Below, piece by piece: positions 1 through 64,000 of a DNA stretch of 64,000 nt. The DNA lies in IMG/VR virus record IMGVR_UViG_3300037510_000134. The stretch is one strand, 5' to 3'. The notes under the pieces are model-generated. The model was given only the letters and a program-made list of their open reading frames with translations, was not told where the DNA came from and ran no database searches. Both the position numbers and the translations under genes were made by a program. Source of the stretch: a virus. Taxonomy: Duplodnaviria; Heunggongvirae; Uroviricota; Caudoviricetes. The number at the start of each line of letters is the position of its first letter. Within the stretch, counting starts at the first letter, position 1.

Positions 1-92
1 TAATAACCTAAGTTCTTCAAGGAAATGGTCACCCATAGTTCCAATTTCAAATTTGTGTTTCACCCCTGATACCATGGTAAAAATCATTTTCA

Positions 93-320
93 TTACCAAC
101 CACTCACAATCCTTTTCATTACATCTTCCCGGCCATAATATACCCAGCGACCTGTAATTTCACAATCTGGCATATATTTAATTGCTTCTTCCTTAGTATC
201 ATACCCATTGAAAATGGCACCACCTTGAAAATATCGTAGACAGTACATCCATTTGGCAGGCTGACCATATCTAGATCTATATTCATAAGTGATAACTGGA
301 ACTACCCATTTGGTATTCAT
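93..320 (-). CDS. hypothetical protein (75 aa)
   Basis: ORF track; stop overlaps start of downstream deaminase gene; no recognisable motif. Confidence 0.35.
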   Translation of the reverse strand: MNTKWVVPVITYEYRSRYGQPAKWMYCLRYFQGGAIFNGYDTKEEAIKYMPDCEITGRWVYYGREDVMKRIVSGW

Positions 321-751
321 AGATACTCTTCTCCACTTACCGTATAGACTATACGCTTAATACCAGCATTCTTTAGGGCCTTAAGACAGTCAGGGCAAGG
401 TCGGGATTGACGCTTTTCTCCATCATTATTTACACGTGCAATGTAAGCAACAGCACCACGCAGATCACTACCACGCTTAATTGCATTAATCTCCGCATGG
501 ACAGAAAGTGCTTCAATCTCCTGGATAATGCCGGGTTGATTACGATAAGTGTTGGTACCCTTTGACTGCACAGCACCAGACTTAACAATAATACAACCAT
601 GACGAGTTCTCTCCATAGATTCCATTGCTACCCTACAAGCAGCATTCAACCACATTCTATCTCTTTTAGAAAGATTACTAACTCTTTCATCGATCTCCGG
701 AGTATAAGAATATCTATCCTTAAATGCCCTGGCACCCTTTGGGTAATACAC
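317..751 (-). CDS. cd: dCMP (deoxycytidylate) deaminase
   Basis: Cytidine/dCMP deaminase zinc motifs HAEINAI and PCPDC in a 144-aa protein; typical T4-like nucleotide metabolism gene. Confidence 0.8.
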   Translation of the reverse strand: MYYPKGARAFKDRYSYTPEIDERVSNLSKRDRMWLNAACRVAMESMERTRHGCIIVKSGAVQSKGTNTYRNQPGIIQEIEALSVHAEINAIKRGSDLRGAVAYIARVNNDGEKRQSRPCPDCLKALKNAGIKRIVYTVSGEEYL

Positions 752-768
752 TCGGCATAATTGCCTCC

Positions 769-1158
769 TTATTTTACTACAGGCAAATGTGCATGCAAAT
801 GCTTAACTTCTACTGGCGTATCAGTACAATTCTTCAACAGACGCGATACTTCATCAACAATCACTCTTGACCTATGTCTGCCGCCGCGACAATATACAAG
901 TAAGCTAAGTTCTTCGACACCTGGTCTAATGGACATGTTTTCAAATTCTAGCAGCAGATTCACTAGCCAAACGATTGTATTTGTTACACCTGGACTATTT
1001 AATACAAATGTCCTGATCTCTTTAGTTTCTCCAGAAAGCTCACGTAGTTCTGGCTTTAAGTCCGGATCATATGCTAGATCCTGTACATTGAATACCAGAG
1101 TGGCTTCAGGAATTACATCCATATGTAACGAACCGGCAGACTTAATTGTAAATTTCAT
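769..1158 (-). CDS. Cys-based phosphatase-like protein (CX5R P-loop signature)
   Basis: Sequence VYCRGGRHRS fits the (H/V)C(X)5R(S/T) signature of PTP/dual-specificity and RNA 5'-phosphatases; 129 aa; family assignment is inference. Confidence 0.4.
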   Translation of the reverse strand: MKFTIKSAGSLHMDVIPEATLVFNVQDLAYDPDLKPELRELSGETKEIRTFVLNSPGVTNTIVWLVNLLLEFENMSIRPGVEELSLLVYCRGGRHRSRVIVDEVSRLLKNCTDTPVEVKHLHAHLPVVK

Positions 1159-1295
1159 TATTTCTCAGTCCTTTGTCATTAACCAAAAAAGGAACGATCC
1201 GAATGCCATCATGGCAATAAGCATTACTACCTCTGGCCAACTTGTGTTCTGCTGCTGGTTTTCTGCAATATAAAGTGCTGCTTGTTGAAATAGCA

Positions 1296-1736
1296 TTATT
1301 TCTCCCTAAATACTCGTGGCTCATAACCCTTCTGGATCATGTAGCGCATGCAGTCAGTGGTCCCTGGTGTGGCGACCTTGTTCATGAATACTAACCCAAT
1401 GTCCAGCCCTGCGTCAACCATGTCATGGTTACGGATTGGTCCCGCCGCTCTGCCGTGGGTATCCCAGTCCGGATTTACCGGATCAAGATCCACATCTACA
1501 CCTCTAGATCGCATACTGGGACGAATTTTATTAATAAATTCTACGACCAAACCATCTGCACTAGGCTTGTCTTTGTAAACATTGTTCCCATGTCTAACCT
1601 TGATACGTTTATATCCCAGCTCAACCAAATCACTAATAGCAATGCTTAGCTGTCTAGCTACTTCATTATAGTTGCTATATGTTCTACTGCCAGTACAGAG
1701 AATTACGCCTTCACTCTTCTTGTTTTCTTTTTGCAT
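1296..1736 (-). CDS. Rossmann-like nucleotide-binding protein (SLOG/DprA-like?)
   Basis: Gly-rich N-terminal ILCTGSRTYS and GPIRNHDMVD motifs reminiscent of Rossmann-type SLOG/DprA families; weak. Confidence 0.3.
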   Translation of the reverse strand: MQKENKKSEGVILCTGSRTYSNYNEVARQLSIAISDLVELGYKRIKVRHGNNVYKDKPSADGLVVEFINKIRPSMRSRGVDVDLDPVNPDWDTHGRAAGPIRNHDMVDAGLDIGLVFMNKVATPGTTDCMRYMIQKGYEPRVFREK

Positions 1737-1944
1737 ATTCTTCCATCCAGTCGGGATACTTGGCGTTAAATTTCTCTAATAAATCTTCTGCCTTACAAAG
1801 AAACCATTCGCCTTCTTCCCAATTCCATTGCTCTGGTTCATCAATAATAGACTTCAATGCCGCCAGGCACATTCCCAAATCAAACTCAAATACACTTTGT
1901 GGTTCAAATTGGCCTTCTAAGAATGCTAAGTAAGAGTCATCCAT
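1711..1944 (-). CDS. hypothetical acidic protein (77 aa)
   Basis: ORF track only. Confidence 0.3.
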   Translation of the reverse strand: MDDSYLAFLEGQFEPQSVFEFDLGMCLAALKSIIDEPEQWNWEEGEWFLCKAEDLLEKFNAKYPDWMEEYAKRKQEE

Positions 1945-1964
1945 TTAGAACCTCCCAGTTTTAA

Positions 1965-2240
1965 TCATATATTGCATGCTATGCCATCACCATCACGATC
2001 TAATTTTGATGAATATCCATGTTGACCTCTATACAGAGGCGCTGCACCATGTCTTCTTACGTCATCACAATTCTGATATTCTAAAGGTAATACCGCTGTG
2101 CTAGTTGTAGTAGTTACTGTTATAGTATTATTGATCACTGTTGGGGCGTCATGGTCACTTAAATTTTTGATGATGCCAAGTACCATTAGTGTAGTCCATG
2201 AAACTAGCAATACATATATAACACCTGTCACAATCTTCAT
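1965..2240 (-). CDS. membrane-anchored Excalibur-like calcium-binding domain protein
   Basis: N-terminal hydrophobic helix; C-terminal DRDGDGIACN matches the Excalibur DxDxDGxxCE calcium-binding motif. Confidence 0.45.
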   Translation of the reverse strand: MKIVTGVIYVLLVSWTTLMVLGIIKNLSDHDAPTVINNTITVTTTTSTAVLPLEYQNCDDVRRHGAAPLYRGQHGYSSKLDRDGDGIACNI

Positions 2241-2242
2241 GA

Positions 2243-2950
2243 TTAAAATCTCTCGGTTTTAATCATATAATCATAAGCTAAAATATGCCCGGCACTAGCT
2301 ACATTAAGGCTACGTACAGATCCATACTGAGGAATGGATACAATTCTCGTAGCTAGTTCAATGTACTCGTCTGGCACGCCAACCGACTCTTCACCTAACA
2401 TTAGAATAGTCTTATCATTCCAATTAAACTCTGGCAATGACACCGACTTGTCATACTCATCAGATTCAGCCACTACAAACTCATATCCTTGAGTCTGAGT
2501 AAAATATTCAATTCCAAGCCGGAATGAATCAATATTATCATAATGAACAACATCTTCATAATGAAGGGTTCCTACCGCACCACGCGGGTCGAACTTACGA
2601 AATCCACTATACATAACACCTTGACAGCAAAATGCATTGCAGATTCTAATAATGGCTGAAAAGTTAAAATCTCTAATTGCATTTACAAATGCAAAGATCA
2701 GGTTGTTCCTACGCGGTACAAGAGCATCTCTTACTTCTTCACGAGTCATCCCTTTGAATTCGTCACGTACGTTTAGTGACCAGTTTCCTTCGCGTAGTTC
2801 AACGCGCTCCTGATGACTCAAATTCAAAAGTTGCTGGGTATACATAGCGCTCCCAATCATCGTTCCATTGATTATAATTGATAGTATCTTGCCATGGACA
2901 CCAATGCCCGCTGATATCATAGAACATAGTAATTCTATGATGACCATCAT
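2243..2950 (-). CDS. SpoU/TrmH-family RNA 2'-O-methyltransferase (SPOUT)
   Basis: SPOUT motifs: NFSAIIRICNAF (motif 1), LMLGEESVGVP (motif 2), IPQYGSVRSLNVASAGHI (motif 3). True start may be the internal ATG at 2749 (168 aa), which would remove the overlap with the upstream ParB-like ORF. Confidence 0.75.
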   Translation of the reverse strand: MMVIIELLCSMISAGIGVHGKILSIIINGTMIGSAMYTQQLLNLSHQERVELREGNWSLNVRDEFKGMTREEVRDALVPRRNNLIFAFVNAIRDFNFSAIIRICNAFCCQGVMYSGFRKFDPRGAVGTLHYEDVVHYDNIDSFRLGIEYFTQTQGYEFVVAESDEYDKSVSLPEFNWNDKTILMLGEESVGVPDEYIELATRIVSIPQYGSVRSLNVASAGHILAYDYMIKTERF

Positions 2951-3173
2951 AAACCATACCGTCTATAATTTCTGGTGCAAAGTCTGGCCAAAATCCACGT
3001 TCTTGAACGGATACTAATAAACGTTCGTATTGATAGTCTCTTTTGAATTCAAGATATCCGCCTTCAATCCAATCCTCCGGCTGGATCTCACAAGTACGTA
3101 TACTCATGATATCTTCTATCGGAATAATATGTAAATGAGGCCATTCATTTTGACATGAACTTACGTAACACAT
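2799..3173 (-). CDS. ParB/Srx-like nuclease domain protein
   Basis: DGHHRI motif characteristic of ParB N-terminal/sulfiredoxin nuclease fold; 124 aa. Confidence 0.45.
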   Translation of the reverse strand: MCYVSSCQNEWPHLHIIPIEDIMSIRTCEIQPEDWIEGGYLEFKRDYQYERLLVSVQERGFWPDFAPEIIDGMVYDGHHRITMFYDISGHWCPWQDTINYNQWNDDWERYVYPATFEFESSGAR

Positions 3174-3439
3174 TAACCCTCATTAGAATAATTAGAGCCG
3201 GACATTGGCTTATGGTTAATCTTGTTTCTCTCATCTTGCACTAGCCAGCCATCAATCCACAATGCAGGATTGTGTCTATTATAGTGATGACCACAGAAAA
3301 GCAGTTCGTGTTGCTTGTCGTCAATCATCTTTACCACTCTTACAAAAGCCTGACTACATTGATTTGGACATGCGTCACACCGATCTGCCAATACAAGCTC
3401 TCGGTAAAATTCCTTCTCTTCAACAAGTAGATCATTCAT
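3173..3439 (-). CDS. hypothetical Cys/His-rich protein (88 aa)
   Basis: CDACPNQC and FCGHHYNRH clusters suggest metal binding. Confidence 0.35.
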   Translation of the reverse strand: MNDLLVEEKEFYRELVLADRCDACPNQCSQAFVRVVKMIDDKQHELLFCGHHYNRHNPALWIDGWLVQDERNKINHKPMSGSNYSNEG

Positions 3440-3624
3440 AGCTCCACCCTATCATGTCTCAGATCGATCTGTCACTGTGACATCGATCACCGTAACGCCC
3501 AAGCCTTCCATATCATATATGGTCTCTGTGGCTATATCCGCTGCATCGTCCATAGTGAAGGCGTTAACTTCTACCTCTACTTCTAATTTGACTTTACAGG
3601 TTTTCATGACTTCATTATATCACG

Positions 3625-3879
3625 TTAACCATTCAGAAGCTTGCCGGTCGGAAACCAGGCCAACATTCCGCTTGGTAAGATCTCATAAGCCATGTAGCCT
3701 TCTACATATGCTACTTCCTCTACTGGATTTAGACTAGAACGCACCATGAACTCCAGGTAAGATGGAAATTCCTTTTCAATAATTGCAAAATTAATGTTAA
3801 AGGTTTTATCATCTTTACCTGGAGACATGGCACCTCTTTCTAGCATCGCAAAGAAGATATTACGAGGCAGGTCAGTCAA
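3625..3879 (-). CDS. hypothetical protein (84 aa)
   Basis: ORF track only. Confidence 0.3.
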   Translation of the reverse strand: MTDLPRNIFFAMLERGAMSPGKDDKTFNINFAIIEKEFPSYLEFMVRSSLNPVEEVAYVEGYMAYEILPSGMLAWFPTGKLLNG

Positions 3880-4144
3880 GTCCTAGAGCCTTCCTGACAA
3901 TCTTAATTTGTTCATCAATCATTTCATCAGTATAGCCCATTTTATGCAATGAGTCACGCTGTAAAATGTCAAGTTTTTTGGTGAACTCTTGCATAGCCTC
4001 AATTGTTTGCAGACTTAATTCTGCATCAAACCATTCTGAGTTAACAAGAATAGAATGAATTTGTAACCAAAGAATGTGAATTTGTGCAACACCAGTACTT
4101 ACAGCAGTATGTATCTGTTCGTGAGTGTATCCACTTAAATCCAT
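3872..4144 (-). CDS. hypothetical protein (90 aa)
   Basis: ORF track only. Confidence 0.3.
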   Translation of the reverse strand: MDLSGYTHEQIHTAVSTGVAQIHILWLQIHSILVNSEWFDAELSLQTIEAMQEFTKKLDILQRDSLHKMGYTDEMIDEQIKIVRKALGLD

Positions 4145-4155
4145 TTATTTACTCC

Positions 4156-4455
4156 TTAAGGATTTCTCTGCCAAACACCCGGCGCGAATTCAGCAGGCGT
4201 ACCATTAACCATACAATGATTATCTTTGCTTACGGTGCCACCCTTTGAATCGCAAATTCTAACACTTTCCTCATTGAACCTGTCTTGATTAATAGTAGCA
4301 CCACCGGCCCAAAGCAGTAGTGCAGAAAGTGCGCAACCGAGACCTACCATAGCACTTGATGGACTATCCTTACGCCATGCCAACAGCCAAAAAATAACGG
4401 CACACGCTGCCAAAACAATGGCAATAATAAAGAGAATGTTCATCATCGCTCCCAA
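4156..4455 (-). CDS. small membrane protein, paralogue A (99 aa)
   Basis: N-terminal TM helix; C-terminal VRICDSKGGTVSKDNHCMVNGTPAEFAPGVWQR closely matches the adjacent ORF. Confidence 0.45.
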   Translation of the reverse strand: MGAMMNILFIIAIVLAACAVIFWLLAWRKDSPSSAMVGLGCALSALLLWAGGATINQDRFNEESVRICDSKGGTVSKDNHCMVNGTPAEFAPGVWQRNP

Positions 4456-4775
4456 ACGCCGGGGATAAATTCAACGGGCTTACCATCAACAAAACAGTGA
4501 TTATCCTTTGACACCACTCCATGTTTTGCACTACAAATTCTTACTGTTTCCTGATCATATTCATTGGCCTTGTTAATACCGCCAGCCGTACCCGCGATTA
4601 GAAGTCCAAGACCTATCACCATAGCAACGATACTGCCAAATACTTCTGGGCCATCAAATGCATCTGCAAGAGCCAATAGGCCACAAATAAGAACTATTCC
4701 ACCAAGAATAACCATAATAATAAAAACAGCGACCATTTGCACTCCTAAAATTCTCCAGGCGCTACTTGATAGCAC
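4443..4775 (-). CDS. small membrane protein, paralogue B (110 aa)
   Basis: Two TM helices; C-terminal VRICSAKHGVVSKDNHCFVDGKPVEFIPGVWER; tandem duplicate of 4156..4455. Confidence 0.45.
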   Translation of the reverse strand: MLSSSAWRILGVQMVAVFIIMVILGGIVLICGLLALADAFDGPEVFGSIVAMVIGLGLLIAGTAGGINKANEYDQETVRICSAKHGVVSKDNHCFVDGKPVEFIPGVWER

Positions 4776-5677
4776 CTGACATTAATGGATCTCCACATAT
4801 CTACTACTTGATTACGATCATCATAAACATTAATCACGTTATAGTTTTGTGCGATCTGTTCCATAAAGATTTCATATTTGATGATGAAATCTGCACGAGT
4901 ATCACCGGTTTTACGCATAAAGACTGGTATTTCATATCCTACAGGCAATTGAGTATGTAGACGTAATGATTCTTCCGTAGCTTGCCTACATGAATCTTCT
5001 CTACCTGATAGAACAATGAGATCATACCCTAGAACGTAATCGTCACGCATCTGCTGCACTACATCTTCGTATGGTTCATCAAGGTGAACCTTTGTGTAAT
5101 CATATGGACTACGTCTATCACCGTGGTTCATTAACGTACCATCTACGTCGTAAATCTTTGCTTTTGGTTTGCTAGGATCTCTGACGTATGGGACTAGTTT
5201 AACAGGTGCCGGGCGGTTGATCAAGGGATTTGCAGGGAACTTCCCTTGTGCAAAGTAACGCTTGTGCATCGCTCGGATCACATCTGACCCTACCTCATGC
5301 CCTCCGTCTTCGCCACGGATACCATCACGTAGAATACAAACTTCTAGTGGAGTATCCATATCTACGACTTCAATTTCTGCCGCAAAGAAGTCAGCAATCT
5401 TTACCAAACCTTTAACGTATTTGGCATTGAGATTTGTATCTGAACTGATAACATGCCTACCGGCTTTCAGTCCTGCTCGAATGAGCGCATGTTGTTGGAG
5501 CGTAATAGTGTCTTCGTATGGCCCTGGCTTGGTATCCAGGCCCGCCATAAATCGCAAATGATCACGATTCACAATCATGGCTGGCTTGTCGTTAGTCATG
5601 CTCTCAGCCACTATAGCGCGGGCAAAGGTGTCTTTGCCCGACGCTGGTAGGCCACGAATAATCGTGAGTTTAGTCAT
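4745..5677 (-). CDS. pseT: polynucleotide 5'-kinase/3'-phosphatase (T4 Pnkp-like)
   Basis: N-terminal P-loop GLPASGKDT kinase domain; C-terminal HAD phosphatase with DVDGT motif and ending CYQVAPGEF, collinear with T4 Pnkp (DVDGT ... CWQVASGDF). Confidence 0.9.
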   Translation of the reverse strand: MTKLTIIRGLPASGKDTFARAIVAESMTNDKPAMIVNRDHLRFMAGLDTKPGPYEDTITLQQHALIRAGLKAGRHVISSDTNLNAKYVKGLVKIADFFAAEIEVVDMDTPLEVCILRDGIRGEDGGHEVGSDVIRAMHKRYFAQGKFPANPLINRPAPVKLVPYVRDPSKPKAKIYDVDGTLMNHGDRRSPYDYTKVHLDEPYEDVVQQMRDDYVLGYDLIVLSGREDSCRQATEESLRLHTQLPVGYEIPVFMRKTGDTRADFIIKYEIFMEQIAQNYNVINVYDDRNQVVDMWRSINVRCYQVAPGEF

Positions 5678-5806
5678 CTTTTAATACCATATTCGTCTTG
5701 TTGTGAATTTGACACTTAGGAACCTTGGTAGCCGTTATTGTAAATTTACAATTTGGCTCCGGACACTTATATTTATTCCACGTATATTTACTCATATATC
5801 CTTCTG

Positions 5807-6250
5807 CTATAGATACTTTTCAATAAGATTTGCGATGTCTTCGAAACTGACGCCTGAATCATTCAATGCTGAACCGTTAACACTTGTTGAAATATACCTA
5901 TCGCTGACTTCTAGCGTTCTAAATTCATCAGTCTCATACTTTTCAACAAGATAATTGAAATCTTCAAGTGTTAGATCCATACAAATATCTCTGTCGTTAC
6001 CCGTCCCTGCCCAATTCATAACTGAAGAAGGCAATACTGATTCGCAATCATCCCATAAAGTGGCAGTAGTAGAGCAGCAATCACATGTAGTAACTACTCT
6101 TGATTCAATAGGTGAAATTTCACAAAGCACGCCTAGACAACAATATTTACCGCTGTCTGTCTTTAGACTAAACTTACCTTGTGGATAGTTACCACTGCGT
6201 AGCGCGTCTACCCACTGTTGCTTTACTTCTGGATTTAGAGTTGTATTCAT
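5807..6250 (-). CDS. hypothetical Cys-rich protein between Pnkp and RNA ligase (147 aa)
   Basis: ORF track; CCLGVLC and TTCDCCS clusters; no family recognised. Confidence 0.35.
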   Translation of the reverse strand: MNTTLNPEVKQQWVDALRSGNYPQGKFSLKTDSGKYCCLGVLCEISPIESRVVTTCDCCSTTATLWDDCESVLPSSVMNWAGTGNDRDICMDLTLEDFNYLVEKYETDEFRTLEVSDRYISTSVNGSALNDSGVSFEDIANLIEKYL

Positions 6251-7539
6251 CCCAATTCCTCCGTGTCAGTTACTTCCCCGGTTTTTTCAGCTTCTGTCAG
6301 AAGCTTTGATTCATGTTCAAAGAACTTTGGTGACTTTGCCTTTAGAATATATGGAGCTAGCCCATCTACTCTTACGCAAACTCCTTCATCTACAAGACCA
6401 GCTTCTAGCGGAGGACATTCTTTGAAACCATGATCATTGAATCTAACGTCCAAATAGTCTTCCACATAAGACTTAAAGTGTTCTGCCTTCATTCTAACTA
6501 GCTCTGGTACATGCTTGACACCAATATCCTTACAGAATTCCTTAACCTGATCCCAAGTTAGGTCAACAATTCGACCTTGCGGATTCACATAGGCTACTCT
6601 ATATACATAAAGATCACTTACGCCCTGTGGAATGTTATAAGTATAGCTCGGCTGAATTGGCTTATTAGAGTCTGACCATCCAATTAGTTCACCGTAGACA
6701 ATAAACCCCTCTGGGAGCAGACCTTTGAGACGTGCGCCTTCTCTTGTCCAAATATCTTCTTGGTAGAAATGATTTTGGTCTGGATCATTTGGATCTTTGA
6801 TCACCCGGCGAGAACCATAAACATAGTCGTATTCAGTTTCCTGAACTTTTACACCGAAACGCTTTGCAATACGCTCACGCCAACCTAGCTTACGCTTTAC
6901 TAGTGTGTTCGCAATACGAATACTTGTTCCATGTAGCTTAGCTGTAACGATTAATTCAGTGTCATCTGACAGCCCTCCTGCGTTACGGAAATAATTGTCC
7001 GTGTCAAAGTGCTGCGGAAGGTACTTTTCATCTACACGACGTTCCTTTGGTGCCTTGTTCTTTTCTACCCTAGACTGCTGAACCTTTACGACGTACTTAC
7101 GGCAAATCTCCTGATCACCGATCTTGTCAAAGACGTCTCCCGGCTTTAGTCTTTCAATATCAATACCTGTAAATGATAGAGAGTTCAGAGGCATAAATAG
7201 TGCATCAGAGCGATGTCCTCTAAACTTCATTGCCTTTACCCGGCGATTATCTTCTAGATAACCTCTAATGCCACCAATACGATTTAGATCATCATGACGA
7301 TAAAGGTTGTTATAAGATGTATATTCATGAGAAAGCTGAGTTTCGGCAGGGAACACAATTCCAATATCCCCAACCTTAGTATCCTTACCAACAATAGCTT
7401 GAAAACCTAGCAAAGGTGTTCCAACTACATTATCACAGTTATCTAGCTCATTAATTGCTACGATCTCTACAACTACTGCCGCGTAATTCTTATTTACTGG
7501 CTCTTCAAGCTTCATTCTATCTCCTTTTTGCCCGGCCAA
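6247..7539 (-). CDS. ATP-dependent RNA ligase (Rnl2/Rnl5-like nucleotidyltransferase)
   Basis: Motif I TAKLHGTS fits the KxHGxN/S adenylyl-lysine motif of Rnl2-type RNA ligases; about 200-aa N-terminal extension as in DraRnl/NgrRnl; adjacent to Pnkp as in T4. Confidence 0.65.
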   Translation of the reverse strand: MAGQKGDRMKLEEPVNKNYAAVVVEIVAINELDNCDNVVGTPLLGFQAIVGKDTKVGDIGIVFPAETQLSHEYTSYNNLYRHDDLNRIGGIRGYLEDNRRVKAMKFRGHRSDALFMPLNSLSFTGIDIERLKPGDVFDKIGDQEICRKYVVKVQQSRVEKNKAPKERRVDEKYLPQHFDTDNYFRNAGGLSDDTELIVTAKLHGTSIRIANTLVKRKLGWRERIAKRFGVKVQETEYDYVYGSRRVIKDPNDPDQNHFYQEDIWTREGARLKGLLPEGFIVYGELIGWSDSNKPIQPSYTYNIPQGVSDLYVYRVAYVNPQGRIVDLTWDQVKEFCKDIGVKHVPELVRMKAEHFKSYVEDYLDVRFNDHGFKECPPLEAGLVDEGVCVRVDGLAPYILKAKSPKFFEHESKLLTEAEKTGEVTDTEELG

Positions 7540-7886
7540 GTTCTAAGATTCTTAGCGGGTGTCCAAATTCTTTCCCCATTTTCATAATAACCAGAGGTTA
7601 TTCCTACCAGCGCAATGTCATCTTCTATCCATTTGATTACTGCGGTAACCCCTCCGGCGCACAATATTCTAAAAGCGTAGTAGTACTTTAGCTTAATTTT
7701 TGCGCGGGTTAAGCGAATAAGTACTGAATCTAGAGTATTGTATTCTGCTAATACCATTTTATTACGGTAAAAGCAGACATAAATGTAGTTGCGACCATAG
7801 TCAATCCAGGCTATCGTTTCACCTTCTGGTGACAGCAACCTGCCGCTATCGATCCTTAATTTAAGTAGTTCTTCTCCTGTTAACAT
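7512..7886 (-). CDS. hypothetical protein (124 aa)
   Basis: ORF track only. Confidence 0.3.
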   Translation of the reverse strand: MLTGEELLKLRIDSGRLLSPEGETIAWIDYGRNYIYVCFYRNKMVLAEYNTLDSVLIRLTRAKIKLKYYYAFRILCAGGVTAVIKWIEDDIALVGITSGYYENGERIWTPAKNLRTWPGKKEIE

Positions 7887-7897
7887 TGGCTTTCTGC

Positions 7898-8449
7898 CTA
7901 AAAGATTTCGTACACCATATCCTTAAATTTCTCCTCTGAGTTGTAACAACTACTTGATACCCTTATAAATTCAACTTGTTCTTTGTCAAGTCTAGGATGC
8001 ATTTCCCCCGACGTCTTCAGCTCTCTGGCATTAAGCAAAAGCCTAAATGCATGTTTTCTTTTCTTTTCTTGGTCTTTATTAGACCAAAAGAAATTTAAGG
8101 CTGTACGCCTGTAGGTTTCGAGAATGGCTGGAATGTAATTTACTAGTTCATTTTTAATATGTGCTGAAATGTTCATCCAGCCATTCTCTTCCACCCATGC
8201 TTCTTTTGGAGAAAATAGTACTTCGACTGCCTGTGGAACTCCCTTGAAACAAAGATCTGTAAATCTATCAAGGGTGACTTCTACTTCGTCCAAATCTCCT
8301 TGAATTCGCTGCTGCGCCTTCTTCTTTGGCCTGTAACGTTGATTGTAAAAATCATATATAGTATAGTAATCGTAATCAGAATTGGCGTGAGCTGTTCCGT
8401 AAAGATGAGAGCCGTGTTGACATTTCAATACCACGAACTTTTTTGCCAT
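7898..8449 (-). CDS. Pol-beta-superfamily nucleotidyltransferase (minimal NTase)
   Basis: N-terminal GSHLYGTAHANSDYDYY fits the hG[GS]x9-13Dh[DE]h nucleotidyltransferase fold signature. Confidence 0.5.
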   Translation of the reverse strand: MAKKFVVLKCQHGSHLYGTAHANSDYDYYTIYDFYNQRYRPKKKAQQRIQGDLDEVEVTLDRFTDLCFKGVPQAVEVLFSPKEAWVEENGWMNISAHIKNELVNYIPAILETYRRTALNFFWSNKDQEKKRKHAFRLLLNARELKTSGEMHPRLDKEQVEFIRVSSSCYNSEEKFKDMVYEIF

Positions 8450-8816
8450 TCTTTACACCATTTCTGACTATGACCCCCAATTCTTCGTTGGTTATATCTG
8501 ATATATCTCCCTTAAGACTATTACATCTAGAGCACATTGGTTGCATATTCTCTAGAGTATTTCTACCACCTAAAGCTTTCGGAATGATGTGATCTACTGT
8601 CATTAGTTTCATTTTGTCAGTGTATACATCAACCGGGTGAAACTCTGGAATAGTCTTATGTTGAAGCTTTACTAACTTTGTACCCTGTATACCGCAAGCA
8701 ACGCATGTAGTACCAAAGAAGTAGAAAACCCTCAACCTATGATGGCTTTTATAGTTTTCTAGCTCGGACAACGGATATTCGCTCAGTATCTCCATATCTG
8801 ATAACCGATATCCCAC
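8376..8816 (-). CDS. HNH homing endonuclease
   Basis: HIIPKALGGRNTLENMQPMCSRCNSLKG HNH motif; 3' end overlaps the NTase start by 74 nt. Confidence 0.7.
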   Translation of the reverse strand: MGYRLSDMEILSEYPLSELENYKSHHRLRVFYFFGTTCVACGIQGTKLVKLQHKTIPEFHPVDVYTDKMKLMTVDHIIPKALGGRNTLENMQPMCSRCNSLKGDISDITNEELGVIVRNGVKNGKKVRGIEMSTRLSSLRNSSRQF

Positions 8817-8825
8817 TTTACTCTC

Positions 8826-9080
8826 CTAACTATAGGCAACCTCATGATATACCTTATGAATTGCCTCTACTTCTGACATCTGTGCTGAATTAATGTGGTA
8901 TCCTACCTTTGATTCTGCTAGATCAAACGGATATTGCTTTACAAGGCATATATTAGCTAGCATATGCCATGCATCAGCTATGTTTCGTGCAGCTACTTCT
9001 GCATTCTTCCAAATATCGTCAGGGAGAATGAATCCGCTCATAGCAGCATCACCAGTAACCCAATGATTATACCAACCCAA
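8826..9080 (-). CDS. hypothetical protein (84 aa)
   Basis: ORF track only. Confidence 0.3.
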   Translation of the reverse strand: MGWYNHWVTGDAAMSGFILPDDIWKNAEVAARNIADAWHMLANICLVKQYPFDLAESKVGYHINSAQMSEVEAIHKVYHEVAYS

Positions 9081-9344
9081 ATCAGTGCTTGAAAGGCTGC
9101 CATCCCGATTGTAATGACTCTAGTTTTATTCACTTCTGTCGGAAGAATTGCTAGGTTTAATACATAATAAATTACTAGAACCCAAAGGAACCAAGTCATT
9201 ACTTTACCACCTTAGCTAGTCTTTCCTTCTCCACTTCTGAAGGCTCTACTACTACCATTTTAGCTTTTCCTGTACGGCCATCTACTACCCGGCACATCTT
9301 TGGTTGTGTGCGCTGGATACGCTTACGCTCTTCAACTGTTGCTT

Positions 9345-9923
9345 TCATTTTAGATCCTCTTCTACTTTTGCAGCTACATCTAGTGCTGCTTGAATTGCTC
9401 CCCTGCCAGATACATTTTCATAAACCGAGCGATATTTAGCTTCATCGCATTTCACAATCAACTTGCGTAGTAGATCATTAAATTCTTTCAATTCATCATC
9501 ACTTACGTGACCTAGATCATGTAGCTTTAGAGTATTGAATACCTCTTCCGCAACCATGTTTGGATCATTGAATACTTTAAGCTCTTCATATTTAAGTAGA
9601 CTATCTAGCAGACTAACAGTTATTAGTCCGATACCACTACTTGGCTTTACATGGTCAGTGTAGAATCCTTGAGTATGCGGAAAAGGGTTCCATTTTCCGC
9701 CATTTAGTTGTGCAGCGATGAGGCCGATGAATCCCATAACAAACAAAAATGGAATAAAGGCCATAAAAAATGAACCCGCAACGGTCGAGCCCATAAAAAC
9801 AATCGCACTTGCGGCGGACACACCAAATAATGTATAACCGATGCCTCCCTTGGTCCAAATGAACTTCTCATAATAATCTTTCTTGATCTGATATTTGAGA
9901 TATGGTCCAACTACCTTGTACAT
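9345..9923 (-). CDS. membrane protein (192 aa)
   Basis: Two or three hydrophobic helices in the N-terminal half. Confidence 0.4.
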   Translation of the reverse strand: MYKVVGPYLKYQIKKDYYEKFIWTKGGIGYTLFGVSAASAIVFMGSTVAGSFFMAFIPFLFVMGFIGLIAAQLNGGKWNPFPHTQGFYTDHVKPSSGIGLITVSLLDSLLKYEELKVFNDPNMVAEEVFNTLKLHDLGHVSDDELKEFNDLLRKLIVKCDEAKYRSVYENVSGRGAIQAALDVAAKVEEDLK

Positions 9924-10057
9924 CGCGTCTCCTCTCTGGTGTGCCTGTAGTCTAACATGGGTGACCCCGAGAGGTCAAGACCTTCTCGGGGGTTTCTACT
10001 GTCGGGCCACGAAGAGTTGAACTTCGTCCGCTCCTGTCCAAGAGGACCATGCTACCG

Positions 10058-10507
10058 TCACACCCTAGCCCGATCAACTTTCCAGAAATTAAAATAGTTT
10101 GCCGTTCTAATCAAATGACAATTAGCACATCTAACATCGCATTTAGCAATTTCTTTCTCTATTAGAGCAATACTATAATCATACATTTCCGAAATGTTGT
10201 ATAGCTTTTCAACATTATCTCTGTGATCGAATTGGAGAACTATTGGATTATTGTTACCGCAGTCTATACAGGAATTCTTCTCTAGTACAGACCAAATAAA
10301 TTCTCTTACTTTCTCTCTTCGTTCGCGAACAAGCTCATATTTCCTATTTATATAAGTCTTGCCAGCTTGCCTATCATGATCATAGACTTTATAACAAGCC
10401 TTGCACCACGATGCACGTGTCCCTTTTGCTTTATTTCTCCACGAAAAGTTGGATTCTTCTTTCCATGCATCACATTTATTACATAGTTTCATGTATTGAG
10501 TATACAT
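10058..10507 (-). CDS. HNH endonuclease
   Basis: CxxC zinc knuckles plus DHRDN and CANCH motifs typical of HNH nucleases. Confidence 0.65.
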   Translation of the reverse strand: MYTQYMKLCNKCDAWKEESNFSWRNKAKGTRASWCKACYKVYDHDRQAGKTYINRKYELVRERREKVREFIWSVLEKNSCIDCGNNNPIVLQFDHRDNVEKLYNISEMYDYSIALIEKEIAKCDVRCANCHLIRTANYFNFWKVDRARV

Positions 10508-10833
10508 GGTTTGAACTCATAAAGCAAAGGTTCAAGTTACTTACTCTTGCTCTTAGCTTTACGCCTTTGAGGTAGCGCGAAGATAATTAACTTGCCAATT
10601 TCAAGTTTGGTCTGTCGGCCCAGCATTTCATATTCTTCGCGTAAACGTTCTAGTTCAGATTGATCCTTTAGAGTAATAACATGATTCTTTTGCTTGGCCA
10701 TTAGTTTTTGCCTTTCTCGGCTTTTTCTTCTCGCTTTTTCATTTCTTCAATTACTTTTTGAACCTGCATTGCGGTGCGCAATTTGTCTTCTTCTGTTGGT
10801 TCGTCTGCCATTGTGACTCCATCTTACATGTAG

Positions 10834-10857
10834 GGAGGGGGTTTGTCAACCCCCTCC
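10834..10857. terminator. GC-rich hairpin (8-bp stem GGAGGGGG/CCCCCTCC, 8-nt loop)
   Basis: Perfect inverted repeat 7 nt downstream of the stop of ORF 10864..11106; T-rich tract only on the plus-strand side. Confidence 0.4.
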
Positions 10858-10863
10858 TGCTAC

Positions 10864-11106
10864 TTACTTATTTGGTGTTCCGTCGCTTGTAATAACCCCA
10901 TCATTAAGGTTATCTACCTTTTTGACCTCAAATGAATCCTCTGGAATTCTTTGGGTTGAAACAATAAGTGCCTTAGCCTTTTCTTCGTGATTAGTTTCAC
11001 CACGATTCATAGGTGCAGTACCTGCATGCTCAACTTCAACAGACTTTCCATCCTTGGAAACTGAGTATCTATAAATACGCTTTGCTGCGTCAGTCATATT
11101 TGTCAC
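10864..11106 (-). CDS. hypothetical protein (80 aa)
   Basis: ORF track. Confidence 0.3.
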   Translation of the reverse strand: MTNMTDAAKRIYRYSVSKDGKSVEVEHAGTAPMNRGETNHEEKAKALIVSTQRIPEDSFEVKKVDNLNDGVITSDGTPNK

Positions 11107-11378
11107 CTCCGACGTTTCTGACTTCCTATATATAGTATACCCAATATTAATGGTATTTAATCACATATATCCACGTGATTTTGCGCTTACCACCGCCGCA
11201 GTTAAGGCGCAAGCAGTTGCTCCGTCTCCCCAACTATATTCTTGTGTAGTGACCGTGCTACCTTCACGAATTGCATCAGCTAGGGTGAAGTTAGTTGTTA
11301 CTTCTAGTTCAATTGTACCAAGTTCAGCTTCAAGTTCACGTTGACGACGTAGTTCCGCTGCCTTTTCTTCTACTCTAC

Positions 11379-12185
11379 TCATACATTTCCTCCAAATGTT
11401 TGTACTGCCATAACAACCTTTTCCCAAGTTATATTCTCATGCTTGCCTTCAATATCATTTCTATAAAATAGAATATTGTAAGTGTCTGTTAACATATTAT
11501 ATCTCATAATAAACAATCTTTTGTCTTCGTATTTAACTACTGTTTGATCAAAGCTATCTTTCTCACCTAAGATTAAAGGGCTATTTAGTTCTAATGCATT
11601 TACAAGTATATCTAAGAATAGAAATAGAGCCTCTGATTGTATAGCTGTTGTAATTGCCTTAGCTTTTAGATCCTTTTTATTAGACTTTAACTGGTCTTTT
11701 AAACCTTGAATCTTAGGGAACAAAGGGAAGAAATTTGGCTTACTGTCCTTTGGCTTTTGCTCAAGGGTCTTTGCTTCAGTAAGACCAGCATCATCATATT
11801 GATCATATTTCTTAACACCAGGTGGACGAAACGTGAGGAATCCAGAAGTATCTAATTGCTTCTTAATACCTTCTTGAACCACTCCATGCTTGGCTAATAC
11901 ACCGATAATTTCTTTTAATGCATCTGTACTTAAATCTGTGTTTATATAAATATGAGAATGTCCTTCAGTTGTCGATGGCGCAATAAAATGTTCTTGATCT
12001 AAATCAAGAAACAATGTATGTTTGCCATTAACTTTTTGGGAGCTGATCAAATTTGCATCAAGGGGGTGCACTTCTACGTGGGCTCTTTCAAAGCCTGGAC
12101 CGCTCGAATCATGACTTAAGCTAGCGCGAAAGAATACGTTTGATTTTAACCACCTTGGCAAATTTAGAAAGTTTTCCAGCTTCAT
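11379..12185 (-). CDS. hypothetical protein (268 aa)
   Basis: ORF track; no motif recognised. Confidence 0.4.
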   Translation of the reverse strand: MKLENFLNLPRWLKSNVFFRASLSHDSSGPGFERAHVEVHPLDANLISSQKVNGKHTLFLDLDQEHFIAPSTTEGHSHIYINTDLSTDALKEIIGVLAKHGVVQEGIKKQLDTSGFLTFRPPGVKKYDQYDDAGLTEAKTLEQKPKDSKPNFFPLFPKIQGLKDQLKSNKKDLKAKAITTAIQSEALFLFLDILVNALELNSPLILGEKDSFDQTVVKYEDKRLFIMRYNMLTDTYNILFYRNDIEGKHENITWEKVVMAVQTFGGNV

Positions 12186-12627
12186 TGTTCACCCCCTGCG
12201 GTACTGGGAATGCAATATCCTTTATGTCCGCAACGTTTTCAATCCAGTCTGCAATATCCTCGCGCTTCCACTTGTACATATCATTGAGATCAATAACTGT
12301 ACTCCATAGCTTTCCATTTTCACCCGTTACAGGATGCTTAACTATTAAATTAACACCTGGCAATTGTTGAGATAAGTCTGCGTGATGTGTGCTACTGGAA
12401 TGCTCTTTAAACCCTATAGATTTGAGTATAGCCTTTTTAATAACTACATTAACGCCTTCTTTATCCATAAGATCTTCTAGGGCCTGTTTACTGTCTTCTG
12501 TAGTGAAATATAGTTTGACCATTTCAAGATCAGTGTACGCTATAATAACCCGGCGAGACTCCAGTAAAAGATCAGAATCTAATTGTACAGGATCTGTTAT
12601 ATCAATTAGTCCCATAATTCGCCCCAA
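12121..12627 (-). CDS. hypothetical protein (168 aa)
   Basis: ORF track. Confidence 0.4.
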   Translation of the reverse strand: MGRIMGLIDITDPVQLDSDLLLESRRVIIAYTDLEMVKLYFTTEDSKQALEDLMDKEGVNVVIKKAILKSIGFKEHSSSTHHADLSQQLPGVNLIVKHPVTGENGKLWSTVIDLNDMYKWKREDIADWIENVADIKDIAFPVPQGVNNEAGKLSKFAKVVKIKRILSR

Positions 12628-13103
12628 TGTTCAGATAGCCACTGTAGTGCTTCTGTCATATACACACGCTGCCAGTATTCAATCTGCTCTGATTTTATGC
12701 AATATTCATCAAACCCCGGCTGGCCAGCCGGACTAATCCAATAACCATTTTCATCTACCTGAATAAAATCTTCATCGTCATTAGACCAATCGATATTATC
12801 ATAAAGTACTGAATTGCAATCAGTAGCGTAGAATTCAAGCTTACTTGCGATAAGCTCATACTGTTCTTCATCCCGATAAAGATGACCATAGGCAACTAGC
12901 ATTCGCAATCCATTAGCCATAACAGCAGCCATATGAGAAGACATATTCCATGTATCACGTTCATTAAGACCGTATGGTCTAGGCTCATTATCTAAATAAA
13001 TAAGTCTATTGGGCACCTTACGCTCTCTATTAAGATTCACCTGCTGTGCAATTACTTCATCAAACATGCTGTTCTCTCCAACCGCTCCTGATATCGGCTT
13101 CAT
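12606..13103 (-). CDS. hypothetical protein (165 aa)
   Basis: ORF track. Confidence 0.4.
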   Translation of the reverse strand: MKPISGAVGENSMFDEVIAQQVNLNRERKVPNRLIYLDNEPRPYGLNERDTWNMSSHMAAVMANGLRMLVAYGHLYRDEEQYELIASKLEFYATDCNSVLYDNIDWSNDDEDFIQVDENGYWISPAGQPGFDEYCIKSEQIEYWQRVYMTEALQWLSEHWGELWD

Positions 13104-13233
13104 GTTGAATTTGCCTAGATTGTCTTTCTAGCTCTGCATCCCAATATGGATCATTATAATCATAATCTGCATAAAATTCCATTGCCAAATCATCTGGATG
13201 CATACCCATTAAATCCATTTTATCTCCTCTAAT

Positions 13234-13311
13234 TTGGGGTGACCGGAGGGAATCGAACCCTCAGCCGCTGGATTCACAGTCCAGCCATCTGCCAATTGAA
13301 AGTACGGCCAC
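13234..13311 (-). tRNA. tRNA-His (anticodon GTG), CCA encoded
   Basis: T-arm GAGGG-TTCGATT-CCCTC; acceptor GTGGCCG/CGGTCAC; anticodon stem CTGGA/TCCAG with loop CTGTGAA; D-arm poorly resolved. Confidence 0.6.
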
Positions 13312-13313
13312 AG

Positions 13314-13384
13314 CTCTCCCACCGGGATTCGAACCGAGACTAACAGATTCAAAGTCTGTTGTGCTACCATTACACCATGGGAGA
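13314..13384 (-). tRNA. tRNA-Gln (anticodon TTG)
   Basis: Acceptor TCTCCCA/TGGGAGA; D-arm GTGT-AATGGTA-GCAC; anticodon stem ACAGA/TCTGT with loop CTTTGAA; T-loop TTCGAAT. Confidence 0.7.
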
Positions 13385-13733
13385 CCGGTAACACCACAAT
13401 ACATGGGTTACCTACCTTTGTCAAGGTCTATATTTTTTACCGCAATAGCATTCATGCCATCCAGAATGGCCTTTATCCTTTGAGCATTTATGCCAGTGCT
13501 TATGTGTAGCACTACAATAGCCTGTAATCACTCCACTAGGTATTTCACATGTTTTCATAATTAACACCTACCACTTTGCTTTACAGATACAGTTATGCTT
13601 GCCCGGATGATCCTTTTTCATAAAACATGTATGCCAGCCTTGATGAGTAACAACACATTGTCCGTTATTCAAATGTAATTTTGAATTACAATACTCAGTC
13701 TTGCTCATTTAATACTCCCATACAATTTTCATT

Positions 13734-14198
13734 TCACTCCAAGTCATATACCGTTACAGATAGATTTGGAAGTGTTCTATTGATGATTGGTTCGATCTCA
13801 TCCCAAGATCCCCCGGCAAGACCCGTACCAATTCTTGGCATATGCACACTAGCATTTAGATAAGATGCTCCTGAGTTTAACTGATTTAAACATGCTTCTA
13901 ATGCATAGTATGATAATGGTTGTGGATTGTCAGCACTAACAATACCATCTTGTGCAACCATATTAGCTACATAAATGTCTTGTTCTACTTGAACGTATTG
14001 ATTGCGACCAAGATAGTATTTACCTACATGACCACGCGATGCCCACCACCTAAAATTAGTTTCAGGATCTTCCCACCGGGCATTAATAGCCCCAGTAAAT
14101 CCAGCGCCCCAAGCACCAATATTATTACATACATGGGCAACGATCTTCATGCCATCACCTTGTGGATATGTAGCGTCACCAATTACATAATTAATCAA
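13734..14198 (-). CDS. macro domain protein (ADP-ribose binding/hydrolase fold)
   Basis: KIVAHVCNNIGAWGAGFTGAI and RIGTGLAGGSWDEIEPII resemble the two conserved Gly-rich macro-domain motifs. Confidence 0.5.
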   Translation of the reverse strand: MINYVIGDATYPQGDGMKIVAHVCNNIGAWGAGFTGAINARWEDPETNFRWWASRGHVGKYYLGRNQYVQVEQDIYVANMVAQDGIVSADNPQPLSYYALEACLNQLNSGASYLNASVHMPRIGTGLAGGSWDEIEPIINRTLPNLSVTVYDLE

Positions 14199-14216
14199 TT
14201 CTTAAATCTCTTTTCT

Positions 14217-14447
14217 TTATTGCCATTCATTGCTTAATCGCTCCAAGAACGCTGGAACTTTGTTGTCATCATAAAAAGGATCAAGGTCTGTAGCACGAAT
14301 TGAATCAGCTAGATCTGGATCTAGTTCATATAGAACATTAAAACAAGTTTGGCCAAATCGCAAGTGTCCTGAATTAACAAATGAGTGCGAAACATTCATC
14401 AAGTAGTGACTAAAGGTTTCAGCCATGTACATTACGCCTCCGAGCAA
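14217..14447 (-). CDS. hypothetical protein (76 aa)
   Basis: ORF track. Confidence 0.3.
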   Translation of the reverse strand: MLGGVMYMAETFSHYLMNVSHSFVNSGHLRFGQTCFNVLYELDPDLADSIRATDLDPFYDDNKVPAFLERLSNEWQ

Positions 14448-14622
14448 TCTTCTTACTAAGTCCTATTCTAGCTTTTCGTTCCGAATCAGAAGTATCTTCT
14501 CCGGTTTCACACACTGACATATCAATACCGTCGTAGTAAGTACGCATTGTACATTCTACTCCATTAGTTACCGCTCTAAAGTTAATTCCTACAGAAGGCC
14601 ATACAGGATTAGTCATTTTCAT
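14419..14622 (-). CDS. hypothetical protein (67 aa)
   Basis: ORF track. Confidence 0.3.
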   Translation of the reverse strand: MKMTNPVWPSVGINFRAVTNGVECTMRTYYDGIDMSVCETGEDTSDSERKARIGLSKKIARRRNVHG

Positions 14623-14745
14623 CCTCTAGTTCTGGATAGAGTTCTTCATCCGTGTAATCTTTACGCCACTCACGCTTCTCCAATTGCTTTACCTTCTTTT
14701 TTCTAGGAAAAACAAAACGCTTAATGGCCTTTTTACCAATCAGCT

Positions 14746-14973
14746 TCATTTCTTTTTATACCTGTCAGGTCGCTCTTTGTTATAGGGTGATTTCTGTCCT
14801 TCAAAACCTTTAGAACGTTTTGGGCTTTTTCTACTTCCTTTACAGTCTGAAACAGATAAGATATCGTTTTTCGGTTTGTGACCGGGAACTCTATCATATA
14901 AATTGCTGTCTACCCACAAATCACATACAGAACATTGAACTGCTTTCTTATCATTCCACTTACTAGATCCCAT
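14746..14973 (-). CDS. small basic protein with CxxC motif (75 aa)
   Basis: CSVCDLWVD; Lys/Arg-rich. Confidence 0.3.
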   Translation of the reverse strand: MGSSKWNDKKAVQCSVCDLWVDSNLYDRVPGHKPKNDILSVSDCKGSRKSPKRSKGFEGQKSPYNKERPDRYKKK

Positions 14974-15006
14974 ATCTCTCCCAAATCAATCTTTTATATA
15001 TTCGTG

Positions 15007-15077
15007 AGACGAATATGGGAATCGAACCCATTTGCAATCTTTTGCAGAGATCTGGCTATCCAACTGCCTCATTCGCC
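15007..15077 (-). tRNA. tRNA-Cys (anticodon GCA)
   Basis: Acceptor GGCGAAT/ATTCGTC; anticodon stem GATCT/AGATT with loop CTGCAAA; T-arm ATGGG-TTCGATT-CCCAT. Confidence 0.7.
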
Positions 15078-15081
15078 AAAG

Positions 15082-15165
15082 TGTGCCGGGAGGGATTTGA
15101 ACCCCCAACGTATCTTCGTAACGCATTTACAGTGCGCCTGCTTCAGCCAATTTGCATACCGACAC
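15082..15165 (-). tRNA. tRNA-Tyr (anticodon GTA), type II with long variable arm
   Basis: 84 nt; acceptor GTGTCGG/CCGGCAC; anticodon stem GCGCA/TGCGT with loop CTGTAAA; about 14-nt variable arm; T-arm GGGGG-TTCAAAT-CCCTC. Confidence 0.7.
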
Positions 15166-15284
15166 GTATTAATTATCTTCCAGGATGCTTTTCAGCAATA
15201 TGAGCCAACAGTTCATTTGGATCAGTATAAACTGTAGGATCATTACACCATGGACATTTTTTAGCAAACCCCATTATTTACTCC

Positions 15285-15491
15285 CTAATACCATTTTTTG
15301 TTTGTACAGTAAGCCCACTTAGAAGTTTTCTGCATAACGCCCTTTACTTCTTTATGTTCATAAATTTTATGTGGACTAATTGTGCCGTCAGGATAGTGAT
15401 CTGTTGAAATTCCGCATACATCACATGGTTTCTTTTGTGTAGTTCTCATGTGGGGATTTTTACCTCCCCGGCTAAATTTCTTGTCACCCAT
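15285..15491 (-). CDS. zinc-ribbon mini-protein (68 aa)
   Basis: CDVCG...CTNKKWY Cys pairs; basic. Confidence 0.35.
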   Translation of the reverse strand: MGDKKFSRGGKNPHMRTTQKKPCDVCGISTDHYPDGTISPHKIYEHKEVKGVMQKTSKWAYCTNKKWY

Positions 15492-15494
15492 ACT

Positions 15495-15596
15495 TCACCC
15501 ATTCGGATGTTGATCACGTATATGGTCTTCTAGTTTTTTAATTGTCTTATAAGGTTGTTTACATATTGGACACTTTAGAACTTTTTCCACTCCCAT
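15495..15596 (-). CDS. C2H2 zinc-finger mini-protein (33 aa, MGVEKVLKCPICKQPYKTIKKLEDHIRDQHPNG)
   Basis: Hand translation; exact C-x2-C-x12-H-x4-H spacing of a classical C2H2 finger; below the ORF-track size cutoff. Confidence 0.4.
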   Translation of the reverse strand: MGVEKVLKCPICKQPYKTIKKLEDHIRDQHPNG

Positions 15597-15611
15597 ATCT
15601 ACCTCCTAGCG

Positions 15612-15685
15612 TGGACCCTAGGAGAATCGAACTCGCTCGTCAGGAATCTTGCAAGGATTCCCCGGACCAACCAGTCACAGAGCCC
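15612..15685 (-). tRNA. tRNA-Ala (anticodon TGC)
   Basis: Acceptor GGGCTCT/AGGGTCC with G3:U70 wobble pair (Ala identity element); anticodon stem GAATC/GATTC with loop CTTGCAA; T-loop TTCGATT. Confidence 0.65.
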
Positions 15686-15707
15686 AGTGAATTAAATTGA
15701 ACTTGCA

Positions 15708-16232
15708 ATGCAAGTCTGTTATAATTCACATATGAATAGAAATTGTAACTATTGTACATCACCTTACCATGCTGAGACAAGATATGTCAATAGAGGGCAA
15801 GGATTATATTGCTCTAGATCTTGCTCTAGCAAGGGCAATGCATTACTACGTAAACCAAAACCTAATGTAGTCTGCGCTTACTGTGGAATTGACTTTTATA
15901 AAAATAAAAGTAAGCAAAATACTAGCAAGAGCGGCCTTTACTTCTGCACGCGTAAACATAAAGATTTAGCACAAAAACTTGGAGGTATACCTGAAATAAT
16001 GCCTCCACATTATGGCACTGGTATTGCTGAAGATTATAGAACTAAAGCTTTTCTAGCATACCCGCCTGAATGTAGGCAGTGTGGATGGAAAGAATATCCA
16101 CAAGTCCTTGAAGTAAATCACATAGATTGTGATAGAACTAATAATGATCTATCTAATCTAGAGATATTGTGTCCAACTTGTCATCGTGTATTTCATTTTA
16201 CTACTAAAACCGGACCTTGGGGTCGGTTGTAG
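15708..16232 (+). CDS. HNH homing endonuclease (plus strand, inside tRNA array)
   Basis: Four CxxC pairs plus VNHIDCDRTNNDLSNLEILCPTCH HNH motif; only convincing plus-strand gene in the window. Confidence 0.7.
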   Translation: MQVCYNSHMNRNCNYCTSPYHAETRYVNRGQGLYCSRSCSSKGNALLRKPKPNVVCAYCGIDFYKNKSKQNTSKSGLYFCTRKHKDLAQKLGGIPEIMPPHYGTGIAEDYRTKAFLAYPPECRQCGWKEYPQVLEVNHIDCDRTNNDLSNLEILCPTCHRVFHFTTKTGPWGRL

Positions 16233-16302
16233 TCCGACTGGGATTCGAACCCAGACTGTTACGCTTTTGAGGCGTATTCCTCTGCCGTTGGGATACCGGA
16301 CC
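16230..16302 (-). tRNA. tRNA with anticodon CAA (Leu codon UUG), class-I length
   Basis: Acceptor GGTCCGG/TCGGACT, discriminator A; anticodon stem TACGC/GCGTA with loop CTCAAAA; T-arm CTGGG-TTCGAAT-CCCAG; only 5-nt variable loop. Confidence 0.6.
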
Positions 16303-16996
16303 ATAACCCTTACGGGTTAATTTTTACTTGACTAGGTAATTGACCTGAACCAGCACATTTTCTTAAAACCGGATTTGAAGGATGTCCATGCGCAGGTACA
16401 GAGCTTCTACCCATATCAGCATCTATCCATTGTTTACAGACGCTACATTTCATTGACTTACTGCTCATTATTTCTTCTTACATGTCTGATTTACATGCTT
16501 CTTATTAAAGGGTGAAATTGGAGTATACCATGTTCCACATCTTTTGCATTCTACAGCAGGAGGATGTGTGCCATCCTTATTATTCATTTACTAAATCCCC
16601 AGTTAGATACTTTTACCCGTTACACTTTTTACCTCGTGTTTTACCCAATGCCTTCGTGTCCTTTTTAAAATGCTCGACTCCGGGCGTTCTCCATGTACCA
16701 CATAAAGGGCACTGTGCAGCGGGTCCTTTTATTTCCTTAGACATCTTTCTCCTAATATATTATTTAGTACACTGCCCTGTACGATGTGGTTCGCTATCTG
16801 GAGGCAGGGGCACATAAAATTCATGACAGTGTCTACATTCAATAGCCCTTGGTCTAGGGGTGTTCTTAGCCAACTTACGCATTTTCTTTACTTTATTCTT
16901 ACACATAATCATCATCCTTAATAGAAGGGCTGGTGCCGTACGTTTAAGCGATTGCACACCATTTAAGTCCCCGCGTGGAAACACCTATCAACTCAG

Positions 16997-17320
16997 CTAC
17001 ATTAGTTCAAGCCATGGCTTGCTTCTATCACTAGCTTTTTCAAGGTCAACCTCTGACAGAGTACCCCGTCGAACCGCAGCTTTGTAAAGTGCCGCAACAG
17101 GCTTGCGTTCAGTAATACTGGTCCATAGTGACGTACTGACTGCCAATCGTAGTTTCTCGGGCTTGAGAACACCACGGTCACACTTACGAACCTTGCCCGT
17201 AGTGCCCGCCAGGACATCCCCTACAGCCATCGTAGGCAAAATCTGAGCTGCTACAGTTTCCAGGCGTTCCTTGGCCCGCTCGTAATCTCTGTAGGCTGCG
17301 ATCCAGTCGTCTGCAAGCAT
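16997..17320 (-). CDS. hypothetical protein (107 aa)
   Basis: ORF track. Confidence 0.35.
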   Translation of the reverse strand: MLADDWIAAYRDYERAKERLETVAAQILPTMAVGDVLAGTTGKVRKCDRGVLKPEKLRLAVSTSLWTSITERKPVAALYKAAVRRGTLSEVDLEKASDRSKPWLELM

Positions 17321-17345
17321 GTTTGACCTCCTGTTGTCTTCGTTG

Positions 17346-17373
17346 GGCTTAGCCTACCATAGGTAGGCTAGCC
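17346..17373. terminator. strong hairpin (about 13-bp stem GGCTTAGCCTACC/GGTAGGCTAGCC)
   Basis: Near-perfect inverted repeat in the intergenic gap between minus-strand ORFs; no obvious U-tract. Confidence 0.35.
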
Positions 17374-17503
17374 AGTCAAGACTTAGATGCCTCGGCGTGC
17401 GATGAACACGATGCCTGCAATAATAGCGATCACGATCAATACTGTCAATAGTAGTTCCATTTGGATACACCTCCTACATTTAGGATACCCCAAATGACAC
17501 AAA

Positions 17504-18106
17504 TTATGTCTTCTGAGCAGAAACTCTTTGATGTCTTGGTAAAGGTAATGTTACTAGCCAGAACAACAATAGATTAAGTTGAATCAGTAAACTTGGTAAT
17601 CCAATAAAAGGTATCAATATTATCACTATACCTAATACCTTAGGTAATGTTTTTAGAGATCCTTTTCTACGTATCTTGTTACCTATTGCCCCTAATCTAA
17701 CTCCTGCCCACATAATCCATTGACGAATCTTCGGGATGCCGCCAGTATCATTCATGGCTTCTCTAAAGATCTCATCTACCCTATTACTCTCGATCTCAAA
17801 TTCTTTCTTTCCAAGGCCATTAGTAATAAGATAATCATGAACTATAGCAGCTTTTCTATATGGACCATCTTTTGGATATATCCAACTTAATGCTCTTGGG
17901 ATTGAAGCATAGTCTGTTTCATAGTCTTTTGGCACTGTATATACAATACCATTTTTATCCTGGTAGACTACTTTCTCCAAGAGACGTTTCATGTTAGTAT
18001 CTGAGTCTTCTTCTACTTTTACATTTCCAGTTAAGAATCCCATATAATTTATTGTACATAATTTAATGTAAAATGTAAAAGGGGCTTTTACGCCCCCTTT
18101 ACTCAA
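17504..18106 (-). CDS. hypothetical protein with C-terminal TM segment (200 aa)
   Basis: ORF track; hydrophobic C-terminus. Confidence 0.4.
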   Translation of the reverse strand: MSKGGVKAPFTFYIKLCTINYMGFLTGNVKVEEDSDTNMKRLLEKVVYQDKNGIVYTVPKDYETDYASIPRALSWIYPKDGPYRKAAIVHDYLITNGLGKKEFEIESNRVDEIFREAMNDTGGIPKIRQWIMWAGVRLGAIGNKIRRKGSLKTLPKVLGIVIILIPFIGLPSLLIQLNLLLFWLVTLPLPRHQRVSAQKT

Positions 18107-18336
18107 AATACTTCAGGTGCCACTGAGTCTTCACCAGCGAAGTCTCTAAGCTCCTTTTCTGCATTCTTAACCTTAACTACCACTACAGTACCAAGGAAGT
18201 TTGCTACAGCTAGAGCTAGAGCTGTTACCCAAGTTTGTGCATCAGCTAGGCCGTCTAGAATACCAACAAGTCCAACGTTAACACCACCTGTTACAGCAGC
18301 AGCGATACCCTTAGCATATTCTCTTAAATTTGCCAA
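18103..18336 (-). CDS. small membrane protein (77 aa)
   Basis: Gly/Ala/Val-rich TM helices. Confidence 0.35.
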   Translation of the reverse strand: MANLREYAKGIAAAVTGGVNVGLVGILDGLADAQTWVTALALAVANFLGTVVVVKVKNAEKELRDFAGEDSVAPEVF

Positions 18337-18388
18337 AATTTACACCTCCTTTTAACAAGCCTGTGTAATTCAATTATATATGTATTTA

Positions 18389-19387
18389 CTAGAAGGTACA
18401 AGGCCCTTCACAAGTCGTACAATGTTGTGGCCATTGAAGATTTACAATTTCTGACTTAGTTACATCTATAATAGTTAGTTGATTTTCATCAACCGGCGTT
18501 TCTTCCTCATCACACATACACCCGCCACAGCCACATGTACAATAACCACATTCATCACATTCGTCTGAGTCATAGTAATCTTCTTCATCGTCAAAAGTGT
18601 CATCTACATCTAATGCATCAGTAATCTCATTCTCAATGATTTCTAATACTGTATATCTACAGGCTCGTAGCTTTTGCCCCCCGGCGTCTGATGGAACGCT
18701 TACTACATCCCGAGGATCTACTAGTACCTTTAGAATAGCACCATTACGACCCCACCATTGAGCGTATTCCCATGTACCAATATGTAGACCATAAGAACAA
18801 GTTTGATCTGGATCGAATGTTACATCTGCACGGGGCATTTCGATAACAAAACCAACGTTATTAGGCACCTTGCCATTAACTAGTTCACCATTAACGATTG
18901 CCTTACCGCTATGTACAGAGTGAAATCCACCATTACCATCAGACTCTACGCCCTTATAACCGATGATCTTACCATCTTCAGTAATTGTAAAGTCGTGACT
19001 GTTCAACCAACTGTAAAGCTGTGTAACTGATTCTTGATTCGGATTTGTTGCTAGCCGTTCATAGAACTTTACCAGTGGAACAAAATCTCTATCTTCTTCT
19101 AAGAATCTGACAATTTGTCTTGTTAGGACAGTATCTACTTCGTCACCATCAAAGTATACTCTACTCCCGGCCACGCGGACTCGCTCCGATAGTGATTCAA
19201 ACTTTCTAGCAACTACCCTAGACATATCAAATAGATCTACTACTGATTCATCATCATCCTCTAGACCTGTGACAATCGCCTGCCAATTTGGATGGTCACT
19301 TGTTGCAGTATACATTACATTGTTGTGAAATAGGGTAACGTTTCCGGTACCATCTTCACGGTCAAATCTTGAGTATTGTAAACTCAT
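18389..19387 (-). CDS. rIIB: rIIB-like protein
   Basis: Central/C-terminal region (FTITEDGKIIGYKGV ... DPDQTCSYGLHIGT ... LKVLVDPRDVVSVPSD ... KLRACRYTVLE) matches T4 rIIB motifs (IEITEDGYFYAWKVV ... DDTQTCSRGLHVCS ... VKVKVHPRDVVSIPID ... KMRTCQYEVVE); extra Cys/acid-rich C-terminal tail. Confidence 0.75.
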   Translation of the reverse strand: MSLQYSRFDREDGTGNVTLFHNNVMYTATSDHPNWQAIVTGLEDDDESVVDLFDMSRVVARKFESLSERVRVAGSRVYFDGDEVDTVLTRQIVRFLEEDRDFVPLVKFYERLATNPNQESVTQLYSWLNSHDFTITEDGKIIGYKGVESDGNGGFHSVHSGKAIVNGELVNGKVPNNVGFVIEMPRADVTFDPDQTCSYGLHIGTWEYAQWWGRNGAILKVLVDPRDVVSVPSDAGGQKLRACRYTVLEIIENEITDALDVDDTFDDEEDYYDSDECDECGYCTCGCGGCMCDEEETPVDENQLTIIDVTKSEIVNLQWPQHCTTCEGPCTF

Positions 19388-21342
19388 TTTACTCCTTCAT
19401 TTTCAACTTTCCAAGCCTGATATGATGCATTGAGATACAGGTAGACATGATCCCAATATCTTTCATTTACATTGTAAGGTGCGTTCATGATCAAGTTGCT
19501 ACACAATGGATATCTTTCATAAACCCACTTAGTTTTTGCCTTCCGCTCCAACTTCTCATTTAGATTAGAAGTCACCCTCCAAGACAACCTTAGCATATCT
19601 TCCCATTTCGCCTGCAAAACAACGATTTCATCGTTTTTACTGCTTGATTCTATCAGAGCGCTGAACTCTGGGTCAACAACTCGACCACTGTCTAATTGTG
19701 CAAATTTAGATCGCTCATAAGTATCAGATGAAATGAGTATTTTGTCTTCATCAGTTAGGTTTGCGACATAGTTATCAATATAGTCTGCAAAGGCTTTTCT
19801 TAAGGGAATTGCAGCTGGGTAGAGCCTATTGAATTTCTTGATTCTATTCCCGCCGACAAAAGCAAATTGTACGTCTCCAAACCACTTATTTAAATTGCTT
19901 AGAACTTCGGTGATCTCACGCCACTCTGCTTTTGTTGAATACCAGATAGGCTTTGTCTTATCTAGTTTTTCTACTTTAGAAAACTTATTGTTGTAGTAGA
20001 TTTCATAAGTTGGTTTGTCTGACTTTTGCGTTACTCCAGTCCTAGGAAGTTTGATAGCAAGGATGTCAGACCATGACACTTGAGTAGCCCCATCTAACCA
20101 ACCGTCTCCGGGCACTTCGTCACAGAAATAAAAAGTCTCGTACTTTCCATTTTGATCAGCCCAGTGACTTAATTTCTGCTTCTGATAAGAGGTTATCTTT
20201 TCTGCTTGGAAATCTTTGACTAGAGTATATTTTTCAAATGTTTCAATATTTACTTGCTTGATGCCCCAGTTACCATGACTTTTATGAAAGAAACTTTGTC
20301 CATGAGTCCATTTACCATCCAGATCTACATATATATTTAGAGCATTCCCTCTATATGTAAAGTCGATGGGAATAATTGTTAAATTATGACTACTTAGAGT
20401 TTTCTTCCACTTTTCAAAAATTTTAGCAACTTGGAACTTATTGTCTTCAGCATCTATTTCTGCTTGAACGCACTTAAGAATGTTTTCCTTATATTCATCA
20501 CGTAGTTTGCTTAAAGCATTCTTGGTTTTTTGTGTATAGTGAAGATATTCTCTAGAAGGAGTAAAGCTTACTTCACCGATGTCAACATATGCAATGAACC
20601 CTGGCGGTAATTCAACTTGACCGCTGTCAATTTCATATGGTACGCCACCCATTACAACATATGATTTATCGTAATAGCTGAGATTCTGTTTCAAGTAAAT
20701 CTTATCGGTTACCTTTTGCATTTCTGGACGACGTGGTGGCTTACCATCAACAAGTACTTCTTCTTCTGACCAAAACTGGAAGAACTCTCTACACTTTCTC
20801 GCAAAGTCATTGTTCTTACTAACAGGTACAATGATTTCTACACCATTTGGTTCATCTGTCTTGGTTTCAGATAGAATAGACATTTGGCCGCCGCCGTTTT
20901 CAGAACGCTCCACTACTACATTAATCTTAATTCCATCTTTAACTGAGACAATATTGAACCCATCACAATATGTAAGACCAGCCTTACAACCTACACCAAG
21001 CATACCAACTTGTTCGTTAGTTTCTCTTTTGGTACTCGCACCGTACTTACTATAGATATTGTATATATCATCCTTTGAAAGTCCAATACCATAATCCTTA
21101 ACCTTAAAGGTGTAAGATAGATAGTTTGGAGTAGAAATTTCAATAGGTCTATTCTGTCCTGCTTGAATATGTGAATCTCTTGCATTTGTAGAGTATTCAC
21201 GAATAACAGCTAACTCTTTATCTGAATAAAGGTTAATTAACACATCCGCTAGGAAGTCAAGGGAATTCTCGTCGAAAGTCATCTTGACTTCTTCACCAGT
21301 AAGGCTTCCTGATCTTTTAAATTCTGTTTCGTTAGGTAACAT
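19384..21342 (-). CDS. rIIA: rIIA-like protein with N-terminal GHKL (Bergerat-fold) ATPase
   Basis: N-box REYSTNARDSH, G1 box KDYGIGLS and G2 box GMLGVGCKAG in the positions where T4 rIIA has RELITNMIDAH / RDFGPGMS / GGFGLGSKS; translationally coupled to the rIIB-like gene. Confidence 0.8.
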   Translation of the reverse strand: MLPNETEFKRSGSLTGEEVKMTFDENSLDFLADVLINLYSDKELAVIREYSTNARDSHIQAGQNRPIEISTPNYLSYTFKVKDYGIGLSKDDIYNIYSKYGASTKRETNEQVGMLGVGCKAGLTYCDGFNIVSVKDGIKINVVVERSENGGGQMSILSETKTDEPNGVEIIVPVSKNNDFARKCREFFQFWSEEEVLVDGKPPRRPEMQKVTDKIYLKQNLSYYDKSYVVMGGVPYEIDSGQVELPPGFIAYVDIGEVSFTPSREYLHYTQKTKNALSKLRDEYKENILKCVQAEIDAEDNKFQVAKIFEKWKKTLSSHNLTIIPIDFTYRGNALNIYVDLDGKWTHGQSFFHKSHGNWGIKQVNIETFEKYTLVKDFQAEKITSYQKQKLSHWADQNGKYETFYFCDEVPGDGWLDGATQVSWSDILAIKLPRTGVTQKSDKPTYEIYYNNKFSKVEKLDKTKPIWYSTKAEWREITEVLSNLNKWFGDVQFAFVGGNRIKKFNRLYPAAIPLRKAFADYIDNYVANLTDEDKILISSDTYERSKFAQLDSGRVVDPEFSALIESSSKNDEIVVLQAKWEDMLRLSWRVTSNLNEKLERKAKTKWVYERYPLCSNLIMNAPYNVNERYWDHVYLYLNASYQAWKVENEGVK

Positions 21343-21357
21343 GCGTCTCTTTCGTAT

Positions 21358-21567
21358 TTATAATACTTGCCCCTTACGAGCCACCAAAAGTTCTGTGTCG
21401 GGATGGCATAGGAGTCCATACTGACTATCAAAGGAGATAGTGATCACATCATCCATCAGCCAGTATGTTTCTTTTACCTTTCCGCCTTGTTCATTAGGCG
21501 AAAAGACTACGTCATCGGGCATTACATCTTTAGCTTTCATCTTTATCTCCAACAGCAGCCACAGCAA
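21358..21567 (-). CDS. hypothetical protein (69 aa)
   Basis: ORF track. Confidence 0.3.
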   Translation of the reverse strand: MLWLLLEIKMKAKDVMPDDVVFSPNEQGGKVKETYWLMDDVITISFDSQYGLLCHPDTELLVARKGQVL

Positions 21568-21797
21568 CCATGTATTCCATCATCATTATTTCTTAATGAA
21601 TCCGGGCATGGGTGGCCTACATTATGTACACAAATATGTTCAAATATGCCCCGATCATTACGCCAGAGCAATGGTTTGTCGGCTAGGCTGTGTGCAGAAT
21701 GAGCATGAATAGTGCATGGCATATTACAATCTTCTCTACTGTGTACATTATAGAGATTATGTCCAAAATCGTCAGTAAATTCTTCTTTATCTGTCAT
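21543..21797 (-). CDS. His/Cys-rich putative metal-binding protein (84 aa)
   Basis: 11 His and 8 Cys in 84 aa, including CCGCCW terminus. Confidence 0.35.
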   Translation of the reverse strand: MTDKEEFTDDFGHNLYNVHSREDCNMPCTIHAHSAHSLADKPLLWRNDRGIFEHICVHNVGHPCPDSLRNNDDGIHGCCGCCWR

Positions 21798-22007
21798 TGA
21801 ATTACCTTACATGCATTTGCCTGAATGATTTTTAAGTCTTACACATAAACTACCAACTTTACTGCCCGGTACTGGCTTATTACATAATTCGCGGGGCTTA
21901 GGTGGTTCCTTAGACATCAGTCTAACAGCTCCATTATCTCTTCAATAGCTCCATCCCTGATTTTCTTTTGAATTTCAGGGTCGAACAATTCATGTAATTC
22001 GTACTTG

Positions 22008-22244
22008 TTATCTTCCATAATGTTTACTACACTTCTCGCAGCTTCTAATATGCTTATTTCCCATACTATTTACAGCATTACTTAATCTGTCCTTTGTATT
22101 GAATTCTTTATTAGTTGGAGCTTCTGTATGCTGCTCGATTTCTGTTCCACAGAACATTTGCGTTTTAACAGTTATAAACAATATATTGCTATCTCGCAAT
22201 ACTGGATGTTTCAATTTACTTAAATTTGGCCATTGTTTAGCCAC
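22008..22244 (-). CDS. hypothetical protein (78 aa)
   Basis: ORF track. Confidence 0.3.
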   Translation of the reverse strand: MAKQWPNLSKLKHPVLRDSNILFITVKTQMFCGTEIEQHTEAPTNKEFNTKDRLSNAVNSMGNKHIRSCEKCSKHYGR

Positions 22245-22273
22245 ACTTCTTCACACCTATCTTTAATTTTTTG

Positions 22274-22347
22274 TACGCCGTGTAGGATTTGAACCTACGA
22301 CCCGCAACTTAAGAGGATGCTGCTCTGCCAAACTGAGCTAACGGCGC
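22274..22347 (-). tRNA. tRNA-Lys (anticodon CTT)
   Basis: Acceptor GCGCCGT/ACGGCGT; D-arm GCTC-AGTTTGGCA-GAGC; anticodon loop CTCTTAA (one U-U mismatch in stem); T-arm GTAGG-TTCAAAT-CCTAC. Confidence 0.65.
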
Positions 22348-22355
22348 ATCTTACT

Positions 22356-22547
22356 CTAATCTAAGTTTTTGGTCCCGTAATTCTTACAATTTCTATCATG
22401 TCCAAGATATGTCTCTCCAATAGCATGAACATCAGAGTTACAGCTTCTACACTTGCCAATTCTTTTTCTCATTTTATACCCTTTTTCCGCTTCCCGGACA
22501 TGGTTGTCCTTTGTCAAAATCAAAGTGATCGTAAAGATAAAAATCAT
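22356..22547 (-). CDS. small zinc-ribbon protein
   Basis: CRSCNSD...CKNYG Cys pairs; a second 45-aa zinc-ribbon mini-ORF (MGKTHKCKYCGKP...) lies immediately upstream at about 22485-22620. Confidence 0.3.
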   Translation of the reverse strand: MIFIFTITLILTKDNHVREAEKGYKMRKRIGKCRSCNSDVHAIGETYLGHDRNCKNYGTKNLD

Positions 22548-22637
22548 CTTCCTTTTGATCTACAGGTATTGGCTTTCCACAGTATTTGCATTTATGAGTT
22601 TTACCCATCGCACCTCCTCTTGTCTTCTGTCATATAG

Positions 22638-22709
22638 TGCGTCGGACAGGATTCGAACCTGCGTCTGGGGATTAAAAGTCCCTAGCTAAACCATCTCAGC
22701 TACCGACAC
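22638..22709 (-). tRNA. tRNA-Lys (anticodon TTT)
   Basis: Acceptor GTGTCGG/CCGACGC; D-arm GCTG-AGATGGTT-TAGC; anticodon loop CTTTTAA; T-arm GCAGG-TTCGAAT-CCTGT. Confidence 0.7.
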
Positions 22710-22811
22710 TGGGCTGATGCCTCATATCCGGAGACATCAGCAAAAGACTATAAATTAGTCACTTGGTTTACTATATACTAACACGTTTAAGAAAAGAAGT
22801 CATTCTAAGGT

Positions 22812-22876
22812 TGAAATGTTTTGCCGCTAAACTACGAGGACATGTATTGGAGTCCTCGGGCAGATTCGAACTGCCG
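22812..22876 (-). ncRNA. tRNA-like half element E1: T-arm, acceptor 3' strand, CCA-containing linker, acceptor 5' strand, D-arm
   Basis: Minus-sense reads GGCAG-TTCGAAT-CTGCC CGAGGAC T CCAATACAT GTCCTCG TA GTTT-AGCGGCAA-AAC; canonical T-arm but the acceptor strands are joined by a 10-nt loop and no canonical anticodon arm follows. Confidence 0.4.
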
Positions 22877-22954
22877 TATTTCAATAATTGCTTCTAATCA
22901 GTTGATTTAGCACATAGCGTATGTATTACTAAGTCTAGAGCGATAATCTAAATC

Positions 22955-23026
22955 TAATATGCGCTGCCTCTGCCAATTGGGCTAGGTGGTCATGTAGTGA
23001 CCACCGCAAGATTCGAACTTGCACTT
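22955..23026 (-). ncRNA. tRNA-like half element E0 (same architecture as E1)
   Basis: Minus-sense reads GCAAG-TTCGAAT-CTTGC GGTGGTC A CTACAT GACCACC TA GCCC-AATTGGCA-GAGGC; D-arm nearly identical to that of the tRNA at 24841..24915. Confidence 0.4.
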
Positions 23027-23187
23027 TAACGACTTTTTAGACTGAATATCAATCTAAACTTTGCTCTACAGTACAGTCGTAGAGCCACCGGCGCTCAAAC
23101 CGGAAACTTATGTGGCGGATCACAGTTCTTAACACTCTTTTTGCGCCTCCCAGACGTGATCTCTTACCTAGTGTTAGACCATTACAC

Positions 23188-23919
23188 TTAACTAAACAGG
23201 TATCTGAAGATTGGTCCTGCTGCATCTTCGTCAGTTACTTCATATTGATTTGCTTCTTCGCGGGCAAACTTAACAGCTTGAATTAGCTTGTCAACGCGCT
23301 CTAGCAATTCATTTCTACGTGTAACTGGAATAGCGCCAGAAGTATCAACCTTTGTCCACGTACCTACAATTACATCCTCATGGAAGATTTCAACTTGCGC
23401 CGGGTGCTTATCAGTTGCTTCTGCCTTTACCCAGTTGCGAGGAACCTTCTTAGTACGAACCGTCTGTACTGGAGTTGTCTTGTAGATATCATTGTTCCCA
23501 TCATACACCCACTCAGACGCTTGGTCAAGGGTTGGAAGCTTGGTAATGAAAGTACGTAGATCTACTAGTTGCTTCTCAAGAAATAGTAGATAGGGAACAG
23601 GGACATCAGTAAGTAATGTTTGACCATCTACCTTCAGGTCCGCGCTTGCATGCGCATTTGAATATTCCTTAATAGCTGTAACGTTAAATAGCTTTGTAAG
23701 GGCATCTTCTGCTTCGTTTAGCAGATCCGGCACAGTTACCTGCACCTTTGTACTTTCTGATGGTAACTGGTCCCCTTCTTCATCCTTTGGCTTGTAGGTA
23801 CGATTAATACCACTAAAAAGAGCTGATTTTTGCGCCTTGTGATAAAGTGCTGTAATTGCATCGCGGGCCTTTGACTTTACGCCCTGTTCTACAGCTACAA
23901 TTTGATTAAGCTTTGTCAT
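23188..23919 (-). CDS. hypothetical protein (243 aa)
   Basis: ORF track; no motif recognised. Confidence 0.4.
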   Translation of the reverse strand: MTKLNQIVAVEQGVKSKARDAITALYHKAQKSALFSGINRTYKPKDEEGDQLPSESTKVQVTVPDLLNEAEDALTKLFNVTAIKEYSNAHASADLKVDGQTLLTDVPVPYLLFLEKQLVDLRTFITKLPTLDQASEWVYDGNNDIYKTTPVQTVRTKKVPRNWVKAEATDKHPAQVEIFHEDVIVGTWTKVDTSGAIPVTRRNELLERVDKLIQAVKFAREEANQYEVTDEDAAGPIFRYLFS

Positions 23920-24112
23920 TTTTACTCCTACTGATTAAATACGCCTTTTACAAATGAAACTAATGAAACAAGACCATCTTCAATCTTGAACCACAAAAAG
24001 TGAACAAAATCTGCTGCTCCACCTGGATCAATTACGGCCCAGATTAAAATAGCAATACCTAATCCAACGGCCAGTTTCTTTATTCTATCCATCATAGTAC
24101 TTTAGCACACCC

Positions 24113-24346
24113 TTAAAGTACGAACAATTCTGCCATTGTTCCGTAGAAATTGTATACTTTTGCATTATCCTTTGAGTCTACATAAAAGATATCAACCTCT
24201 GTTGATTCATACCAACAGGTTTCACAGTATCCGCCGGATACTACCTTTTCATTCACACCTGTTACTAGTTTAACATCACGATTGCATTCTCTTCGTAGAT
24301 ACTCTGCAAGAAATTCTTTAAATCTTTTTTCTACTTCTGCATCCAT
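24113..24346 (-). CDS. hypothetical protein (77 aa)
   Basis: ORF track. Confidence 0.3.
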   Translation of the reverse strand: MDAEVEKRFKEFLAEYLRRECNRDVKLVTGVNEKVVSGGYCETCWYESTEVDIFYVDSKDNAKVYNFYGTMAELFVL

Positions 24347-24521
24347 TAATTTAACTTCCTAGTTCCATAGTTAGTGCAATTTTGGTCATGCCCAATATAT
24401 TTCTCCCTGGTAACTACATAAATTTTATTACCACAAGTGTTACATTTACCTATACAGCTCCTGTATTTACTTACCATAATAGCACCTTAATATTGTTTGT
24501 ACCGCTGAGAGGAATTGAACC

Positions 24522-24839
24522 TTAGTCCTTCAGATATTTAGGGCATTCATTAACGGCTCCATGACTAACATGACTTACTGCAAAGTCATAAATATCTTCT
24601 ACGCCGATAATGTTCATTGGTAATGAAGGGTCTATGTGGTCAATCCTGACCTTTCGTCTAAGGCTATAATCCACTACAACACTTCTTGTCCCTAAACTAC
24701 TTCCAGTTCCAATTCTAACATCGTGAAACGTATATTGTGGTTCTGCGAGTTCACTTCTACCATTGATAATGTCCAAAAGCAATTTTTCTCTGTGCTTAAA
24801 CTCTTCTATTTGAGCTTTTAATTCTTCAATATTTTCCAT
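24522..24839 (-). CDS. hypothetical protein (about 105 aa, start reassigned to ATG at 24839)
   Basis: The ORF-track start at 24851 is a GTG that overlaps the tRNA at 24841..24915; the first ATG is at 24837-24839. Confidence 0.35.
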   Translation of the reverse strand: MENIEELKAQIEEFKHREKLLLDIINGRSELAEPQYTFHDVRIGTGSSLGTRSVVVDYSLRRKVRIDHIDPSLPMNIIGVEDIYDFAVSHVSHGAVNECPKYLKD

Positions 24840-24840
24840 G

Positions 24841-24915
24841 TACTTCCGCACAGATTCGAACTGTGAACCTCTTCCTTCTAAGGGAAGCGCCTCTTGCCAA
24901 TTGGGCTACGGAAGC
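24841..24915 (-). tRNA. tRNA with anticodon TAG (Leu codon CUA), class-I length
   Basis: Acceptor GCTTCCG/CGGAAGT, discriminator A; anticodon stem CTTCC/GGAAG with loop CTTAGAA; T-arm CACAG-TTCGAAT-CTGTG; 5-nt variable loop; 5' end overlaps the stop of the HNH ORF by about 10 nt. Confidence 0.55.
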
Positions 24916-25403
24916 TTATTTTTCCAACTTCTATTTGTTGGCTCTTGTGAATGACAGTTAGGGCACATAAATCTGAGATTATCTATTAGATTGTTTAGCC
25001 ATTCTCCATCTATATGGTCTACTTCTAGTGTTATTTCTTTGCCATTCCATTCACTGCCAAGTCCGCACCGTTCACATTTGTATTCCCTATCTGACTCTAT
25101 CAGAGCCCTGCGAAGTCGGAATGCTTGAATACGCCTTGATCCTTCCGGCAAAAATACTAGTATATCTTCCGCATTAAGCTTATTTCTAGATGGTTTATCT
25201 TTCTGCCAACTTTGTCCCGTGAAATGAGAGAAGTCTATTTCATATTTAATCAATCGACTCTTGACATGACTTTGTGTTCCCCCGGCCTGTTTCAGTCCCA
25301 AGTATCTGAGCACACCTGATATTGAATAACTATTATCTACTGCTTCTTGCAGTAGTTCTTTTGTATATTTTATACTGGTAGACATGCAGTAAGTATACCA
25401 CAT
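24906..25403 (-). CDS. HNH homing endonuclease
   Basis: CERCG ... VDHIDGEWLNNLIDNLRFMCPNCH HNH motif. Confidence 0.65.
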   Translation of the reverse strand: MWYTYCMSTSIKYTKELLQEAVDNSYSISGVLRYLGLKQAGGTQSHVKSRLIKYEIDFSHFTGQSWQKDKPSRNKLNAEDILVFLPEGSRRIQAFRLRRALIESDREYKCERCGLGSEWNGKEITLEVDHIDGEWLNNLIDNLRFMCPNCHSQEPTNRSWKNKLP

Positions 25404-25553
25404 GCCTTTACCAGACGCAAGTATAAATAACCGCAGACCTTCACATGTCGCGCTCTTGGTCTGGACAAGCCGCTAAGCAAGCCCTTCACGTACCCTCATA
25501 CGGATCTTACCCGACATGTGGCTCCGAATTACTAATACGCTTCACGGTTATTG

Positions 25554-25627
25554 TACCCCCACTAGGATTCGAACCTAGGCATATCCGACGTTCGTAGCGT
25601 CGTGCTCTTCCGCTGAGCTATGAGGGC
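25554..25627 (-). tRNA. tRNA-Arg (anticodon ACG)
   Basis: Acceptor GCCCTCA/TGGGGGT; D-arm GCTC-AGCGGAA-GAGC; anticodon stem CGACG/CGTCG with loop CTACGAA; T-arm CTAGG-TTCGAAT-CCTAG. Confidence 0.7.
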
Positions 25628-26055
25628 ATTACTTTATGCCTCTAGGTGTTCCGCTGTTTGGACAAGTATATTTACCACTCTTAGTTTCCCAAGAATGCTT
25701 TTTCCAAACTAACTCACCATTTTTAGATACTATGTCTACTCTCGTTAAACATCCCGGACATACTTTACTTTTTACGATTTCTGACAATGTCTAATCTCTC
25801 CGTTCCATAATTCTCACACAATTTACTATGACCAAGATATTTACCTGTAGATGTACCTCTGTATATAATGTTAGCACACCCTAAACATCTACCTAGTCTA
25901 TCTGCTGCCATTATTTATCCTTCCCCTTGGATTTCTTCTGTTTCTTTACTTCACAGCTACGTTCATGAGCATCTCTAACAGCCTCACTATCAAACTTTTT
26001 GCCACAGCCAGGATTTAAGCAATAATAAACACCCATTATCTCTCCCTTTTGATAG

Positions 26056-26127
26056 AGCCTCCACCAGGACTCGAACCCGGCACTCACGATTACAAGTCGT
26101 GTGCTTTACCTGATAAGCTATGAAGGC
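26056..26127 (-). tRNA. tRNA-Thr (anticodon TGT)
   Basis: Acceptor GCCTTCA/TGGAGGC; D-arm GCTT-ATCAGGTA-AAGC; anticodon stem CACGA/TCGTG with loop CTTGTAA; T-arm CCGGG-TTCGAGT-CCTGG. Confidence 0.75.
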
Positions 26128-26270
26128 AAATAGGAAGAGAATAAGTTCTTATAGCTGTCGTGGTACAACCCTCTATAAGCTTTTATTCTTCCGGGAGAAC
26201 CTTGACCACGCCCTTATTTCTCCCGTTGCGTAACTTCCATCCGCGATGTGCTACCAGTCTAGCACACAGA

Positions 26271-26489
26271 TCAATCTAGGTCAACCCGTCGCCAGGCTGG
26301 TAAGTCGCCTTCTTCTACCCAGACCTCAAATTCTTGATAATTTTTTGATAACCAATTATTTGCTTCTGTGATGGTTTTGATCGCCGCTTGAACAGTTTCA
26401 GCATTATCATAAATCCACGGGTCGGACTTTGTATAGCCTTGACCATTAACTGTATATACTACTCTGTATTGCTTCATCTTTCCGCCCAA
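26271..26489 (-). CDS. hypothetical protein (72 aa)
   Basis: ORF track. Confidence 0.3.
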   Translation of the reverse strand: MGGKMKQYRVVYTVNGQGYTKSDPWIYDNAETVQAAIKTITEANNWLSKNYQEFEVWVEEGDLPAWRRVDLD

Positions 26490-26869
26490 TATACAAATCT
26501 CTGTTCAAATTGATAATTGTTAAAGAAATCTCTACCTTGGATATTAGAAGGCCAAACAACAATATTAGGGAAGAGCTGCTTAACTTCCTTTGCTATTTGG
26601 TTTCCATATCCTTTGCGCCTAGCGCTATGTCTAGTATAGAAATATGCACCATATAAATCTTTACTAAGATCGTATGGAAATACTAGTGCCCATGACAATA
26701 ATACACCGTCATCTTCTACTAGCATTACTGCTGTGCCATTAATATGACTACGACACGTGACAAGCTTTTTACGCATCAGCCCTTGATTACCAAGATTTAA
26801 ATTATAGCAAGATTTATATTCAGTCTGAGATAGCTCGTTTATCGTCCTTGTGATTAATTTCAAATCCAC
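26474..26869 (-). CDS. GNAT-family N-acetyltransferase
   Basis: ARRKGYGNQIA matches the GNAT motif A (R/Q-x-x-G-x-G/A) acetyl-CoA binding loop. Confidence 0.5.
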   Translation of the reverse strand: MDLKLITRTINELSQTEYKSCYNLNLGNQGLMRKKLVTCRSHINGTAVMLVEDDGVLLSWALVFPYDLSKDLYGAYFYTRHSARRKGYGNQIAKEVKQLFPNIVVWPSNIQGRDFFNNYQFEQRFVYWAER

Positions 26870-27192
26870 TCCGGTTCGTCACAATGCACCGCCCTGTCAT
26901 CTACATAAGCTTTATATAAAGGCTTACCGCATTGAATTTCTTTAAATGGAATATCCCAATAATTCAACCAGTATTCAATTGCTTCATAATCAGTCCAGGG
27001 TCTTGAGGTATGTATGACCACCTTATATCCTTTTTCTACGGAAGACTTTAACTTTTCTACATTCTCCCAAATTGGATCACCTATTTCAGAAGTAGGATTA
27101 TCCGCTCTCCAAATAGGTTTGGCGATACAGCCATCAAGGTCTACACCAATCCAAATTAGATCATCTCTTGGTTTTGGAGGGTTGTAACTCAT
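26860..27192 (-). CDS. small HAD-like phosphatase-fold protein
   Basis: GVDLDGCI (DxDG motif I), HTSR and KAYVDDR resemble HAD motifs I-III; 110 aa. Confidence 0.4.
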   Translation of the reverse strand: MSYNPPKPRDDLIWIGVDLDGCIAKPIWRADNPTSEIGDPIWENVEKLKSSVEKGYKVVIHTSRPWTDYEAIEYWLNYWDIPFKEIQCGKPLYKAYVDDRAVHCDEPEWI

Positions 27193-27722
27193 ATGTCATC
27201 CTCTTCATGTATTGCTATCATAATCTCATCTAATTGTTGATATAGATGATCTAATGTATCGTTGGTCACTGTAAATGACACAGGGATATTTAAATGCTGT
27301 GTTTCTGTTACATGATTATTTACTAGCTCCAGCCCCGGCCGAATGATACGGATAGTCCAGCCTTCATACCAATTTACCCTATCAAATTCATTTTGATAGC
27401 GCATATCGGTGATCACGATAGATTGATCTATCAAATCATCAGCCATCTTTTTATTAAGTACCTGATCTACCCAGAAATCCGTTCCGAATGTCGCTCTAGC
27501 ATTATGGCCTACATCTTGTAGAAACCTTCTGAAAACAGGAATTCTTTTTGCCGCTTCCCAACCAACTGAGTCAACTGCTTCATTCAATTCTGGATTGATT
27601 AGATAGCAGAATTCTTTTAGCTTGTCCGCAAAAGCTTTTCTTGTAAATCCATAATTCTTAATCAAGTAATTTGCAGCAGTATCTTTTCCGCTTTGAGCTA
27701 GACCAGTTATACCGATTATCAT
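27189..27722 (-). CDS. deoxynucleoside monophosphate kinase (T4 gp1-like P-loop kinase)
   Basis: IGITGLAQSGKDTAANYL P-loop matching the GxxGxxxSGKDT start of T4 dNMP kinase; 177 aa. Confidence 0.55.
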   Translation of the reverse strand: MIIGITGLAQSGKDTAANYLIKNYGFTRKAFADKLKEFCYLINPELNEAVDSVGWEAAKRIPVFRRFLQDVGHNARATFGTDFWVDQVLNKKMADDLIDQSIVITDMRYQNEFDRVNWYEGWTIRIIRPGLELVNNHVTETQHLNIPVSFTVTNDTLDHLYQQLDEIMIAIHEEDDI

Positions 27723-28162
27723 GCCCTAACAACTTCTGTTTCTACAACCACATCTTCTAGAGTTTCAAAGTATCCTGTCCACGAACCAGCGTAATATTCC
27801 TTACCTTCATATTCAAAGCTATATTTGTAATTTTCATACGTAGCTTTGCGGATAGCTTCTTTAAGACCTCGCGCCTTCTCAGCATCGTCAAATACATCTA
27901 CTAGTTGAACGTTACCTGAACTATGACCAAAACTATCACCAGTACCGTAAATGACAAAGACTGGAAATACAATCATTCCTGGAGATACTTCAAAATCAAC
28001 TTCTGTTGACTGGCGGTAACTAGCAGAATCTTTTGAAAAGTCTGCAACATAGACCTTACAGCCTTCAAAACTATTACGTTCTTCCCAGCTACCCCACTCT
28101 ACATCTTCTCTATTATAATATCTAGTTGGGTTACTTACTTCCACATATAAACTATTTGACAT
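27719..28162 (-). CDS. hypothetical protein (147 aa)
   Basis: ORF track. Confidence 0.35.
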   Translation of the reverse strand: MSNSLYVEVSNPTRYYNREDVEWGSWEERNSFEGCKVYVADFSKDSASYRQSTEVDFEVSPGMIVFPVFVIYGTGDSFGHSSGNVQLVDVFDDAEKARGLKEAIRKATYENYKYSFEYEGKEYYAGSWTGYFETLEDVVVETEVVRA

Positions 28163-28356
28163 ACTTAGCTCTCACTCAATTTTCTTTTCCATATCTATTC
28201 TTGATGATAGAAGATCTTCCTAGATCATCAATGCCTATAACTAATTCTGCTTTATATAGCGGTCGGGAGTGTTTAAAGGTCGTGGGAAATCTCTCCCACG
28301 ACCCATCCGCCCAACATACTACCAACCAATCAAAATAGCGACCAGGGTCGGCTAAT

Positions 28357-28665
28357 CTAGACATAGTCGTATACGACTTTTTCTACTGGCTTAACCTGAC
28401 GGAATTCTCCACTATTCCAATCAACGCCATCATAAGAATCGTAATATGCAGATTTACGGAAATACAATGTTTCATTGTTGTGCAAAACACTAAATACAAG
28501 ATATGCCGGGATTCCACTTTCTTCAAGTGGAACATACTTCTCAATACATACCACGTAGCCGATCCCAGGAATGGAAAGGCAGCGATCTACCTCCCAATGA
28601 TTCCAGCCGTTGACATTGAAACCAGCAAGTACCGCGCGGAGAATATTAACTTCTGTTTCATTCAT
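28357..28665 (-). CDS. YYxSYDGxDW-motif protein, paralogue 1 (102 aa)
   Basis: C-terminus ETLYFRKSAYYDSYDGVDWNSGEFRQVKPVEKVVYDYV closely matches the two upstream ORFs. Confidence 0.4.
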   Translation of the reverse strand: MNETEVNILRAVLAGFNVNGWNHWEVDRCLSIPGIGYVVCIEKYVPLEESGIPAYLVFSVLHNNETLYFRKSAYYDSYDGVDWNSGEFRQVKPVEKVVYDYV

Positions 28666-29062
28666 AAACCGTCACCTGTTTCGTTCTTGGAGTTACTTTA
28701 TATAGGTCGCCACAGCACCAATCAGACCCACTATATGAAGCGTAATAACCATTCCTTTTCCAGTATTCTACATTACCTTGTGGATCAGTAATGGTAAACA
28801 CCCAATGGATGTGATCACCTTGACCTTCCCCACCGAAATGCTCAACCGTTTTTAGCTCATAGCCATTAAGGGTTTGATCATTGATTTCTGCAATAATTTC
28901 ACTCCAGTTAATCTCTTCATCTGGTTGAAATTCCTCAGAAAACCAAGGATATTTACGATATTCTTCTAGGCGATCTCCATCTGCTAAAATCTCTTCGTGC
29001 CATTTACGACCTTGTTCATTCCACATATCTAGTAGTAGCTGTTCTACTTCGTCTTTATTCAT
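28658..29062 (-). CDS. YYxSYDGxDW-motif protein, paralogue 2 (134 aa)
   Basis: C-terminus NVEYWKRNGYYASYSGSDWCCGDLYKVTPRTKQVTVYE. Confidence 0.4.
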   Translation of the reverse strand: MNKDEVEQLLLDMWNEQGRKWHEEILADGDRLEEYRKYPWFSEEFQPDEEINWSEIIAEINDQTLNGYELKTVEHFGGEGQGDHIHWVFTITDPQGNVEYWKRNGYYASYSGSDWCCGDLYKVTPRTKQVTVYE

Positions 29063-29468
29063 AGAATGTAACTACTCTTTCTACTGGTCGAACCTCGCGG
29101 AAATCACCATCCCAATCGCTACCATCATATGATGCATAGTAACCTTCTTTACGCCAATATTGGATATCTCCGTTTACATCGGTAGTCTTGAATACCATAT
29201 AAATATCTTCTCCATGACCTTCACCACCAGTGTCTGCCTCTACTAGCTCAACTAGACGGCCGTGAAGCTCAATTGGTTTATTGTAATCACCAAAGCTGGA
29301 TTCTAGACTATCCAGATCAGCCCAATCTAGCTCTGTTTCTGGCTGAAAATCACGACTGGTATACCACGGTTCATTAGCATATCGCACTTCGCGATTCTCG
29401 TGACTGCGCTTCTGAAGAAAATTGACTGTCTGTAGTAGAAGCTCTTCTACTTGATCCTTTGTTAGCAC
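29055..29468 (-). CDS. YYxSYDGxDW-motif protein, paralogue 3 (137 aa)
   Basis: C-terminus DIQYWRKEGYYASYDGSDWDGDFREVRPVERVVTFYE; N-terminus MLTKDQVEELLLQ resembles paralogue 2. Confidence 0.4.
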   Translation of the reverse strand: MLTKDQVEELLLQTVNFLQKRSHENREVRYANEPWYTSRDFQPETELDWADLDSLESSFGDYNKPIELHGRLVELVEADTGGEGHGEDIYMVFKTTDVNGDIQYWRKEGYYASYDGSDWDGDFREVRPVERVVTFYE

Positions 29469-30265
29469 TATCCCTCCAATGGAATTAGCTTATGTGACTT
29501 TGATTTATGTACTGCAACGTAATCTACATCCGGTGTACGCATTACGTCATAATTTTCAATTAGGAATCTACTCGACCAACCTTTAGTCAAGGAAGTAATA
29601 GTCCTCTTCAGAGCCCATGCATATGCTTTGCGTGGGCTCACTGTGTAATTAGAAGGAATTACCTGCCGTTCCAGTGCTGTTGCGTAAACTTCCTCGCGAT
29701 ACAACCTGATCTGCTGGTCCCATGATAGCGCACGGATTTTAGCCATGTCAACATCAATCTCGCTGCCATCTTTTAGGACATCAATATACATAGCATGGTC
29801 GCCATATGCTACTGATTCATGTAATGAGTCGTGGTCATATTTGCGTACTACAGCATCACCAAAGAATTCATCTTTAGTAAGAGCAAGCTTTAGTTGTTTC
29901 TTACCATGGACATCTTCCCATACTTTATATAGACGTTTGTATTGGTCATCTATGATCTTAGCACCGGCCTGCTTTAGCATGACAATGTCAGACATGTGCT
30001 TATCCCAAGAGCCATTACGAAGCTCCCACCCTACATGGCTACATTTAACTGTGTAAAGTTCATCAAGATCTGGCCACACTGCGGATGACGGTCTAGCCTC
30101 AAAAAATTCTACTAGACCGTCATGCCAAAAAGGCTCTACACGAAGACCGTCATATGTACTGGGAAAATCTGTATCATTTGTCCATATATCAAAATCTTTA
30201 GGACTTCTCTTAGATCCAATTAGTTGATTCATAACCCATGAGCCTACAGGCATAGTGTAAATCAT
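29468..30265 (-). CDS. hypothetical protein, possible nucleotidyltransferase fold (265 aa)
   Basis: N-terminal IGSKRSPKDFDIWT weakly resembles the G[GS]...DxD NTase signature; otherwise unassigned. Confidence 0.3.
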   Translation of the reverse strand: MIYTMPVGSWVMNQLIGSKRSPKDFDIWTNDTDFPSTYDGLRVEPFWHDGLVEFFEARPSSAVWPDLDELYTVKCSHVGWELRNGSWDKHMSDIVMLKQAGAKIIDDQYKRLYKVWEDVHGKKQLKLALTKDEFFGDAVVRKYDHDSLHESVAYGDHAMYIDVLKDGSEIDVDMAKIRALSWDQQIRLYREEVYATALERQVIPSNYTVSPRKAYAWALKRTITSLTKGWSSRFLIENYDVMRTPDVDYVAVHKSKSHKLIPLEG

Positions 30266-30468
30266 TAATACAGCCCTTCAAATAGTAGATCCCAACAGGT
30301 ATCATGTGTGCCAGTTACAATGAGCTCTCGTTCGGCAGGTGTTAGTTCTGGAAATACATCTTGAACATGTTCGCCATAATGCCAACGAATAAGCTTCTCT
30401 TCATCTAGTTCTAGAGATTCACTAGTACCACATACTTGACATAGTGGCGTTGTATAAATCACTAGCAT
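30265..30468 (-). CDS. hypothetical CxxC protein (67 aa)
   Basis: CQVCG near the N-terminus. Confidence 0.3.
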   Translation of the reverse strand: MLVIYTTPLCQVCGTSESLELDEEKLIRWHYGEHVQDVFPELTPAERELIVTGTHDTCWDLLFEGLY

Positions 30469-30469
30469 A

Positions 30470-30709
30470 TTAACCTCTCTTCACGACGTCATGCAAAATT
30501 GCTGGATCGTGCTTGAACTTTACTACTGCTTCGTCAAATAGTAAAACTCTTGCTTCGTCAAGAGTATATGTTGGTTCTCCACGCTTACGCTTATTTCTTC
30601 TATGATGCGACCAATGCTGAACTAGCTCCATTACAAATAGCCCGGCGATCATTAAGTGAATTACAATGTCTGTCGCTGGATTTGTCAATAAATCAATAAA
30701 CCATTGCAT
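30470..30709 (-). CDS. small membrane protein (79 aa)
   Basis: One TM helix then a basic region. Confidence 0.3.
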   Translation of the reverse strand: MQWFIDLLTNPATDIVIHLMIAGLFVMELVQHWSHHRRNKRKRGEPTYTLDEARVLLFDEAVVKFKHDPAILHDVVKRG

Positions 30710-30949
30710 CAGTTCTCCTCTAATTATTTAATAGCGGATGCGGAGAGTAAAGGAACTCAACCCTTCAGCCATACTTCCAAATATTAATCTGGGTTACTAA
30801 AGCCAGATTTACGACTAAACCCAGATTTAGAACATCTTACGCCAGCTTTATTGTCATGAACGACGAAAAGGCCATTTACTACTTCAATCATTTGACGACA
30901 AAAAGGACACTTCTTTTTCATTACACCTCCAAATAAATTTTTCTACTTG

Positions 30950-31025
30950 TCCCGAGTACGGGGATCGAACCCGCCTGAACTCTTCCGTGACAGGGAAGCG
31001 ACCACAACCAGCAGTCCCACTCGGG
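30950..31025 (-). tRNA. tRNA-Asp (anticodon GTC)
   Basis: Acceptor CCCGAGT/ACTCGGG perfect 7 bp; D-arm GACT...GGTC; anticodon stem CTTCC/GGAAG with loop CTGTCAC; T-arm GCGGG-TTCGATC-CCCGT. Confidence 0.7.
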
Positions 31026-31097
31026 AAAGTAATTGCTCTCAGGATTTACGGTCCTTACTAAGCAATTACTATAACACAGATGATCAACCGTGTAAGT

Positions 31098-31235
31098 TTA
31101 TTTGCAATTATTGCATCTGATGCCTGATGTAATTGTCACATCGCAACGTCCGCGATTTCTGCAACCCTTACAATTACAACCACATTCTCTTCCAGCCTTT
31201 TTACCCTTACAATTACATTCATATTTATCAGACAT
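31098..31235 (-). CDS. metallothionein-like Cys-rich mini-protein (45 aa, MSDKYECNCKGKKAGRECGCNCKGCRNRGRCDVTITSGIRCNNCK)
   Basis: Hand translation; 12 Cys in 45 aa; GAGGA RBS 7 nt upstream; below the ORF-track cutoff. Confidence 0.4.
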   Translation of the reverse strand: MSDKYECNCKGKKAGRECGCNCKGCRNRGRCDVTITSGIRCNNCK

Positions 31236-31302
31236 ATAGTCCTCAAACCTATTTTGGGCGGACAGTTAGCTTCTAAGACTCTTAAGCAAATCTCCACCCA
31301 TT

Positions 31303-31449
31303 TTACTTACAAGCATCACATTTTCTTCCAGACGAAATGGTTACCAAGCAGCCTCTATTTTCTTTACAGCCTGCGCATCTACACCCACATGATATAGTGG
31401 AGTTTCCATTTTGTCTTTGTCCAGAGCAATAACACTCATATTTTCCCAT
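31303..31449 (-). CDS. metallothionein-like Cys-rich mini-protein (48 aa, MGKYECYCSGQRQNGNSTISCGCRCAGCKENRGCLVTISSGRKCDACK)
   Basis: Hand translation; paralogue of 31098..31235 with the same upstream motif and GGAGG RBS. Confidence 0.4.
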   Translation of the reverse strand: MGKYECYCSGQRQNGNSTISCGCRCAGCKENRGCLVTISSGRKCDACK

Positions 31450-31543
31450 TTAAATCCTCCAGAACCTATTTTGGGCGATCCTGACAAAAGGAACTCTTAA
31501 ATTACAGGATTCTTATCTAGTCCTAGACCCATTTCTTTAGCTA

Positions 31544-32455
31544 TTACTTAACGCCTACCGTCAGTGGTAGACTTGCACCACTAAAGCAAGTAAATCCTGC
31601 TGGCAGTGGACCATTCTTCCTTACATCCCACTTGTTAACCATGTCTAGACACTTAGCGACAAGTGCTTCCGGTGTTAGAGAAGCCTGTGTTTGCTGCCTA
31701 GTCTGGTTATCGATAATTGCTCTCTGCTGTTCAGTCTTTGACTTTTCTACATCTGATCTTGCTTGTGCCTGCTGATTGATACGGGCCTGTGTATCTGGGT
31801 CTACGTCAATACCTGTAATATTCACGTCAACAATTTCAATACCCTGACCATTTAGCTCTTCGTTAAGACCCGCCTTAACATCCCGTGCGATCTTATCAGC
31901 ATTTTGAGACTTTACAGCATCTTCAGGTAGATATCTGCCGGCAACTTCGTAAGCATGAGCTTGGACTCGCTTAGTAACAACCTGATCCTTTACCTTGTCA
32001 AAATCCTTCCAGGCATTCCAAAGCTTAATAGCTTCATCATTACCCTTGACCTTCCAGTTAACATTGACATTGACATAACCAGTTCCACCACCATCGAACT
32101 TAATCTTAATTGCATGCCCTTCTTGATCACCATCTTGACCGTCAAGATCCAGATTTTGATTGGAAGTTGGGAACTCTGTTACATCTGCCCATGGTGCTAG
32201 AAAATTAAAGCCCGGATTGACAGTGCCTGTAGCTCTGCCGAACTCAGTAACAATACCTACAGTACGAGCCTCTACACTGAAGATTGAATTAGAAAGCCAT
32301 ACAACAAGAGTCAATACCAGGAAGAAGGCTGCGAAACCTCCCGCAACTACTTTGGGACTGACATCGTAACGATCTTTGTTCTTTGCAACAACAGTAACCA
32401 CGATCGCTACAAGTGAAAGTAGCGCAAAAAGGCCGATAAAAATAATTGCAACCAT
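31544..32455 (-). CDS. SPFH/band-7 (prohibitin/stomatin-like) membrane protein
   Basis: N-terminal TM helix; band-7 core followed by a long coiled-coil/Gln-rich segment (RINQQAQARSDVEKSKTEQQRAIIDNQTRQQTQ), typical HflK/C-like architecture. Confidence 0.65.
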   Translation of the reverse strand: MVAIIFIGLFALLSLVAIVVTVVAKNKDRYDVSPKVVAGGFAAFFLVLTLVVWLSNSIFSVEARTVGIVTEFGRATGTVNPGFNFLAPWADVTEFPTSNQNLDLDGQDGDQEGHAIKIKFDGGGTGYVNVNVNWKVKGNDEAIKLWNAWKDFDKVKDQVVTKRVQAHAYEVAGRYLPEDAVKSQNADKIARDVKAGLNEELNGQGIEIVDVNITGIDVDPDTQARINQQAQARSDVEKSKTEQQRAIIDNQTRQQTQASLTPEALVAKCLDMVNKWDVRKNGPLPAGFTCFSGASLPLTVGVK

Positions 32456-32499
32456 TTATTTTCCTTAGTTTGTGTGTACATTACTTGGTATTTCTACCG

Positions 32500-32570
32500 C
32501 AGCCCTAGTGGGAATCGGACCCACTTCTGATGACTGAGAATCATCTATCCTACCAATGGACGATAGGGCC
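32500..32570 (-). tRNA. tRNA-Glu (anticodon CTC)
   Basis: Acceptor GGCCCTA/TAGGGCT; D-arm GTCC-ATTGGTA-GGAT; anticodon stem GATGA/TCATC with loop TTCTCAG; T-arm GTGGG-TCCGATT-CCCAC. Confidence 0.65.
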
Positions 32571-32745
32571 AAGTGCAGTTCCTTTTGCTCTACCAGGATG
32601 TCACTGCAAACCAACCGGCATGGACATTTGACATTAGCCGTCGCTAACATCTTTTATTTAGAATGGGTAGTTAACATCCTAAAAAGGCTAGAAGATATAG
32701 CGGAAGAACTACCAACCCCATATCTTTTTCCATAACTAACCTTTG

Positions 32746-32820
32746 TAGTCCATGTGGGGCTTGAACCCACGTTCTCCGGAGTGAAAATCCGGTGAGCTTT
32801 GCCAACAGCTCCAATGGACC
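32746..32820 (-). tRNA. tRNA-Glu (anticodon TTC)
   Basis: Acceptor GGTCCAT/ATGGACT; D-arm GAGC-TGTTGGCAAA-GCTC; anticodon stem CCGGA/TCCGG with loop TTTTCAC; T-arm GTGGG-TTCAAGC-CCCAC. Confidence 0.7.
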
Positions 32821-33124
32821 ATTGTTATCTTGTTGAGTTTAATATGAGTCTCAACTTACCCCGACCGTACACTTGTGGTCTTAATTGGATGGATAACGCA
32901 CCCTATTTCTTGCTGTTGTGACTACAGTCTAGCGCATGGCACGTGCCCTGTCAAGACTTTTTCGGTGGTTCTGGAGGTGGCATCGGTGTGCGCGATCCAG
33001 GTATGATCGTAACCAAATTACCACATTTACAGTAAAAAGCTTTTACTCTTACTGTATCTTTACCACTTTCTACAATCTCGCTTTTTGCTATCGTACCCTT
33101 GCAGACATGCCTACCCATCTTTCT

Positions 33125-33301
33125 TTAACCTAGACAACGATCAATGTGTAGTAGGCGATTCTTTTCATTGAGATCCTTTACGGACATGCCGCAAATAGGG
33201 CAAAACTTTGTTGGATCTCCACCCTTACCACCACGCGCGGTTTCACGTGCTTTCGCCCGCGCCTTTTCCATTGCCTTCATCTTTTCGCGGTTACTTACCA
33301 T
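33125..33301 (-). CDS. zinc-ribbon mini-protein (58 aa, ...FCPICGMSVKDLNEKNRLLHIDRCLG)
   Basis: Hand translation; CPIC...H..C motif; basic N-terminus. Confidence 0.35.
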   Translation of the reverse strand: MVSNREKMKAMEKARAKARETARGGKGGDPTKFCPICGMSVKDLNEKNRLLHIDRCLG

Positions 33302-33355
33302 TATTTCCTCCTAGTTACTATAATTACATGGAGTGACTACCTCGGACCCCCACAG

Positions 33356-33429
33356 TGTAGACGAGAGGACTTGAACCTCTGGCCACTAGTGTATCAGACT
33401 AGCGCTCTAACCGACTGAGCTACGTCTAC
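33356..33429 (-). tRNA. tRNA-Ile (anticodon GAT)
   Basis: Acceptor GTAGACG/CGTCTAC; D-arm GCTC-AGTCGGTTA-GAGC; anticodon stem CTAGT/ACTAG with loop CTGATAC; T-arm AGAGG-TTCAAGT-CCTCT. Confidence 0.8.
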
Positions 33430-33438
33430 ATATATTGA

Positions 33439-33671
33439 TTAAGCATCAGGACTATTCTCTTCTGCCCTGGCGGCTTGCCATGCTCCCCAATGTGCACCTA
33501 CTAAAGCCCATAAACTAATAAAGACTAGGAAAGGTACACTATCTTGAAGAGGTGTAAATACAGCTACAGGTATCATCATTAACCATATTACTGTCATTAC
33601 AGCATGGAAGTGTCTTAAAAATTTAACATCTTGCAAAAATTTTAACATGTTTATATTATAACATGGTATTG
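33439..33671 (-). CDS. small membrane protein (ORF-track start overlaps tRNA-Val; true start probably at an internal Met such as MLKFLQ...)
   Basis: Two TM helices; upstream part of the 96-aa ORF overlaps the tRNA at 33672..33743. Confidence 0.3.
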
Positions 33672-33743
33672 TAGAGATAGAGAGATTTGAACTCCCGACC
33701 TGCTGTTTGTAAAACAGCTGCTCTCCCACTGAGCTATATCTCT
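33672..33743 (-). tRNA. tRNA-Val (anticodon TAC)
   Basis: Acceptor AGAGATA/TATCTCT; D-arm GCTC-AGTGGGA-GAGC; anticodon stem GCTGT/ACAGC with loop TTTACAA; T-arm GGGAG-TTCAAAT-CTCTC. Confidence 0.75.
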
Positions 33744-34224
33744 TAGCACATTTTATATTGTGCTACCAATGTACCATTTCCCTTATGGTAAGCTACTGCA
33801 CTTCGTTCAGCTAAAGGAGCATCTACCTGTGATAATGAAAAATCACAAGCGCTACAACTAACCTCATACTTTCCCGTACTACCAATTTTCTTAAGCTTTA
33901 CGATGTGCTTTTTAGACATTAACCCTCTTTAGGCGTTGTATGATCTCTTCCAGTATCACAAATACAGGTTTTTCTCACATATCTATTAAGTGCTTTATCC
34001 CAATATTTGTGGGTATGTCTAGGACTTTTATTTGGCAAATTGGGATCTGGCTCTGGATGCTTCATTGACACCTCTTACATAGTCTTCCATTAGGAGTCTG
34101 AACCTCACATCTTGCAGTATTACCTCTTCCGGCAAATTTGCAAATTGTACAACCACAATTACAGCTATTATTTTTAACTTTTCCTCTACAGGAACAATCT
34201 TTATATAATATTTCTTTACTCATG

Positions 34225-34296
34225 TGGGGGCCAGTGGATTCGAACCACTATGGCAAGAGCTTATGAGACTCCGCTGGATCGCCGGTCCGGACCCCC
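34225..34296 (-). tRNA. tRNA with anticodon CAT (Met or Ile-lysidine type), atypical D-arm
   Basis: Acceptor GGGGGTC/GGCCCCC; anticodon stem GGAGT/GCTCT (two G-U) with loop CTCATAA; perfect T-arm AGTGG-TTCGAAT-CCACT; D-arm short and poorly paired. Confidence 0.5.
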
Positions 34297-34476
34297 TTAA
34301 TGATCTGGACAAATATCTGGATCTCTTTGCCACTTTCTTTTTTGCGCCTGACTAAAAAGACGCTCTATTGCATCACTTACTTTAGTCATTCCGCGTCTAG
34401 ATATTTGTACCTCTATACTTGATGAACATTTTGAACACTTTAATGTAACATGGTCGAAATCAACCTTCAATGGCAT
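34297..34476 (-). CDS. zinc-ribbon mini-protein (about 59 aa from internal Met MPLKVDFDHVTLKCSKCSSS...)
   Basis: The 110-aa ORF-track model overlaps tRNA-Gln(CTG); the internal ATG at 34476 gives a non-overlapping CxxC...C..H protein. Confidence 0.35.
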   Translation of the reverse strand: MPLKVDFDHVTLKCSKCSSSIEVQISRRGMTKVSDAIERLFSQAQKRKWQRDPDICPDH

Positions 34477-34491
34477 ATTATTCCCTCCTGC

Positions 34492-34563
34492 TGTCCATCC
34501 AGGACTCGAACCTAGAATGACAGATTCAGAGTCTGTCGTGTTGCCAATTACACTAATGGACAA
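34492..34563 (-). tRNA. tRNA-Gln (anticodon CTG)
   Basis: Acceptor TGTCCAT/ATGGACA perfect; D-arm GTGT-AATTGGCA-ACAC; anticodon stem ACAGA/TCTGT with loop CTCTGAA; T-arm CTAGG-TTCGAGT-CCTGG. Confidence 0.75.
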
Positions 34564-34955
34564 ATTCCAATTGATCTTTATCTGCAATCTTTGCAAAGAC
34601 CGCCATATTTTCCCACCATTTTTGTGCAACGCCCTAATCCATTTTCACAGTTATTGCAATTACATCTACAGACTCTTCTCTTTCCAGGGAGCTTTTTAGG
34701 TGGATTACATGAACATGTCATTATTTACTATCACTCTTTACTTATTAAATTATTTACAATCTGAGCAAGCATAACCCTTTAATGCATCCTTTACGCACAA
34801 GTTTCCATTTCTACACCTCTTGCAACTACAATTGCAAAGTATAGATGCACCATACAACATCTTACTACCTTTGCATACGCAATGTCTAATTGTTTCTTTT
34901 ACCATATCTCGCTCACACATAGTTATTAACTTGGTCTAAATGCTTGCAGCCCGCG

Positions 34956-35026
34956 CTCCCCCACCAGGAATCGAACCGAGATCATTGGATTAACAGTCCA
35001 AGGTTTTGCCGTTAAACTATAGGGGA
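34956..35026 (-). tRNA. tRNA-Asn (anticodon GTT)
   Basis: Acceptor TCCCCTA/TGGGGGA; D-arm GTTT-AACGGC-AAAC; anticodon stem TTGGA/TCCAA with loop CTGTTAA; T-loop TTCGATT. Confidence 0.7.
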
Positions 35027-35176
35027 ATAATTATTTAACACTGTTTACATTTATTTTTATTTGAATCACTTGGGAACATTACTGTGCACCAGTGCCAGTT
35101 TTTACATCCTTGGCATCTACAACCACAAGGTTTATCATTTTTATTTCCAAAACAGGAGCATCTTTTCTTTGTCACG

Positions 35177-35250
35177 AGCGGGTGACCAGATTCGAACTGG
35201 CACTTACAGTTTGGAAGACTGTTGTGCTAACCTTTAAACACTACACCAGC
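35177..35250 (-). tRNA. tRNA-Gly (anticodon TCC)
   Basis: D-arm GTGT-TTAAAGGTTA-GCAC; anticodon stem ACAGT/ACTGT with loop CTTCCAA; T-arm GCCAG-TTCGAAT-CTGGT; one U-C mismatch at acceptor pair 3-70. Confidence 0.6.
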
Positions 35251-35464
35251 AATGTGATATGGAAGAGGAGACAACCATATCACAAGTTATTACTTAACCT
35301 TACCACTATTTTGACACAATCCGCCATCCGCCGGTCTTAGATGCATGGACCATTTTTGTCGTCCATCTGCTGATTCAAAATGCATGGTCCTTGCCCCGCA
35401 TTTTGGACAGGTGGCAGGAGTTTCATCACCATATGCCATATTTTCTCCAGTTCATACTACTGAG

Positions 35465-35536
35465 CATGGACGTAGGGAGTCGAACCCCATTTCGACCGGT
35501 TTTGGAGACCAGTTGCCTATCCGTTGGCTCATCCAT
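35465..35536 (-). tRNA. tRNA-Trp (anticodon CCA)
   Basis: Acceptor ATGGATG/CGTCCAT; anticodon stem CTGGT/ACCGG with loop CTCCAAA; T-arm TGGGG-TTCGACT-CCCTA. Confidence 0.6.
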
Positions 35537-35577
35537 TCAACAGGTAAGTACTAGCTTACACCATCCTAAGCTGCATG

Positions 35578-36162
35578 TCAAGCAAGAACTCCATCTAGCA
35601 TGGCTCGTGCAGCATGATTCATATTAGCCGTGCAACTACTTACATAGTTAGTCCATGTTGCACCAAGCATTTTAGCACCACAGTCAGCAACAGGTTCTAA
35701 TCCTCCAAAAGGAGCTAATGCTGAACGTGCTGTATCAATGTCACCATAAATACGTCCCTGGCGAACATGTATAGATTCATGTAACATAACGTCATCAAGA
35801 TATTTGAGAGGAGTTCTGGGGGCGATATAAACAATACCATTACTAAGGTCAGTTGCTCCCCAAGAACCTTTATCAGATATTATATATGTACCAGGTAAGC
35901 GAGACTTCATACTGTTAAATACTTCCTGCCAGCTTGTTTCCGGATGAGATTGAGATATATCTTTTGTCTTAGGTAGATCCGGCTTTTTGGTCGTTATAAT
36001 AGAAGCAGAAATATATTTAGTAGTTGGCAATGTAAAATCCGGTACATATACATAATACTTTTCCGAATTTGTTTTATGTGCTTGTATATTAATAGTGTTA
36101 ATTGAGGATGCAGAAAGCATAAATATGGCTAAGATAATTATAATGATCTTAAGAGACTTCAT
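35578..36162 (-). CDS. secreted zinc metallopeptidase (HExxH)
   Basis: N-terminal signal peptide MKSLKIIIIILAIFMLSASS; HESIH zincin motif near residue 130; 194 aa. Confidence 0.55.
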   Translation of the reverse strand: MKSLKIIIIILAIFMLSASSINTINIQAHKTNSEKYYVYVPDFTLPTTKYISASIITTKKPDLPKTKDISQSHPETSWQEVFNSMKSRLPGTYIISDKGSWGATDLSNGIVYIAPRTPLKYLDDVMLHESIHVRQGRIYGDIDTARSALAPFGGLEPVADCGAKMLGATWTNYVSSCTANMNHAARAMLDGVLA

Positions 36163-36226
36163 TGCCTTCTCCGGTCGGTAGCTGGTGGAGGCACCAGTCT
36201 ATCGCATCAGACTACCACTGTCAAGA

Positions 36227-36910
36227 CTAAGACCACTGTGCGCCGGACCACACCTTGACTGGCCCAGATTGAACCCATCCATCACCACTCCATATTAAAA
36301 CTCCCGAACCACTACTCGCCACAGGTGTATCCATTAAAGTTGCTATTTGTGATTCTGTAAGCGCTTCATCGTATATACGTAAATCATCTACTACTGTGGT
36401 GTTTGTTGTCCATTCCATTATATCTAATGAGTCTGCATCTGTTCTTAGTGGACCGGCGAAAACTGTCTGTGATCTGAATACCCCATCTACATATAGCTTT
36501 ACAGCTGAACCATCATAAGTAGCGGCATAGTGATGCCACAATCCATCACCAGGTATAGGGTATGTTGGTCTAGTAGCCAAGTCAGAATTCGATCTAGCCT
36601 GTACGGCAACGTTTCCACCGATATGCATTAATCCCCATGCACCTGAACCTATTGAACTAACATTCCATCTTACAATCCATGTAGCACCGGTGCCCTTTAT
36701 CCAGCACATAACAGTCCTGTTTGAAGTTTGGCCTAAAACAGGTAATTGTGGCATGGAACCGCCATTTTTAGTTAGACCAAATAACGTATGCCCATTAATA
36801 TCTCTAAGGGCGCTAGATCCAGCAATGCTAAAGTTATTATTGTTTCCACTATAATCAATAACTGTATTACCTGACGGCTCATCAAAAGCATATGCAGCAA
36901 GTAAGCTCAT
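36227..36910 (-). CDS. concanavalin-A-like/LamG lectin-domain protein
   Basis: GLWHHYAATYDGSAVKLYVDGV is a classic LamG/pentraxin-type jelly-roll motif; start reassigned to the ATG overlapping the upstream stop (ATGA coupling). Confidence 0.5.
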   Translation of the reverse strand: MSLLAAYAFDEPSGNTVIDYSGNNNNFSIAGSSALRDINGHTLFGLTKNGGSMPQLPVLGQTSNRTVMCWIKGTGATWIVRWNVSSIGSGAWGLMHIGGNVAVQARSNSDLATRPTYPIPGDGLWHHYAATYDGSAVKLYVDGVFRSQTVFAGPLRTDADSLDIMEWTTNTTVVDDLRIYDEALTESQIATLMDTPVASSGSGVLIWSGDGWVQSGPVKVWSGAQWS

Positions 36911-37287
36911 ATAATCTCGCCACCAAAAGGTATCCAAAGATCTCCTGCTGACAAATTAATATCGCTAGGGGCATCTGTAGATGGGTCGCCTCCAATAAAA
37001 AAGGTAGCGCGTGTGCTATTACCCCTTGAAGGCCAACCAGCATTAAATAATAGAAATCTAGGAGTATCTGATAAATTAACTTCAGACCCCTCTAAATCTG
37101 TTACTCTATTTTCTAATGCAGATACAACTAAGTTATCAGCCTTGTCATCTAGAAGATCATCAGTATCTGTTTTAGTATAGTAGTTCTCTAAACCATCTCC
37201 ACTTCCACCTGCGGCTATCTCCGCTTGAAGGTCAATGCCTGTATCTCTATAAAAACGACTATACTTATCTTCTAATTCATCGGCCAC
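36907..37287 (-). CDS. Gly/Asp-rich fibre-like protein (126 aa)
   Basis: Acidic N-terminus, Gly-rich C-terminus; stop overlaps the start of the LamG gene (ATGA). Confidence 0.4.
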   Translation of the reverse strand: MADELEDKYSRFYRDTGIDLQAEIAAGGSGDGLENYYTKTDTDDLLDDKADNLVVSALENRVTDLEGSEVNLSDTPRFLLFNAGWPSRGNSTRATFFIGGDPSTDAPSDINLSAGDLWIPFGGEII

Positions 37288-37502
37288 GCTTTAATTATAC
37301 CTAAATTAGGTTAGTACCGCAACACTATGGCTTAGGCGTATCATACACTACACTACGTAATATATGGCCACAGTTTTTACATATGCTTGCAACTGCGACT
37401 ATCAGTTGCGTATCAGGATCACGCTCTACTACTTTTCTAACCTTTTTGAAACTGCATTCCGGACACTTTTCCATATAAGTAGAATACCCAGATATTTAAA
37501 CA

Positions 37503-37694
37503 TTATACCTGTTCATTAAAATCTATACCGTTCCAATTATGGGATTTTTTACCGTGAGACTGCATTCCTCTTTTTACCTTAGCTATTGTCCTATCAAGGA
37601 TAGAGACACCACAGTCTGGACATTCTGCACCGAACCAAGTGTCTATTGGTCTCCATCTAATAGTAATACTTGGAGTATATGCTTTCTTTTCCAT
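37503..37694 (-). CDS. zinc-ribbon mini-protein (63 aa)
   Basis: ECPDCG motif; a further MEKCPECSFKK... mini-ORF lies at about 37330-37480. Confidence 0.3.
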   Translation of the reverse strand: MEKKAYTPSITIRWRPIDTWFGAECPDCGVSILDRTIAKVKRGMQSHGKKSHNWNGIDFNEQV

Positions 37695-37841
37695 TTAATC
37701 TATTTCGCCGCATTTCTATTCATCATATTTGCATGCTTTTCGGCCTTCTTGCGACCTTCTTCCCCTGGGCCGAATCCTGTTCTGGTACCGTCTGCATTCT
37801 TTACAGTCCACTGCGTACCATAATATTGTACTTCATATCTA

Positions 37842-38024
37842 TCAGACATCATATCCCCCTTGACTATTTAAAACTCTATTTAATCTTGCTGCTTTCTTTT
37901 CTGCATTGGATTTATCTTTATCCGTCTTTCCACAATGTTCTACAGTTCTACCATCTGGTGCGACTACTCCCCATCCGTAGAAATCACCCGTCCATTTAAC
38001 TTCATATTCTTTTCTAGCCATCAT
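37842..38024 (-). CDS. hypothetical protein (60 aa)
   Basis: ORF track. Confidence 0.3.
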   Translation of the reverse strand: MMARKEYEVKWTGDFYGWGVVAPDGRTVEHCGKTDKDKSNAEKKAARLNRVLNSQGGYDV

Positions 38025-38039
38025 ACCTCCTTAAATAAG

Positions 38040-38114
38040 TCCGGGCGGGGGGATTTGAACCCAACCTATTCCCATGTTATAAGCATGGTTCCTATACCAA
38101 TTGGAGTCACCCGG
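38040..38114 (-). tRNA. tRNA with anticodon TAT (Ile codon AUA), weak T-stem
   Basis: Acceptor CCGGGTG/CGCCCGG; anticodon stem CCATG/CATGG perfect with loop CTTATAA; T-loop TTCAAAT but only 3 T-stem pairs. Confidence 0.5.
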
Positions 38115-38126
38115 TTACGGAAGTTG

Positions 38127-38163
38127 TCCCGCCAACCTACATTAGTAGGGTGGCTTAGGCGGG
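38127..38163. terminator. compound GC hairpin CCCGCC...GGCGGG with inner CCTAC/GTAGG stem
   Basis: Inverted repeats between tRNA 38040..38114 and the cupin gene; followed on the plus strand by CTTTCTTCC. Confidence 0.3.
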
Positions 38164-38514
38164 CTTTCTTCCAAGTTTATTAATCAGGAAGCCCCACTAT
38201 TTCCCCCCTGCCATTGCAATGGGGACAAATCTTAGGAACATTTGGATTTTCCTTGTCTTTTATGAATTTTTTGCCCAGGCATTTGGGACATGGTGCTTTT
38301 CCCATACACTACTCACAATCTCTAAAAGGAGAAGGCTTTTTAAAAAGCTTTTCTAACTTTGGTGTCTCTCTAACTTCCTCTAACGATTCAACAAAATCGT
38401 CATAGAGTTCTGGAGGAAGCTTATACACTAAGGTCTTTTCTGGCAGTGGTTCCATCCTGATCTCCTCTCGTGTGCCACCAGTCTACCACCGGTGCGATGG
38501 GGTGTCAACCATGC

Positions 38515-39012
38515 TTACCCCGTGGCTTCTCGTAATAGTTTCTCTCTAGTACTTAGTACAATATCCTGTAGCTCAGGCATAAGTATGTTATCTGCCATTA
38601 AATCTCCACTAGATCTATATTCACATGCTCTAATGTGGTCATTATTACTAGGGTTAATAGCAACATGTGGGATACCTGCTGGCATATATAGCTGTTCGCC
38701 GGCATGTTGCACAATCATATTTTCTAGATTATCTCCCCATAAAGTTACTGCTCCTTTAGGACCGGCCTCTATAACGTAAACTATTATATCAGTATCCTTA
38801 TGCATATGGGCATTAGCTACTCCTCCAGGTGGCATATAAACAACACCACAACTGATTTTAGCCTGCTCTATTTGAGAAAACCCTGGTGTCATTGCTTGCC
38901 CCTGTGGACTCATTACGTTATTAATCTTGTTGGTATCAAATACTGCTGGTATCATTTCTATTCTCCTTGAAAGTTTTAAGTGCTTGGAATATTTCGTCTG
39001 CATTTTTTGCAA
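38515..39012 (-). CDS. cupin-domain protein
   Basis: GGVANAHMHKDTD ... PAGIPHVAINP conserved His/Glu pattern of the cupin beta-barrel. Confidence 0.5.
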   Translation of the reverse strand: MQKMQTKYSKHLKLSRRIEMIPAVFDTNKINNVMSPQGQAMTPGFSQIEQAKISCGVVYMPPGGVANAHMHKDTDIIVYVIEAGPKGAVTLWGDNLENMIVQHAGEQLYMPAGIPHVAINPSNNDHIRACEYRSSGDLMADNILMPELQDIVLSTREKLLREATG

Positions 39013-39184
39013 GCCATTCCATTTCTTTAATAGCTAACTCTTTGTTAGGTCTCCATTTACTATTATCAAAAGTTTTCCAGGTTAATCCATCTTCACCTAA
39101 GGCTGATATGGTTTTACCTAAGTTAACTAAGTCTATATGTAATATCGTATCTTTGAGTATCTGGCGCGCATCATCTATTGTCAT
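38936..39184 (-). CDS. hypothetical protein (82 aa)
   Basis: ORF track. Confidence 0.3.
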   Translation of the reverse strand: MTIDDARQILKDTILHIDLVNLGKTISALGEDGLTWKTFDNSKWRPNKELAIKEMEWLAKNADEIFQALKTFKENRNDTSSI

Positions 39185-39372
39185 CTGTATATTCTTTCTT
39201 CCGGTTCACAATCCAGTTCTGCTCGTAATGATTTGCAAATAAAAGATGGAATGTTATCAGTAACATTCCATGCCTTAAGTTGTATTTTATGCCAGTATCC
39301 ATCTAGCTTGTACTCTATTCTGTAAAAATCATAATCTTCCACATAATGCCACATTAAATAGTTAATCTTCAT
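39181..39372 (-). CDS. hypothetical protein (63 aa)
   Basis: ORF track. Confidence 0.3.
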   Translation of the reverse strand: MKINYLMWHYVEDYDFYRIEYKLDGYWHKIQLKAWNVTDNIPSFICKSLRAELDCEPEERIYR

Positions 39373-39730
39373 TAACTTGTTTCTTTCCCTCTTCCGTCAG
39401 CTCGTAAACAATATTTCCTTGTTCGTCTGCTGTCATATATACTACTCCGGCGTCAATTAATTCATCCATTTCGGAATATACTGTTGACATAATAATAGCA
39501 TCTAGGAACTTCAACAAGCTAGGACTAAACTCTTTTATCTTTTCACGGTCTTTTATACGCCATAGATCCTTTCCCTTGGTTTCAACGAAACCTTTTTCTA
39601 CTAGGAAGCTCAACAGCGCTTCATCTTGAGTCTGTCCATCCTTAAGCTCTATCGGAATCTTTATTGTTTCAAAATCCTCATCTAACCTCAAGGCTTCTGC
39701 GTACAATCTTTGATATTCTTCATATTTCAT
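39362..39730 (-). CDS. hypothetical protein (122 aa)
   Basis: ORF track. Confidence 0.35.
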   Translation of the reverse strand: MKYEEYQRLYAEALRLDEDFETIKIPIELKDGQTQDEALLSFLVEKGFVETKGKDLWRIKDREKIKEFSPSLLKFLDAIIMSTVYSEMDELIDAGVVYMTADEQGNIVYELTEEGKKQVNED

Positions 39731-39738
39731 ATTTACTC

Positions 39739-41529
39739 CTAAAATATTCTGACGCCATCAAGAAAATCAGCTATTTCCGTAGGCATTGTTCTTGATACCT
39801 TTGGCTGGTGCCGTTCTGCCTTGAGTGCTTCAGCTTCTCTATTACGTCTAATTATATCCTCATACGTAATAACTTCCAAATCAGCGTCATCTCTAGGAGT
39901 ATAGGTAGATGCATTGTAGACCGCTCCGCACACCGCGTCGGATAAGTCCTTAGATGATTTATTAGTGTGATCTACCTTTCCATTTGGTAATACGACTAGC
40001 CTCTTGAGTTCATCCTTCAATAGATCTACATCTGGACCTTTGATCATGTATTGACCCATAAGTAAGGCCAGCTCTGAGTAATGATCTCTATCTACTGATA
40101 ACTTTTCAGCCTTTATACCAATACTGTTTAATTGCTCAATTATTTGATCGGAATTCCAGCGGTCAAATGTTACTAACTCAATGTTAAAGCCAGCTCTGTT
40201 TAGGCTAATAATGAAATCTCTTACGTCTGCAAAGTCCACCGGGCGAGTTCGATCAGGTTTCCAATATCTTACTATATCTACTACAACTTCCGGTGAAACT
40301 TCATTCTCAGCGTCAAATATAGCTTTCTTAAATCTGTCCACATGCGCCATAGAAACTGCACAATTATCCTGTACACGAGCAAGGTCGACATGTACATAGT
40401 ATTGCTTACCAGGAACCGGCTTTAGGATGATCTCAGTGGGGCCAGTGATCTCTGATATTCCATTGGCTTGAGTAAATGCTGCATCAATTTTATCCTTTGC
40501 CGGGAACCAGGAACCTTCTACGTTATCAGTTGGTGTAGCGGCAAATCTAGAAAGTGCGTCATCTATGTCATCATAAAACTCCATCTTGAACGTACTTGGA
40601 GTTTTGGTTGTGTTAACTACCCAAGTTGGAGCACGTAAAGCCCATACGTGATCGAATTTGTAATGAATGATTTCATCCTCAGTCCATTCAATATTAAGCT
40701 CATTTCCCCTGACACCATCCGGCAAACTCTCGTCCAGCTTTAATGTAGCAGATTTAGTGTATGTGACTTTTTCCGCAATAGAATCATTATAGTGACGAAG
40801 GATAAAACCATCTTTACGTCTAGGAAAGCTTAGTAGGAGAACTTTGCCATTCTTTTCAAAACGAGACGCTACAGTTCCACGCAAAGTCTTATACATCTTA
40901 TTTGCGCTTGGAGTTTCTGGATCATTGTCATCGAATCCATCAATCTCGTCAAGGACCGCAACTAAAATATTAAGACCTTCAGTACCTTCACCTTCTGAAT
41001 TCAAAGAGTGGACTGTGATGTTGTGGTCAAACTCTATATCTGTCGCTCGTGGATTATATTTCCCGGCGAACCATGGACATAGCTTTACACGAGTTTTGAA
41101 ACCCTTAAAGAATACTGTGGAAGCCTGTTTGGCGTTAATAGCTACGTTTACAATGTCTATGTTGTCGTCTTTAGGCTTGCCAAAATATCCGGCAGGGTTT
41201 CTTAAACATAAAAGCTGATAAACAATATAGCAACAAATTATTTGAGACATCATGTCCTTACCTGACGACTTACCTATCGCCAAGATAATTTCACGACTGT
41301 ATGGCTTAATTACGTCTTCATATGAAGGCTCATCTTTGTAAATATCTTCTAGTGTTTCTCTATTTAAAATTTGTGAGCCTCTTCTAACTATCTCTACTTG
41401 TAATGGAGATAGTGTAATATCTAATCCAAGATACTTCTTGTCATACAGAAATGTCTCTAACTTTACAGGTTTCTCTATAAAGATATCATCCTGCATAGCA
41501 TCTAAAAAGTCGCTAAAATCTAAACTCAT
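39739..41529 (-). CDS. terminase large subunit
   Basis: Walker A AIGKSSGKD, Walker B LVAVLDEIDGF; C-terminal nuclease-like region; 596 aa. Confidence 0.8.
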   Translation of the reverse strand: MSLDFSDFLDAMQDDIFIEKPVKLETFLYDKKYLGLDITLSPLQVEIVRRGSQILNRETLEDIYKDEPSYEDVIKPYSREIILAIGKSSGKDMMSQIICCYIVYQLLCLRNPAGYFGKPKDDNIDIVNVAINAKQASTVFFKGFKTRVKLCPWFAGKYNPRATDIEFDHNITVHSLNSEGEGTEGLNILVAVLDEIDGFDDNDPETPSANKMYKTLRGTVASRFEKNGKVLLLSFPRRKDGFILRHYNDSIAEKVTYTKSATLKLDESLPDGVRGNELNIEWTEDEIIHYKFDHVWALRAPTWVVNTTKTPSTFKMEFYDDIDDALSRFAATPTDNVEGSWFPAKDKIDAAFTQANGISEITGPTEIILKPVPGKQYYVHVDLARVQDNCAVSMAHVDRFKKAIFDAENEVSPEVVVDIVRYWKPDRTRPVDFADVRDFIISLNRAGFNIELVTFDRWNSDQIIEQLNSIGIKAEKLSVDRDHYSELALLMGQYMIKGPDVDLLKDELKRLVVLPNGKVDHTNKSSKDLSDAVCGAVYNASTYTPRDDADLEVITYEDIIRRNREAEALKAERHQPKVSRTMPTEIADFLDGVRIF

Positions 41530-42062
41530 CTGTCTGCTCGTTCAGAAGGCACGCCTTCTAAAACGCCTGTCACTTCCTTTAGTCTAGTCTGAATTTCCAG
41601 ACCGATTTTTGGATATTCTTTTGAGATATCTCTAAGAATATCAATAATTACCTGCTGCTTTCGTTCTGACTCTATTAATTGATCACCAATTTCATTGTCT
41701 GCTAGCATACCAGCTTTTTGCATAAAGTCTACTCGCTGTTTTTCAATGTCGGCTACCATCTTAAGACCCGTCATTTCTGCCTTATAGTCCCCTGAATCAT
41801 TTGCTACCGACACGGCATCGTATAGTTTATTGATAATGTCGTCATAATGCTGCCTTGTTCTTAAAACGGTTTCCCGCGACATCTCTCTCAGTATCTTATC
41901 TTGCATGGCGTACTGCTTGTATACAGCAAGTACATCTTCAACTTGACGCTTTTTTAATCCAGTAGTATTAACAATCTCAGGTATTGTTTTTCCACTAGCC
42001 CACATTGAGACAACCTTTTGCTCACGCTCGGCTTCTCTAATAATCTCTAGTTCACTCGACAT
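41526..42062 (-). CDS. putative terminase small subunit (178 aa)
   Basis: Position immediately upstream of and translationally coupled to the large terminase; HTH-like N-terminus; inference from synteny. Confidence 0.35.
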   Translation of the reverse strand: MSSELEIIREAEREQKVVSMWASGKTIPEIVNTTGLKKRQVEDVLAVYKQYAMQDKILREMSRETVLRTRQHYDDIINKLYDAVSVANDSGDYKAEMTGLKMVADIEKQRVDFMQKAGMLADNEIGDQLIESERKQQVIIDILRDISKEYPKIGLEIQTRLKEVTGVLEGVPSERADR

Positions 42063-42375
42063 TTTTCTTTGCTCTACTCTTCTTAGTTGTGAAGTACACT
42101 TTGCTCACTCTATCTATCCTGACACTTTTAAATCCTTCCGGAGAGATAAGCTCTAACCAAGTTGAATCTAGTCTAATGTCATGAACATAGCAAATGAACT
42201 TGTATTTAGTCCTATCATATTTTAATGTCAGTGTCATCCCTGGGGTAACTTTTCTATTCTTGTATTCAAATTCATAGTACACCACTTTGTTTTCATCATG
42301 TGCCCAGCGTTCTGATTTTTTTCCAGTAGTTCTTTTTGTTAGGCTCATTTCATGCCACCGGCATTTGGTGCCCAA
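42052..42375 (-). CDS. hypothetical protein (107 aa)
   Basis: ORF track. Confidence 0.3.
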   Translation of the reverse strand: MGTKCRWHEMSLTKRTTGKKSERWAHDENKVVYYEFEYKNRKVTPGMTLTLKYDRTKYKFICYVHDIRLDSTWLELISPEGFKSVRIDRVSKVYFTTKKSRAKKNVE

Positions 42376-42532
42376 ACCAATCCTTTGAATTCAAAAAGCT
42401 TCTTAAGCGGATGACCTTCTGGACAGAATTGGTCATTCCTTTGATCTATCGGTACATTTCTGTCTTCTTGTTTGCCACATTCTAGACAGACATATGAAAA
42501 GATTGGCATAAATTCCTCCTGATGAAATTATA

Positions 42533-43423
42533 TCACAAATTTAAGGCTCTTCGTATTCCTTCTTCTAATGTTATTCTAGCTGGCCTTATGAGATTCATCT
42601 TTGTAGGATCTCCTACTCTATACTGTACTCCGACCGGAGCATCAATTAAATGCTTAAGATCTGGCCTATAGCCTACAATATCTGTCAGAATTTTAGCAAA
42701 CTCGTTGAATGCTGTAGGTCTTCCAGTACATATATTAAATACATCTGGTTGCGACACTTCTATAGCCTTCAGCGTAAATTCTACAATATCGTCTATATGT
42801 ATCCAATCTCTTACTTGTTCGCCATCTCCCCATATTTCAAATGGGTTATCTCTTCTAGCAGCACGGGCAATAAATGATGGAAATGGATAGTCTAAAGATT
42901 GTCTTTCGCTGTACCCGCTGAACGGCCTGAAAATCCAAACATCTAGTTCATCCCTTACATATCTAAGCATCTGTTCTCCACTAAGTTTAGACCAACCATA
43001 AATGCTAGGATCAGGTACGCGAGTGTCATCCAAGTTAATGTCATCTTCAATTAATTTATAGGTATTCATGGCATGTGCTGGATGTGGATCGTAGCTATAT
43101 CTTGTCTGCAATCCGGCTGGATATGCAGCACTAGAACTATAGTAAACTACCTTACCTGGTTTGGTCTTTAAAGCCCATTGTATCATTTCTGCGTCTAACA
43201 CAAAGTTATTGAACAGCTTATGTGGAGATAAATCAATTACTTTTCTTCCGCCCACGGTTGCTGCTAAATGTATAACTAGGTCAAAATACTCATTATTATT
43301 TCTAAAGAATTTACCGGCTTCATTTCCTTCTACAATATCTACAAGTGTTAAGTCATGGTCTATTAAGCGTTTGTGGAAATAAGATCCGACAAAACCTCTG
43401 TGCCCAGTTATTAATATTTTCAT
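42533..43423 (-). CDS. NAD-dependent sugar epimerase/dehydratase (SDR family)
   Basis: N-terminal ILITGHRGFVGS Rossmann motif and YxxxK active-site region (YGWSK). Confidence 0.7.
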   Translation of the reverse strand: MKILITGHRGFVGSYFHKRLIDHDLTLVDIVEGNEAGKFFRNNNEYFDLVIHLAATVGGRKVIDLSPHKLFNNFVLDAEMIQWALKTKPGKVVYYSSSAAYPAGLQTRYSYDPHPAHAMNTYKLIEDDINLDDTRVPDPSIYGWSKLSGEQMLRYVRDELDVWIFRPFSGYSERQSLDYPFPSFIARAARRDNPFEIWGDGEQVRDWIHIDDIVEFTLKAIEVSQPDVFNICTGRPTAFNEFAKILTDIVGYRPDLKHLIDAPVGVQYRVGDPTKMNLIRPARITLEEGIRRALNL

Positions 43424-43972
43424 TTATTTTGCACCCCAAATTTGGTAATCATATAAGTAGTTTACCAGCTGGAGTTTATTTAACACAAATGGTTTAAATC
43501 CAGTACGTTTTAATAATTTGCGTATATCATCAGTGTCCCATGACCAGTAGTGTTCAGGATTGGGATCATCACCCGCGTTATCCGGTGTCGATAATACTAA
43601 ATTAGTTGTCTTAGTTCTTATATCTTTTAAAACTCTTTCTGGATCATCTAGATGTTCTAGGGTTTCAGACAATATAAACAAATCTACGTGGGGAATTTGA
43701 TGAATGGTTTCTTCTATTGCGCCACAGTATTTATAGCCCGGTGCGTAGTCGCCTAAATATAGTTTAACATTAGATATACATTTAGCTATAGCTGCATTAC
43801 CACAGGATAAGTCAGCTATAGATTTCACATCTTCGTCTAATGCTATCCATTTAACTAGAGCTTGTGTAGTAGATACTCGAATTAAATGATCGTGCCAATT
43901 ATTTGCATTATGAGGTTTTGCATAAATCTCTTTTAATTCTTCTTCTGAATATTTATCTCTCAGTCTTTTCAT
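43424..43972 (-). CDS. class I SAM-dependent methyltransferase
   Basis: DLSCGNAAIA motif I-like glycine loop; 182 aa. Confidence 0.5.
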   Translation of the reverse strand: MKRLRDKYSEEELKEIYAKPHNANNWHDHLIRVSTTQALVKWIALDEDVKSIADLSCGNAAIAKCISNVKLYLGDYAPGYKYCGAIEETIHQIPHVDLFILSETLEHLDDPERVLKDIRTKTTNLVLSTPDNAGDDPNPEHYWSWDTDDIRKLLKRTGFKPFVLNKLQLVNYLYDYQIWGAK

Positions 43973-44684
43973 CTATAACAAACCTCAGCTTTTCGACGTC
44001 TGTTGGTAACTCTTCTACTAGATATTTCTCTAATCTTATTCTGTCATTTGTCCAGTTCTCTGGTGAATTTGCCTCAATATATGTTTGGTCTTCTTTAGCA
44101 TTTCCGGCTACAGGATGCATATGTTGCACAATAACATCAGGCAAATAGATCAAGCTATCAATTGCCCTGGCAAGATCCATAAAGTAATTATCAATGTAGA
44201 GGTGAACGAATCCATTCGGTACTGCATATCCTAAAGTTGTAACAATGTTACTAGTCATAGCTAATTCTGTAGCAATAGCTTCTCCCATGACTAGATCGTT
44301 TCCATAAACAATTCCTACTGTAACTGTGTCTAATGCCTCTCTATATCGCTCGTCCCATTTATGAGTTTTAGGTAAGTGATCATCGCCCATCCATGCAATA
44401 TACTTGTATTTTTTGGCAACGCTTTTTGCAATTCTATTTAATGTCGGACCAAATTTCTCACGTCTTTTAGCTATCACTAGATTAAATCCATATTTTTCAG
44501 CAGCATCTTTATACCCTTCTAACTTTTCATCATCAGGGTCCACTCCAACATATAAATCTACTTGAGATTCGGTGTCTTGTAATGCTCTGTTTAATCTTTC
44601 AATATTTTGTGGCCTGCCTCTCGATGGGACAATTAATGCCATTTTGTTCATAATTCCTCCATAAGTTGATCTATCATACCCCAA
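43953..44684 (-). CDS. glycosyltransferase (GT-A fold, family 2-like)
   Basis: MALIVPSRGRP N-terminus and DxD-type acidic motifs (GVDPDDE, GDDH). Confidence 0.5.
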   Translation of the reverse strand: MGYDRSTYGGIMNKMALIVPSRGRPQNIERLNRALQDTESQVDLYVGVDPDDEKLEGYKDAAEKYGFNLVIAKRREKFGPTLNRIAKSVAKKYKYIAWMGDDHLPKTHKWDERYREALDTVTVGIVYGNDLVMGEAIATELAMTSNIVTTLGYAVPNGFVHLYIDNYFMDLARAIDSLIYLPDVIVQHMHPVAGNAKEDQTYIEANSPENWTNDRIRLEKYLVEELPTDVEKLRFVIDEKTER

Positions 44685-45367
44685 CGCGATTTATGTATGG
44701 TTGTTGGTCTATCCCAATCATAATTAACAAGGTTTGGCGTGTGTGGTTTTAAAGCGTATCCGCTCAATACGTTCCTGTGAGTTGCTATACATATCAAACA
44801 ATCTATAGGAGAATAAAAACCTTCTTGTCTTATGTGATCTAACAGCTTGACGGAGCCCTTTTTACTAAATGCAAAGGCAACATTACCATACCCTTGCCAT
44901 AACCTAACTATGTCCCCATTATCGCAATCGAATATGTTTTTAGATTTCTGTCCATACACGGGGACACCTGTACTATCATAACTTGCAACGGAAGTATAAT
45001 CTCCGTATTGGTTAGTAGGAGACCATATAGCAAAGCAATCCCAGTCTTCTGGTAATGAATTTATATAGTTAGTAACCCTATCACACATGCCAACCGTAGG
45101 AATGGCATCATCCTCAAAATAGATGATGCCATTATTTTCCGCCCCATATTCCAAGCATGTCAATACTGAAAAGAATATACCAAACTCTCCAGCCTTGAAC
45201 GGTCCTGGAGTGGGTACATTAAAATGTTCTTTGGCCTTTCTCAGAGATACAGGATCTTTACCATTACAGAAGTCAAGCTGTACTTCTGTATGATCAAGGA
45301 AGAATAGACGTAACTGATTCTTATTGTCTTGTCTACTGTCATCAATGCTGATAATGGTATAGTCCAT
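44648..45367 (-). CDS. putative glycosyltransferase (239 aa)
   Basis: YFEDDAIP DxD-like motif; operonic with the preceding glycosyltransferase. Confidence 0.4.
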   Translation of the reverse strand: MDYTIISIDDSRQDNKNQLRLFFLDHTEVQLDFCNGKDPVSLRKAKEHFNVPTPGPFKAGEFGIFFSVLTCLEYGAENNGIIYFEDDAIPTVGMCDRVTNYINSLPEDWDCFAIWSPTNQYGDYTSVASYDSTGVPVYGQKSKNIFDCDNGDIVRLWQGYGNVAFAFSKKGSVKLLDHIRQEGFYSPIDCLICIATHRNVLSGYALKPHTPNLVNYDWDRPTTIHKSRWGMIDQLMEEL

Positions 45368-45504
45368 TACTTTATATCTTCTTTCTCCAGTGCCCGGCGA
45401 ATTGTCATTACGGACACCCTTGCTTCTTTAGCCATTTCCTCAATAGTTTTTCTGTCGTGTAGATATCGCTGTATCAACCATGCTCTGCTTGTATGTAACT
45501 TCAT
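45367..45504 (-). CDS. small HTH DNA-binding protein (45 aa, MKLHTSRAWLIQRYLHDRKTIEEMAKEARVSVMTIRRALEKEDIK)
   Basis: Hand translation; helix-turn-helix EEMAKEARVSVMTIRRAL; below the ORF-track cutoff. Confidence 0.35.
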   Translation of the reverse strand: MKLHTSRAWLIQRYLHDRKTIEEMAKEARVSVMTIRRALEKEDIK

Positions 45505-46052
45505 TTAGTCTCCGATGCCCAAACTGCTAATCCAAATGCATCACAAATATTATCACTTGGTTCTTCTATACCAAATTTCTTATTTATATAATCTATTGTT
45601 CTTTGTTTTCTAGTTTTTCTATACTGCTCTTTTAACCAATTCGCAGACTTATTTGGATTAGCTTTCTTAATAACAGCTTTTTCTGCGGCAGTTAAGGGAG
45701 GGTTTCCTATATGTCTCTGCCACACTAAAGGACTTACCCTATGAATACGCATTTGTGGATGGGAAATAGATGCTATGGCTGCGCCTTCTGCTAATCCAAG
45801 CAATATAACAGTCTTTTGTGATTGTACGAATGTAGTCTGCTCTATATACAAGTCTGTGATCTTTTCACATTCTTTGCGTAATTCATCCAGTGAATCTCGT
45901 ACTTTTACAATACGCTCGTATGTATCTTTACCTTCGAACTTTATCTCACCATATTTTTCCAGCTTCTTGCCATTAAATATGACATAGGCCGTACTGTTAG
46001 TCGAGTTGTCTATGCAGATTATACGTCTATTGAATACATCTATTAATCCCAC
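45501..46052 (-). CDS. RuvC-like Holliday junction resolvase
   Basis: Catalytic acidic residues in IICIDNSTNS ... E ... DAFGLAVWA arrangement of the RuvC/RNase H fold. Confidence 0.6.
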   Translation of the reverse strand: MGLIDVFNRRIICIDNSTNSTAYVIFNGKKLEKYGEIKFEGKDTYERIVKVRDSLDELRKECEKITDLYIEQTTFVQSQKTVILLGLAEGAAIASISHPQMRIHRVSPLVWQRHIGNPPLTAAEKAVIKKANPNKSANWLKEQYRKTRKQRTIDYINKKFGIEEPSDNICDAFGLAVWASETK

Positions 46053-46087
46053 AACCTAATTATACCCAGTTGTTATAAACTGAGCAA

Positions 46088-46393
46088 CTACTCATCTATA
46101 TACTCAAATCCTAGCTTCCTTAAAAGATAGATGCGTTCAAGCTCTTTCTTGCCTTTTTCACACGGACTACATATTGAATCGCTGTTGTATCTAGATAATT
46201 TTGCATCACATTGGGTACATCGTCTACCCATATTATCTTTTACTGCCTTAGATGCATGATAACGCTCTATTATCTTTTTGTTACTGGCGATTCTTGTACA
46301 TTCTGCTCTACAGTATATCTGATTTGATTTGGATGCGGTGAAAGCCCCACCGCACTCCAAACAAATTCTATCTCCATAAGTTTTAATTGACAT
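46088..46393 (-). CDS. zinc-finger protein (101 aa)
   Basis: Multiple CxxC pairs (CLECGG, CRAEC, CTQCD, CSPCE). Confidence 0.4.
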   Translation of the reverse strand: MSIKTYGDRICLECGGAFTASKSNQIYCRAECTRIASNKKIIERYHASKAVKDNMGRRCTQCDAKLSRYNSDSICSPCEKGKKELERIYLLRKLGFEYIDE

Positions 46394-47156
46394 TAAATTC
46401 CAACGGCTCCAGTTTTATATCTCCTACTGGCTGCTTACTACACCATTCCAGTAGAGGACAAGATTTGCATTCTTTTGAATTCTTCCTATATGGTCTTTCC
46501 GGTAGCAAACCATCTTGATAAGTCTTATGTACCTCTCGCATCCATTCTACAACTTTTTCAATCTTCTGTCTATTCTCTGGAGTCATTTCAACTGGTATTA
46601 AAAGCTTATCGTGATCATTCTTATCTTCATATAGTAACAATCCATATTTTAGATCAAGAAAGTACATGTAGAGCAGTAGCTGTAATACTTGATAATCCGG
46701 GCCGGCGTTCTTCATCTTTCTAGATGAAAAAGCTTCCGTTCTAGTTGTCTTAATTTCTATTACTATGTCATATCCATGGTAGTCACGAATAATCATATCA
46801 ACGTAGCCGTGAATTGGTGGATCATCTACCCATAGATCCCATTCTATATCTAATATAAATTCATTAGAATGATGAAAGTTATTTTGAATTCTCTCATGTG
46901 CCGCTGTACCTGCTGCCATATTGTCTACCGATTTAGATTCGTGAACTTCATTGAATTCTGCACCTTGAAATGCCATAACCCAACGCCTAGGACACTTACC
47001 AGAGCCATATCCTAATGTAGAAGGTGAAAATGTTTTCTTCTGTATAAATTCCTTTTTATTTACACCATTTGAGTATGCTTCATCTACAATCTTCGCTAGC
47101 GTTCTCAGATCATATGGAGTCCTCTTGAAGAATAAATTAGCAAATTGATTTCCCAT
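46383..47156 (-). CDS. Cas4/RecB-like PD-(D/E)XK exonuclease with Fe-S Cys cluster
   Basis: D...VDMII...EIK nuclease motifs, QVLQLLLY (QhxxY) motif, N-terminal CPRRW plus C-terminal CKSCPLLEWC four-Cys arrangement. Confidence 0.6.
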   Translation of the reverse strand: MGNQFANLFFKRTPYDLRTLAKIVDEAYSNGVNKKEFIQKKTFSPSTLGYGSGKCPRRWVMAFQGAEFNEVHESKSVDNMAAGTAAHERIQNNFHHSNEFILDIEWDLWVDDPPIHGYVDMIIRDYHGYDIVIEIKTTRTEAFSSRKMKNAGPDYQVLQLLLYMYFLDLKYGLLLYEDKNDHDKLLIPVEMTPENRQKIEKVVEWMREVHKTYQDGLLPERPYRKNSKECKSCPLLEWCSKQPVGDIKLEPLEFNVN

Positions 47157-47485
47157 TATCTCACCGCATATTTTAACGCAGCTACTAGGTTATCTAATGC
47201 AGTAGCCATTGCATAAAACATGTTTTTCTTTTGATATTCTTCTGAACCTGGTTTAGGCTTACTAACATTTTTCATGTAACTAGCCTGAATATAGAACTTA
47301 CTTGAAAGCCCTTGTAGATGAATGATTGCAGTTGTGGCAGACGCGGGGTTAATATCTGGATTAGATATAATTCTAACAATCTTTGACAAGGCTAGATCAA
47401 AATCTCTGTCGTCAAATATTTCATGCATTTCTAAAAATTCATCTACCTGAGATATAAGCTCTAATATAGTTTGTTCAGTCGCCAT
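47156..47485 (-). CDS. hypothetical protein (109 aa)
   Basis: ORF track. Confidence 0.3.
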   Translation of the reverse strand: MATEQTILELISQVDEFLEMHEIFDDRDFDLALSKIVRIISNPDINPASATTAIIHLQGLSSKFYIQASYMKNVSKPKPGSEEYQKKNMFYAMATALDNLVAALKYAVR

Positions 47486-47792
47486 ACTTTTCCTCCCAAG
47501 CTTCTAACATTTGGTGAAACATTTCATCACCAATCACCCACATTCTTACAGATGCCTGTCCATTACCTAGACAGATCATAAGTGCAGGCTCTTTTCTCCC
47601 TTTTGCCGCATCAGAGCAGATCTTCCCCCAGACATTTTTACTTAATCCGAATGACTGAGAGTACTCTTTCACATCTACGATAAATGGGCCAAGAGTTGCA
47701 TCGCCTTTTTGATACAACCCCCGGCCACTATTCTTTTGTGCCTTGCCGCCCATCTTCTTGATCTCAGCAAGTTCTGACTTGGCGTCAGCCAT
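47475..47792 (-). CDS. hypothetical protein (105 aa)
   Basis: ORF track. Confidence 0.3.
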   Translation of the reverse strand: MADAKSELAEIKKMGGKAQKNSGRGLYQKGDATLGPFIVDVKEYSQSFGLSKNVWGKICSDAAKGRKEPALMICLGNGQASVRMWVIGDEMFHQMLEAWEEKYGD

Positions 47793-48039
47793 TTATTTCC
47801 CAATCTATTTCAGTCTTATGTCCCATAGAACATTCTAATGTAAGCTTTTTACGTTTAGGATAGTAAGTACCGTGTACATATGGATAGAAACAGAAATTGC
47901 CTTTATCGTCTAAGAATCCACACATGCCATCTACTTCAACTACTTCATATTCATCAGATTTGTGGACTTTTCTACCTAAGATATCATCTAGATTAGCCAT
48001 TAAGCACCCGAGATTCAATAGCTTCTCTAATAGAAACAT
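47785..48039 (-). CDS. hypothetical protein (84 aa)
   Basis: ORF track. Confidence 0.3.
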   Translation of the reverse strand: MFLLEKLLNLGCLMANLDDILGRKVHKSDEYEVVEVDGMCGFLDDKGNFCFYPYVHGTYYPKRKKLTLECSMGHKTEIDWEING

Positions 48040-48988
48040 TGTCCTTTAGATATTGTACTATCTTTGCTCTTCCTTGGAATTTTTCATCACCGTAGTAATA
48101 CCAAGCTCCACTTTTCTTGATGATACCTTCCTCTTCCGCCATATCTACAATCTCTCCTACTTGATCAATACCAATAAGGTCACCAGCATAGTAGAAATCA
48201 TATGATCCAGTTAGATTAGGTTGTCCTAACTTGTTGTAGGTGATTGTATAATTCACAGGTCGACCGATAGGCTTTTTAATTACCTTGTCCCCTCTAGTTA
48301 CCTCACCCGTAAGTTGTTCTTTTTCGCTAGCACTAGACCATAGCTTAACAATGGTGGTTGAGAAGAACTTCATGGCTTCTCCTCCGGCCATGTCAGCCAT
48401 AGCACCATAAGAACCTATCTTATTACGTAGTTGACTAATGAGTACTAACGCAGTCTTCTTGTTAACATAATTGAATTTGTTAACTGCTACCGCTAGTTCC
48501 TTTGATACTGTGCCTATTTGTCTTGTGCCGTCAAGCCCTTCCTTAAGCTCGTCATCTTTTTCGAAATAAGTGGATGGTAAGATAGCACTGATTGAATCTA
48601 ATATAACTAGGTCAATTTCTGCTTCTAGGAAATCTACTATATCAGCAGTCACTGAATCAATAGATTTGGAATCTGAAATAAGTAATTTAGAGTTATCTAC
48701 TCCAAGACGCGTGGCCCATTCTGGATCATATGAACCTTCTGCATCAACCCACGCGCATACTTCTCCACGTTTTTGAGCTTCTGCAATTGTCTGCAACAGC
48801 ATTGAAGTTTTGCCAGCAGATTTATTTCCCCAGACTACTGTCTGACGACCCTTACCAAATCCTCCGCCCAAATCCTTATTTAACTTTACAGAGGCCGTAG
48901 GGAGGATTTCCTTACTCACTTCGGATGCTAGCTTTAATCTGTCTTTTGTTCTCTTACTTAGTTTTGCATATACCTCGTCGAATGACAT
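47993..48988 (-). CDS. RecA-family recombinase (UvsX/Sak4-like)
   Basis: Walker A VWGNKSAGKTSMLLQ, Walker B LVILDSISA; 331 aa. Confidence 0.65.
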   Translation of the reverse strand: MSFDEVYAKLSKRTKDRLKLASEVSKEILPTASVKLNKDLGGGFGKGRQTVVWGNKSAGKTSMLLQTIAEAQKRGEVCAWVDAEGSYDPEWATRLGVDNSKLLISDSKSIDSVTADIVDFLEAEIDLVILDSISAILPSTYFEKDDELKEGLDGTRQIGTVSKELAVAVNKFNYVNKKTALVLISQLRNKIGSYGAMADMAGGEAMKFFSTTIVKLWSSASEKEQLTGEVTRGDKVIKKPIGRPVNYTITYNKLGQPNLTGSYDFYYAGDLIGIDQVGEIVDMAEEEGIIKKSGAWYYYGDEKFQGRAKIVQYLKDNVSIREAIESRVLNG

Positions 48989-49006
48989 TATTCCTCCATG
49001 ACTAAA

Positions 49007-49444
49007 TTATACCACGCCAGTAGAGCCGTGACCTCGGCTATTACGATCTGAATTGTTTAATTCTTCTACTTCCATAAATTCAGCAGATTCTACCTTTTGA
49101 ATTAATAACTGGGCGATTCTTGTTTGTGCCTCTAGCTTCACTAGTTGATCACCTAAATTAATAAGGTTGACCATAATCTCACCGCGATAACCTGAGTCAA
49201 TGGTACCTGGTGTATTTACCACAGAAAGGCCATACTTATTTGCCAGGCCCGATCTGGGGTGAATCAACCCCACGTAGCCATAGGGAATTTCTAAACCCAA
49301 TCCTGTACCTACTAACTGGCGCTCTCCTGGGTACAGCAGGACTGTAGTATCGGAATAAATGTCTGCGCCAGCGTCAGTGACATGTGCATAAATAGGCATA
49401 ATAGCTGTTGAGGTAAATCTCTTTACGTTAATCTTCATCTTCAA
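49007..49444 (-). CDS. dut: dUTPase
   Basis: Conserved dUTPase motifs GLIHPRSGL and PGTIDSGYRGEI; 145 aa. Confidence 0.85.
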   Translation of the reverse strand: MKMKINVKRFTSTAIMPIYAHVTDAGADIYSDTTVLLYPGERQLVGTGLGLEIPYGYVGLIHPRSGLANKYGLSVVNTPGTIDSGYRGEIMVNLINLGDQLVKLEAQTRIAQLLIQKVESAEFMEVEELNNSDRNSRGHGSTGVV

Positions 49445-49610
49445 ATATCCTTACTATTGCTTCGTTACCATCTACATGGAAACCAATTTGCTTAAACTTT
49501 CCTTGTTTCATATTGTCTAGAATCTTTGTGGCGTCGAGCTTGGCAGTTCCACCAAGCTCGTCAACCAATTCCGCCAACAATATTCTGATCAATGCGTTGT
49601 CGTCATCCAT
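49428..49610 (-). CDS. hypothetical protein (60 aa)
   Basis: ORF track. Confidence 0.25.
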   Translation of the reverse strand: MDDDNALIRILLAELVDELGGTAKLDATKILDNMKQGKFKQIGFHVDGNEAIVRIFEDED

Positions 49611-52600
49611 TAATAAATGTCCCTTAGGAATAATGCTCCATCCTTAGTCTCTGCTAGTGTTACTACCCGCGTTACACCTATTCGGGCCATAAGCTTTGCC
49701 TTATGAAACATACCATCGAATACTAAGAAGGTTTTTAGTTCTTTGTTATGGTCACATACCGTAATAGTTGCCATATTCTTCCCGGCCTTTGTTTTTCGAC
49801 CTTGAGCAGCAAGAATTTTGACTTGACCTTCAGGTATTTCACTTAGTTTTGGACGGCGTAGATAATCTATCAAAACGTCTTCCGATGAAGTTGATAAGTC
49901 GTCCATGTCGATAGCCTTCATGATACTATTGTTTCCAATTAGCATCAAATACATCTTACCTTTGATAATTTCTACATCAGGATTGATGAAGATGCCTGCG
50001 GTACCAGATGAGTCTACTAGATCGATACGTTTCCAGTTATCCTTTTGCTTAACGCCTTTAACCATTGCCATGATTACAAAAGATTCATCATCTGTGTAAT
50101 CTTCCAGCGGCCTAATCATACTACGCATCTGATACGTAAGAGCGTTAGTTTCAAATGAAGGTATTCCAAGGTATTCGTATAAGTTGTTCCTGTAATCTTC
50201 AGACCTTGGATTATCATCGAATGCAGCGCCTCCAAAAGAATTCAAGGCTGACAAGACTCTGGTATTTAGACCACTACCTTTAGTCAGTACAAAGTTCTTG
50301 AACTCTGCATATGACTCATATGGTCTATTACCAATGATACGCTCGGCTAATTTATCTGACAAATACTTGACTCCAGATAATCCCATTCTTAATGAATCAC
50401 CTTCTACAGAGAATCTTGCTTGGCTGTAATTGATATGAGGTAATTTAATATTGATTCCCATTGACTTACACTCAAGCAGATAATCTGTAATTACGTCTTG
50501 AGACTTCTCGTTGCGAAGCAGAGCACACATAAATTCTAGCGGGTAGTGATATTTCAACCATGCCGTTTGATAACTTAAAGTGGAATATGCTACAGCGTGT
50601 GACTTATTGAATGCATATGCCCCGGCCTCTTCAAATGAGCGCCATAACCTTTCTGCTACTGATTCTTTGATCTTCTTCTTCGCACCATTAACAAATTGAA
50701 TCTTATATGAATCTACAATTTCACGCTTCTTCTTACCAATACCACGACGGAGACCATTTGATTCTACCACCGAAAAGCCGGCAAGGTCCACGGACAATTT
50801 CATCATTTGTTCCTGATAGATGGGGTAACCGAACGTTTCATCCATAAAATAGCTAACATCTTCATGAATATTTACGCCTTTACCTTTACGCTTGGCACGA
50901 ATGTAATCTTCACCAATTGCATTCCATGCACCTGGTCGAACAAGTGCATTAGATACTACCAGATCGTTAAAATCAGAGCAGCCCATCTTAATTAGCAGCT
51001 TGGTATATGGGGCAGCTTCACACTGAAAAACCCCAAGTGTTTTACCTTCTGCAAGCATATCAAATACAGCTTGATCAGTTGGATTCTTAGAAACAGTGTC
51101 GATATCTACTCTAATACCTTTGTTTTCTCTAATGAGGTTAATACAGTCTTCAATTACGGTTAGGGTCTTCAACCCCAAAAGGTCAATCTTGATTAAGCCA
51201 ATTTTTTCACATTCTCTATAATCGACACCAATAGTTTCAATTCTTTCGTCAGATCCCGCTGGTTTTCTCGTCTCCATTGGAGCATATTCGGCAATAGGTC
51301 TATTAGCAATAACAATTCCCGCTGCGTGCATACCGTACCCACGTACCCGACCATGTAGCTTTGAGGCAACTTTTACAACATCTGGATACTTCTTGTTAAA
51401 CTCTATTGCTTTATTATCTTTACGCGTATTGAATTCTTCAATGACATCGTGTCCAGTTACTTCATCGATGCCTTCTAAAACTTTCATGGCCTTATTTACT
51501 TCACCAAAAGGAATTCCCAGCGCTCTTGCCGCATCCTTTAAAGACTGCTTACCCTTATATGTATTAATGGTACTGATATTGGCTACATGACCAAATTTGT
51601 CTGTCAGATAATGCTTTACCTCATCCCGGCGAGAGTCCATAATGTCAAGGTCCGCATCTGGCCAGTCAGGACGCGATTCATCCAGAAAACGCTCAAATAG
51701 TAGATTGTGTTCTAGTGGATCTATATTTGTAATATACAGAGAATAACAAACCAAAGATCCAGCAGCGGAACCACGGCCAGGACCCACTCTAATTCCTTCA
51801 CGCCTACAAAATGCAAGTAGACCTTCTAGAGTAATGAAGTATGGAGCAAAGCCTTTACCTTCAATAACGGCTAGTTCATATAATGCGCGCTCTTTATACT
51901 CTGACTTATCCCACAACCCCCGCTTGATTAAGCCTTCCCTAACCATACGCTTTAGTTCTGAATTCGGGTCGTTGACAGTAATTGGTAGCGTTTCCAGATT
52001 TTCTGCATATGAATAGGCTTCTACTTTATCTGCCACTTCTAGTGTGTTTTCGTAAATATCCTGTCTAACTATGCCAACCTTCTTCATAGCCTCTAACTTC
52101 TCATCATAAGATTGAAGATAAAGCTCAAACTCCTTGAATGTCATCTTGCGATCAGGATAGATGTAGTCAAATCTTTCCATGAGATCCATCTTTTGAGCTT
52201 TTGTTAGGTCAACATCCTTAGCCATTTTTGGATGTGTAGAAAGAATCAAAAAGATCTCTTGCATAATCCTGTCTTCTGGAGAAGCATGGTGGCAGTCACA
52301 GGTAACCACTGGTTTAATAGAGTAAGTATCCGCTATCTCTAGCAATCCCGCGTTCACAACATGGGGATTATGTGATTGAATTTCAATATAAAAGTTCTCT
52401 CCAAATACCTCCTTGAATTCTTGTGCCCACCTATGAGCGGCTTCGTAATCTGGAACTTCTCTATTCAATGCTTGAGAAATTGGCCCATTCAAACAGCCAG
52501 ACGTAACAATAAGATCTTCTGAGTATTGCTTAAGAAGATCCATGTCCCATCTTGGCTTTAAATAAAAGCCTTCATTCCAAGCCACACGATTGCCAGACTG

Positions 52601-52918
52601 TAAGTTTGTTAGACCCTTATCATTCTTAGCAATGATGATAAGATGATTATAAATAGAATCGGCCTCTTCACGATTTTTCTTGGCTCTTCGGTCAAATCTA
52701 TCTGTAGGTGAGAAATATGCTTCAACACCTAGCAGAGGCTTTATTCCTGCCTCTTTGGTTTGTCGCTGGAATTCTCTATGCCCGGCTGTTGTTCCGTGGT
52801 CAGTAATCGCCAAGGCAGGCATACCAATCTCTTTGGCACGTACCATATATTCTTCAATTGTTGAGTATCCATCCATGGGTGAATGTTCATTATGCATATG
52901 CAGGTTAATATATTTCAC
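49610..52918 (-). CDS. dnaE: DNA polymerase III alpha subunit (DnaE-type, PHP domain)
   Basis: N-terminal PHP motif LHMHNEHSPMDGYSTIEE; 1102 aa; palm-region GRGSAAGSLVCYSLYITNIDP typical of DnaE. Confidence 0.9.
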   Translation of the reverse strand: MKYINLHMHNEHSPMDGYSTIEEYMVRAKEIGMPALAITDHGTTAGHREFQRQTKEAGIKPLLGVEAYFSPTDRFDRRAKKNREEADSIYNHLIIIAKNDKGLTNLQSGNRVAWNEGFYLKPRWDMDLLKQYSEDLIVTSGCLNGPISQALNREVPDYEAAHRWAQEFKEVFGENFYIEIQSHNPHVVNAGLLEIADTYSIKPVVTCDCHHASPEDRIMQEIFLILSTHPKMAKDVDLTKAQKMDLMERFDYIYPDRKMTFKEFELYLQSYDEKLEAMKKVGIVRQDIYENTLEVADKVEAYSYAENLETLPITVNDPNSELKRMVREGLIKRGLWDKSEYKERALYELAVIEGKGFAPYFITLEGLLAFCRREGIRVGPGRGSAAGSLVCYSLYITNIDPLEHNLLFERFLDESRPDWPDADLDIMDSRRDEVKHYLTDKFGHVANISTINTYKGKQSLKDAARALGIPFGEVNKAMKVLEGIDEVTGHDVIEEFNTRKDNKAIEFNKKYPDVVKVASKLHGRVRGYGMHAAGIVIANRPIAEYAPMETRKPAGSDERIETIGVDYRECEKIGLIKIDLLGLKTLTVIEDCINLIRENKGIRVDIDTVSKNPTDQAVFDMLAEGKTLGVFQCEAAPYTKLLIKMGCSDFNDLVVSNALVRPGAWNAIGEDYIRAKRKGKGVNIHEDVSYFMDETFGYPIYQEQMMKLSVDLAGFSVVESNGLRRGIGKKKREIVDSYKIQFVNGAKKKIKESVAERLWRSFEEAGAYAFNKSHAVAYSTLSYQTAWLKYHYPLEFMCALLRNEKSQDVITDYLLECKSMGINIKLPHINYSQARFSVEGDSLRMGLSGVKYLSDKLAERIIGNRPYESYAEFKNFVLTKGSGLNTRVLSALNSFGGAAFDDNPRSEDYRNNLYEYLGIPSFETNALTYQMRSMIRPLEDYTDDESFVIMAMVKGVKQKDNWKRIDLVDSSGTAGIFINPDVEIIKGKMYLMLIGNNSIMKAIDMDDLSTSSEDVLIDYLRRPKLSEIPEGQVKILAAQGRKTKAGKNMATITVCDHNKELKTFLVFDGMFHKAKLMARIGVTRVVTLAETKDGALFLRDIY

Positions 52919-52997
52919 TTCGCTCCTTTGTTTATAGTCGGCCGTGGACTCTATAATGAGGAACTCCCCGCCGAAACGGGGAGTGTCAAATTAACAT

Positions 52998-53204
52998 TTA
53001 GTTTCTTGCAATTGCTGCATTGCTCCAAAACTTTGCTTCTTCAAGCTTAGTTAGGGCTAATGCTTTTTCTCTACCATCTGGCAAAAGCTCATCAAAATCT
53101 TCTGCTACAGCCAATAGAGTTTGGTTAACTTGCTGGTGCTTTGGCTTATTTTCTTCACTGGGATTGTGATAAACAAACCGATTCTCTAAATCTGCACTCA
53201 CCAA
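52998..53204 (-). CDS. hypothetical protein (68 aa)
   Basis: ORF track. Confidence 0.25.
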   Translation of the reverse strand: MVSADLENRFVYHNPSEENKPKHQQVNQTLLAVAEDFDELLPDGREKALALTKLEEAKFWSNAAIARN

Positions 53205-53947
53205 TCTTCACCTACTTTCTGAGCCGCTGAACTATTGCTGACTGTTACTGCCTCAGACTTAGGTGCCCCCTTACTATCTGGAAGGTAAAAACCCTTTTGT
53301 TCAGCATATGCGACCTTTAGACCTACAGCCGACTCTAGATCAACTAGCTCTGGAATCTCTGGTAGCTCAAAATGTTCTTTTGTTGTTTTACGGATTTCCC
53401 ACGAGTCTGACTTATTGGGACCCTTTGAGATCTTGAAAGTGATATCGGTCAAAGAGTTATCATTTTCGTCTACTTCTTCACATAGCGCATCAAAGAGCTT
53501 GTTGTTTGTAGGACGAGATAGAACTCTTACTTCACCTTTATTGTCTACAACGTAGATGTAGAAATTTGATCTCTGCTTCCATGGGTGCCATACATCTTTG
53601 TTATCTACTACAATCATTGGCTGCTCTTTGTCCATCTCACAAGCAAAACATCTACCTTCATCTTCCATTGTACAAATGGCCTTACGGGCAAATGACTCAG
53701 GTGAAACGTGTTCTGTTAGATAGACTGCCGTTCCAAATTTTGAATCGTAGTTTCTGTGATCTGTATCTAGTTCTTGTAGAAATCTGATGAACTTTGTCTC
53801 ATTGTTCTTTAGAGAGAACCACTCAACCTTTGGACGAGACTCCCGTTCAGCTCTTTCTTTCTTTGCCTTAATTACGTCTTTAAATGAATTTCCCATTTTT
53901 ATTTCTCCGTTTCTTGACTTAGCCTCATTCGCTGTGTCATATACCAT
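53198..53947 (-). CDS. possible gp32-like ssDNA-binding protein
   Basis: H-x11-C-x7-C-x2-C metal site (TEH...AIC...GRCFAC) with spacing like the T4 gp32 His64/Cys77/Cys87/Cys90 zinc site; acidic C-terminus; located between primase and polymerase genes; inference. Confidence 0.4.
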   Translation of the reverse strand: MVYDTANEAKSRNGEIKMGNSFKDVIKAKKERAERESRPKVEWFSLKNNETKFIRFLQELDTDHRNYDSKFGTAVYLTEHVSPESFARKAICTMEDEGRCFACEMDKEQPMIVVDNKDVWHPWKQRSNFYIYVVDNKGEVRVLSRPTNNKLFDALCEEVDENDNSLTDITFKISKGPNKSDSWEIRKTTKEHFELPEIPELVDLESAVGLKVAYAEQKGFYLPDSKGAPKSEAVTVSNSSAAQKVGEDW

Positions 53948-53956
53948 TGTATCACG

Positions 53957-55021
53957 TCAGAGTATGTTCAGCAACGGGAACTCTTGCTGCCAAAATATGT
54001 ACTCGATATCTGTTATGGCATTTTCTATACATTTAGATATTTCTTCTAATGTCATGTCTCCAGCATCTTTCGCCCTGTGTGGATAAATAACTCCATAGTC
54101 GTATGCTGCCCAACGAACACGCTTTCCCGGCAAAGACTTCATCATCTTTTCGCCCAAAGCTCTGCCAGGATTATGTCCTAGACAAGTATTCTGACATTTT
54201 TTACAATTCAATGACCTGTGATCATCTGGATCATCGAAATCAGTCATAATTATAATCTCATTCCAATATCTATTGATGAGTTGTATATGATCAGCGCTGA
54301 ATATAGATCCATTAGTAGCAACGACACAAGGGAATCCCGCCTGATGAACTCGCATAGCATCCATGGAAGACTCTACAATTATGACTGCATTATCATACTT
54401 CTTTGCCCTATGAGCATTAAATAAGACCTTTTTAGTAGGCAAATTATTGCTATTCTTGAATCTCTTATCCGCGATGCTTCTGCCAACTATGCCGACCGGA
54501 TTTCCGTCCCAGTCGTGTACTGGAATAGTAACCATATTTCTATTTGCAGAAAACCCTATTTCAAAATATGACAGCGTTTTATCTTGAAAACCTCTACCTT
54601 TCATATATTCATGACCTGGAGAATCCCAGAAAGAATCATACAGCCTATTCAAGGTATCTTGATCAAACTTAGGTAGTTCATCTTTTTTGTTAAATATATC
54701 TTCTATATATTGAGAGACTGATATTTCTGCGCCCCTGTGCTTTTCAATAGTTCGCTTAGCTACAAAGGGGTTACATCTCTGCTTATCCTGAACAAGTTTC
54801 ATCAGAGTGCCAGTCTCACCACAGTGGGGAGCAAAACACATCCAAAGGCCAGAACTCTTGTCGATAGACATTGCTGGACTATCTGTGTTTTTGTGATACG
54901 GACACAAACAAAGTACATTTGTGTCCGTATCTGAAACTGTCTCTACCCCAATTTCATTTAACACAGATTCTACTTGATTATCCGTGTATCCCTCGCTCAT
55001 ACTAAACGACCATTTTGCCAA
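53957..55021 (-). CDS. dnaG: DnaG-type DNA primase
   Basis: CHC2 zinc finger CLCPYHKNTDSPAMS; TOPRIM region IIVESSMDAMRV and MTDFDDPD. Confidence 0.8.
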   Translation of the reverse strand: MAKWSFSMSEGYTDNQVESVLNEIGVETVSDTDTNVLCLCPYHKNTDSPAMSIDKSSGLWMCFAPHCGETGTLMKLVQDKQRCNPFVAKRTIEKHRGAEISVSQYIEDIFNKKDELPKFDQDTLNRLYDSFWDSPGHEYMKGRGFQDKTLSYFEIGFSANRNMVTIPVHDWDGNPVGIVGRSIADKRFKNSNNLPTKKVLFNAHRAKKYDNAVIIVESSMDAMRVHQAGFPCVVATNGSIFSADHIQLINRYWNEIIIMTDFDDPDDHRSLNCKKCQNTCLGHNPGRALGEKMMKSLPGKRVRWAAYDYGVIYPHRAKDAGDMTLEEISKCIENAITDIEYIFWQQEFPLLNIL

Positions 55022-55269
55022 TAGTTAAATTGTAAAGCCTTTACTCTGCCCGCGTAAGACGCGTACATGGTTAACTTGAAACTGTATCTTTTGTCATCGG
55101 GCTGATATGATGTAGACCAAAAACTATTCAATTCATAAACTGGTATATAACCTTCGTCTTTCATCTGTTGAACAGTAAGCCTTTCTAATTCATTCCTTAG
55201 TCTTGGGAAATCTGCATCATCCCTGATGAATCCCTCATGCGTATATTTCTTTATAGGCTTGTGCATCAT
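54997..55269 (-). CDS. hypothetical protein (90 aa)
   Basis: ORF track. Confidence 0.3.
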   Translation of the reverse strand: MMHKPIKKYTHEGFIRDDADFPRLRNELERLTVQQMKDEGYIPVYELNSFWSTSYQPDDKRYSFKLTMYASYAGRVKALQFNYWQNGRLV

Positions 55270-56510
55270 TCCAACAAACTGACATCGAATGTCTCTTCCA
55301 TAATACCATTGGCAATGTCTAGAGTTACTAGGAAATTGAAGTCTGGTCCATGCCTATTCTTTCTACAACACATTTCTAATAATAATGTACCATCATTCTG
55401 CTCATGCTTAATAAGTGCCAAACACAAGTCGACGTCGAATACCGCTTGTTTTGATTCGGCATTTTCATAAATCTGCGGTGGAGAGTTGTATTCTTTTGCT
55501 TCATTCATACTGGCTGCCGCAACCATTACAATTGGAACTGTATTAGTCATAGCTAGCGACTTAACTTCTTTTGAAGTATTACGAACTCTCTCTGTTGAAC
55601 CACTAGAATTACGTCTATCGGCCATTAGTTGTAGATAATCGACAATTACAATGTCAGGTGCATATTGATCAATCTTTGCTTGTAAATGGGCAGGACTAAA
55701 ATCACCCATTCCGTCAGAGGCCGTGACAATAAACGATCCGTCTGAATTGAATTCTTCCTTCGTCCAGAGCTTTACAGCTTCAAGATCTACCATCGCCCGC
55801 GATAAAGCTGACATGCCGAACATTCCTTTTGACATAAAAGTATATGCTCTATCTCTGACTGTTTCTGGTGGAATCTCCAGAGATACATATAGAACCTTCT
55901 TACCCTGCCTCCAAGCATTAATAGCCAACTGTAGTGCGAACCATGATTTACCCTGACCAGTTCTAGATAAAATGGCGATGTATTGTCCTGGTGCTAATCC
56001 AGTAGGATAGTTTGCATCAATAGAATCAAAGCCTGTTCTAATACCAAGAACCCCGCCATTTTCTTCCATAAGCCTACGACGTTCTACATAATGTTCGCTA
56101 GCCTTATCAGCATCGGTGATATCTAAGTCTCTGATACTATTACTAATAGCAGCAAGGTCCGATAACCTAGAGCTTGCAGCAGTTACTAACTCTTCCGCAG
56201 ATACTTTGCCTAGATCTTTGGCTAGACCAACAGCGATACGTCTAAGTGTAGACTCAATGTATTCTGCTCTCAACTGCTCAAGATAATGCTTAACGTTACC
56301 TGTAGTATCTACTAATCCAATGTCTGGAAAGTTTTCTAGGATGATGTCCGCTGGGATTACTGAACGGTATTTGTAATAATAGTCTTTCATGAATTGCCAC
56401 ACATCGGGATGATCCATGAAAAGCCTATCTACTTCATGTTCATTTAGAGCGGGGGCAATATCTTGATTCTTAATAATCGCCGAGATAACTCTAATCTCGT
56501 TGAGCATCAT
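55266..56510 (-). CDS. dnaB: DnaB-family replicative helicase
   Basis: Walker A ILSRTGQGKSWFALQLA, Walker B IVIVDYLQLM, RecA-fold C-terminal domain; 414 aa. Confidence 0.85.
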   Translation of the reverse strand: MMLNEIRVISAIIKNQDIAPALNEHEVDRLFMDHPDVWQFMKDYYYKYRSVIPADIILENFPDIGLVDTTGNVKHYLEQLRAEYIESTLRRIAVGLAKDLGKVSAEELVTAASSRLSDLAAISNSIRDLDITDADKASEHYVERRRLMEENGGVLGIRTGFDSIDANYPTGLAPGQYIAILSRTGQGKSWFALQLAINAWRQGKKVLYVSLEIPPETVRDRAYTFMSKGMFGMSALSRAMVDLEAVKLWTKEEFNSDGSFIVTASDGMGDFSPAHLQAKIDQYAPDIVIVDYLQLMADRRNSSGSTERVRNTSKEVKSLAMTNTVPIVMVAAASMNEAKEYNSPPQIYENAESKQAVFDVDLCLALIKHEQNDGTLLLEMCCRKNRHGPDFNFLVTLDIANGIMEETFDVSLLE

Positions 56511-56841
56511 TTCCGTATTGTCTCCTAAATTCCATTACATTCTTTTGTGTTTGTTGAAGAAGAGCTTTTCTCTTTTCCAGATCCTTAACTTCTTCATTCA
56601 TTTTATCTAAAACTTCATCGTACTCATAACAGAAATGTAACAATGACGGACTTCTATCTGTTCTTATATAAAAGTCAATTAGCTCTTTAAGCTCTTTCAT
56701 TGAAAGATCGCGTAAGGCATTTAAGATAAGATACTGAAGTTTGTTTCGATTCACTACTGGCTTACGATTAAACTTTTCTTTGTATTTGGTCTGATAATAT
56801 GAAATTATTGCGTGAGCCTGTTTACTTTGTTCCTGGGTCAT
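56491..56841 (-). CDS. hypothetical protein (116 aa)
   Basis: ORF track. Confidence 0.3.
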   Translation of the reverse strand: MTQEQSKQAHAIISYYQTKYKEKFNRKPVVNRNKLQYLILNALRDLSMKELKELIDFYIRTDRSPSLLHFCYEYDEVLDKMNEEVKDLEKRKALLQQTQKNVMEFRRQYGNDAQRD

Positions 56842-57049
56842 CCTGGAATCCCTTTGCCCAATTTTCCAACTTTACTTCTAGTAAGCCTGTCAGTCTATCA
56901 ATTGCTTTTGACGCCTTCCCCTCATCTAGATCTCTTACTCTATCTTCAACCCAGAGAGTCAGTTCAGCATGATTGTAGTCACCCAAATTGATTTTTGCCT
57001 CTAGTCTAGCGCCTACTTTAGTTACCGGCTCTTGTTCACTCATCCGCAT
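56822..57049 (-). CDS. hypothetical protein (75 aa)
   Basis: ORF track. Confidence 0.3.
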   Translation of the reverse strand: MRMSEQEPVTKVGARLEAKINLGDYNHAELTLWVEDRVRDLDEGKASKAIDRLTGLLEVKLENWAKGFQDDPGTK

Positions 57050-57329
57050 TCACCTCATTTTCCTTTTCATATATAAACCCATATTGTCTTGATTGAGAAT
57101 CAGTATCTAGATGTTCATCCGCTGACTCTTCTGTATCAAACATTTTAGCAATCTCAATCCACTTCTCAGCAACATCAATTAATAGATATGCATTGTCTTC
57201 TTTAATTGCCTTTTCGGCTGCTTGATCCAATAAGGCCGATGCTTGGCTCAGCGCTACAGAGATGTCAAGGACCTCATTTTGTCTTACTGGCCTGTACTTT
57301 AACTTCTTCTTACTCATATCGCCCGCCAT
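57036..57329 (-). CDS. hypothetical acidic protein (97 aa)
   Basis: ORF track. Confidence 0.3.
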   Translation of the reverse strand: MAGDMSKKKLKYRPVRQNEVLDISVALSQASALLDQAAEKAIKEDNAYLLIDVAEKWIEIAKMFDTEESADEHLDTDSQSRQYGFIYEKENEVNADE

Positions 57330-57796
57330 ACCTTGACGAACTCTCCATCTTGATTTCTAACATAATAAGAGGCATCCTCTCGCATCCTGCTAAGCAACTC
57401 TGCTTTACTCACCAATTTAAAGTTTACAAATGGTTCACCATATTTGTTTTTAGGCGCCATATCGAATATTGCTTCCCGCAAATCTAGTACATCTTTTTCT
57501 GACCACATCCATTTACCAGGCTTTTTGTTTTTAATACTATATAGCCTACCAGAGGGCGGATCAACTAGATTACGCTGTATATATGACAATATATGTGATT
57601 TACGTTTTCCAATAAGTTTCGATACTTCATCCAGATTGAAAGCCTTGCTGGCTTCTTTTCTCACCGACGAATAATTGAATCTCATTCTACGTTCATCTTC
57701 GTACGACCAGGCTACTACATAGTTTTCACTTTTCACAACTCTGATCTTTTTGTATAGCTTTTTATCTAGATAGAAGTAATTAGGAACTAAGTCCAT
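57314..57796 (-). CDS. hypothetical protein (160 aa)
   Basis: ORF track. Confidence 0.35.
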   Translation of the reverse strand: MDLVPNYFYLDKKLYKKIRVVKSENYVVAWSYEDERRMRFNYSSVRKEASKAFNLDEVSKLIGKRKSHILSYIQRNLVDPPSGRLYSIKNKKPGKWMWSEKDVLDLREAIFDMAPKNKYGEPFVNFKLVSKAELLSRMREDASYYVRNQDGEFVKVWRAI

Positions 57797-57974
57797 TTAG
57801 ACCGCGCTCCCTTCTCCTTTCCATCCTATTTATGGCAATAGCTGTTGGATGGGTTCTATGGTATTCCCAATGATTTCCACAGATAAGACATGATAACTCA
57901 ATATGGCCAAAGTTCGAATATATCCTATCTACTACTACAAATCCTCCACATCTATTGCATGGTTTTAATTTCAT
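57780..57974 (-). CDS. zinc-ribbon protein (64 aa)
   Basis: CNRCGG...CLICGNH pairs. Confidence 0.3.
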   Translation of the reverse strand: MKLKPCNRCGGFVVVDRIYSNFGHIELSCLICGNHWEYHRTHPTAIAINRMERRRERGLNGLSS

Positions 57975-58786
57975 TTCTCTCCCTTATTGCATGCAACTAA
58001 GAATGTACCGTTACTAGATCTAGCCAAGACGTTACCATTACGTGTTGTTACATTAAATACAGATTCATTTATTTCTTGCTTATACCATCCAGCCGCTGGA
58101 GTAGGATTAACTAATCCGTCAGTGGTGATTGAGACCACCCTGCCGGCGTATCGCGTATAGTTTTTTACTCCAACTCCGGCACGGGGACCGATGTCGAATA
58201 TCATATCTCTTATTTCTAGATTGCTCAAGTGGACGGTTTTCATCCAATTCTTAGCCGGGAGTAACTTATTCCAGTGAAAAAATGTGTCCAACCAAACTTG
58301 AGCTTCGTAGCCACCTAAATCAGACACTATATGTTTTATATCCGCCCGTGCCCAACGATAAGAAGCCATTGTCGCCGCCAGTCTGGCAGACCATTTTAAA
58401 TCATCTATCTCCACAGTTGTTTTATAAGGTTCAAATAAAGCATGAGCTAACACTGCTTTATTTTTACCGGCCTCTAGAGAAAACATAAACTTATCTTTTA
58501 TAGGTACACGATCTAGTACTTTATGTCTTACATTCCAAATTAAAATTGGATGATCTGGTGTAAGCAACTGACGCATTGATTTCGAGTTTATACCAAATCC
58601 CATACAACGCCTATGTTCTATCTCTATGCTTTGAATTGAATCGTATTCACAAACTCCCCTGTCAGGGTTGAATGAAATAACTTTCTCACCTAAGTAAAGA
58701 TCATCTACGAATAAATATCCGAACTCAGTCCAAATGCGCGTTGCTTTGGTTGATATCATGCAGCAAAGCGCTTTCCATCTACCCAA
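57971..58786 (-). CDS. hypothetical protein (271 aa)
   Basis: ORF track; no motif recognised. Confidence 0.35.
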   Translation of the reverse strand: MGRWKALCCMISTKATRIWTEFGYLFVDDLYLGEKVISFNPDRGVCEYDSIQSIEIEHRRCMGFGINSKSMRQLLTPDHPILIWNVRHKVLDRVPIKDKFMFSLEAGKNKAVLAHALFEPYKTTVEIDDLKWSARLAATMASYRWARADIKHIVSDLGGYEAQVWLDTFFHWNKLLPAKNWMKTVHLSNLEIRDMIFDIGPRAGVGVKNYTRYAGRVVSITTDGLVNPTPAAGWYKQEINESVFNVTTRNGNVLARSSNGTFLVACNKGEK

Positions 58787-59508
58787 GCCACATGATCTTT
58801 AATTCTAATAAGATTCACATGTGGCACATTATTGTCAATGTGTACAACAGCAAATGCCTGTTGCCAATCAAACGTCGTTTGATATGTATGTTGTTTGGTA
58901 TCGGTCATATGACCAATTTCGTACCCTTCAATCTCCATTTTAGCTAATGGATAGCTCTTGTAAAAGGACCCCGCTCTATGCGAGTGACCCCGGATTAATG
59001 GTACCATATAATTTGAAATATCAGCTCTAACAGACTCTACTGAGTGTTTGCTAATAGATTCTCCATGGTGTACAAATATACCACCTAAACGCTCTACTGG
59101 TGGCAATTCATAATCATGCCATTGAAATCCAGCATTAGATAACCCGTAGAGAGTTTCTGGAGTGATATATTCTAGGGTATTCGGAGCCTTCTTTTCTAGG
59201 TAATTTCTGTGTCTATAGAAATCGTGATTTCCGCCATGGAAATGTTTATCTTCTGCTTTTTTGGCAAGGGTTGATACTTCAAACAGAAACTCCTTTACTA
59301 ACCCCGCCCCCTCTTGAATACTAGCGGACTCAGCAGGAGTTCCATCTACCCATCTGCCTGAGCATTCGGCATCATCTAAATCACCGGCAAAGTCAATAGT
59401 ATCTGGCTGAAACCATTTTACTACTTTCAAAAATAATTCTACTGTTCGTGGATCGTGCTTAGGAAAGTGAATATCCGATGCTAAGATCCACTTGTTATAA
59501 TCTGCCAT
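58756..59508 (-). CDS. calcineurin-like metallophosphoesterase (Mre11/SbcD-type fold)
   Basis: Motifs DIHFP, FAGDLDD, GGNHDF, GHSHRAG in canonical order. Confidence 0.65.
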   Translation of the reverse strand: MADYNKWILASDIHFPKHDPRTVELFLKVVKWFQPDTIDFAGDLDDAECSGRWVDGTPAESASIQEGAGLVKEFLFEVSTLAKKAEDKHFHGGNHDFYRHRNYLEKKAPNTLEYITPETLYGLSNAGFQWHDYELPPVERLGGIFVHHGESISKHSVESVRADISNYMVPLIRGHSHRAGSFYKSYPLAKMEIEGYEIGHMTDTKQHTYQTTFDWQQAFAVVHIDNNVPHVNLIRIKDHVAWVDGKRFAA

Positions 59509-59574
59509 CTCTACCTTTCTGTAGAACCCGGTCTGACCAGGTGTTAAACAGTCTACAGGCGCAATACGCGCCTG

Positions 59575-60012
59575 TCAACTCTTAGGGGCAATAGCAATAA
59601 AACCACACCATTGATCTCCACCTGCAAATTTAGTAGGCCCACCTGGATCTCTAAACTGCGTAAAATGACATAGGAATCCTCTATGATCGGGCACTGCTCT
59701 ATTATCTAAACCTCTGAATGTACATATGTAATTCATAGCATTACCTGAAGTAGGACTTCCTGCTATAACAGGTCTAGCACCAGGTAGAAAAGGTCTACCA
59801 TAATAGAAGCTTGAGAAAAAGGAAACCTCTTCCGTATTAATCGCTCTTACATATCCAGAACGTAATTCCAAACCTGAGTCACGAACTACTCCATAAACAT
59901 CATAATATGCAGTTACCATATTCTGAAACAGCCAGTCATCATTACCAACCATATCATTCAATTTATTTGTATCAACTGGTTCGTATCCCCAGTTCAATCT
60001 TTTATATACCAC
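59575..60012 (-). CDS. hypothetical protein (145 aa)
   Basis: ORF track. Confidence 0.35.
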   Translation of the reverse strand: MVYKRLNWGYEPVDTNKLNDMVGNDDWLFQNMVTAYYDVYGVVRDSGLELRSGYVRAINTEEVSFFSSFYYGRPFLPGARPVIAGSPTSGNAMNYICTFRGLDNRAVPDHRGFLCHFTQFRDPGGPTKFAGGDQWCGFIAIAPKS

Positions 60013-60463
60013 TTATTGGCACTCCTTCCCTATGAAATAATAATTCATCTTGTGATACAAGTATAGCAGTATTGGAATCGAATCCCAATACACCAAAGAA
60101 ATCTGGAGTGGCAATCAACCGTCTTTCCGTTTCCAAGGGTTGAGATCCAGTAATAAACCAAAATTGCCCATCCATTGATCTAAGCAATGTTCCTGGAGCA
60201 AAACCAACTTTCTTCCATATTTTGTAGTTAGACAAAGATTTATCTGTAGCCCGGATATATGGTTTTCCCCAAGACCAGAATGCTCTTTCAGATATAAATT
60301 GCATTTTAGTTTTCTCTAAAATAAGCCAATAATTGTCTGTCTTAGCAAATGTCCATTTAGGATATGCAACTGATTTAGTTGGGGGTGACCAACCCACCGT
60401 GGAGGTTTGAACTTTCTGCTTGTGACGAAACACGATATTCTTCCAATTCTTTTTGCAATTCAT
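60002..60463 (-). CDS. hypothetical protein (153 aa)
   Basis: ORF track. Confidence 0.35.
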   Translation of the reverse strand: MNCKKNWKNIVFRHKQKVQTSTVGWSPPTKSVAYPKWTFAKTDNYWLILEKTKMQFISERAFWSWGKPYIRATDKSLSNYKIWKKVGFAPGTLLRSMDGQFWFITGSQPLETERRLIATPDFFGVLGFDSNTAILVSQDELLFHREGVPISGI

Positions 60464-60620
60464 CTATGATTAGATCTCTTTGTTCTATTATCCTGTTAAG
60501 CTTTTTTATAGTACTATCATTATCTGCTAATCTTAATTGTTCTTCAGATAATCTCGTCCTATAGAATTCTACCATATCTACTAGTTTTTGTTCACTAACA
60601 CTTAACTGATTTTCGTTCAT
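60375..60620 (-). CDS. coiled-coil protein (81 aa)
   Basis: Heptad-like charged/Leu-rich sequence; possible fibre assembly or chaperone partner upstream of the tail fibre gene. Confidence 0.3.
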   Translation of the reverse strand: MNENQLSVSEQKLVDMVEFYRTRLSEEQLRLADNDSTIKKLNRIIEQRDLIIDELQKELEEYRVSSQAESSNLHGGLVTPN

Positions 60621-60628
60621 ATCCGTCC

Positions 60629-63600
60629 TTATATTAATTCAAATGATATGCTATCAAACCCTACGGCTCCTGCCGTACCAGCTCTATAAATTTGTACCTG
60701 ACCTGCATTTGCACCATCAGAAATACCCAAAATTTGAACTACCGGAGTTTGTCCTGCGGTATCCGCTGAAACAGCTATGTGCTTTCTTCTAGCGGGTCTA
60801 TATCCTGTTGGTAATGTAAATATTGCAGTCCCATCTGTTTTTGTTCCGGCAACTGTTACACCTCTTAATCTTACGGTTCCATCAGGTTGCTTTTTATATC
60901 CTGGCGGGTCAAACGCCCCGACGCCGGTTACGTTCCAACTGTTCTGTAGTGTTGCCGTATGCCATGTTTCTTCAGTCCATGGAGAAAACGATCCCGCCTT
61001 AATATAACCAGTTCCATCATCAAACAAGACAGACGGAGCGCCAATTTGTGTTGATCTAAGTACGATTCCTTCTCCGTCCACAATGTGAAATGAAGATCTG
61101 CCTGATAATCCAGTATAGCCTATGTCCAAACTTGTGTTATCACAGATAATGCGATACTGATCTCCTCCAGGAGCCGTAAATTTTACTTCTGGTTCCCCTA
61201 ATACGTCAACGTTAATATCTAACGTTCCACCTGATCCTGAAACCTCAAACTGGCCGCGAACCGCTACATCATTGAACTCAGCAGATCCATCAGCTTCAAT
61301 AGTCCATCCAGTTGTACCCGCTACATAACTTGCTGATCTGACATATGAATTTTCTAATGTATTATTACCTACAATCAGCGTACCGCGAACCAATGCATCT
61401 CCAATTTGCATATTGCCCGCCGTATTAATGGACCATGCTGGTTGACCAGATACTGTTGGCGAAGACGCACTAGATCTAATTGATCCGGTGACAATTTGAC
61501 CGCCATCAATTGTAGTTTTTGAAGGTGGACGCCATACTCCCGCTGTTGTAGCTCCTGTTATTTTACGCTCTAACTGTAAGCCATCGATAAGGAAGTCATA
61601 CCCGGTATTTGCTACATCTGGACCAAACTCTAAGTAAGTTTTTACCTTTGTAACTCCAGAAGGAACGACAAGCTGCGCTTCAAATCTAGTCCAACTTGTA
61701 CTATTAACAGTTACAGCAGAACTTATGATAGCAGACCCGGTATCTGGATACAACCCAAACTTTACCAAGGCATTTACAGATCCATTTTTCTTAAAATAAC
61801 CGGACATGATATATGTTCCAGGACTTACATCTGTATTTACTCCCGTTGCTGAAAGACCAGATGGTGCAAATATAAGATCATGTACAGTTGGATTAGTAAT
61901 AACTGAGTTTAGTACTCTTAAAGATTTGCTGCTAAATTTAGCCGTACTAGACAAACTAAGAGTCATTGTGCCAACTGTTGACATTACAGTAGTATTTGCA
62001 GTTCCACTAGTATGGTAATAGTCGTCATTAGATTCAAAATCCGCAAAAGGAGGAGGCATTATATTTGCTGAATCTTGTAATAGAAGAGCCGCAGCAGATA
62101 TTGTGCCACCATATATAACTAGACCAGTTTCATCAAGTGACCAGCCCGTATCTGTACCATTCCAGTTACTTGATCTAACATGACCTCCCGTGCCCATTGT
62201 CAATGTACTCTTGACACTTAGGTTGTTTATGATACCTGTGCCCGCCGTTATTTTATTCGCCTCAAGGTCATTAATTTTTGCTGACGTAATTGTCGCATTT
62301 CCTATATTCGCATTTAGAATAAGACCAGGCAAGGCTGTAGCCTGATTAGATGCAGTAGACTTATTTTTAGATCTATCAACGGCTATAACCTTCCAGTACA
62401 AGTTAGAAATAGAATCTGTTGTTGGAAAGTAAAATACTCCTGAAACAGCTATTCCTTGAGCAGCTACATCTATCGTTCCGCGCAAAGTTGAGCTACTAGG
62501 AGTAAATCCCGTAGATGTGCTTGCATGAACCTCTAGATATATAACGTCTGCTTCTAGATTTCCTCCACCCTGCTTTGTCATATCATGAGATACTTGAGCG
62601 GCTAGTGTTGCTGTAGAAACTGTTGGAGCAGAGGGTTGACTTGGAGCAGTTGTGTCGGCTGCGGTAGAGATTGGATATGTCCCAGCATTTGTATATGTTG
62701 ACTTAACATTAGCATAAGACATCGACGCTACCTGTACATAATAATTTGTACTTGGCAATAAGTTCCTAATAGTTGCACTAGTTTGGCCAGTAGGAACAGT
62801 TAGATAAATCCAAGCAACTTGATCAGTGCTATAGCGTACTACATAGTCACTTAAATTTGAGCTACCTACAGACGACCAAGAAACTGCTATATTTGAACTC
62901 CCATCGCTATCTGCGGTAGTGCTTACAGTAACTGTTGATGGCGCAGAGGGCGCTGTCAAATCTATACTTGCAGAGTTTAAAGGTGCAGCATTTGCTGACG
63001 CAAAGTTGCTAGAGACTTGATCAAATACGTCCACTGCCTGTATCTTAAAGTAGTGCGTGACGAAGTTTGATGATGTGAATATAAATGATGTTGCAGATCC
63101 AGTATAAATTAAATTAGATGGTCCTGGAGTAAATCCAGAACCAGATGTTGACATATATACTTTGTAATATTTAAGATCATCATCTGAATTTGCATTCCAT
63201 TTTAAAGATACGGCGTTGTAAGCTGAACTGGCTACAAAGCCGGTAACGTCTGCTGGTACTGCATTGCTGGCTGAATCGGTAGCTGCTACAGATAAATTAC
63301 CTGATAAGTCTCTAGCCTGAACTGAGATATCTACAGCAGGTTGCGGAGTCCCAAATGAATTTCTATTTACTTCTATTGGAAAATCAAACTTTTCTTGAGT
63401 TACATAATATACTACTGTTTGAATGCCAGCTGTTAATGTAACCTTGAAGTCTTTAAAATCCTTTAAGTCTAAACCATTTGAATCTAATAATGGCTTAGTC
63501 CATGTTGCTACAAATGACGTTCCTACTACATCCCAGGCTAAACTTGTTACTGGATCTGGAGCAATTGTATCACTGGTCGTTGTATGTTCAAATGCCGTAG

Positions 63601-63691
63601 ACCAGGCAGAAGTTTTGCCAGTAGCTGATTTCGCTCTGGCCTGAAAAATGTATTTTTGTCCCGGATCAAGCTCCTTAAGTAAAATTTCCAT
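60629..63691 (-). CDS. tail fibre / receptor-binding protein with Ig/FN3-like repeats
   Basis: 1020 aa; very Ser/Thr/Gly-rich with repeated beta-rich modules in the N-terminal half; globular C-terminal domain; typical distal fibre architecture. Confidence 0.55.
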   Translation of the reverse strand: MEILLKELDPGQKYIFQARAKSATGKTSAWSTAFEHTTTSDTIAPDPVTSLAWDVVGTSFVATWTKPLLDSNGLDLKDFKDFKVTLTAGIQTVVYYVTQEKFDFPIEVNRNSFGTPQPAVDISVQARDLSGNLSVAATDSASNAVPADVTGFVASSAYNAVSLKWNANSDDDLKYYKVYMSTSGSGFTPGPSNLIYTGSATSFIFTSSNFVTHYFKIQAVDVFDQVSSNFASANAAPLNSASIDLTAPSAPSTVTVSTTADSDGSSNIAVSWSSVGSSNLSDYVVRYSTDQVAWIYLTVPTGQTSATIRNLLPSTNYYVQVASMSYANVKSTYTNAGTYPISTAADTTAPSQPSAPTVSTATLAAQVSHDMTKQGGGNLEADVIYLEVHASTSTGFTPSSSTLRGTIDVAAQGIAVSGVFYFPTTDSISNLYWKVIAVDRSKNKSTASNQATALPGLILNANIGNATITSAKINDLEANKITAGTGIINNLSVKSTLTMGTGGHVRSSNWNGTDTGWSLDETGLVIYGGTISAAALLLQDSANIMPPPFADFESNDDYYHTSGTANTTVMSTVGTMTLSLSSTAKFSSKSLRVLNSVITNPTVHDLIFAPSGLSATGVNTDVSPGTYIMSGYFKKNGSVNALVKFGLYPDTGSAIISSAVTVNSTSWTRFEAQLVVPSGVTKVKTYLEFGPDVANTGYDFLIDGLQLERKITGATTAGVWRPPSKTTIDGGQIVTGSIRSSASSPTVSGQPAWSINTAGNMQIGDALVRGTLIVGNNTLENSYVRSASYVAGTTGWTIEADGSAEFNDVAVRGQFEVSGSGGTLDINVDVLGEPEVKFTAPGGDQYRIICDNTSLDIGYTGLSGRSSFHIVDGEGIVLRSTQIGAPSVLFDDGTGYIKAGSFSPWTEETWHTATLQNSWNVTGVGAFDPPGYKKQPDGTVRLRGVTVAGTKTDGTAIFTLPTGYRPARRKHIAVSADTAGQTPVVQILGISDGANAGQVQIYRAGTAGAVGFDSISFELI

Positions 63692-64000
63692 TAAAGCTCC
63701 AAAAGATATTCTATGTCAAGTGGTACGCCTGGTAACTTTTCCTGTGGCGTTGTTAGTACAACTCTAGATAGCAAATGGCTTTCGTCTGACAGAGGTAGTT
63801 CGTATCTAAGACCGTCAAGAGATGCAGTACCTCCAGAACCCCCGGCGACCATAGAGACTTCTATCTGTTGAATATTGTCCCATGATGGACTTCCGGTTGC
63901 TACGAAATCTGATTTCTGTGCAGAGCCTATATGATAACCATTAGTAACAGACCATCCATTATACTCATAATAGTTACTATCATCTACTTTAAATCTAGTC

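Follow-up and report, generated by a model that had tools for sequence, protein, structure and literature searches.

Organization of the locus

The presence of genes for a polynucleotide kinase-phosphatase (Pnkp), an RNA ligase and a Pol-beta nucleotidyltransferase (NTase) next to a long tRNA array in a tailed phage raises the question of how many of the surrounding genes take part in RNA repair. The genes occupy positions 769–8449 of a 64,000-nucleotide stretch from a large, uncultured Caudoviricetes phage (IMG/VR record IMGVR_UViG_3300037510_000134), the whole of which is called the window here. In a sequence-only reading, this region had been regarded as one extended repair and modification island. 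All open reading frames listed in that reading were found where it had placed them, all on the minus strand, and its assignments of Pnkp, ligase, SpoU methyltransferase and NTase hold, whereas that of a phosphatase was wrong (Table 1). ARAGORN detected 22 tRNA genes in the window instead of the approximately 24 that had been claimed.

The three repair genes, in the order RlaP-type NTase, RNA ligase and Pnkp, lie in a tightly packed and co-oriented cassette of about 3.7 kb (4745–8449). When the region is read as transcribed, the last tRNA gene precedes this cassette by some 1.2 kb. ATGA overlaps couple a 124-codon gene to the ligase gene, as well as the ligase gene to the next one. We consider it probable that this cassette is a counter-defence pathway for the repair of breaks in RNA, most likely tRNA, in which the ligase was swapped from an Rnl1-type to an Rnl5-type enzyme.

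Table 1 Features of the locus, with positions in the window and basis of assignment
Feature	Position	Strand	Basis or remark
Stand-alone RapZ C-terminal (RNA-binding) domain protein	769..1158	-	PF22740 5e-17; NF003828 RapZ 4e-12
146-aa phrog_289 protein	1296..1736	-	phrog_289 at 9e-17
SpoU/TrmH-class SPOUT RNA 2'-O-methyltransferase	2243..2860	-	PF00588 at 8e-23
Small ParB/Srx-fold protein, invariant GHHR motif	2799..3173	-	Variable accessory gene
T4-type bifunctional polynucleotide 5'-kinase/3'-phosphatase (Pnkp), end-healing	4745..5677	-	AAA_33 + HAD_PNKP
Zinc-ribbon mini-ORF, 41 codons, YKCPExxCxFTI...PKCQxH	5670..5795	-	Translations compared
DUF8296 protein	5807..6250	-	PF26948; separates the ligase and Pnkp genes in this genome alone
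ATP-dependent RNA ligase, 422 aa from ATG at 7515, sealing enzyme	6247..7515	-	PF09414
124-aa remnant of T4 Rnl1-type RNA ligase nucleotidyltransferase domain	7512..7886	-	Degenerate Rnl1-type fragment
Short RlaP-family Pol-beta nucleotidyltransferase, 183 aa	7898..8449	-	PF10127
HNH endonuclease	8376..8816	-	PF01844/PF14279 at about 1e-11
tRNA-Pro(TGG), last gene of 22-tRNA array 10001-35539	10001..10072	-	ARAGORN

Enzymes of the repair cassette

In profile searches, Pnkp combines an AAA_33 kinase domain with a HAD_PNKP match at 7e-44. It can be aligned over its full length with Pnkp1 (4xrp, 5e-36) and with T4 Pnkp (1ltq, 1.5e-31), and it carries the P-loop (G9–K15), D39 and the DVDGT motif at position 177. 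The start of its gene is overlapped by a zinc-ribbon mini-ORF that was overlooked in the sequence-only reading and is kept in the relatives L020 and L022.

The ligase, of which the open reading frame spans 6247–7539, joins an N-terminal OB domain to an NTase domain in its C-terminal part, an architecture resembling that of Rnl5/DRB0094. It matches PF09414 (2.7e-15), the OB profile PF21189 (0.0024), phrog_968 (1e-104) and, at the N-terminus, the OB domain of PHA02142, and the residues K193-LHG-S, E276, E377-G378 and K392-x-K394 are invariant in 10 homologs. The family matches and catalytic motifs thus bear out the earlier view of Pnkp and the ligase as a healing and sealing pair. Rnl5-type ligases such as DraRnl and NgrRnl have been characterised as sealers of nicks in duplex RNA rather than anticodon-loop specialists, which counts against the explanation that we prefer.

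[quoted passage not shown] In vitro, RlaP enzymes add one or two untemplated NMPs to RNA 3'-OH ends (Carruthers et al. 2025). With a cleaved-tRNA mimic, the characterised enzymes extend the 3'-OH of the broken anticodon loop in preference to the acceptor 3' end, and their activity is compatible with 5'-phosphate ligases. We infer that the phage RlaP restores one or two lost nucleotides where the 3'-OH end of an RNA has been trimmed, ahead of ligation. Its gene start is overlapped over 74 nt by the 3' end of an HNH endonuclease gene, which lies upstream of RlaP in all three close relatives and is a neighbour, possibly a homing-type element.

The NTase could also mainly serve the 3' ends of phage tRNAs, for example by CCA repair or completion, in which case its adjacency to ligase and Pnkp would be secondary. 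None of the 22 tRNA genes in the window encodes CCA, a canonical CCA-adding enzyme is lacking among the precomputed Pfam hits over the surveyed window parts (about 1–46 kb), and some annotators label the NTase a tRNA nucleotidyltransferase. RlaP-like NTases are found in or beside the tRNA arrays of relatives, and the NTase is embedded in such arrays in more than ten lineages; it occurs there without an adjacent ligase in BE-cluster phages, phage Trina and several IMG/VR contigs. Since the short enzyme of the Streptomyces BE-cluster phages has neither ligase nor Pnkp nearby, the primary job of the NTase may be tRNA-related yet independent of ligation. However, PF10127 is not the CCA-adding family, the known RlaPs add no more than two untemplated nucleotides, and their published substrate preference disfavours the CCA-like repair proposed earlier. 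Furthermore, three lineages have ligase and Pnkp directly following RlaP even though the ligase was exchanged, and phage tRNAs are normally served by host CCA-adding enzymes. A main function at tRNA 3' ends is rather unlikely on these grounds, and both its family and the gene order kept across lineages place RlaP with the healing pair, as the sequence-only reading had proposed for the NTase.

Replacement of the ligase

The window clade, consisting of the window and its relatives L020, L021 and L022, has the gene order RlaP, remnant, ligase and Pnkp. At the same position, the more distant L024 and L026 carry RlaP, an intact Rnl1-type ligase (PF09511) and Pnkp, and the order is thus common to the window clade and these two lineages despite the differing ligase type; in L041 and L045 an Rnl1-like ligase lies 3–4 kb away from RlaP. 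The ancestral cassette of this phage group would have comprised RlaP, an Rnl1-type ligase and Pnkp, and sealing would have passed to the Rnl5-type ligase in the window clade. Because the Pnkp sequences of this clade cluster with those of Rnl1-type cassettes in a neighbour-joining tree (with a moderate bootstrap value of 0.75), the swap appears to have been confined to the ligase, with retention of Pnkp.

The displaced gene has left a trace. Two proteins of the region had been described as uncharacterised: the one encoded at 5807–6250 is a member of DUF8296, and the one at 7512–7886 is a degenerate fragment of an Rnl1-type ligase. As compared to an intact enzyme, the latter is shortened by about 60 residues at the N-terminus and 150 at the C-terminus and stops short of motifs IV and V. 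The region of motif I lacks a lysine, the Glu of motif III is replaced by Lys, and there is a 12-residue deletion. With every catalytic motif gone, the open reading frame might be a decaying and functionless pseudogene fragment. We consider this very improbable, since the frame is intact in all seven known copies, with 121–124 codons and 38 invariant positions, the predicted fold is compact and confident, and the ATGA overlap of its stop codon with the ligase start is retained. Its dN/dS of 0.10–0.17, a rough value due to saturated dS (>1.5), is the same as that of RlaP, ligase and Pnkp. Judged from its residues, the protein is catalytically dead, yet it is conserved.

The Rnl1 gene would thus have shrunk to a 124-aa fragment without catalytic residues that was kept by selection and became translationally coupled to the new ligase. 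Because it is still under purifying selection and coupled in this way, the fragment is probably a non-catalytic accessory protein, acting in substrate binding or as a scaffold. Its structural neighbours in BFVD include a 'Split RnlA' of a T4-like phage and a 'T4 RNA ligase 1-like N-terminal domain-containing protein', and such split or truncated entries are evidence that Rnl1 genes fragment in phages. The BFVD entries are larger (214–321 aa) than the window fragment of 124 aa, in which all catalytic motifs are lost. In the RNA-repair literature cited here and among the family-library matches, we found no description of a catalytically dead protein derived from Rnl1 that is encoded between RlaP and an active ligase.

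Neighbouring genes

According to the sequence-only reading, the whole of 769–8449 would act as a single pathway, with SpoU as a functional analogue of Hen1 that masks repaired junctions or protects tRNAs. In such a pathway, the RapZ_C, ParB/Srx and DUF8296 proteins would supply RNA binding or end processing. The genes are indeed all co-oriented and tightly packed, RapZ_C is an RNA-binding domain, and the solved structure most similar to the window Pnkp is Pnkp1 of the Pnkp1-Rnl-Hen1 complex. SpoU genuinely belongs to the RNA 2'-O-methyltransferase class and has invariant SPOUT motifs, and its gene follows that of Pnkp at a distance of 1–2 kb both in the window clade and in L024. Nevertheless, two membrane proteins and about six small ORFs intervene between Pnkp and SpoU, and in relatives the genes are scattered. 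In L026, RlaP, ligase and Pnkp are retained, but there is no SpoU gene near the cassette. Rhodococcus phage Trina has its SpoU gene at 1 kb from a PF09414-like gene but at 92 kb from the NTase and HAD-Pnk genes, and in a megaphage SpoU adjoins EF-G and tRNA genes. The synteny of SpoU and Pnkp is weak evidence either way because the genomes are collinear. Among solved structures, SpoU most resembles TrmH Gm18 methyltransferases (1zjr at 8e-13), which act on intact folded tRNA; the SPOUT and Hen1 folds are unrelated, and phage XacN1, which has a true Pnkp and Hen1 pair, encodes a Hen1 homologue rather than SpoU. A single extended pathway is accordingly improbable. The methyltransferase call itself stands, while membership of the repair pathway is not supported: SpoU is most likely, by its similarities, a TrmH-like enzyme that 2'-O-methylates tRNA independently of repair, and a Hen1-like role is speculation.

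The protein proposed to be a CX5R Cys-phosphatase is instead a RapZ C-terminal domain, as indicated by PF22740 and by alignment of its CRGGRHRS motif with the CTGGKHRS of RapZ itself (5o5s, CxGGxHRS). Its gene, preceded by a 137-nt gap, is absent from L020–L022 and thus occurs in one of the four close genomes, that of the window, whereas RapZ_C genes of other phages sit by helicase, integrase or ATPase genes, away from repair genes; it is a genome-specific insertion. DUF8296 is a widespread phage family (1308 homologs), also restricted to one of the four close genomes at this position and found in another phage context with no ligase nearby, and we do not consider it part of the repair system. 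The ParB/Srx gene occurs in three of the four, L022 lacking it, and is also absent from the more distant L024 and L026. The phrog_289 protein is encoded next to a dCMP deaminase here, to ThyX in Trina and to thymidylate kinase in Samisti12, and together with the deaminase it looks like nucleotide metabolism rather than RNA repair. Two membrane proteins and an Excalibur-domain protein are also encoded in this stretch, as are several small ORFs without RNA link. Beyond the cassette, 769–8449 mostly shows the dense packing of neighbouring genes that is usual in large phage genomes.

Relation to known repair systems

In T4, Pnkp and Rnl1 repair tRNA against the anticodon nuclease PrrC, and the phage also has Rnl2 and an RlaP homologue, NrdC.11. 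Its repair genes are dispersed, whereas those of the window are contiguous. Shared with T4 are the full-length T4-type Pnkp, the Rnl1-type ligase of the ancestral cassette and the heal-then-seal logic; the active ligase differs (Rnl5-type, OB plus NTase, versus Rnl1). The earlier statement that the pathway is more elaborate than that of T4 was overstated in view of NrdC.11 and of published RlaP–ligase operons. Such operons, in which RlaP is combined with Pnkp and a 5'-phosphate (ATP-dependent) RNA ligase, were described by Burroughs and Aravind (2016; cited in PMC7824862 and PMC12776372). The window cassette likewise places a PF10127 NTase, with its three catalytic Asp residues, side by side with genes for a kinase-phosphatase and an ATP-dependent RNA ligase, in a phage with many tRNAs. 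It differs by a short RlaP (profile positions 20–173 of 249) and by the dead Rnl1-derived protein.

Mycobacteriophages of cluster E (244, Cjw1-like) and Xanthomonas phage XacN1 have ligases of the same family (49–54% identity). Pnkp adjoins the ligase in phage 244 and six IMG/VR contigs, as in the window, whereas tblastn detected neither RlaP nor an Rnl1 remnant at such cluster E/XacN1-type loci, and phage 244 has an HTH protein downstream of the ligase. In the bacterial Pnkp1-Rnl-Hen1 and Pnkp-Hen1 systems, repair is combined with immunity (PMC4411300). Among solved structures the window Pnkp is nearest to Pnkp1, and ligase and kinase-phosphatase are separate proteins in both cases. The window cassette has no Hen1 homologue, and its methyltransferase is SPOUT/TrmH-like, about eight genes away from Pnkp and inconsistently linked to the cassette. 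In the bacterial systems a non-catalytic partner, the N-terminal domain of Hen1, activates the ligase, which is a precedent for the dead fragment acting as an accessory.

In the repair pathway that we favour, Pnkp would remove the 2',3'-cyclic or 3'-phosphate and phosphorylate the 5'-OH left by a host ribotoxin of the anticodon-nuclease type, RlaP could put back one or two nucleotides in case the 3'-OH end had been trimmed by the toxin as well, and the Rnl5-type ligase would close the 3'-OH/5'-PO4 break. RNA-repair gene sets with end-healing, nucleotide-adding and ligase functions are already described, and their linkage is published. The cassette is unusual in one respect: a ligase of another type has taken the place of the original one, which survives as a conserved and, by its residues, catalytically dead fragment.

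Core genes of the repair cassette

Three genes on the minus strand, coding for an RlaP nucleotidyltransferase (NTase), an Rnl5-type RNA ligase and a T4-type Pnkp, form the core of the island. The open reading frames that the sequence-only reading had listed are all present, and its guesses for Pnkp, the ligase and the SpoU methyltransferase were borne out by profile matches (HAD_PNKP, 7e-44; PF09414 and phrog_968, 1e-104; PF00588, 8e-23), as was that of a Pol-beta NTase, which belongs specifically to RlaP (PF10127). The kinase half of Pnkp is covered by AAA_33 over residues 4–141, with the Walker A motif GLPASGKDT at residue 9 and the kinase aspartate, D39, in NRDHLR at residue 37. The phosphatase half matches HAD_PNKP over profile positions 1–143 of 143 and carries DVDGT at residue 177. 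Both T4 Pnkp and Pnkp1 from the Pnkp1-Rnl-Hen1 complex of bacteria (PMC4411300) can be aligned to the protein over its entire length, and its predicted activity is that of a T4-type bifunctional 5'-kinase/3'-phosphatase.

Among 10 homologs of the ligase, motif I (K193-L-H-G-T-S) with the lysine nucleophile K193 does not vary, nor do E276, E377-G378 and K392-x-K394 of motifs III, IV and V. Its nucleotidyltransferase domain matches PF09414 at 2.7e-15, the match to the OB family PF21189 over residues 22–118 reaches 18.7 bits (below the cut-off of 27), and the N-terminus shows a weak similarity to TIGR02306 DRB0094 (6.6e-4). PDB sequence searches with RlaP and with the ligase gave nothing meaningful, and the ligase had no sequence match to the solved Rnl5 structures. 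The called gene begins at the ATG at 7515, not at a TTG start. Ligases that are 49–61% identical to it occur in phage XacN1, in mycobacteriophages and on several IMG/VR contigs. The genes downstream of two of these ligases were considered as RlaP candidates and rejected, since the gene of phage 244 encodes an HTH protein and that of XacN1 matches no family. In XacN1, rIIA and rIIB lie directly upstream of the ligase.

RlaP (183 aa) scores 46.1 bits against PF10127, for which the curated cut-off is 23, and matches only profile positions 20–173 of 249; its hG[GS] motif (G13, S14) and three catalytic carboxylates (D25, D27 and D54) are invariant across six lineages. The family takes its name from operonic association with RNA ligases (Burroughs and Aravind 2016, via PMC7824862 and PMC12776372) and includes NrdC.11 of T4; among the repair NTases of jumbo phages it is the most frequent, with a distribution that mirrors that of the ligases. 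RlaPs of Pseudomonas extend RNA 3'-OH ends by one or two NMPs and, in a colicin-E5-cleaved tRNA mimic, favour the 3' end of the 5' half (Carruthers et al. 2025). Their proposed role is to restore, before ligation, nucleotides taken by 'smart' ribotoxins such as RloC, and the product is described as directly compatible with 5'-phosphate ligases. In view of the operonic association, T4 NrdC.11 and the Pseudomonas activity, an NTase next to a ligase and Pnkp represents a type of system already known, and the proposal of a healing pathway more elaborate than that described for T4 is overstated. The combination is an accepted and partly characterised counter-defence of phages and bacteria against tRNA-cleaving toxins.

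A different function can be envisaged for the NTase, since it may be a tRNA 3'-end (CCA) enzyme. None of the 22 tRNA genes found by ARAGORN encodes a 3' CCA and no canonical CCA-adding enzyme was recorded in the stretch surveyed (about 1–46 kb of the window and the 4 kb that precede it), so that all phage tRNAs would need post-transcriptional CCA addition, and the NTase is embedded in the tRNA arrays of many lineages. Streptomyces BE-cluster phages have the same short NTase among their tRNA genes, where neither a ligase nor Pnkp is close by. Rhodococcus phage Trina has it among tRNAs, the second gene downstream coding for a metallophosphoesterase, with a HAD-only 'polynucleotide kinase' at a distance of 7 kb. 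However, the measured preference of the RlaP family is for anticodon-loop breaks, and the NTase has a fixed position before ligase and Pnkp; the gene adjoins an RNA ligase in the window, in three close relatives (L020–L022) and in two more distant lineages (L024 and L026), but not in the BE-cluster phages. Because of this preference and this fixed place, break repair is the better reading. An HNH endonuclease gene at the RlaP start, which each of the three close relatives has at the same place, may be a homing-type element with a part in remodelling the cassette.

Ligase exchange and the Rnl1 remnant

The three close relatives, which have long contigs and were found through homologs of the 124-aa ORF, are collinear with the window: the HNH gene, RlaP, the 124-aa ORF, ligase, Pnkp, two membrane proteins and small ORFs are followed by DUF7455, ParB/Srx (where present), SpoU, a 77-aa ORF, the 146-aa ORF, dCMP deaminase and, later, WhiB. 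Conservation of the island as a block thus holds for gene order and fails for part of the gene content, as the RapZ_C and DUF8296 genes are confined to the window, ParB/Srx is absent from L022, and an Excalibur-domain gene is variable in the clade. Since whole genomes are collinear at this distance, the conservation of the block says little on function, and such synteny is weak evidence in either direction.

More distant relatives were obtained from alignment-based IMG/VR scans, single-protein scans with SpoU and RlaP having returned nothing. In L024 (RlaP 44% and SpoU 63% identical), the order is RlaP, a 355-aa protein, Pnkp, DUF7455, an unrelated 106-aa ORF, SpoU, a homolog of the 146-aa protein and dCMP deaminase; L026 (RlaP 40% identical) has RlaP, a 364-aa protein, Pnkp and, later, a 146-aa homolog, without SpoU. 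The 355-aa and 364-aa proteins are ligases of the T4 Rnl1 family (PF09511, about 1e-15 to 4e-16) with KLDGS, motif III, motif IV and KxK all intact, and in two further distant lineages (L041 and L045) Rnl1-like genes lie 3–4 kb from RlaP. The slot between RlaP and Pnkp is always occupied by a ligase, the type of which is interchangeable (Rnl1 or Rnl5), and this is the strongest comparative evidence here that the three genes act together. Pnkp of the window clade clusters with Pnkp of Rnl1-type cassettes and not with Pnkps that adjoin Rnl5-type ligases elsewhere (NJ tree; the bootstrap of 0.75 is a rough value).

Two ORFs of the island had been left as uncharacterised: one is a member of DUF8296, and the other, the 124-aa ORF, is a displaced fragment of an Rnl1-type ligase. 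The latter has only seven homologs in an indexed search of a 5.8-billion-protein database, and neither it nor the ParB-like, 146-aa and 77-aa proteins have a match in Pfam (E up to 10), NCBIfam or PADLOC. Its origin was recognised by comparison with the ligase of L024, to which it is 27% identical over residues 102–201 (E 8e-10); tblastn detected an Rnl1-type ligase match for the 124-aa ORFs of all four members of the window clade, and profile–profile comparison gave 97.5% probability (E 5e-12). The AlphaFold model is confident (pLDDT 88.9, pTM 0.82) and has an Rnl1-like nucleotidyltransferase fold, the structural neighbours of which in BFVD are phage RNA ligases, some of them entries for split or truncated Rnl1. 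Motif I has no lysine at residues 20–34, where the DKLDGS region reads (V/I)DYG, the motif III glutamate is replaced by lysine, 12 residues are deleted, and the chain stops before motifs IV and V. With the motif I lysine and motifs III, IV and V missing, the protein is an Rnl1-family derivative and no active ligase.

Decay of this gene was considered and rejected, since all seven copies are intact (121–124 codons, with 38 invariant positions) and dN/dS is 0.10–0.17, in the same range as for RlaP, ligase, Pnkp and SpoU, although these values are rough due to saturated dS. Its stop codon overlaps the ligase start codon (ATGA). A 103-aa ORF between remnant and ligase in L020 was rejected by hhalign as the missing Rnl1 C-terminus.

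In the simplest history, the ancestral cassette would have consisted of RlaP, Rnl1 and Pnkp, the window lineage would next have acquired the Rnl5-type ligase, and the Rnl1 gene would have been cut down to a non-catalytic domain that was retained by selection. Replacement of a ligase with retention of a selected, dead Rnl1 domain is a modest new variant; the rest of the core is of a known kind. It is conceivable, though we consider it rather doubtful, that the 124-aa protein has been retained as a pseudoenzyme subunit in a hybrid repair complex, where it targets broken tRNA anticodon loops or docks RlaP and Pnkp onto the new ligase. The Rnl5-type ligase alone would in that case be a generic nick sealer. 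Such a subunit would parallel bacterial Pnkp-Hen1 systems, in which the ligase is activated by the N-terminal domain of Hen1.

Other genes of the island

The proposed pathway stands as to its core of RlaP, ligase and Pnkp, whereas its extension to the other island genes is unsupported. The methyltransferase has invariant SPOUT motifs 1–3 (N60, R72, G156-E157-E158, I176-P177 and S184-L185-N186) and TrmH enzymes as top PDB matches, and its assignment as a TrmH-class SPOUT 2'-O-methyltransferase is credible. Regarding orthology (TrmH Gm18, TrmL, TrmJ or RlmB), all equivalog scores are far below cut-off, the top match being TrmH with 42 bits against a cut-off of 227. The gene is rare in phages (13 records match). 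In the window clade and L024 it follows 1–2 kb downstream of Pnkp, whereas the L026 locus lacks it. Trina carries it close to a small PF09414-like gene and NAD-salvage genes, at 92 kb from the NTase, and a 484-kb megaphage has it flanked by EF-G with tRNAs on one side and a TnpB-like gene on the other. Such a distribution is more in line with an enzyme of tRNA or translation-related modification than with an obligate component of repair. The idea that it acts as an analogue of Hen1 is speculative. A Pnkp/Hen1-type 'repair with immunity' system is not supported, as no Hen1-like (Rossmann-fold) domain was called in about 1–46 kb of the window and the 4 kb that precede it, and the SPOUT-class enzyme is the only methyltransferase of the island. 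A true phage pairing of Pnkp with a Hen1 homologue is found in XacN1. A function of the SPOUT methyltransferase in immunising repaired or phage tRNAs against re-cleavage is less likely still than a pseudoenzyme-subunit role of the 124-aa protein. In Trina, a group of genes for a 181-aa PF09414 'RNA ligase'-like protein, a PRTase-domain protein and NAMPT lies 1 kb downstream of the SpoU homolog, in a context of NAD metabolism; the 181-aa protein, an odd small member of the ligase family, is weak evidence for a link between SpoU and repair.

The protein taken for a CX5R phosphatase turned out to be a stand-alone RapZ C-terminal, RNA-binding domain (PF22740, 5e-17, profile positions 3–119 of 121). 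Its 129 residues match only RapZ positions 173–275, the N-terminal P-loop domain being absent, and the supposed phosphatase motif, CRGGRHRS at residue 90, aligns with CTGGKHRS of RapZ and represents the conserved CxGGxHRS. The RapZ_C match is full length and no phosphatase family was matched. In other phages, stand-alone RapZ_C genes adjoin helicase, integrase or AAA-ATPase genes. DUF8296, a family of more than 1,300 mostly phage-like members, occurs in another phage context among unrelated small ORFs. The ParB-like protein has a ParB/Srx fold with a DGxHR-type motif, its closest folds including kinases (SerK, SbnI), sulfiredoxin and ParB nucleases; an L024 ORF at the corresponding position was rejected by hhalign as a diverged ParB/Srx. 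The 146-aa phrog_289 protein, which we take to resemble a DUF2493/SLOG-type nucleotide-binding protein, has dCMP deaminase (window), ThyX (Trina) and thymidylate kinase (Samisti12) as neighbours, which suggests a place in nucleotide metabolism.

The stretch from Pnkp to SpoU contains two paralogous membrane proteins, together with several small ORFs. The pair, kept in L020–L022, shares a Cys-containing C-terminal module, RIC..KGG.VSKDNHC.V.G.P.EF.PGVW, and one of the two has a weak holin-family match (5.9e-4). DUF7455 lies 0.65–2.4 kb downstream of a Pnkp or HAD-Pnk gene in the window clade, L024 and Trina, and accompanies Pnkp more persistently than SpoU does. Upstream of Pnkp, a zinc-ribbon mini-ORF that the sequence-only reading had overlooked has clear homologs at the same position in L020 and L022, L021 leaving no room for it; a palindrome in what appeared to be a 129-nt gap lies inside this conserved ORF and was discarded.

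Coordinates of features in the window and in related sequences
Feature	Sequence	Coordinates	Strand	Remark
RapZ_C protein	window	769-1158	-	
146-aa phrog_289 protein	window	1296-1736	-	annotated 'GTP-binding domain'
phrog_289 homolog	Trina (L018)	3843-4217		
phrog_289 homolog	L017	6982-7440		
SpoU	window	2243-2860	-	
ParB/Srx	window	2799-3173	-	
DUF7455	window	3173-3439	-	Cys-rich small protein
DUF7455	L024	9483-9698		
DUF7455	Trina (L039)	20119-20250		
Membrane protein	window	4156-4455	-	small; paralog of next
Membrane protein	window	4443-4775	-	small; directly after Pnkp
Pnkp	window	4745-5677	-	
Zinc-ribbon mini-ORF	window	5670-5795	-	41 codons (MSKYTWNKYKCPEPNCKFTITATKVPKCQIHNK...); overlaps Pnkp start, fills apparent upstream gap
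DUF8296	window	5807-6250	-	
Rnl5-type ligase	window	6247-7515	-	
124-aa ORF	window	7512-7886	-	
RlaP	window	7898-8449	-	
HNH endonuclease	window	8376-8816	-	74-nt overlap with RlaP start
22 tRNA genes	window	10001-35539		
rIIA-like and rIIB-like genes	window	18389-21342	-	
tmRNA gene	L040	19913-20288		
gp28-gp26	Trina (L018)	9572-12477		

Genome and host

The window is contained in an uncultured phage contig of about 130 kb (Logan SRR12692787, 130,080 bp; JGI contig, 130,177 bp). Comparison of the island with 50,697 phage records by megablast gave no nucleotide similarity to any phage isolate, which identifies a lineage without close isolate. The DnaE-type polymerase is 48% identical to that of Streptomyces BE-cluster phages (Stanwilliamsviridae), and the genome also encodes DnaB, primase, RecA, rIIA/rIIB-like proteins and WhiB, which together indicate a distant kinship to large actinophages. 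WhiB, the DnaE affinity and relatives on Rhodococcus are actinophage hallmarks, yet GC of the window is only about 40%; WhiB in combination with this GC content suggests a low-GC actinobacterial host, for example of a freshwater or marine lineage. The genes for the rIIA-like (652 aa, HATPase_c) and rIIB-like (332 aa) proteins are found midway through the tRNA array. On L040, an IMG/VR contig of a related phage, a tmRNA gene ends a 20-tRNA array that has an RlaP-like NTase inside. Promoter and terminator scans gave signals at background level.

Implications

Since the combination of RlaP, ligase and Pnkp is already an accepted counter-defence, the locus mainly adds an uncultured, low-GC, actinophage-like member to the systems of this kind. 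It also cautions against taking tightly packed runs of phage genes as pathways. The evolutionary point is that a ligase type that can be exchanged between RlaP and Pnkp is good comparative evidence for joint function. If the 124-aa fragment is a specificity or scaffold subunit, it would show that phage RNA-repair modules are rebuilt from parts, and it would offer a handle on how nick-sealing ligases can be directed to tRNA.

Follow-up and report, generated by a model that had tools for sequence, protein, structure and literature searches.

A tRNA gene array packed with cysteine-rich micro-genes in an uncultivated phage

The tRNA region of phage T5 is the textbook analogue of a large tRNA gene array in a phage genome. 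A closer system is provided by Streptomyces phage Samisti12 (Stanwilliamsviridae), in which the genes run DnaE-RecA-RuvC-TerL-(HNH)-tRNA array with a band-7 gene, and the array is followed by RNA ligase, PNK, dCMP deaminase, rIIA/rIIB, WhiB and thioredoxin. It has been proposed that phage tRNAs act in counter-defence (PMC10264068, PMC11555353, PMC11464382), and for mycobacteriophages no codon-usage signal was found and nuclease evasion was argued instead (PMC10264068). Here we analyse a 64,000-nucleotide stretch of phage DNA (hereafter the window) with such an array, and compare it with related contigs (L003, L004, L092, L095 and L097) and with Samisti12.

The tRNA genes and their interruptions

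At default settings ARAGORN called 22 tRNA genes in the window. All are encoded by the minus strand, and 21 fall within positions 13,234-38,114. Lowering the threshold to 90% added exactly one gene, Ile(tat), so that the total is 22 genes plus one decayed. In the list below, calls are by ARAGORN at default settings unless stated and scores in bits are from Rfam.

38039..38114, minus: tRNA-Ile(tat)-like, sub-threshold (ARAGORN -ps90 only); T stem with 3 pairs and 2 mismatches; homologue at the same position in L004/L003/L095; no Rfam match
35466..35539, minus: tRNA-Trp(cca), divergent; 31 bits as tRNA-Sec; acceptor-stem mismatches
35176..35250, minus: tRNA-Gly(tcc); 54.6 bits
34955..35026, minus: tRNA-Asn(gtt); 57.2 bits
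34490..34562, minus: tRNA-Gln(ctg); 61.5 bits
34224..34296, minus: tRNA-Met(cat), divergent D arm; 18.6 bits
33671..33743, minus: tRNA-Val(tac); 73.5 bits
33355..33429, minus: tRNA-Ile(gat); 75.4 bits
32745..32820, minus: tRNA-Glu(ttc); 58.3 bits
32499..32570, minus: tRNA-Glu(ctc); 54.2 bits
30949..31025, minus: tRNA-Asp(gtc), divergent; 26.8 bits as tRNA-Sec
26055..26127, minus: tRNA-Thr(tgt); 61.1 bits
25553..25627, minus: tRNA-Arg(acg); 56.1 bits
24840..24915, minus: tRNA-Leu(tag); 58.5 bits
22637..22709, minus: tRNA-Lys(ttt); 59.1 bits
22273..22347, minus: tRNA-Lys(ctt); 62.5 bits
16229..16302, minus: tRNA-Leu(caa); 50.8 bits
15611..15685, minus: tRNA-Ala(tgc), divergent D arm, 6-bp anticodon stem, G3:U70; no Rfam match
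15081..15165, minus: tRNA-Tyr(gta); 50.1 bits
15006..15077, minus: tRNA-Cys(gca); 40 bits
13313..13384, minus: tRNA-Gln(ttg); 59.8 bits
13235..13311, minus: tRNA-His(gtg), the only CCA-encoding tRNA here (tail read); 50.5 bits
10001..10072, minus: tRNA-Pro(tgg), last of the array, outside 13,234-38,114; no Rfam match

The cluster described in an earlier note from the sequence is confirmed by these calls, which upheld its candidates and gave exact boundaries. All 22 anticodons that it listed are correct, down to the last, Ile(TAT), whose end at 38,114 is matched by the relaxed call; its count of about 24 was too high by two, the interval holding 22 with the sub-threshold Ile(tat). The Rfam tRNA model passed 17 genes (40-75 bits), while Trp and Asp were matched only as tRNA-Sec (31 and 27 bits), Met(cat) scored 18.6 bits, and Ala, Pro and Ile(tat) gave no Rfam match. 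In every one of the 23 the anticodon loop is 7 nt long, with U33 and A37, and tRNA-Ala has G3:U70. Five or six of the tRNAs have divergent structures and may function poorly; in Ile(tat) two T-stem pairs are mismatched, and related phages have a well-formed homologous tRNA-Ile(tat) at this position.

The HNH endonucleases that had been described as interleaved with the tRNAs are present and inserted between them, although there are only two such genes in the interval:

24906..25403, minus: HNH homing endonuclease; Pfam HNH E = 5.8e-6, phrog_10822 E = 1e-51; between tRNA-Arg and tRNA-Leu(tag), with a 10-nt overlap with the tRNA
15708..16232, plus: HNH homing endonuclease; phrog_1271 E = 1.2e-17 and 15 further HNH PHROGs; antisense to everything else, between tRNA-Leu(caa) and tRNA-Ala

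In L092, tRNA-Arg and tRNA-Leu(tag) lie 3 nt apart with no HNH gene between them, and tRNA-Leu(caa) and tRNA-Ala 5 nt apart. As judged by this comparison, the two free-standing homing endonucleases are insertions that separate tRNA pairs found side by side in L092.

Cysteine-rich micro-genes and their junctions with the tRNAs

Small open reading frames fill the spaces between the tRNAs, leaving gaps of 0-40 nt. A CxxC motif occurs in 27 of 45 tiled minus-strand ORFs (33-84 aa), against 6 of 115 antisense ORFs (Fisher P = 3e-13), and cysteine makes up 5.5% of micro-ORF residues, compared with 1.1% in 48 large proteins. The coding score is positive in 42/45 (51% of antisense ORFs), the micro-ORFs form paralogue families, and their products are conserved in three related contigs, L092, L095 and L097 (37-97% amino-acid identity). 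On these four lines of sequence evidence, about 34 Cys/His-rich micro-ORFs are judged to be real genes:

38180..38305, minus: DnaJ-type CxxCxGxG, 41 aa, just beyond the earlier note's end coordinate; DnaJ_CXXCXGXG/Anti-TRAP assigned by motif; 71% identical in L095
37503..37694, minus: C2H2-like, 63 aa; 68% identical in L095
37325..37474, minus: classical zinc ribbon, 49 aa, 2 x CxxC; Zn_ribbon_8/rubredoxin-like assigned by motif; 61% identical in L095
35290..35439, minus: Family C, 49 aa, CPxC...H...C.xSG; 57% identical in L097
35035..35175, minus: Family A 9-Cys, 46 aa; GTG start immediately follows C74 of tRNA-Gly; L095 counterpart 61% identical, with the same tRNA-Gly junction
34750..34920, minus: Family A 9-Cys, 56 aa; alignment A3, 9 invariant Cys; copies in L095 and L097
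34578..34721, minus: Family A 9-Cys, 47 aa; family alignment, relatives comparison
34297..34476, minus: CxxC...CxxH, 59 aa; SD directly after tRNA-Gln(ctg), stop codon abuts tRNA-Met
34062..34223, minus: Family A 9-Cys, 53 aa; ATG start immediately follows C74 of tRNA-Met; family alignment, relatives comparison
33919..34071, minus: Cys2-His4, 50 aa; 63% identical in L095
33743..33919, minus: CxxC, 58 aa; stop codon overlaps tRNA-Val by one base; relatives comparison
33125..33301, minus: CxxC...HxxxC, 58 aa; 53% identical in L095
32951..33118, minus: 3-Cys, 55 aa; gene map, relatives comparison
30784..30921, minus: Family C, 45 aa; gene map
30265..30468, minus: CxxC ORF, 67 aa; phrog_20898 member, E = 4.6e-9; 78-82% identical in relatives
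25911..26036, minus: C..C..H..C, 41 aa; 18 nt after tRNA-Thr
25629..25787, minus: Family C, 52 aa; stop codon 1 nt from tRNA-Arg
24346..24477, minus: Family B, 43 aa, GKCxxC...GHDxNCxNYGT; paralogue of 22356-22472, E = 2e-13; copies in L092 and L095
24113..24346, minus: 77 aa with CxxC; phrog_5993 member, E = 3e-19
22474..22608, minus: Family C-like, 44 aa, CxxC...CPGSG; AGGAGG SD downstream of tRNA-Lys(ttt)
22356..22472, minus: Family B, 38 aa from an internal ATG, start uncertain; paralogue of 24346-24477
22008..22244, minus: 78 aa, C-terminal CxxC; gene map, L092 comparison
21807..21917, minus: 3-Cys, 36 aa; 97% identical in L095, 81% in L092
21543..21797, minus: Cys8-His9, 84 aa; 70% identical in L092
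16760..16984, minus: Family D-like, up to 74 aa, start uncertain; gene map, L092 comparison
16613..16744, minus: Family D, 43 aa; paralogue search, L092 comparison
16468..16587, minus: Family D, 39 aa, CxxCxxW...H...C; paralogue pair E = 4e-6; 76% identical in L092
16310..16468, minus: Family C, 52 aa; paralogue of 14746-14973, E = 1.5e-7; 82% identical in L092
15495..15596, minus: single C2H2 finger, 33 aa; SD directly after tRNA-Ala; zf-C2H2_4 assigned by motif; in L092 the homologous ORF starts directly after tRNA-Ala (offset 0)
15285..15491, minus: CxxC, 68 aa; 72% identical in L092
15173..15274, minus: single C2H2 finger, 33 aa; stop codon 7 nt from tRNA-Tyr; Pfam search
14746..14973, minus: Family C, 75 aa; paralogue of 16310-16468; L092 comparison
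13568..13708, minus: Family E Cys5-His5, 46 aa; paralogue pair E = 4e-10
13421..13567, minus: Family E Cys5-His5, 48 aa; paralogue search

That nearly every tRNA is flanked by a 30-60-aa CxxC/zinc-ribbon ORF, as had been claimed, holds roughly for position, a Cys/His-rich ORF lying within 200 nt of about 18 of the 23 tRNAs (gene map, by eye), but not for type: the motifs are mixed (C2H2, C2HC, CxxC...H...C, 9-Cys) and the majority do not have the classical two-knuckle zinc-ribbon form. A Pfam search of 33 Cys-rich ORFs, in which pinning matches to single ORFs rests on motif, matched two to zf-C2H2_4 (best E = 2.1e-5), two weakly to Zn_ribbon_8 and a rubredoxin-like family, and one to DnaJ_CXXCXGXG (E = 1.9e-4) and Anti-TRAP. 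The products would be small metal-stabilised accessory proteins that share transcripts with the tRNAs.

The array tRNAs encode C74 and not C75, the exception being tRNA-His with its CCA; since only C74 is encoded, a CCA-adding enzyme would complete them. A start codon abuts C74 in 19 of 238 tRNAs, against 2.3 expected by chance, and this arrangement extends to an ORF that is not Cys-rich:

24522..24839, minus: 105-aa ORF; ATG directly after C74 of tRNA-Leu(tag)

For some micro-genes, the cut at the tRNA 3' end appears to provide the 5' end of the mRNA. In the literature searched we found no description of C74 encoded without C75, nor of start codons abutting C74.

A motif search for promoter-like sites of the TTGACA-N17-TAGACT type found six, all on the minus strand (1.3 expected), among them:

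38480..38508, minus: TTGACA-N17-TAGACT, between ORFs by gene map
36196..36224, minus: upstream of the block of tRNAs and micro-ORFs that runs from Trp to Ile
32926..32954, minus: upstream of tRNA-Glu(ttc)
26256..26284, minus: upstream of tRNA-Thr
17351..17379, minus: one mismatch

A few such sigma-70-like promoters would drive long polycistronic transcripts, from which RNase P and a 3' endonuclease would cut the tRNAs.

Codon supply and counter-defence

The phage has 40% GC and a GC3 of 31%, and under strict wobble its tRNAs can read 66% of its codons. In all six four-codon boxes with a non-inosine tRNA (Ala, Pro, Thr, Val, Gly and Leu-CUN) the anticodon has U34, and in five of these the codon it reads is the one the phage uses most. 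Samisti12 (~50% GC) retains both U34 and G34 isoacceptors. Within the window no phage tRNA serves the most used Arg codon AGA, UUA (a major Leu codon), or any Ser or Phe codon, and AUA is served by the decayed tRNA only. In L097 the tRNAs come in the same order, with Phe and two Ser tRNAs in addition. In the close relative L095 most of these tRNAs have been lost; individual tRNAs are therefore dispensable.

The array had earlier been read as counter-defence against tRNA-cleaving host nucleases. This is plausible and has been put forward in the literature as a hypothesis (PMC10264068, PMC11555353, PMC11464382), and the adjoining repair island is real, directly downstream of the array and on the same strand:

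2,243-2,950, minus: SpoU methyltransferase
4,745-5,677, minus: polynucleotide kinase-phosphatase; full-length match to T4 Pnk 1ltq, E = 1.5e-31
6,247-7,539, minus: RNA ligase
7,898-8,449, minus: RlaP nucleotidyltransferase

However, the supporting argument that the set is enriched for anticodon-nuclease targets fails, because it covers 18 of 20 amino acids and would include all six named targets by chance with P = 0.48. Compared on the phage side, moreover, the tRNA set tracks the phage's own codons, close to the codon-mirroring outcome that the earlier note had set against its own reading. A tailored answer to one host's nucleases is also at odds with the inheritance of the array and the ligase/kinase pair, which have the same layout in Samisti12.

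We consider it likely, as a whole explanation and with codon fit judged from the phage side only, that this is an inherited array for translational supply, in which counter-defence is secondary. The tRNAs would mainly supply decoding of the phage's A/U-ending codons in a host that is probably G+C-rich, and would thereby reduce the reliance of phage translation on the host's tRNAs; in combination with the kinase-phosphatase and RNA ligase, this lower reliance would blunt tRNA-cleaving host defences as a putative secondary benefit. Observations that sit against translational supply are the uncovered AGA, UUA, Ser and Phe codons, the loss of most tRNAs in L095, the divergent tRNAs, and the mycobacteriophage study (PMC10264068).

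Relationship to Samisti12 and other known systems

Within the array lie a DUF7873 gene and a structured RNA:

23188..23919, minus: DUF7873 protein gene; Pfam E = 3e-106; 5,505 homologues
22773..23103, minus: conserved structured RNA with two tRNA-like (YrlA-like) modules; Rfam YrlA 24.6 bits

In a five-phage alignment the RNA has 52 predicted pairs, 30 of them with compensatory changes. Searches with nhmmer placed it after DUF7873 in L092, in cyanophage Pam2 and on the chromosome of Streptomyces prasinus, and in the genomic contexts examined the DUF7873 gene is always followed by it. This covarying double tRNA-like RNA after DUF7873, present in phages and Streptomyces chromosomes, had no description in the literature searched.

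The DUF7873 protein is 61-64% identical to Streptomyces chromosomal proteins, which together with a WhiB gene in the phage gives a clue to the host. The window's TerL is 48% identical to that of Streptomyces BE-cluster phages. The DNA is best explained as coming from an uncultivated lytic phage of about 130 kb with an actinobacterial host, a distant relative of Samisti12. The two are syntenic across TerL, the tRNA array, RNA ligase/PNK, rIIA/B and WhiB; the Samisti12 gene set is also present here, WhiB and thioredoxin lying just past the window's low end. The tRNAs are co-oriented with early/middle genes downstream of the large terminase gene, and the array layout is common to cultured relatives. 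Large phage tRNA clusters are a known feature, but this one is filled with real Cys-rich mini-genes, some of them beginning at the first base past a tRNA.

The tRNA array and its genomic setting

ARAGORN called 22 tRNA genes in the window at default settings, all on the minus strand and 21 of them inside 13,234-38,114. With the threshold set at 90% a single gene was added, tRNA-Ile(tat), which had been the final item of the set folded by hand in the earlier note. That note had counted about 24 tRNA genes; the array is present, and the number is corrected to 22 for the interval and 23 for the window as a whole. Every anticodon that it listed is correct by the default and 90% calls, since the 90% threshold recovers exactly tRNA-Ile(tat). 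Additional tRNAs as the source of the higher figure were rejected, because ARAGORN -ps85 added implausible calls only. Two genes lie outside the set of 21:

10,001-10,072, minus strand: tRNA-Pro(tgg), called by ARAGORN outside the interval
38,039-38,114, minus strand: tRNA-Ile(tat), the sole addition at 90%

Just downstream of tRNA-Pro, with which the array ends, lies a G+C-rich hairpin (CCCCGAGA...TCTCGGGG; about 9960-10000, minus strand) that could act as a terminator or processing signal.

Seventeen of the 23 tRNAs pass the Rfam tRNA model (RF00005, gathering threshold of 29 bits) with 40-75 bits. The six that fail it are Trp and Asp (31 and 27 bits, as tRNA-Sec), Met(cat) (18.6 bits), and Ala, Pro and Ile(tat), for which no Rfam match was obtained. 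Among the divergent tRNAs the D arm is short or irregular, or the T stem is damaged. Anticodon loops are canonical in all 23, with 7 nt, U33 and A37 (the Lys-UUU loop reads CUUUUAA), and G3:U70 is present in tRNA-Ala. Related contigs have well-formed homologues of tRNA-Ile(tat) at the same site, immediately downstream of the terminase gene, and the window copy looks like a decaying one.

These 23 tRNAs lie on one strand within 28 kb of a genome that also has TerL, DnaE, RecA and rIIA/B. The GC content of the window is 40%, its genes are all on the minus strand with the exception of one HNH gene (15,708-16,232), and the source contig is about 130 kb long. No match was obtained when the whole interval was compared by megablast with 50,697 phage records, a related-locus search with rIIA alone recovered no relative, and an exact look-up of the SpoU protein found no record. 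TerL is 48% identical to that of Streptomyces cluster BE phages, and the phage probably represents a new genus or higher taxon. Gene order is the same as in Streptomyces phage Samisti12 (Stanwilliamsviridae), where an array of 43 tRNAs and a tmRNA comes after DnaE, RecA, a Cas4-like nuclease, RuvC and TerL; this array is interleaved with small hypothetical ORFs, band-7, a nucleotidyltransferase, an RNA ligase and a polynucleotide kinase, and beyond it lie dCMP deaminase, rIIA/rIIB, WhiB and thioredoxin. These genes recur in the window and its downstream flank, Rhodococcus phage NiceHouse is laid out likewise, and the array matches both phages in position and neighbouring genes. Two of the genes, both also in Samisti12, are found a few kb beyond the window's low end:

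L083 17635-17991: WhiB-family regulator
L083 19626-19901: thioredoxin

The WhiB gene, together with the likeness of the window's DUF7873 protein to Streptomyces chromosomal proteins (61-64% identity), points to an actinobacterial host.

HNH endonucleases, reported earlier as interleaved with the tRNAs, are indeed present, but as two genes and not many:

24,906-25,403, minus strand: HNH gene (Pfam HNH; phrog_10822, E=1e-51)
15,708-16,232, plus strand: HNH gene (phrog_1271, E=1e-17), the region's only sizeable antisense gene

The related phage contig L092 (nucleotide identity 70-77%) has no HNH gene at either site: tRNA-Arg is separated from tRNA-Leu(tag) by only 3 nt, and tRNA-Leu(caa) from tRNA-Ala by 5 nt. 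Both window genes are therefore insertions at tRNA-tRNA junctions; a different HNH gene is found in L092 between rIIB and DUF1353. Such a pattern is characteristic of free-standing homing endonucleases. The heg genes of T5 are associated with tRNAs in the same way, as is T4 SegB, a homing endonuclease among tRNA genes. Such insertions would suit an array that is largely selfish or neutral cargo, where tRNAs and small ORFs gather in a recombination-prone region and are spread by HNH endonucleases to little benefit, and so would the decay or divergence of several tRNAs and their fast turnover between close relatives: the related contig L097 additionally carries Phe, Ser(tga) and Ser(gct) tRNAs, and a third, L095, has lost the majority of the tRNAs in the Trp-to-Asp stretch. 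However, the order Trp-Gly-Asn-Gln-Met-Val-Ile-Glu-Glu-(band-7)-Asp is identical in L097 and is kept between phages sharing only about 70% nucleotide identity, and there are seventeen well-formed tRNAs and an isoacceptor choice that fits codon usage. We regard the cargo explanation as improbable.

Cysteine-rich small ORFs and their junctions with tRNAs

When the minus strand was tiled from 13.4 to 38.5 kb by a length-greedy procedure blind to composition, 45 ORFs of 33-84 aa (hereafter micro-ORFs) were obtained. Cys and His make up 5.5% and 3.5% of their residues, against 1.1% and 2.0% in the window's 48 large proteins. CxxC occurs in 27/45, against 6/115 antisense and 7/55 off-frame ORFs (Fisher P=3e-13), and 32/45 have at least two Cys with Cys plus His amounting to at least four. 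Under a frame-specific codon model 42/45 obtained a positive coding score, against 51% of antisense ORFs (P=9e-10), and SD sequences accompany the micro-ORFs, most of which have one. The Cys positions are invariant within paralogue families:

Family A: four window copies, nine invariant Cys, CxC-x9-13-CxCxCxxC-x5-11-C-x9-12-CxxC
Family B: GKCxxC...GHDxNCxNYGT
Family C: six copies, CPxC...H...C.xSG
Family D: CxxCxxW...H...C
Family E: Cys5-His5
Single C2H2 fingers: two, 33 aa each

Database matches are sparse. Pfam gave weak ones (zf-C2H2_4, 2e-5; rubredoxin-like, 3.5e-5; DnaJ_CXXCXGXG, 2e-4; Zn_ribbon_8, 3e-3), all of those individually listed falling below the family cut-offs, and PHROGs gave almost nothing, namely two PHROGs of unknown function. 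For family A no homologue was found by a word search of 5.8 billion proteins or by HMMER against 1.84 billion representatives, and its AlphaFold2 model (pLDDT 45) is unusable. A tblastn of the micro-ORFs against 80 distant related loci returned 3 matches only. Most micro-ORFs are nevertheless conserved in L092, L095 and L097, with 37-97% amino-acid identity and the Cys pattern kept. Family A has five or six copies per genome in these relatives, which were found only by tblastn on the contigs and therefore are not called as genes there. L095 is the closest relative (its band-7 protein is 93% identical), and a called 288-aa antisense ORF at L095 7822-8688 covers a tandem block of five family A genes (L095 8000-9000). 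The absence of family A from protein databases is thus explained by a gene caller that overlooked the tandem block and called the antisense ORF.

The lack of database homologues for most micro-ORFs, and a codon-usage score of about zero or below for family A, could suggest that these are chance open frames in tRNA spacers. Such a reading is hardly tenable in the face of the Cys enrichment, the coding scores, the SD sequences and the paralogue families with invariant Cys, and it is effectively refuted by the retention of the Cys patterns in the three related contigs. The micro-ORFs are real genes. Conserved, multi-copy Cys-rich micro-proteins that escape both gene callers and protein databases are worth specialist attention.

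The tRNAs among which they lie have an unusual 3' end. Twenty of the 22 default-called tRNAs, and the sub-threshold tRNA-Ile(tat) as well, end in N73-C74 followed by a base other than C, where C74 is the first base of the 3' CCA; CCA is encoded by tRNA-His only. ARAGORN extends a call only where C74 is truly present. N73-C74 without C75 was also found in 151/165 tRNAs of 80 related loci and in 42/42 tRNAs of Samisti12, whereas CCA is encoded in 22/23 T5 tRNAs. The lineage should therefore need an enzyme activity that adds CCA, and C74 could serve as a determinant of processing.

Start codons at these ends were counted at offset 0 where an ATG or GTG opening an ORF of at least 40-45 codons lies exactly on the base after C74. 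Three such junctions occur in the window (tRNA-Gly and tRNA-Met, each followed by a family A ORF, and tRNA-Leu(tag), followed by a 105-aa ORF), against 0.2 expected (P=0.001). In the 80 related loci 10/165 tRNAs have an offset-0 start (1.6 expected), and offsets 1 to 5 have only a single case each. Samisti12 has one at 6/42 tRNAs and T5 has none, and such junctions are present also in L092, L095, L097 and NiceHouse; independent cases amount to 19 among 238 tRNAs of the lineage, against 2.3 expected. The junction of tRNA-Gly with family A is shared by the window and L095, with proteins 61% identical. Only 5-10 codons separate the tRNA from the conserved CxC of family A, a stretch with no alternative start codon and no space for an SD sequence. 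Stop codons lie 0-9 nt ahead of tRNA 5' ends, one of them sharing a base with tRNA-Val (33,743), and SD sequences or start codons are found directly after tRNA 3' ends.

A motif search recovered the promoter-like sequence TTGAC-N18-TAGACT at six sites against 1.3 expected, always on the coding strand and, by the gene map, between ORFs; five of the six lie in or beside the array:

17351-17379, minus strand: promoter-like site
26256-26284, minus strand: promoter-like site
32926-32954, minus strand: promoter-like site
36196-36224, minus strand: promoter-like site
38480-38508, minus strand: promoter-like site
59550-59578, minus strand: promoter-like site

A -10 element of the TANNNT type is that of actinobacterial promoters, and TAGACT fits it. 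No excess of terminators was seen, which together with these sites makes it likely that the array is transcribed as several multi-kilobase units mixing tRNAs and micro-ORFs.

The siting of the micro-ORFs could also be accounted for if the zinc micro-proteins acted on tRNAs, as chaperones, modification cofactors or inhibitors of tRNA nucleases. CxxC ORFs are indeed concentrated near tRNAs in the window (21/36 within 400 nt against 8/36 far from them, P=0.004), and the offset-0 ORFs of relatives are mostly Cys-rich. Against this, no significant association of Cys-rich ORFs with tRNAs was found in the 80 more distant related loci (31% against 24%, P=0.17); an association across the wider TerL relatives was accordingly rejected, and extreme Cys-richness is taken to be a trait of this lineage and not of the wider group. 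Extreme is a trait of this lineage and not of the wider group. Moreover, L095 keeps its family A tandem block though most of the neighbouring tRNAs are gone, and no homology to an RNA-binding family was found at curated threshold. An action on tRNAs has, in our view, little probability.

Actinobacteria widely use leaderless translation. As the simplest mechanistic account of these junctions, we tentatively propose that the array is a tRNA-punctuated operon, in which the tRNA 3' cut at C74 would make the 5' end of leaderless or 1-nt-leader mRNAs for zinc micro-proteins. A tRNA 3' endonuclease would cut at the conserved C74 and so generate the 5' end of the next message, and the freed micro-protein mRNA, leaderless or with a 1-nt leader, would then be translated by the leaderless pathway. 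Leaderless translation is common in mycobacteria, whose RNase E cleaves directly 5' of cytidines (PMC10641625); a cut between N73 and C74 would fit this cleavage preference. We found no literature linking leaderless translation to phage tRNAs, and no description of a C74-only rule with a start codon on the next base; the combination would tie leaderless translation in Actinobacteria to the processing of tRNAs, a connection open to direct test.

Codon supply and counter-defence

The earlier note had considered the anticodon set enriched for known anticodon-nuclease targets and, taking this together with the repair island, had suggested a counter-defence role. The enrichment does not hold, because 18/20 amino acids are covered and all six named targets would be included by chance with P=0.48. 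Rather, the tRNA set follows the phage's own codon usage. The phage has a GC3 of 31%, and 66% of its codons are readable under strict wobble; the anticodon has U34 in 6/6 four-codon boxes with a non-inosine tRNA, and in 5/6 the phage's most used codon is read. Samisti12, at about 50% GC, retains U34 and G34 isoacceptors. Judged from the phage side alone, we read the array as an inherited one with quick turnover that suits a role in codon supply, since its order is shared with L097, tRNAs have been lost in L095 and the set matches the phage's codons. A set that simply mirrors codons rare in the host, with no link to nuclease targets, was what the note had named as speaking against its view, and the fit to phage codons comes close to that.

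The repair island itself is real and directly downstream of the array, within which two further loci bear on defence:

2243-2950, minus strand: SpoU 2'-O-methyltransferase, repair island
4745-5677, minus strand: T4-like polynucleotide kinase-phosphatase, full-length homologue of T4 Pnk and Pnkp1, repair island
5807-6250, minus strand: DUF8296, repair island
6247-7539, minus strand: RNA ligase with N-terminal OB domain, PF09414 family, repair island
7898-8449, minus strand: RlaP nucleotidyltransferase, repair island
13734-14198, minus strand: 154-aa protein among the tRNAs, phrog_335 ('phosphatase', E=4e-26), macro-domain-like N terminus by eye, no Pfam match
18389-21342, minus strand: rIIA (652 aa, GHKL ATPase) and rIIB (332 aa), mid-array, as in Samisti12 and NiceHouse

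The linked RNA healing and sealing enzymes (PNKP, RNA ligase and RlaP) lie 2-8 kb downstream of the array, and the ligase/kinase pair is common to Samisti12. By sequence, no solved relative of the RNA ligase was found.

If counter-defence were the primary role, phage tRNAs would replace host tRNAs destroyed by nucleases and the PNK-phosphatase/ligase island would repair those that were cut. The adjacency of the island and its conservation together with the array in Samisti12 accord with this, as do rIIA/rIIB and the macro-domain phosphatase within the array, which are known or plausible anti-defence genes, and a gene for a Thg1-like tRNA enzyme (tRNA-His guanylyltransferase family) that L095 adds beside rIIA (L095 18641-19324). 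Counter-defence by phage tRNAs is a published hypothesis (PMC10264068, PMC11555353, PMC11464382), with experimental support for T5 tRNAs (PMC11464382, PMC11555353); it has been argued for mycobacteriophages, and the lack of a Ser tRNA in the window recalls the avoidance of VapC-targeted Ser tRNAs (PMC10264068). However, Ser(tga) and Ser(gct) tRNAs exist in L097, the anticodon loops of the window tRNAs are canonical (U33 and A37 in all, CUUUUAA in Lys-UUU), the choice of U34 isoacceptors tracks the GC content of the phage, and no host nuclease is known; the target enrichment, as seen, is missing. We therefore consider counter-defence rather doubtful as the primary role of the array. The observation of the array is confirmed and the specific argument from nuclease targets is not supported, while the general idea remains plausible as a secondary role compatible with codon supply.

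A DUF7873-linked RNA and comparison with known systems

Beside the array finding, and not part of its core, the region contains a protein gene and a structured RNA just downstream of it:

23188-23919, minus strand: DUF7873 gene
22773-23103, minus strand: structured RNA of about 330 nt, two tandem tRNA-like (YrlA-like) modules

Between DUF7873 and tRNA-Lys(ttt) lie 478 nt that contain no convincing ORF and match YrlA weakly (24.6 bits). Phages of Rhodococcus, Gordonia (two genera), Arthrobacter, a cyanobacterium and Rhizobium likewise have this gap after DUF7873, and on the Streptomyces prasinus chromosome DUF7873 is followed by 1.4 kb without a called gene. Five actinophage gaps were aligned, and the predicted fold comprises closing helices and two modules, each made up of a T arm, a 7-bp hairpin and a D arm; 30/52 predicted pairs have compensatory double changes. 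The nhmmer profile built from this alignment matched directly downstream of DUF7873 in L092 (E=5e-63), cyanophage Pam2 (6e-16) and the Streptomyces prasinus chromosome (5e-11). Among the phages of Actinobacteria and Cyanobacteria and the Streptomyces chromosome examined, the RNA always lies just downstream of DUF7873. Its positions elsewhere are as follows:

L086 12836-13195: DUF7873-linked RNA
L087 1985-2317: DUF7873-linked RNA
L088 1947-2301: DUF7873-linked RNA
L089 2111-2484: DUF7873-linked RNA
L090 2037-2279: DUF7873-linked RNA
L092 6001-6358: DUF7873-linked RNA
L093 5880-6053: DUF7873-linked RNA

An nhmmer match to this RNA was also obtained at L084 9751-9925. No DUF7873 homologue was found in Streptomyces phage records.

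The DUF7873 family has 5,505 homologues. Its structural model is confident (pLDDT 81) and resembles no solved fold, and we found no paper mentioning the family. The protein and the RNA look like an undescribed protein-RNA gene pair, in which a covarying double tRNA-like RNA is tied to the widespread DUF7873 in phages of three bacterial phyla and on Streptomyces chromosomes. The closest known RNA is the Ro60-bound YrlA Y RNA (RF02553; PMC4201824), which has a similar permuted tRNA-like module of T arm, stem-loop and D arm. The window RNA differs in scoring 24.6 bits against the Rfam threshold of 69 bits, in having two tandem modules, and in its constant neighbour, which is DUF7873; no Ro60 homologue was found in the window, whereas the YrlA test places that gene within 4 kb. 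The published YrlA survey covered only genomes having Ro60 (PMC4201824). In Samisti12, tRNA-Ile(tat) is immediately followed by an unannotated YrlA-like element scoring below threshold (33 bits; L002 27690-27804), which lies about 5.5 kb upstream of a Ro60-like gene.

Large arrays with HNH genes and small ORFs are already known, being textbook for T5 and annotated in dozens of cultured actinophages. The T5 tRNA region (Demerecviridae) resembles the window in its about 24 co-oriented tRNAs, located in the early region, in its interleaved free-standing HNH genes (hegA, C, D, E, F), and in its many 28-100-aa hypothetical ORFs and tRNA-like stable RNAs. The two regions nevertheless have no sequence relationship, and T5 has more numerous HNH genes, CCA-encoding tRNAs, no ORF starting at a tRNA 3' end and small ORFs that are not Cys-rich (2.2% Cys). 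A T5-like identity for the window was ruled out by this lack of similarity and the different tRNA tails. T4, with SegB in its tRNA cluster and Pnkp/Rnl1 repair of tRNA-Lys cut by PrrC, shares with the window a homing endonuclease among tRNAs and a kinase-phosphatase (that of the window being homologous to T4 Pnk) alongside an RNA ligase, but it has 8 tRNAs, and no host nuclease of the PrrC type is known here; the window ligase is of the PF09414 type with an N-terminal OB domain.

Mitochondrial tRNA punctuation provides a functional analogy only: as there, tRNAs in the window abut coding sequences without a spacer, and excision of the tRNA would leave mRNAs beginning with the start codon or a single nt ahead of it. 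Spacer-free junctions are, however, a minority in the window, where most ORFs have an SD sequence.

Another close system is that of Stanwilliamsviridae or cluster BE (Samisti12) and related phages of Rhodococcus, Gordonia and Arthrobacter, with a homologous layout in which the array lies downstream of TerL and is accompanied by band-7, rIIA/B, RNA ligase with PNK, and WhiB. Cluster BE shares with the window the N73-C74 ends without C75 (42/42), the ORFs directly after C74 (6/42) and a sub-threshold YrlA-like RNA. The window departs from it in its TerL (only 48% identity), its GC content (40% against about 50%), about half as many tRNAs, four-codon boxes read by U34 isoacceptors only, the absence of a tmRNA call (ARAGORN) and of a detected Ro homologue, and spacer ORFs that are far more enriched in Cys, including the 9-Cys family. 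Set beside these systems the window adds little as a tRNA array, and its weight lies on the start-codon rule, the hidden micro-proteins and the DUF7873-linked RNA.
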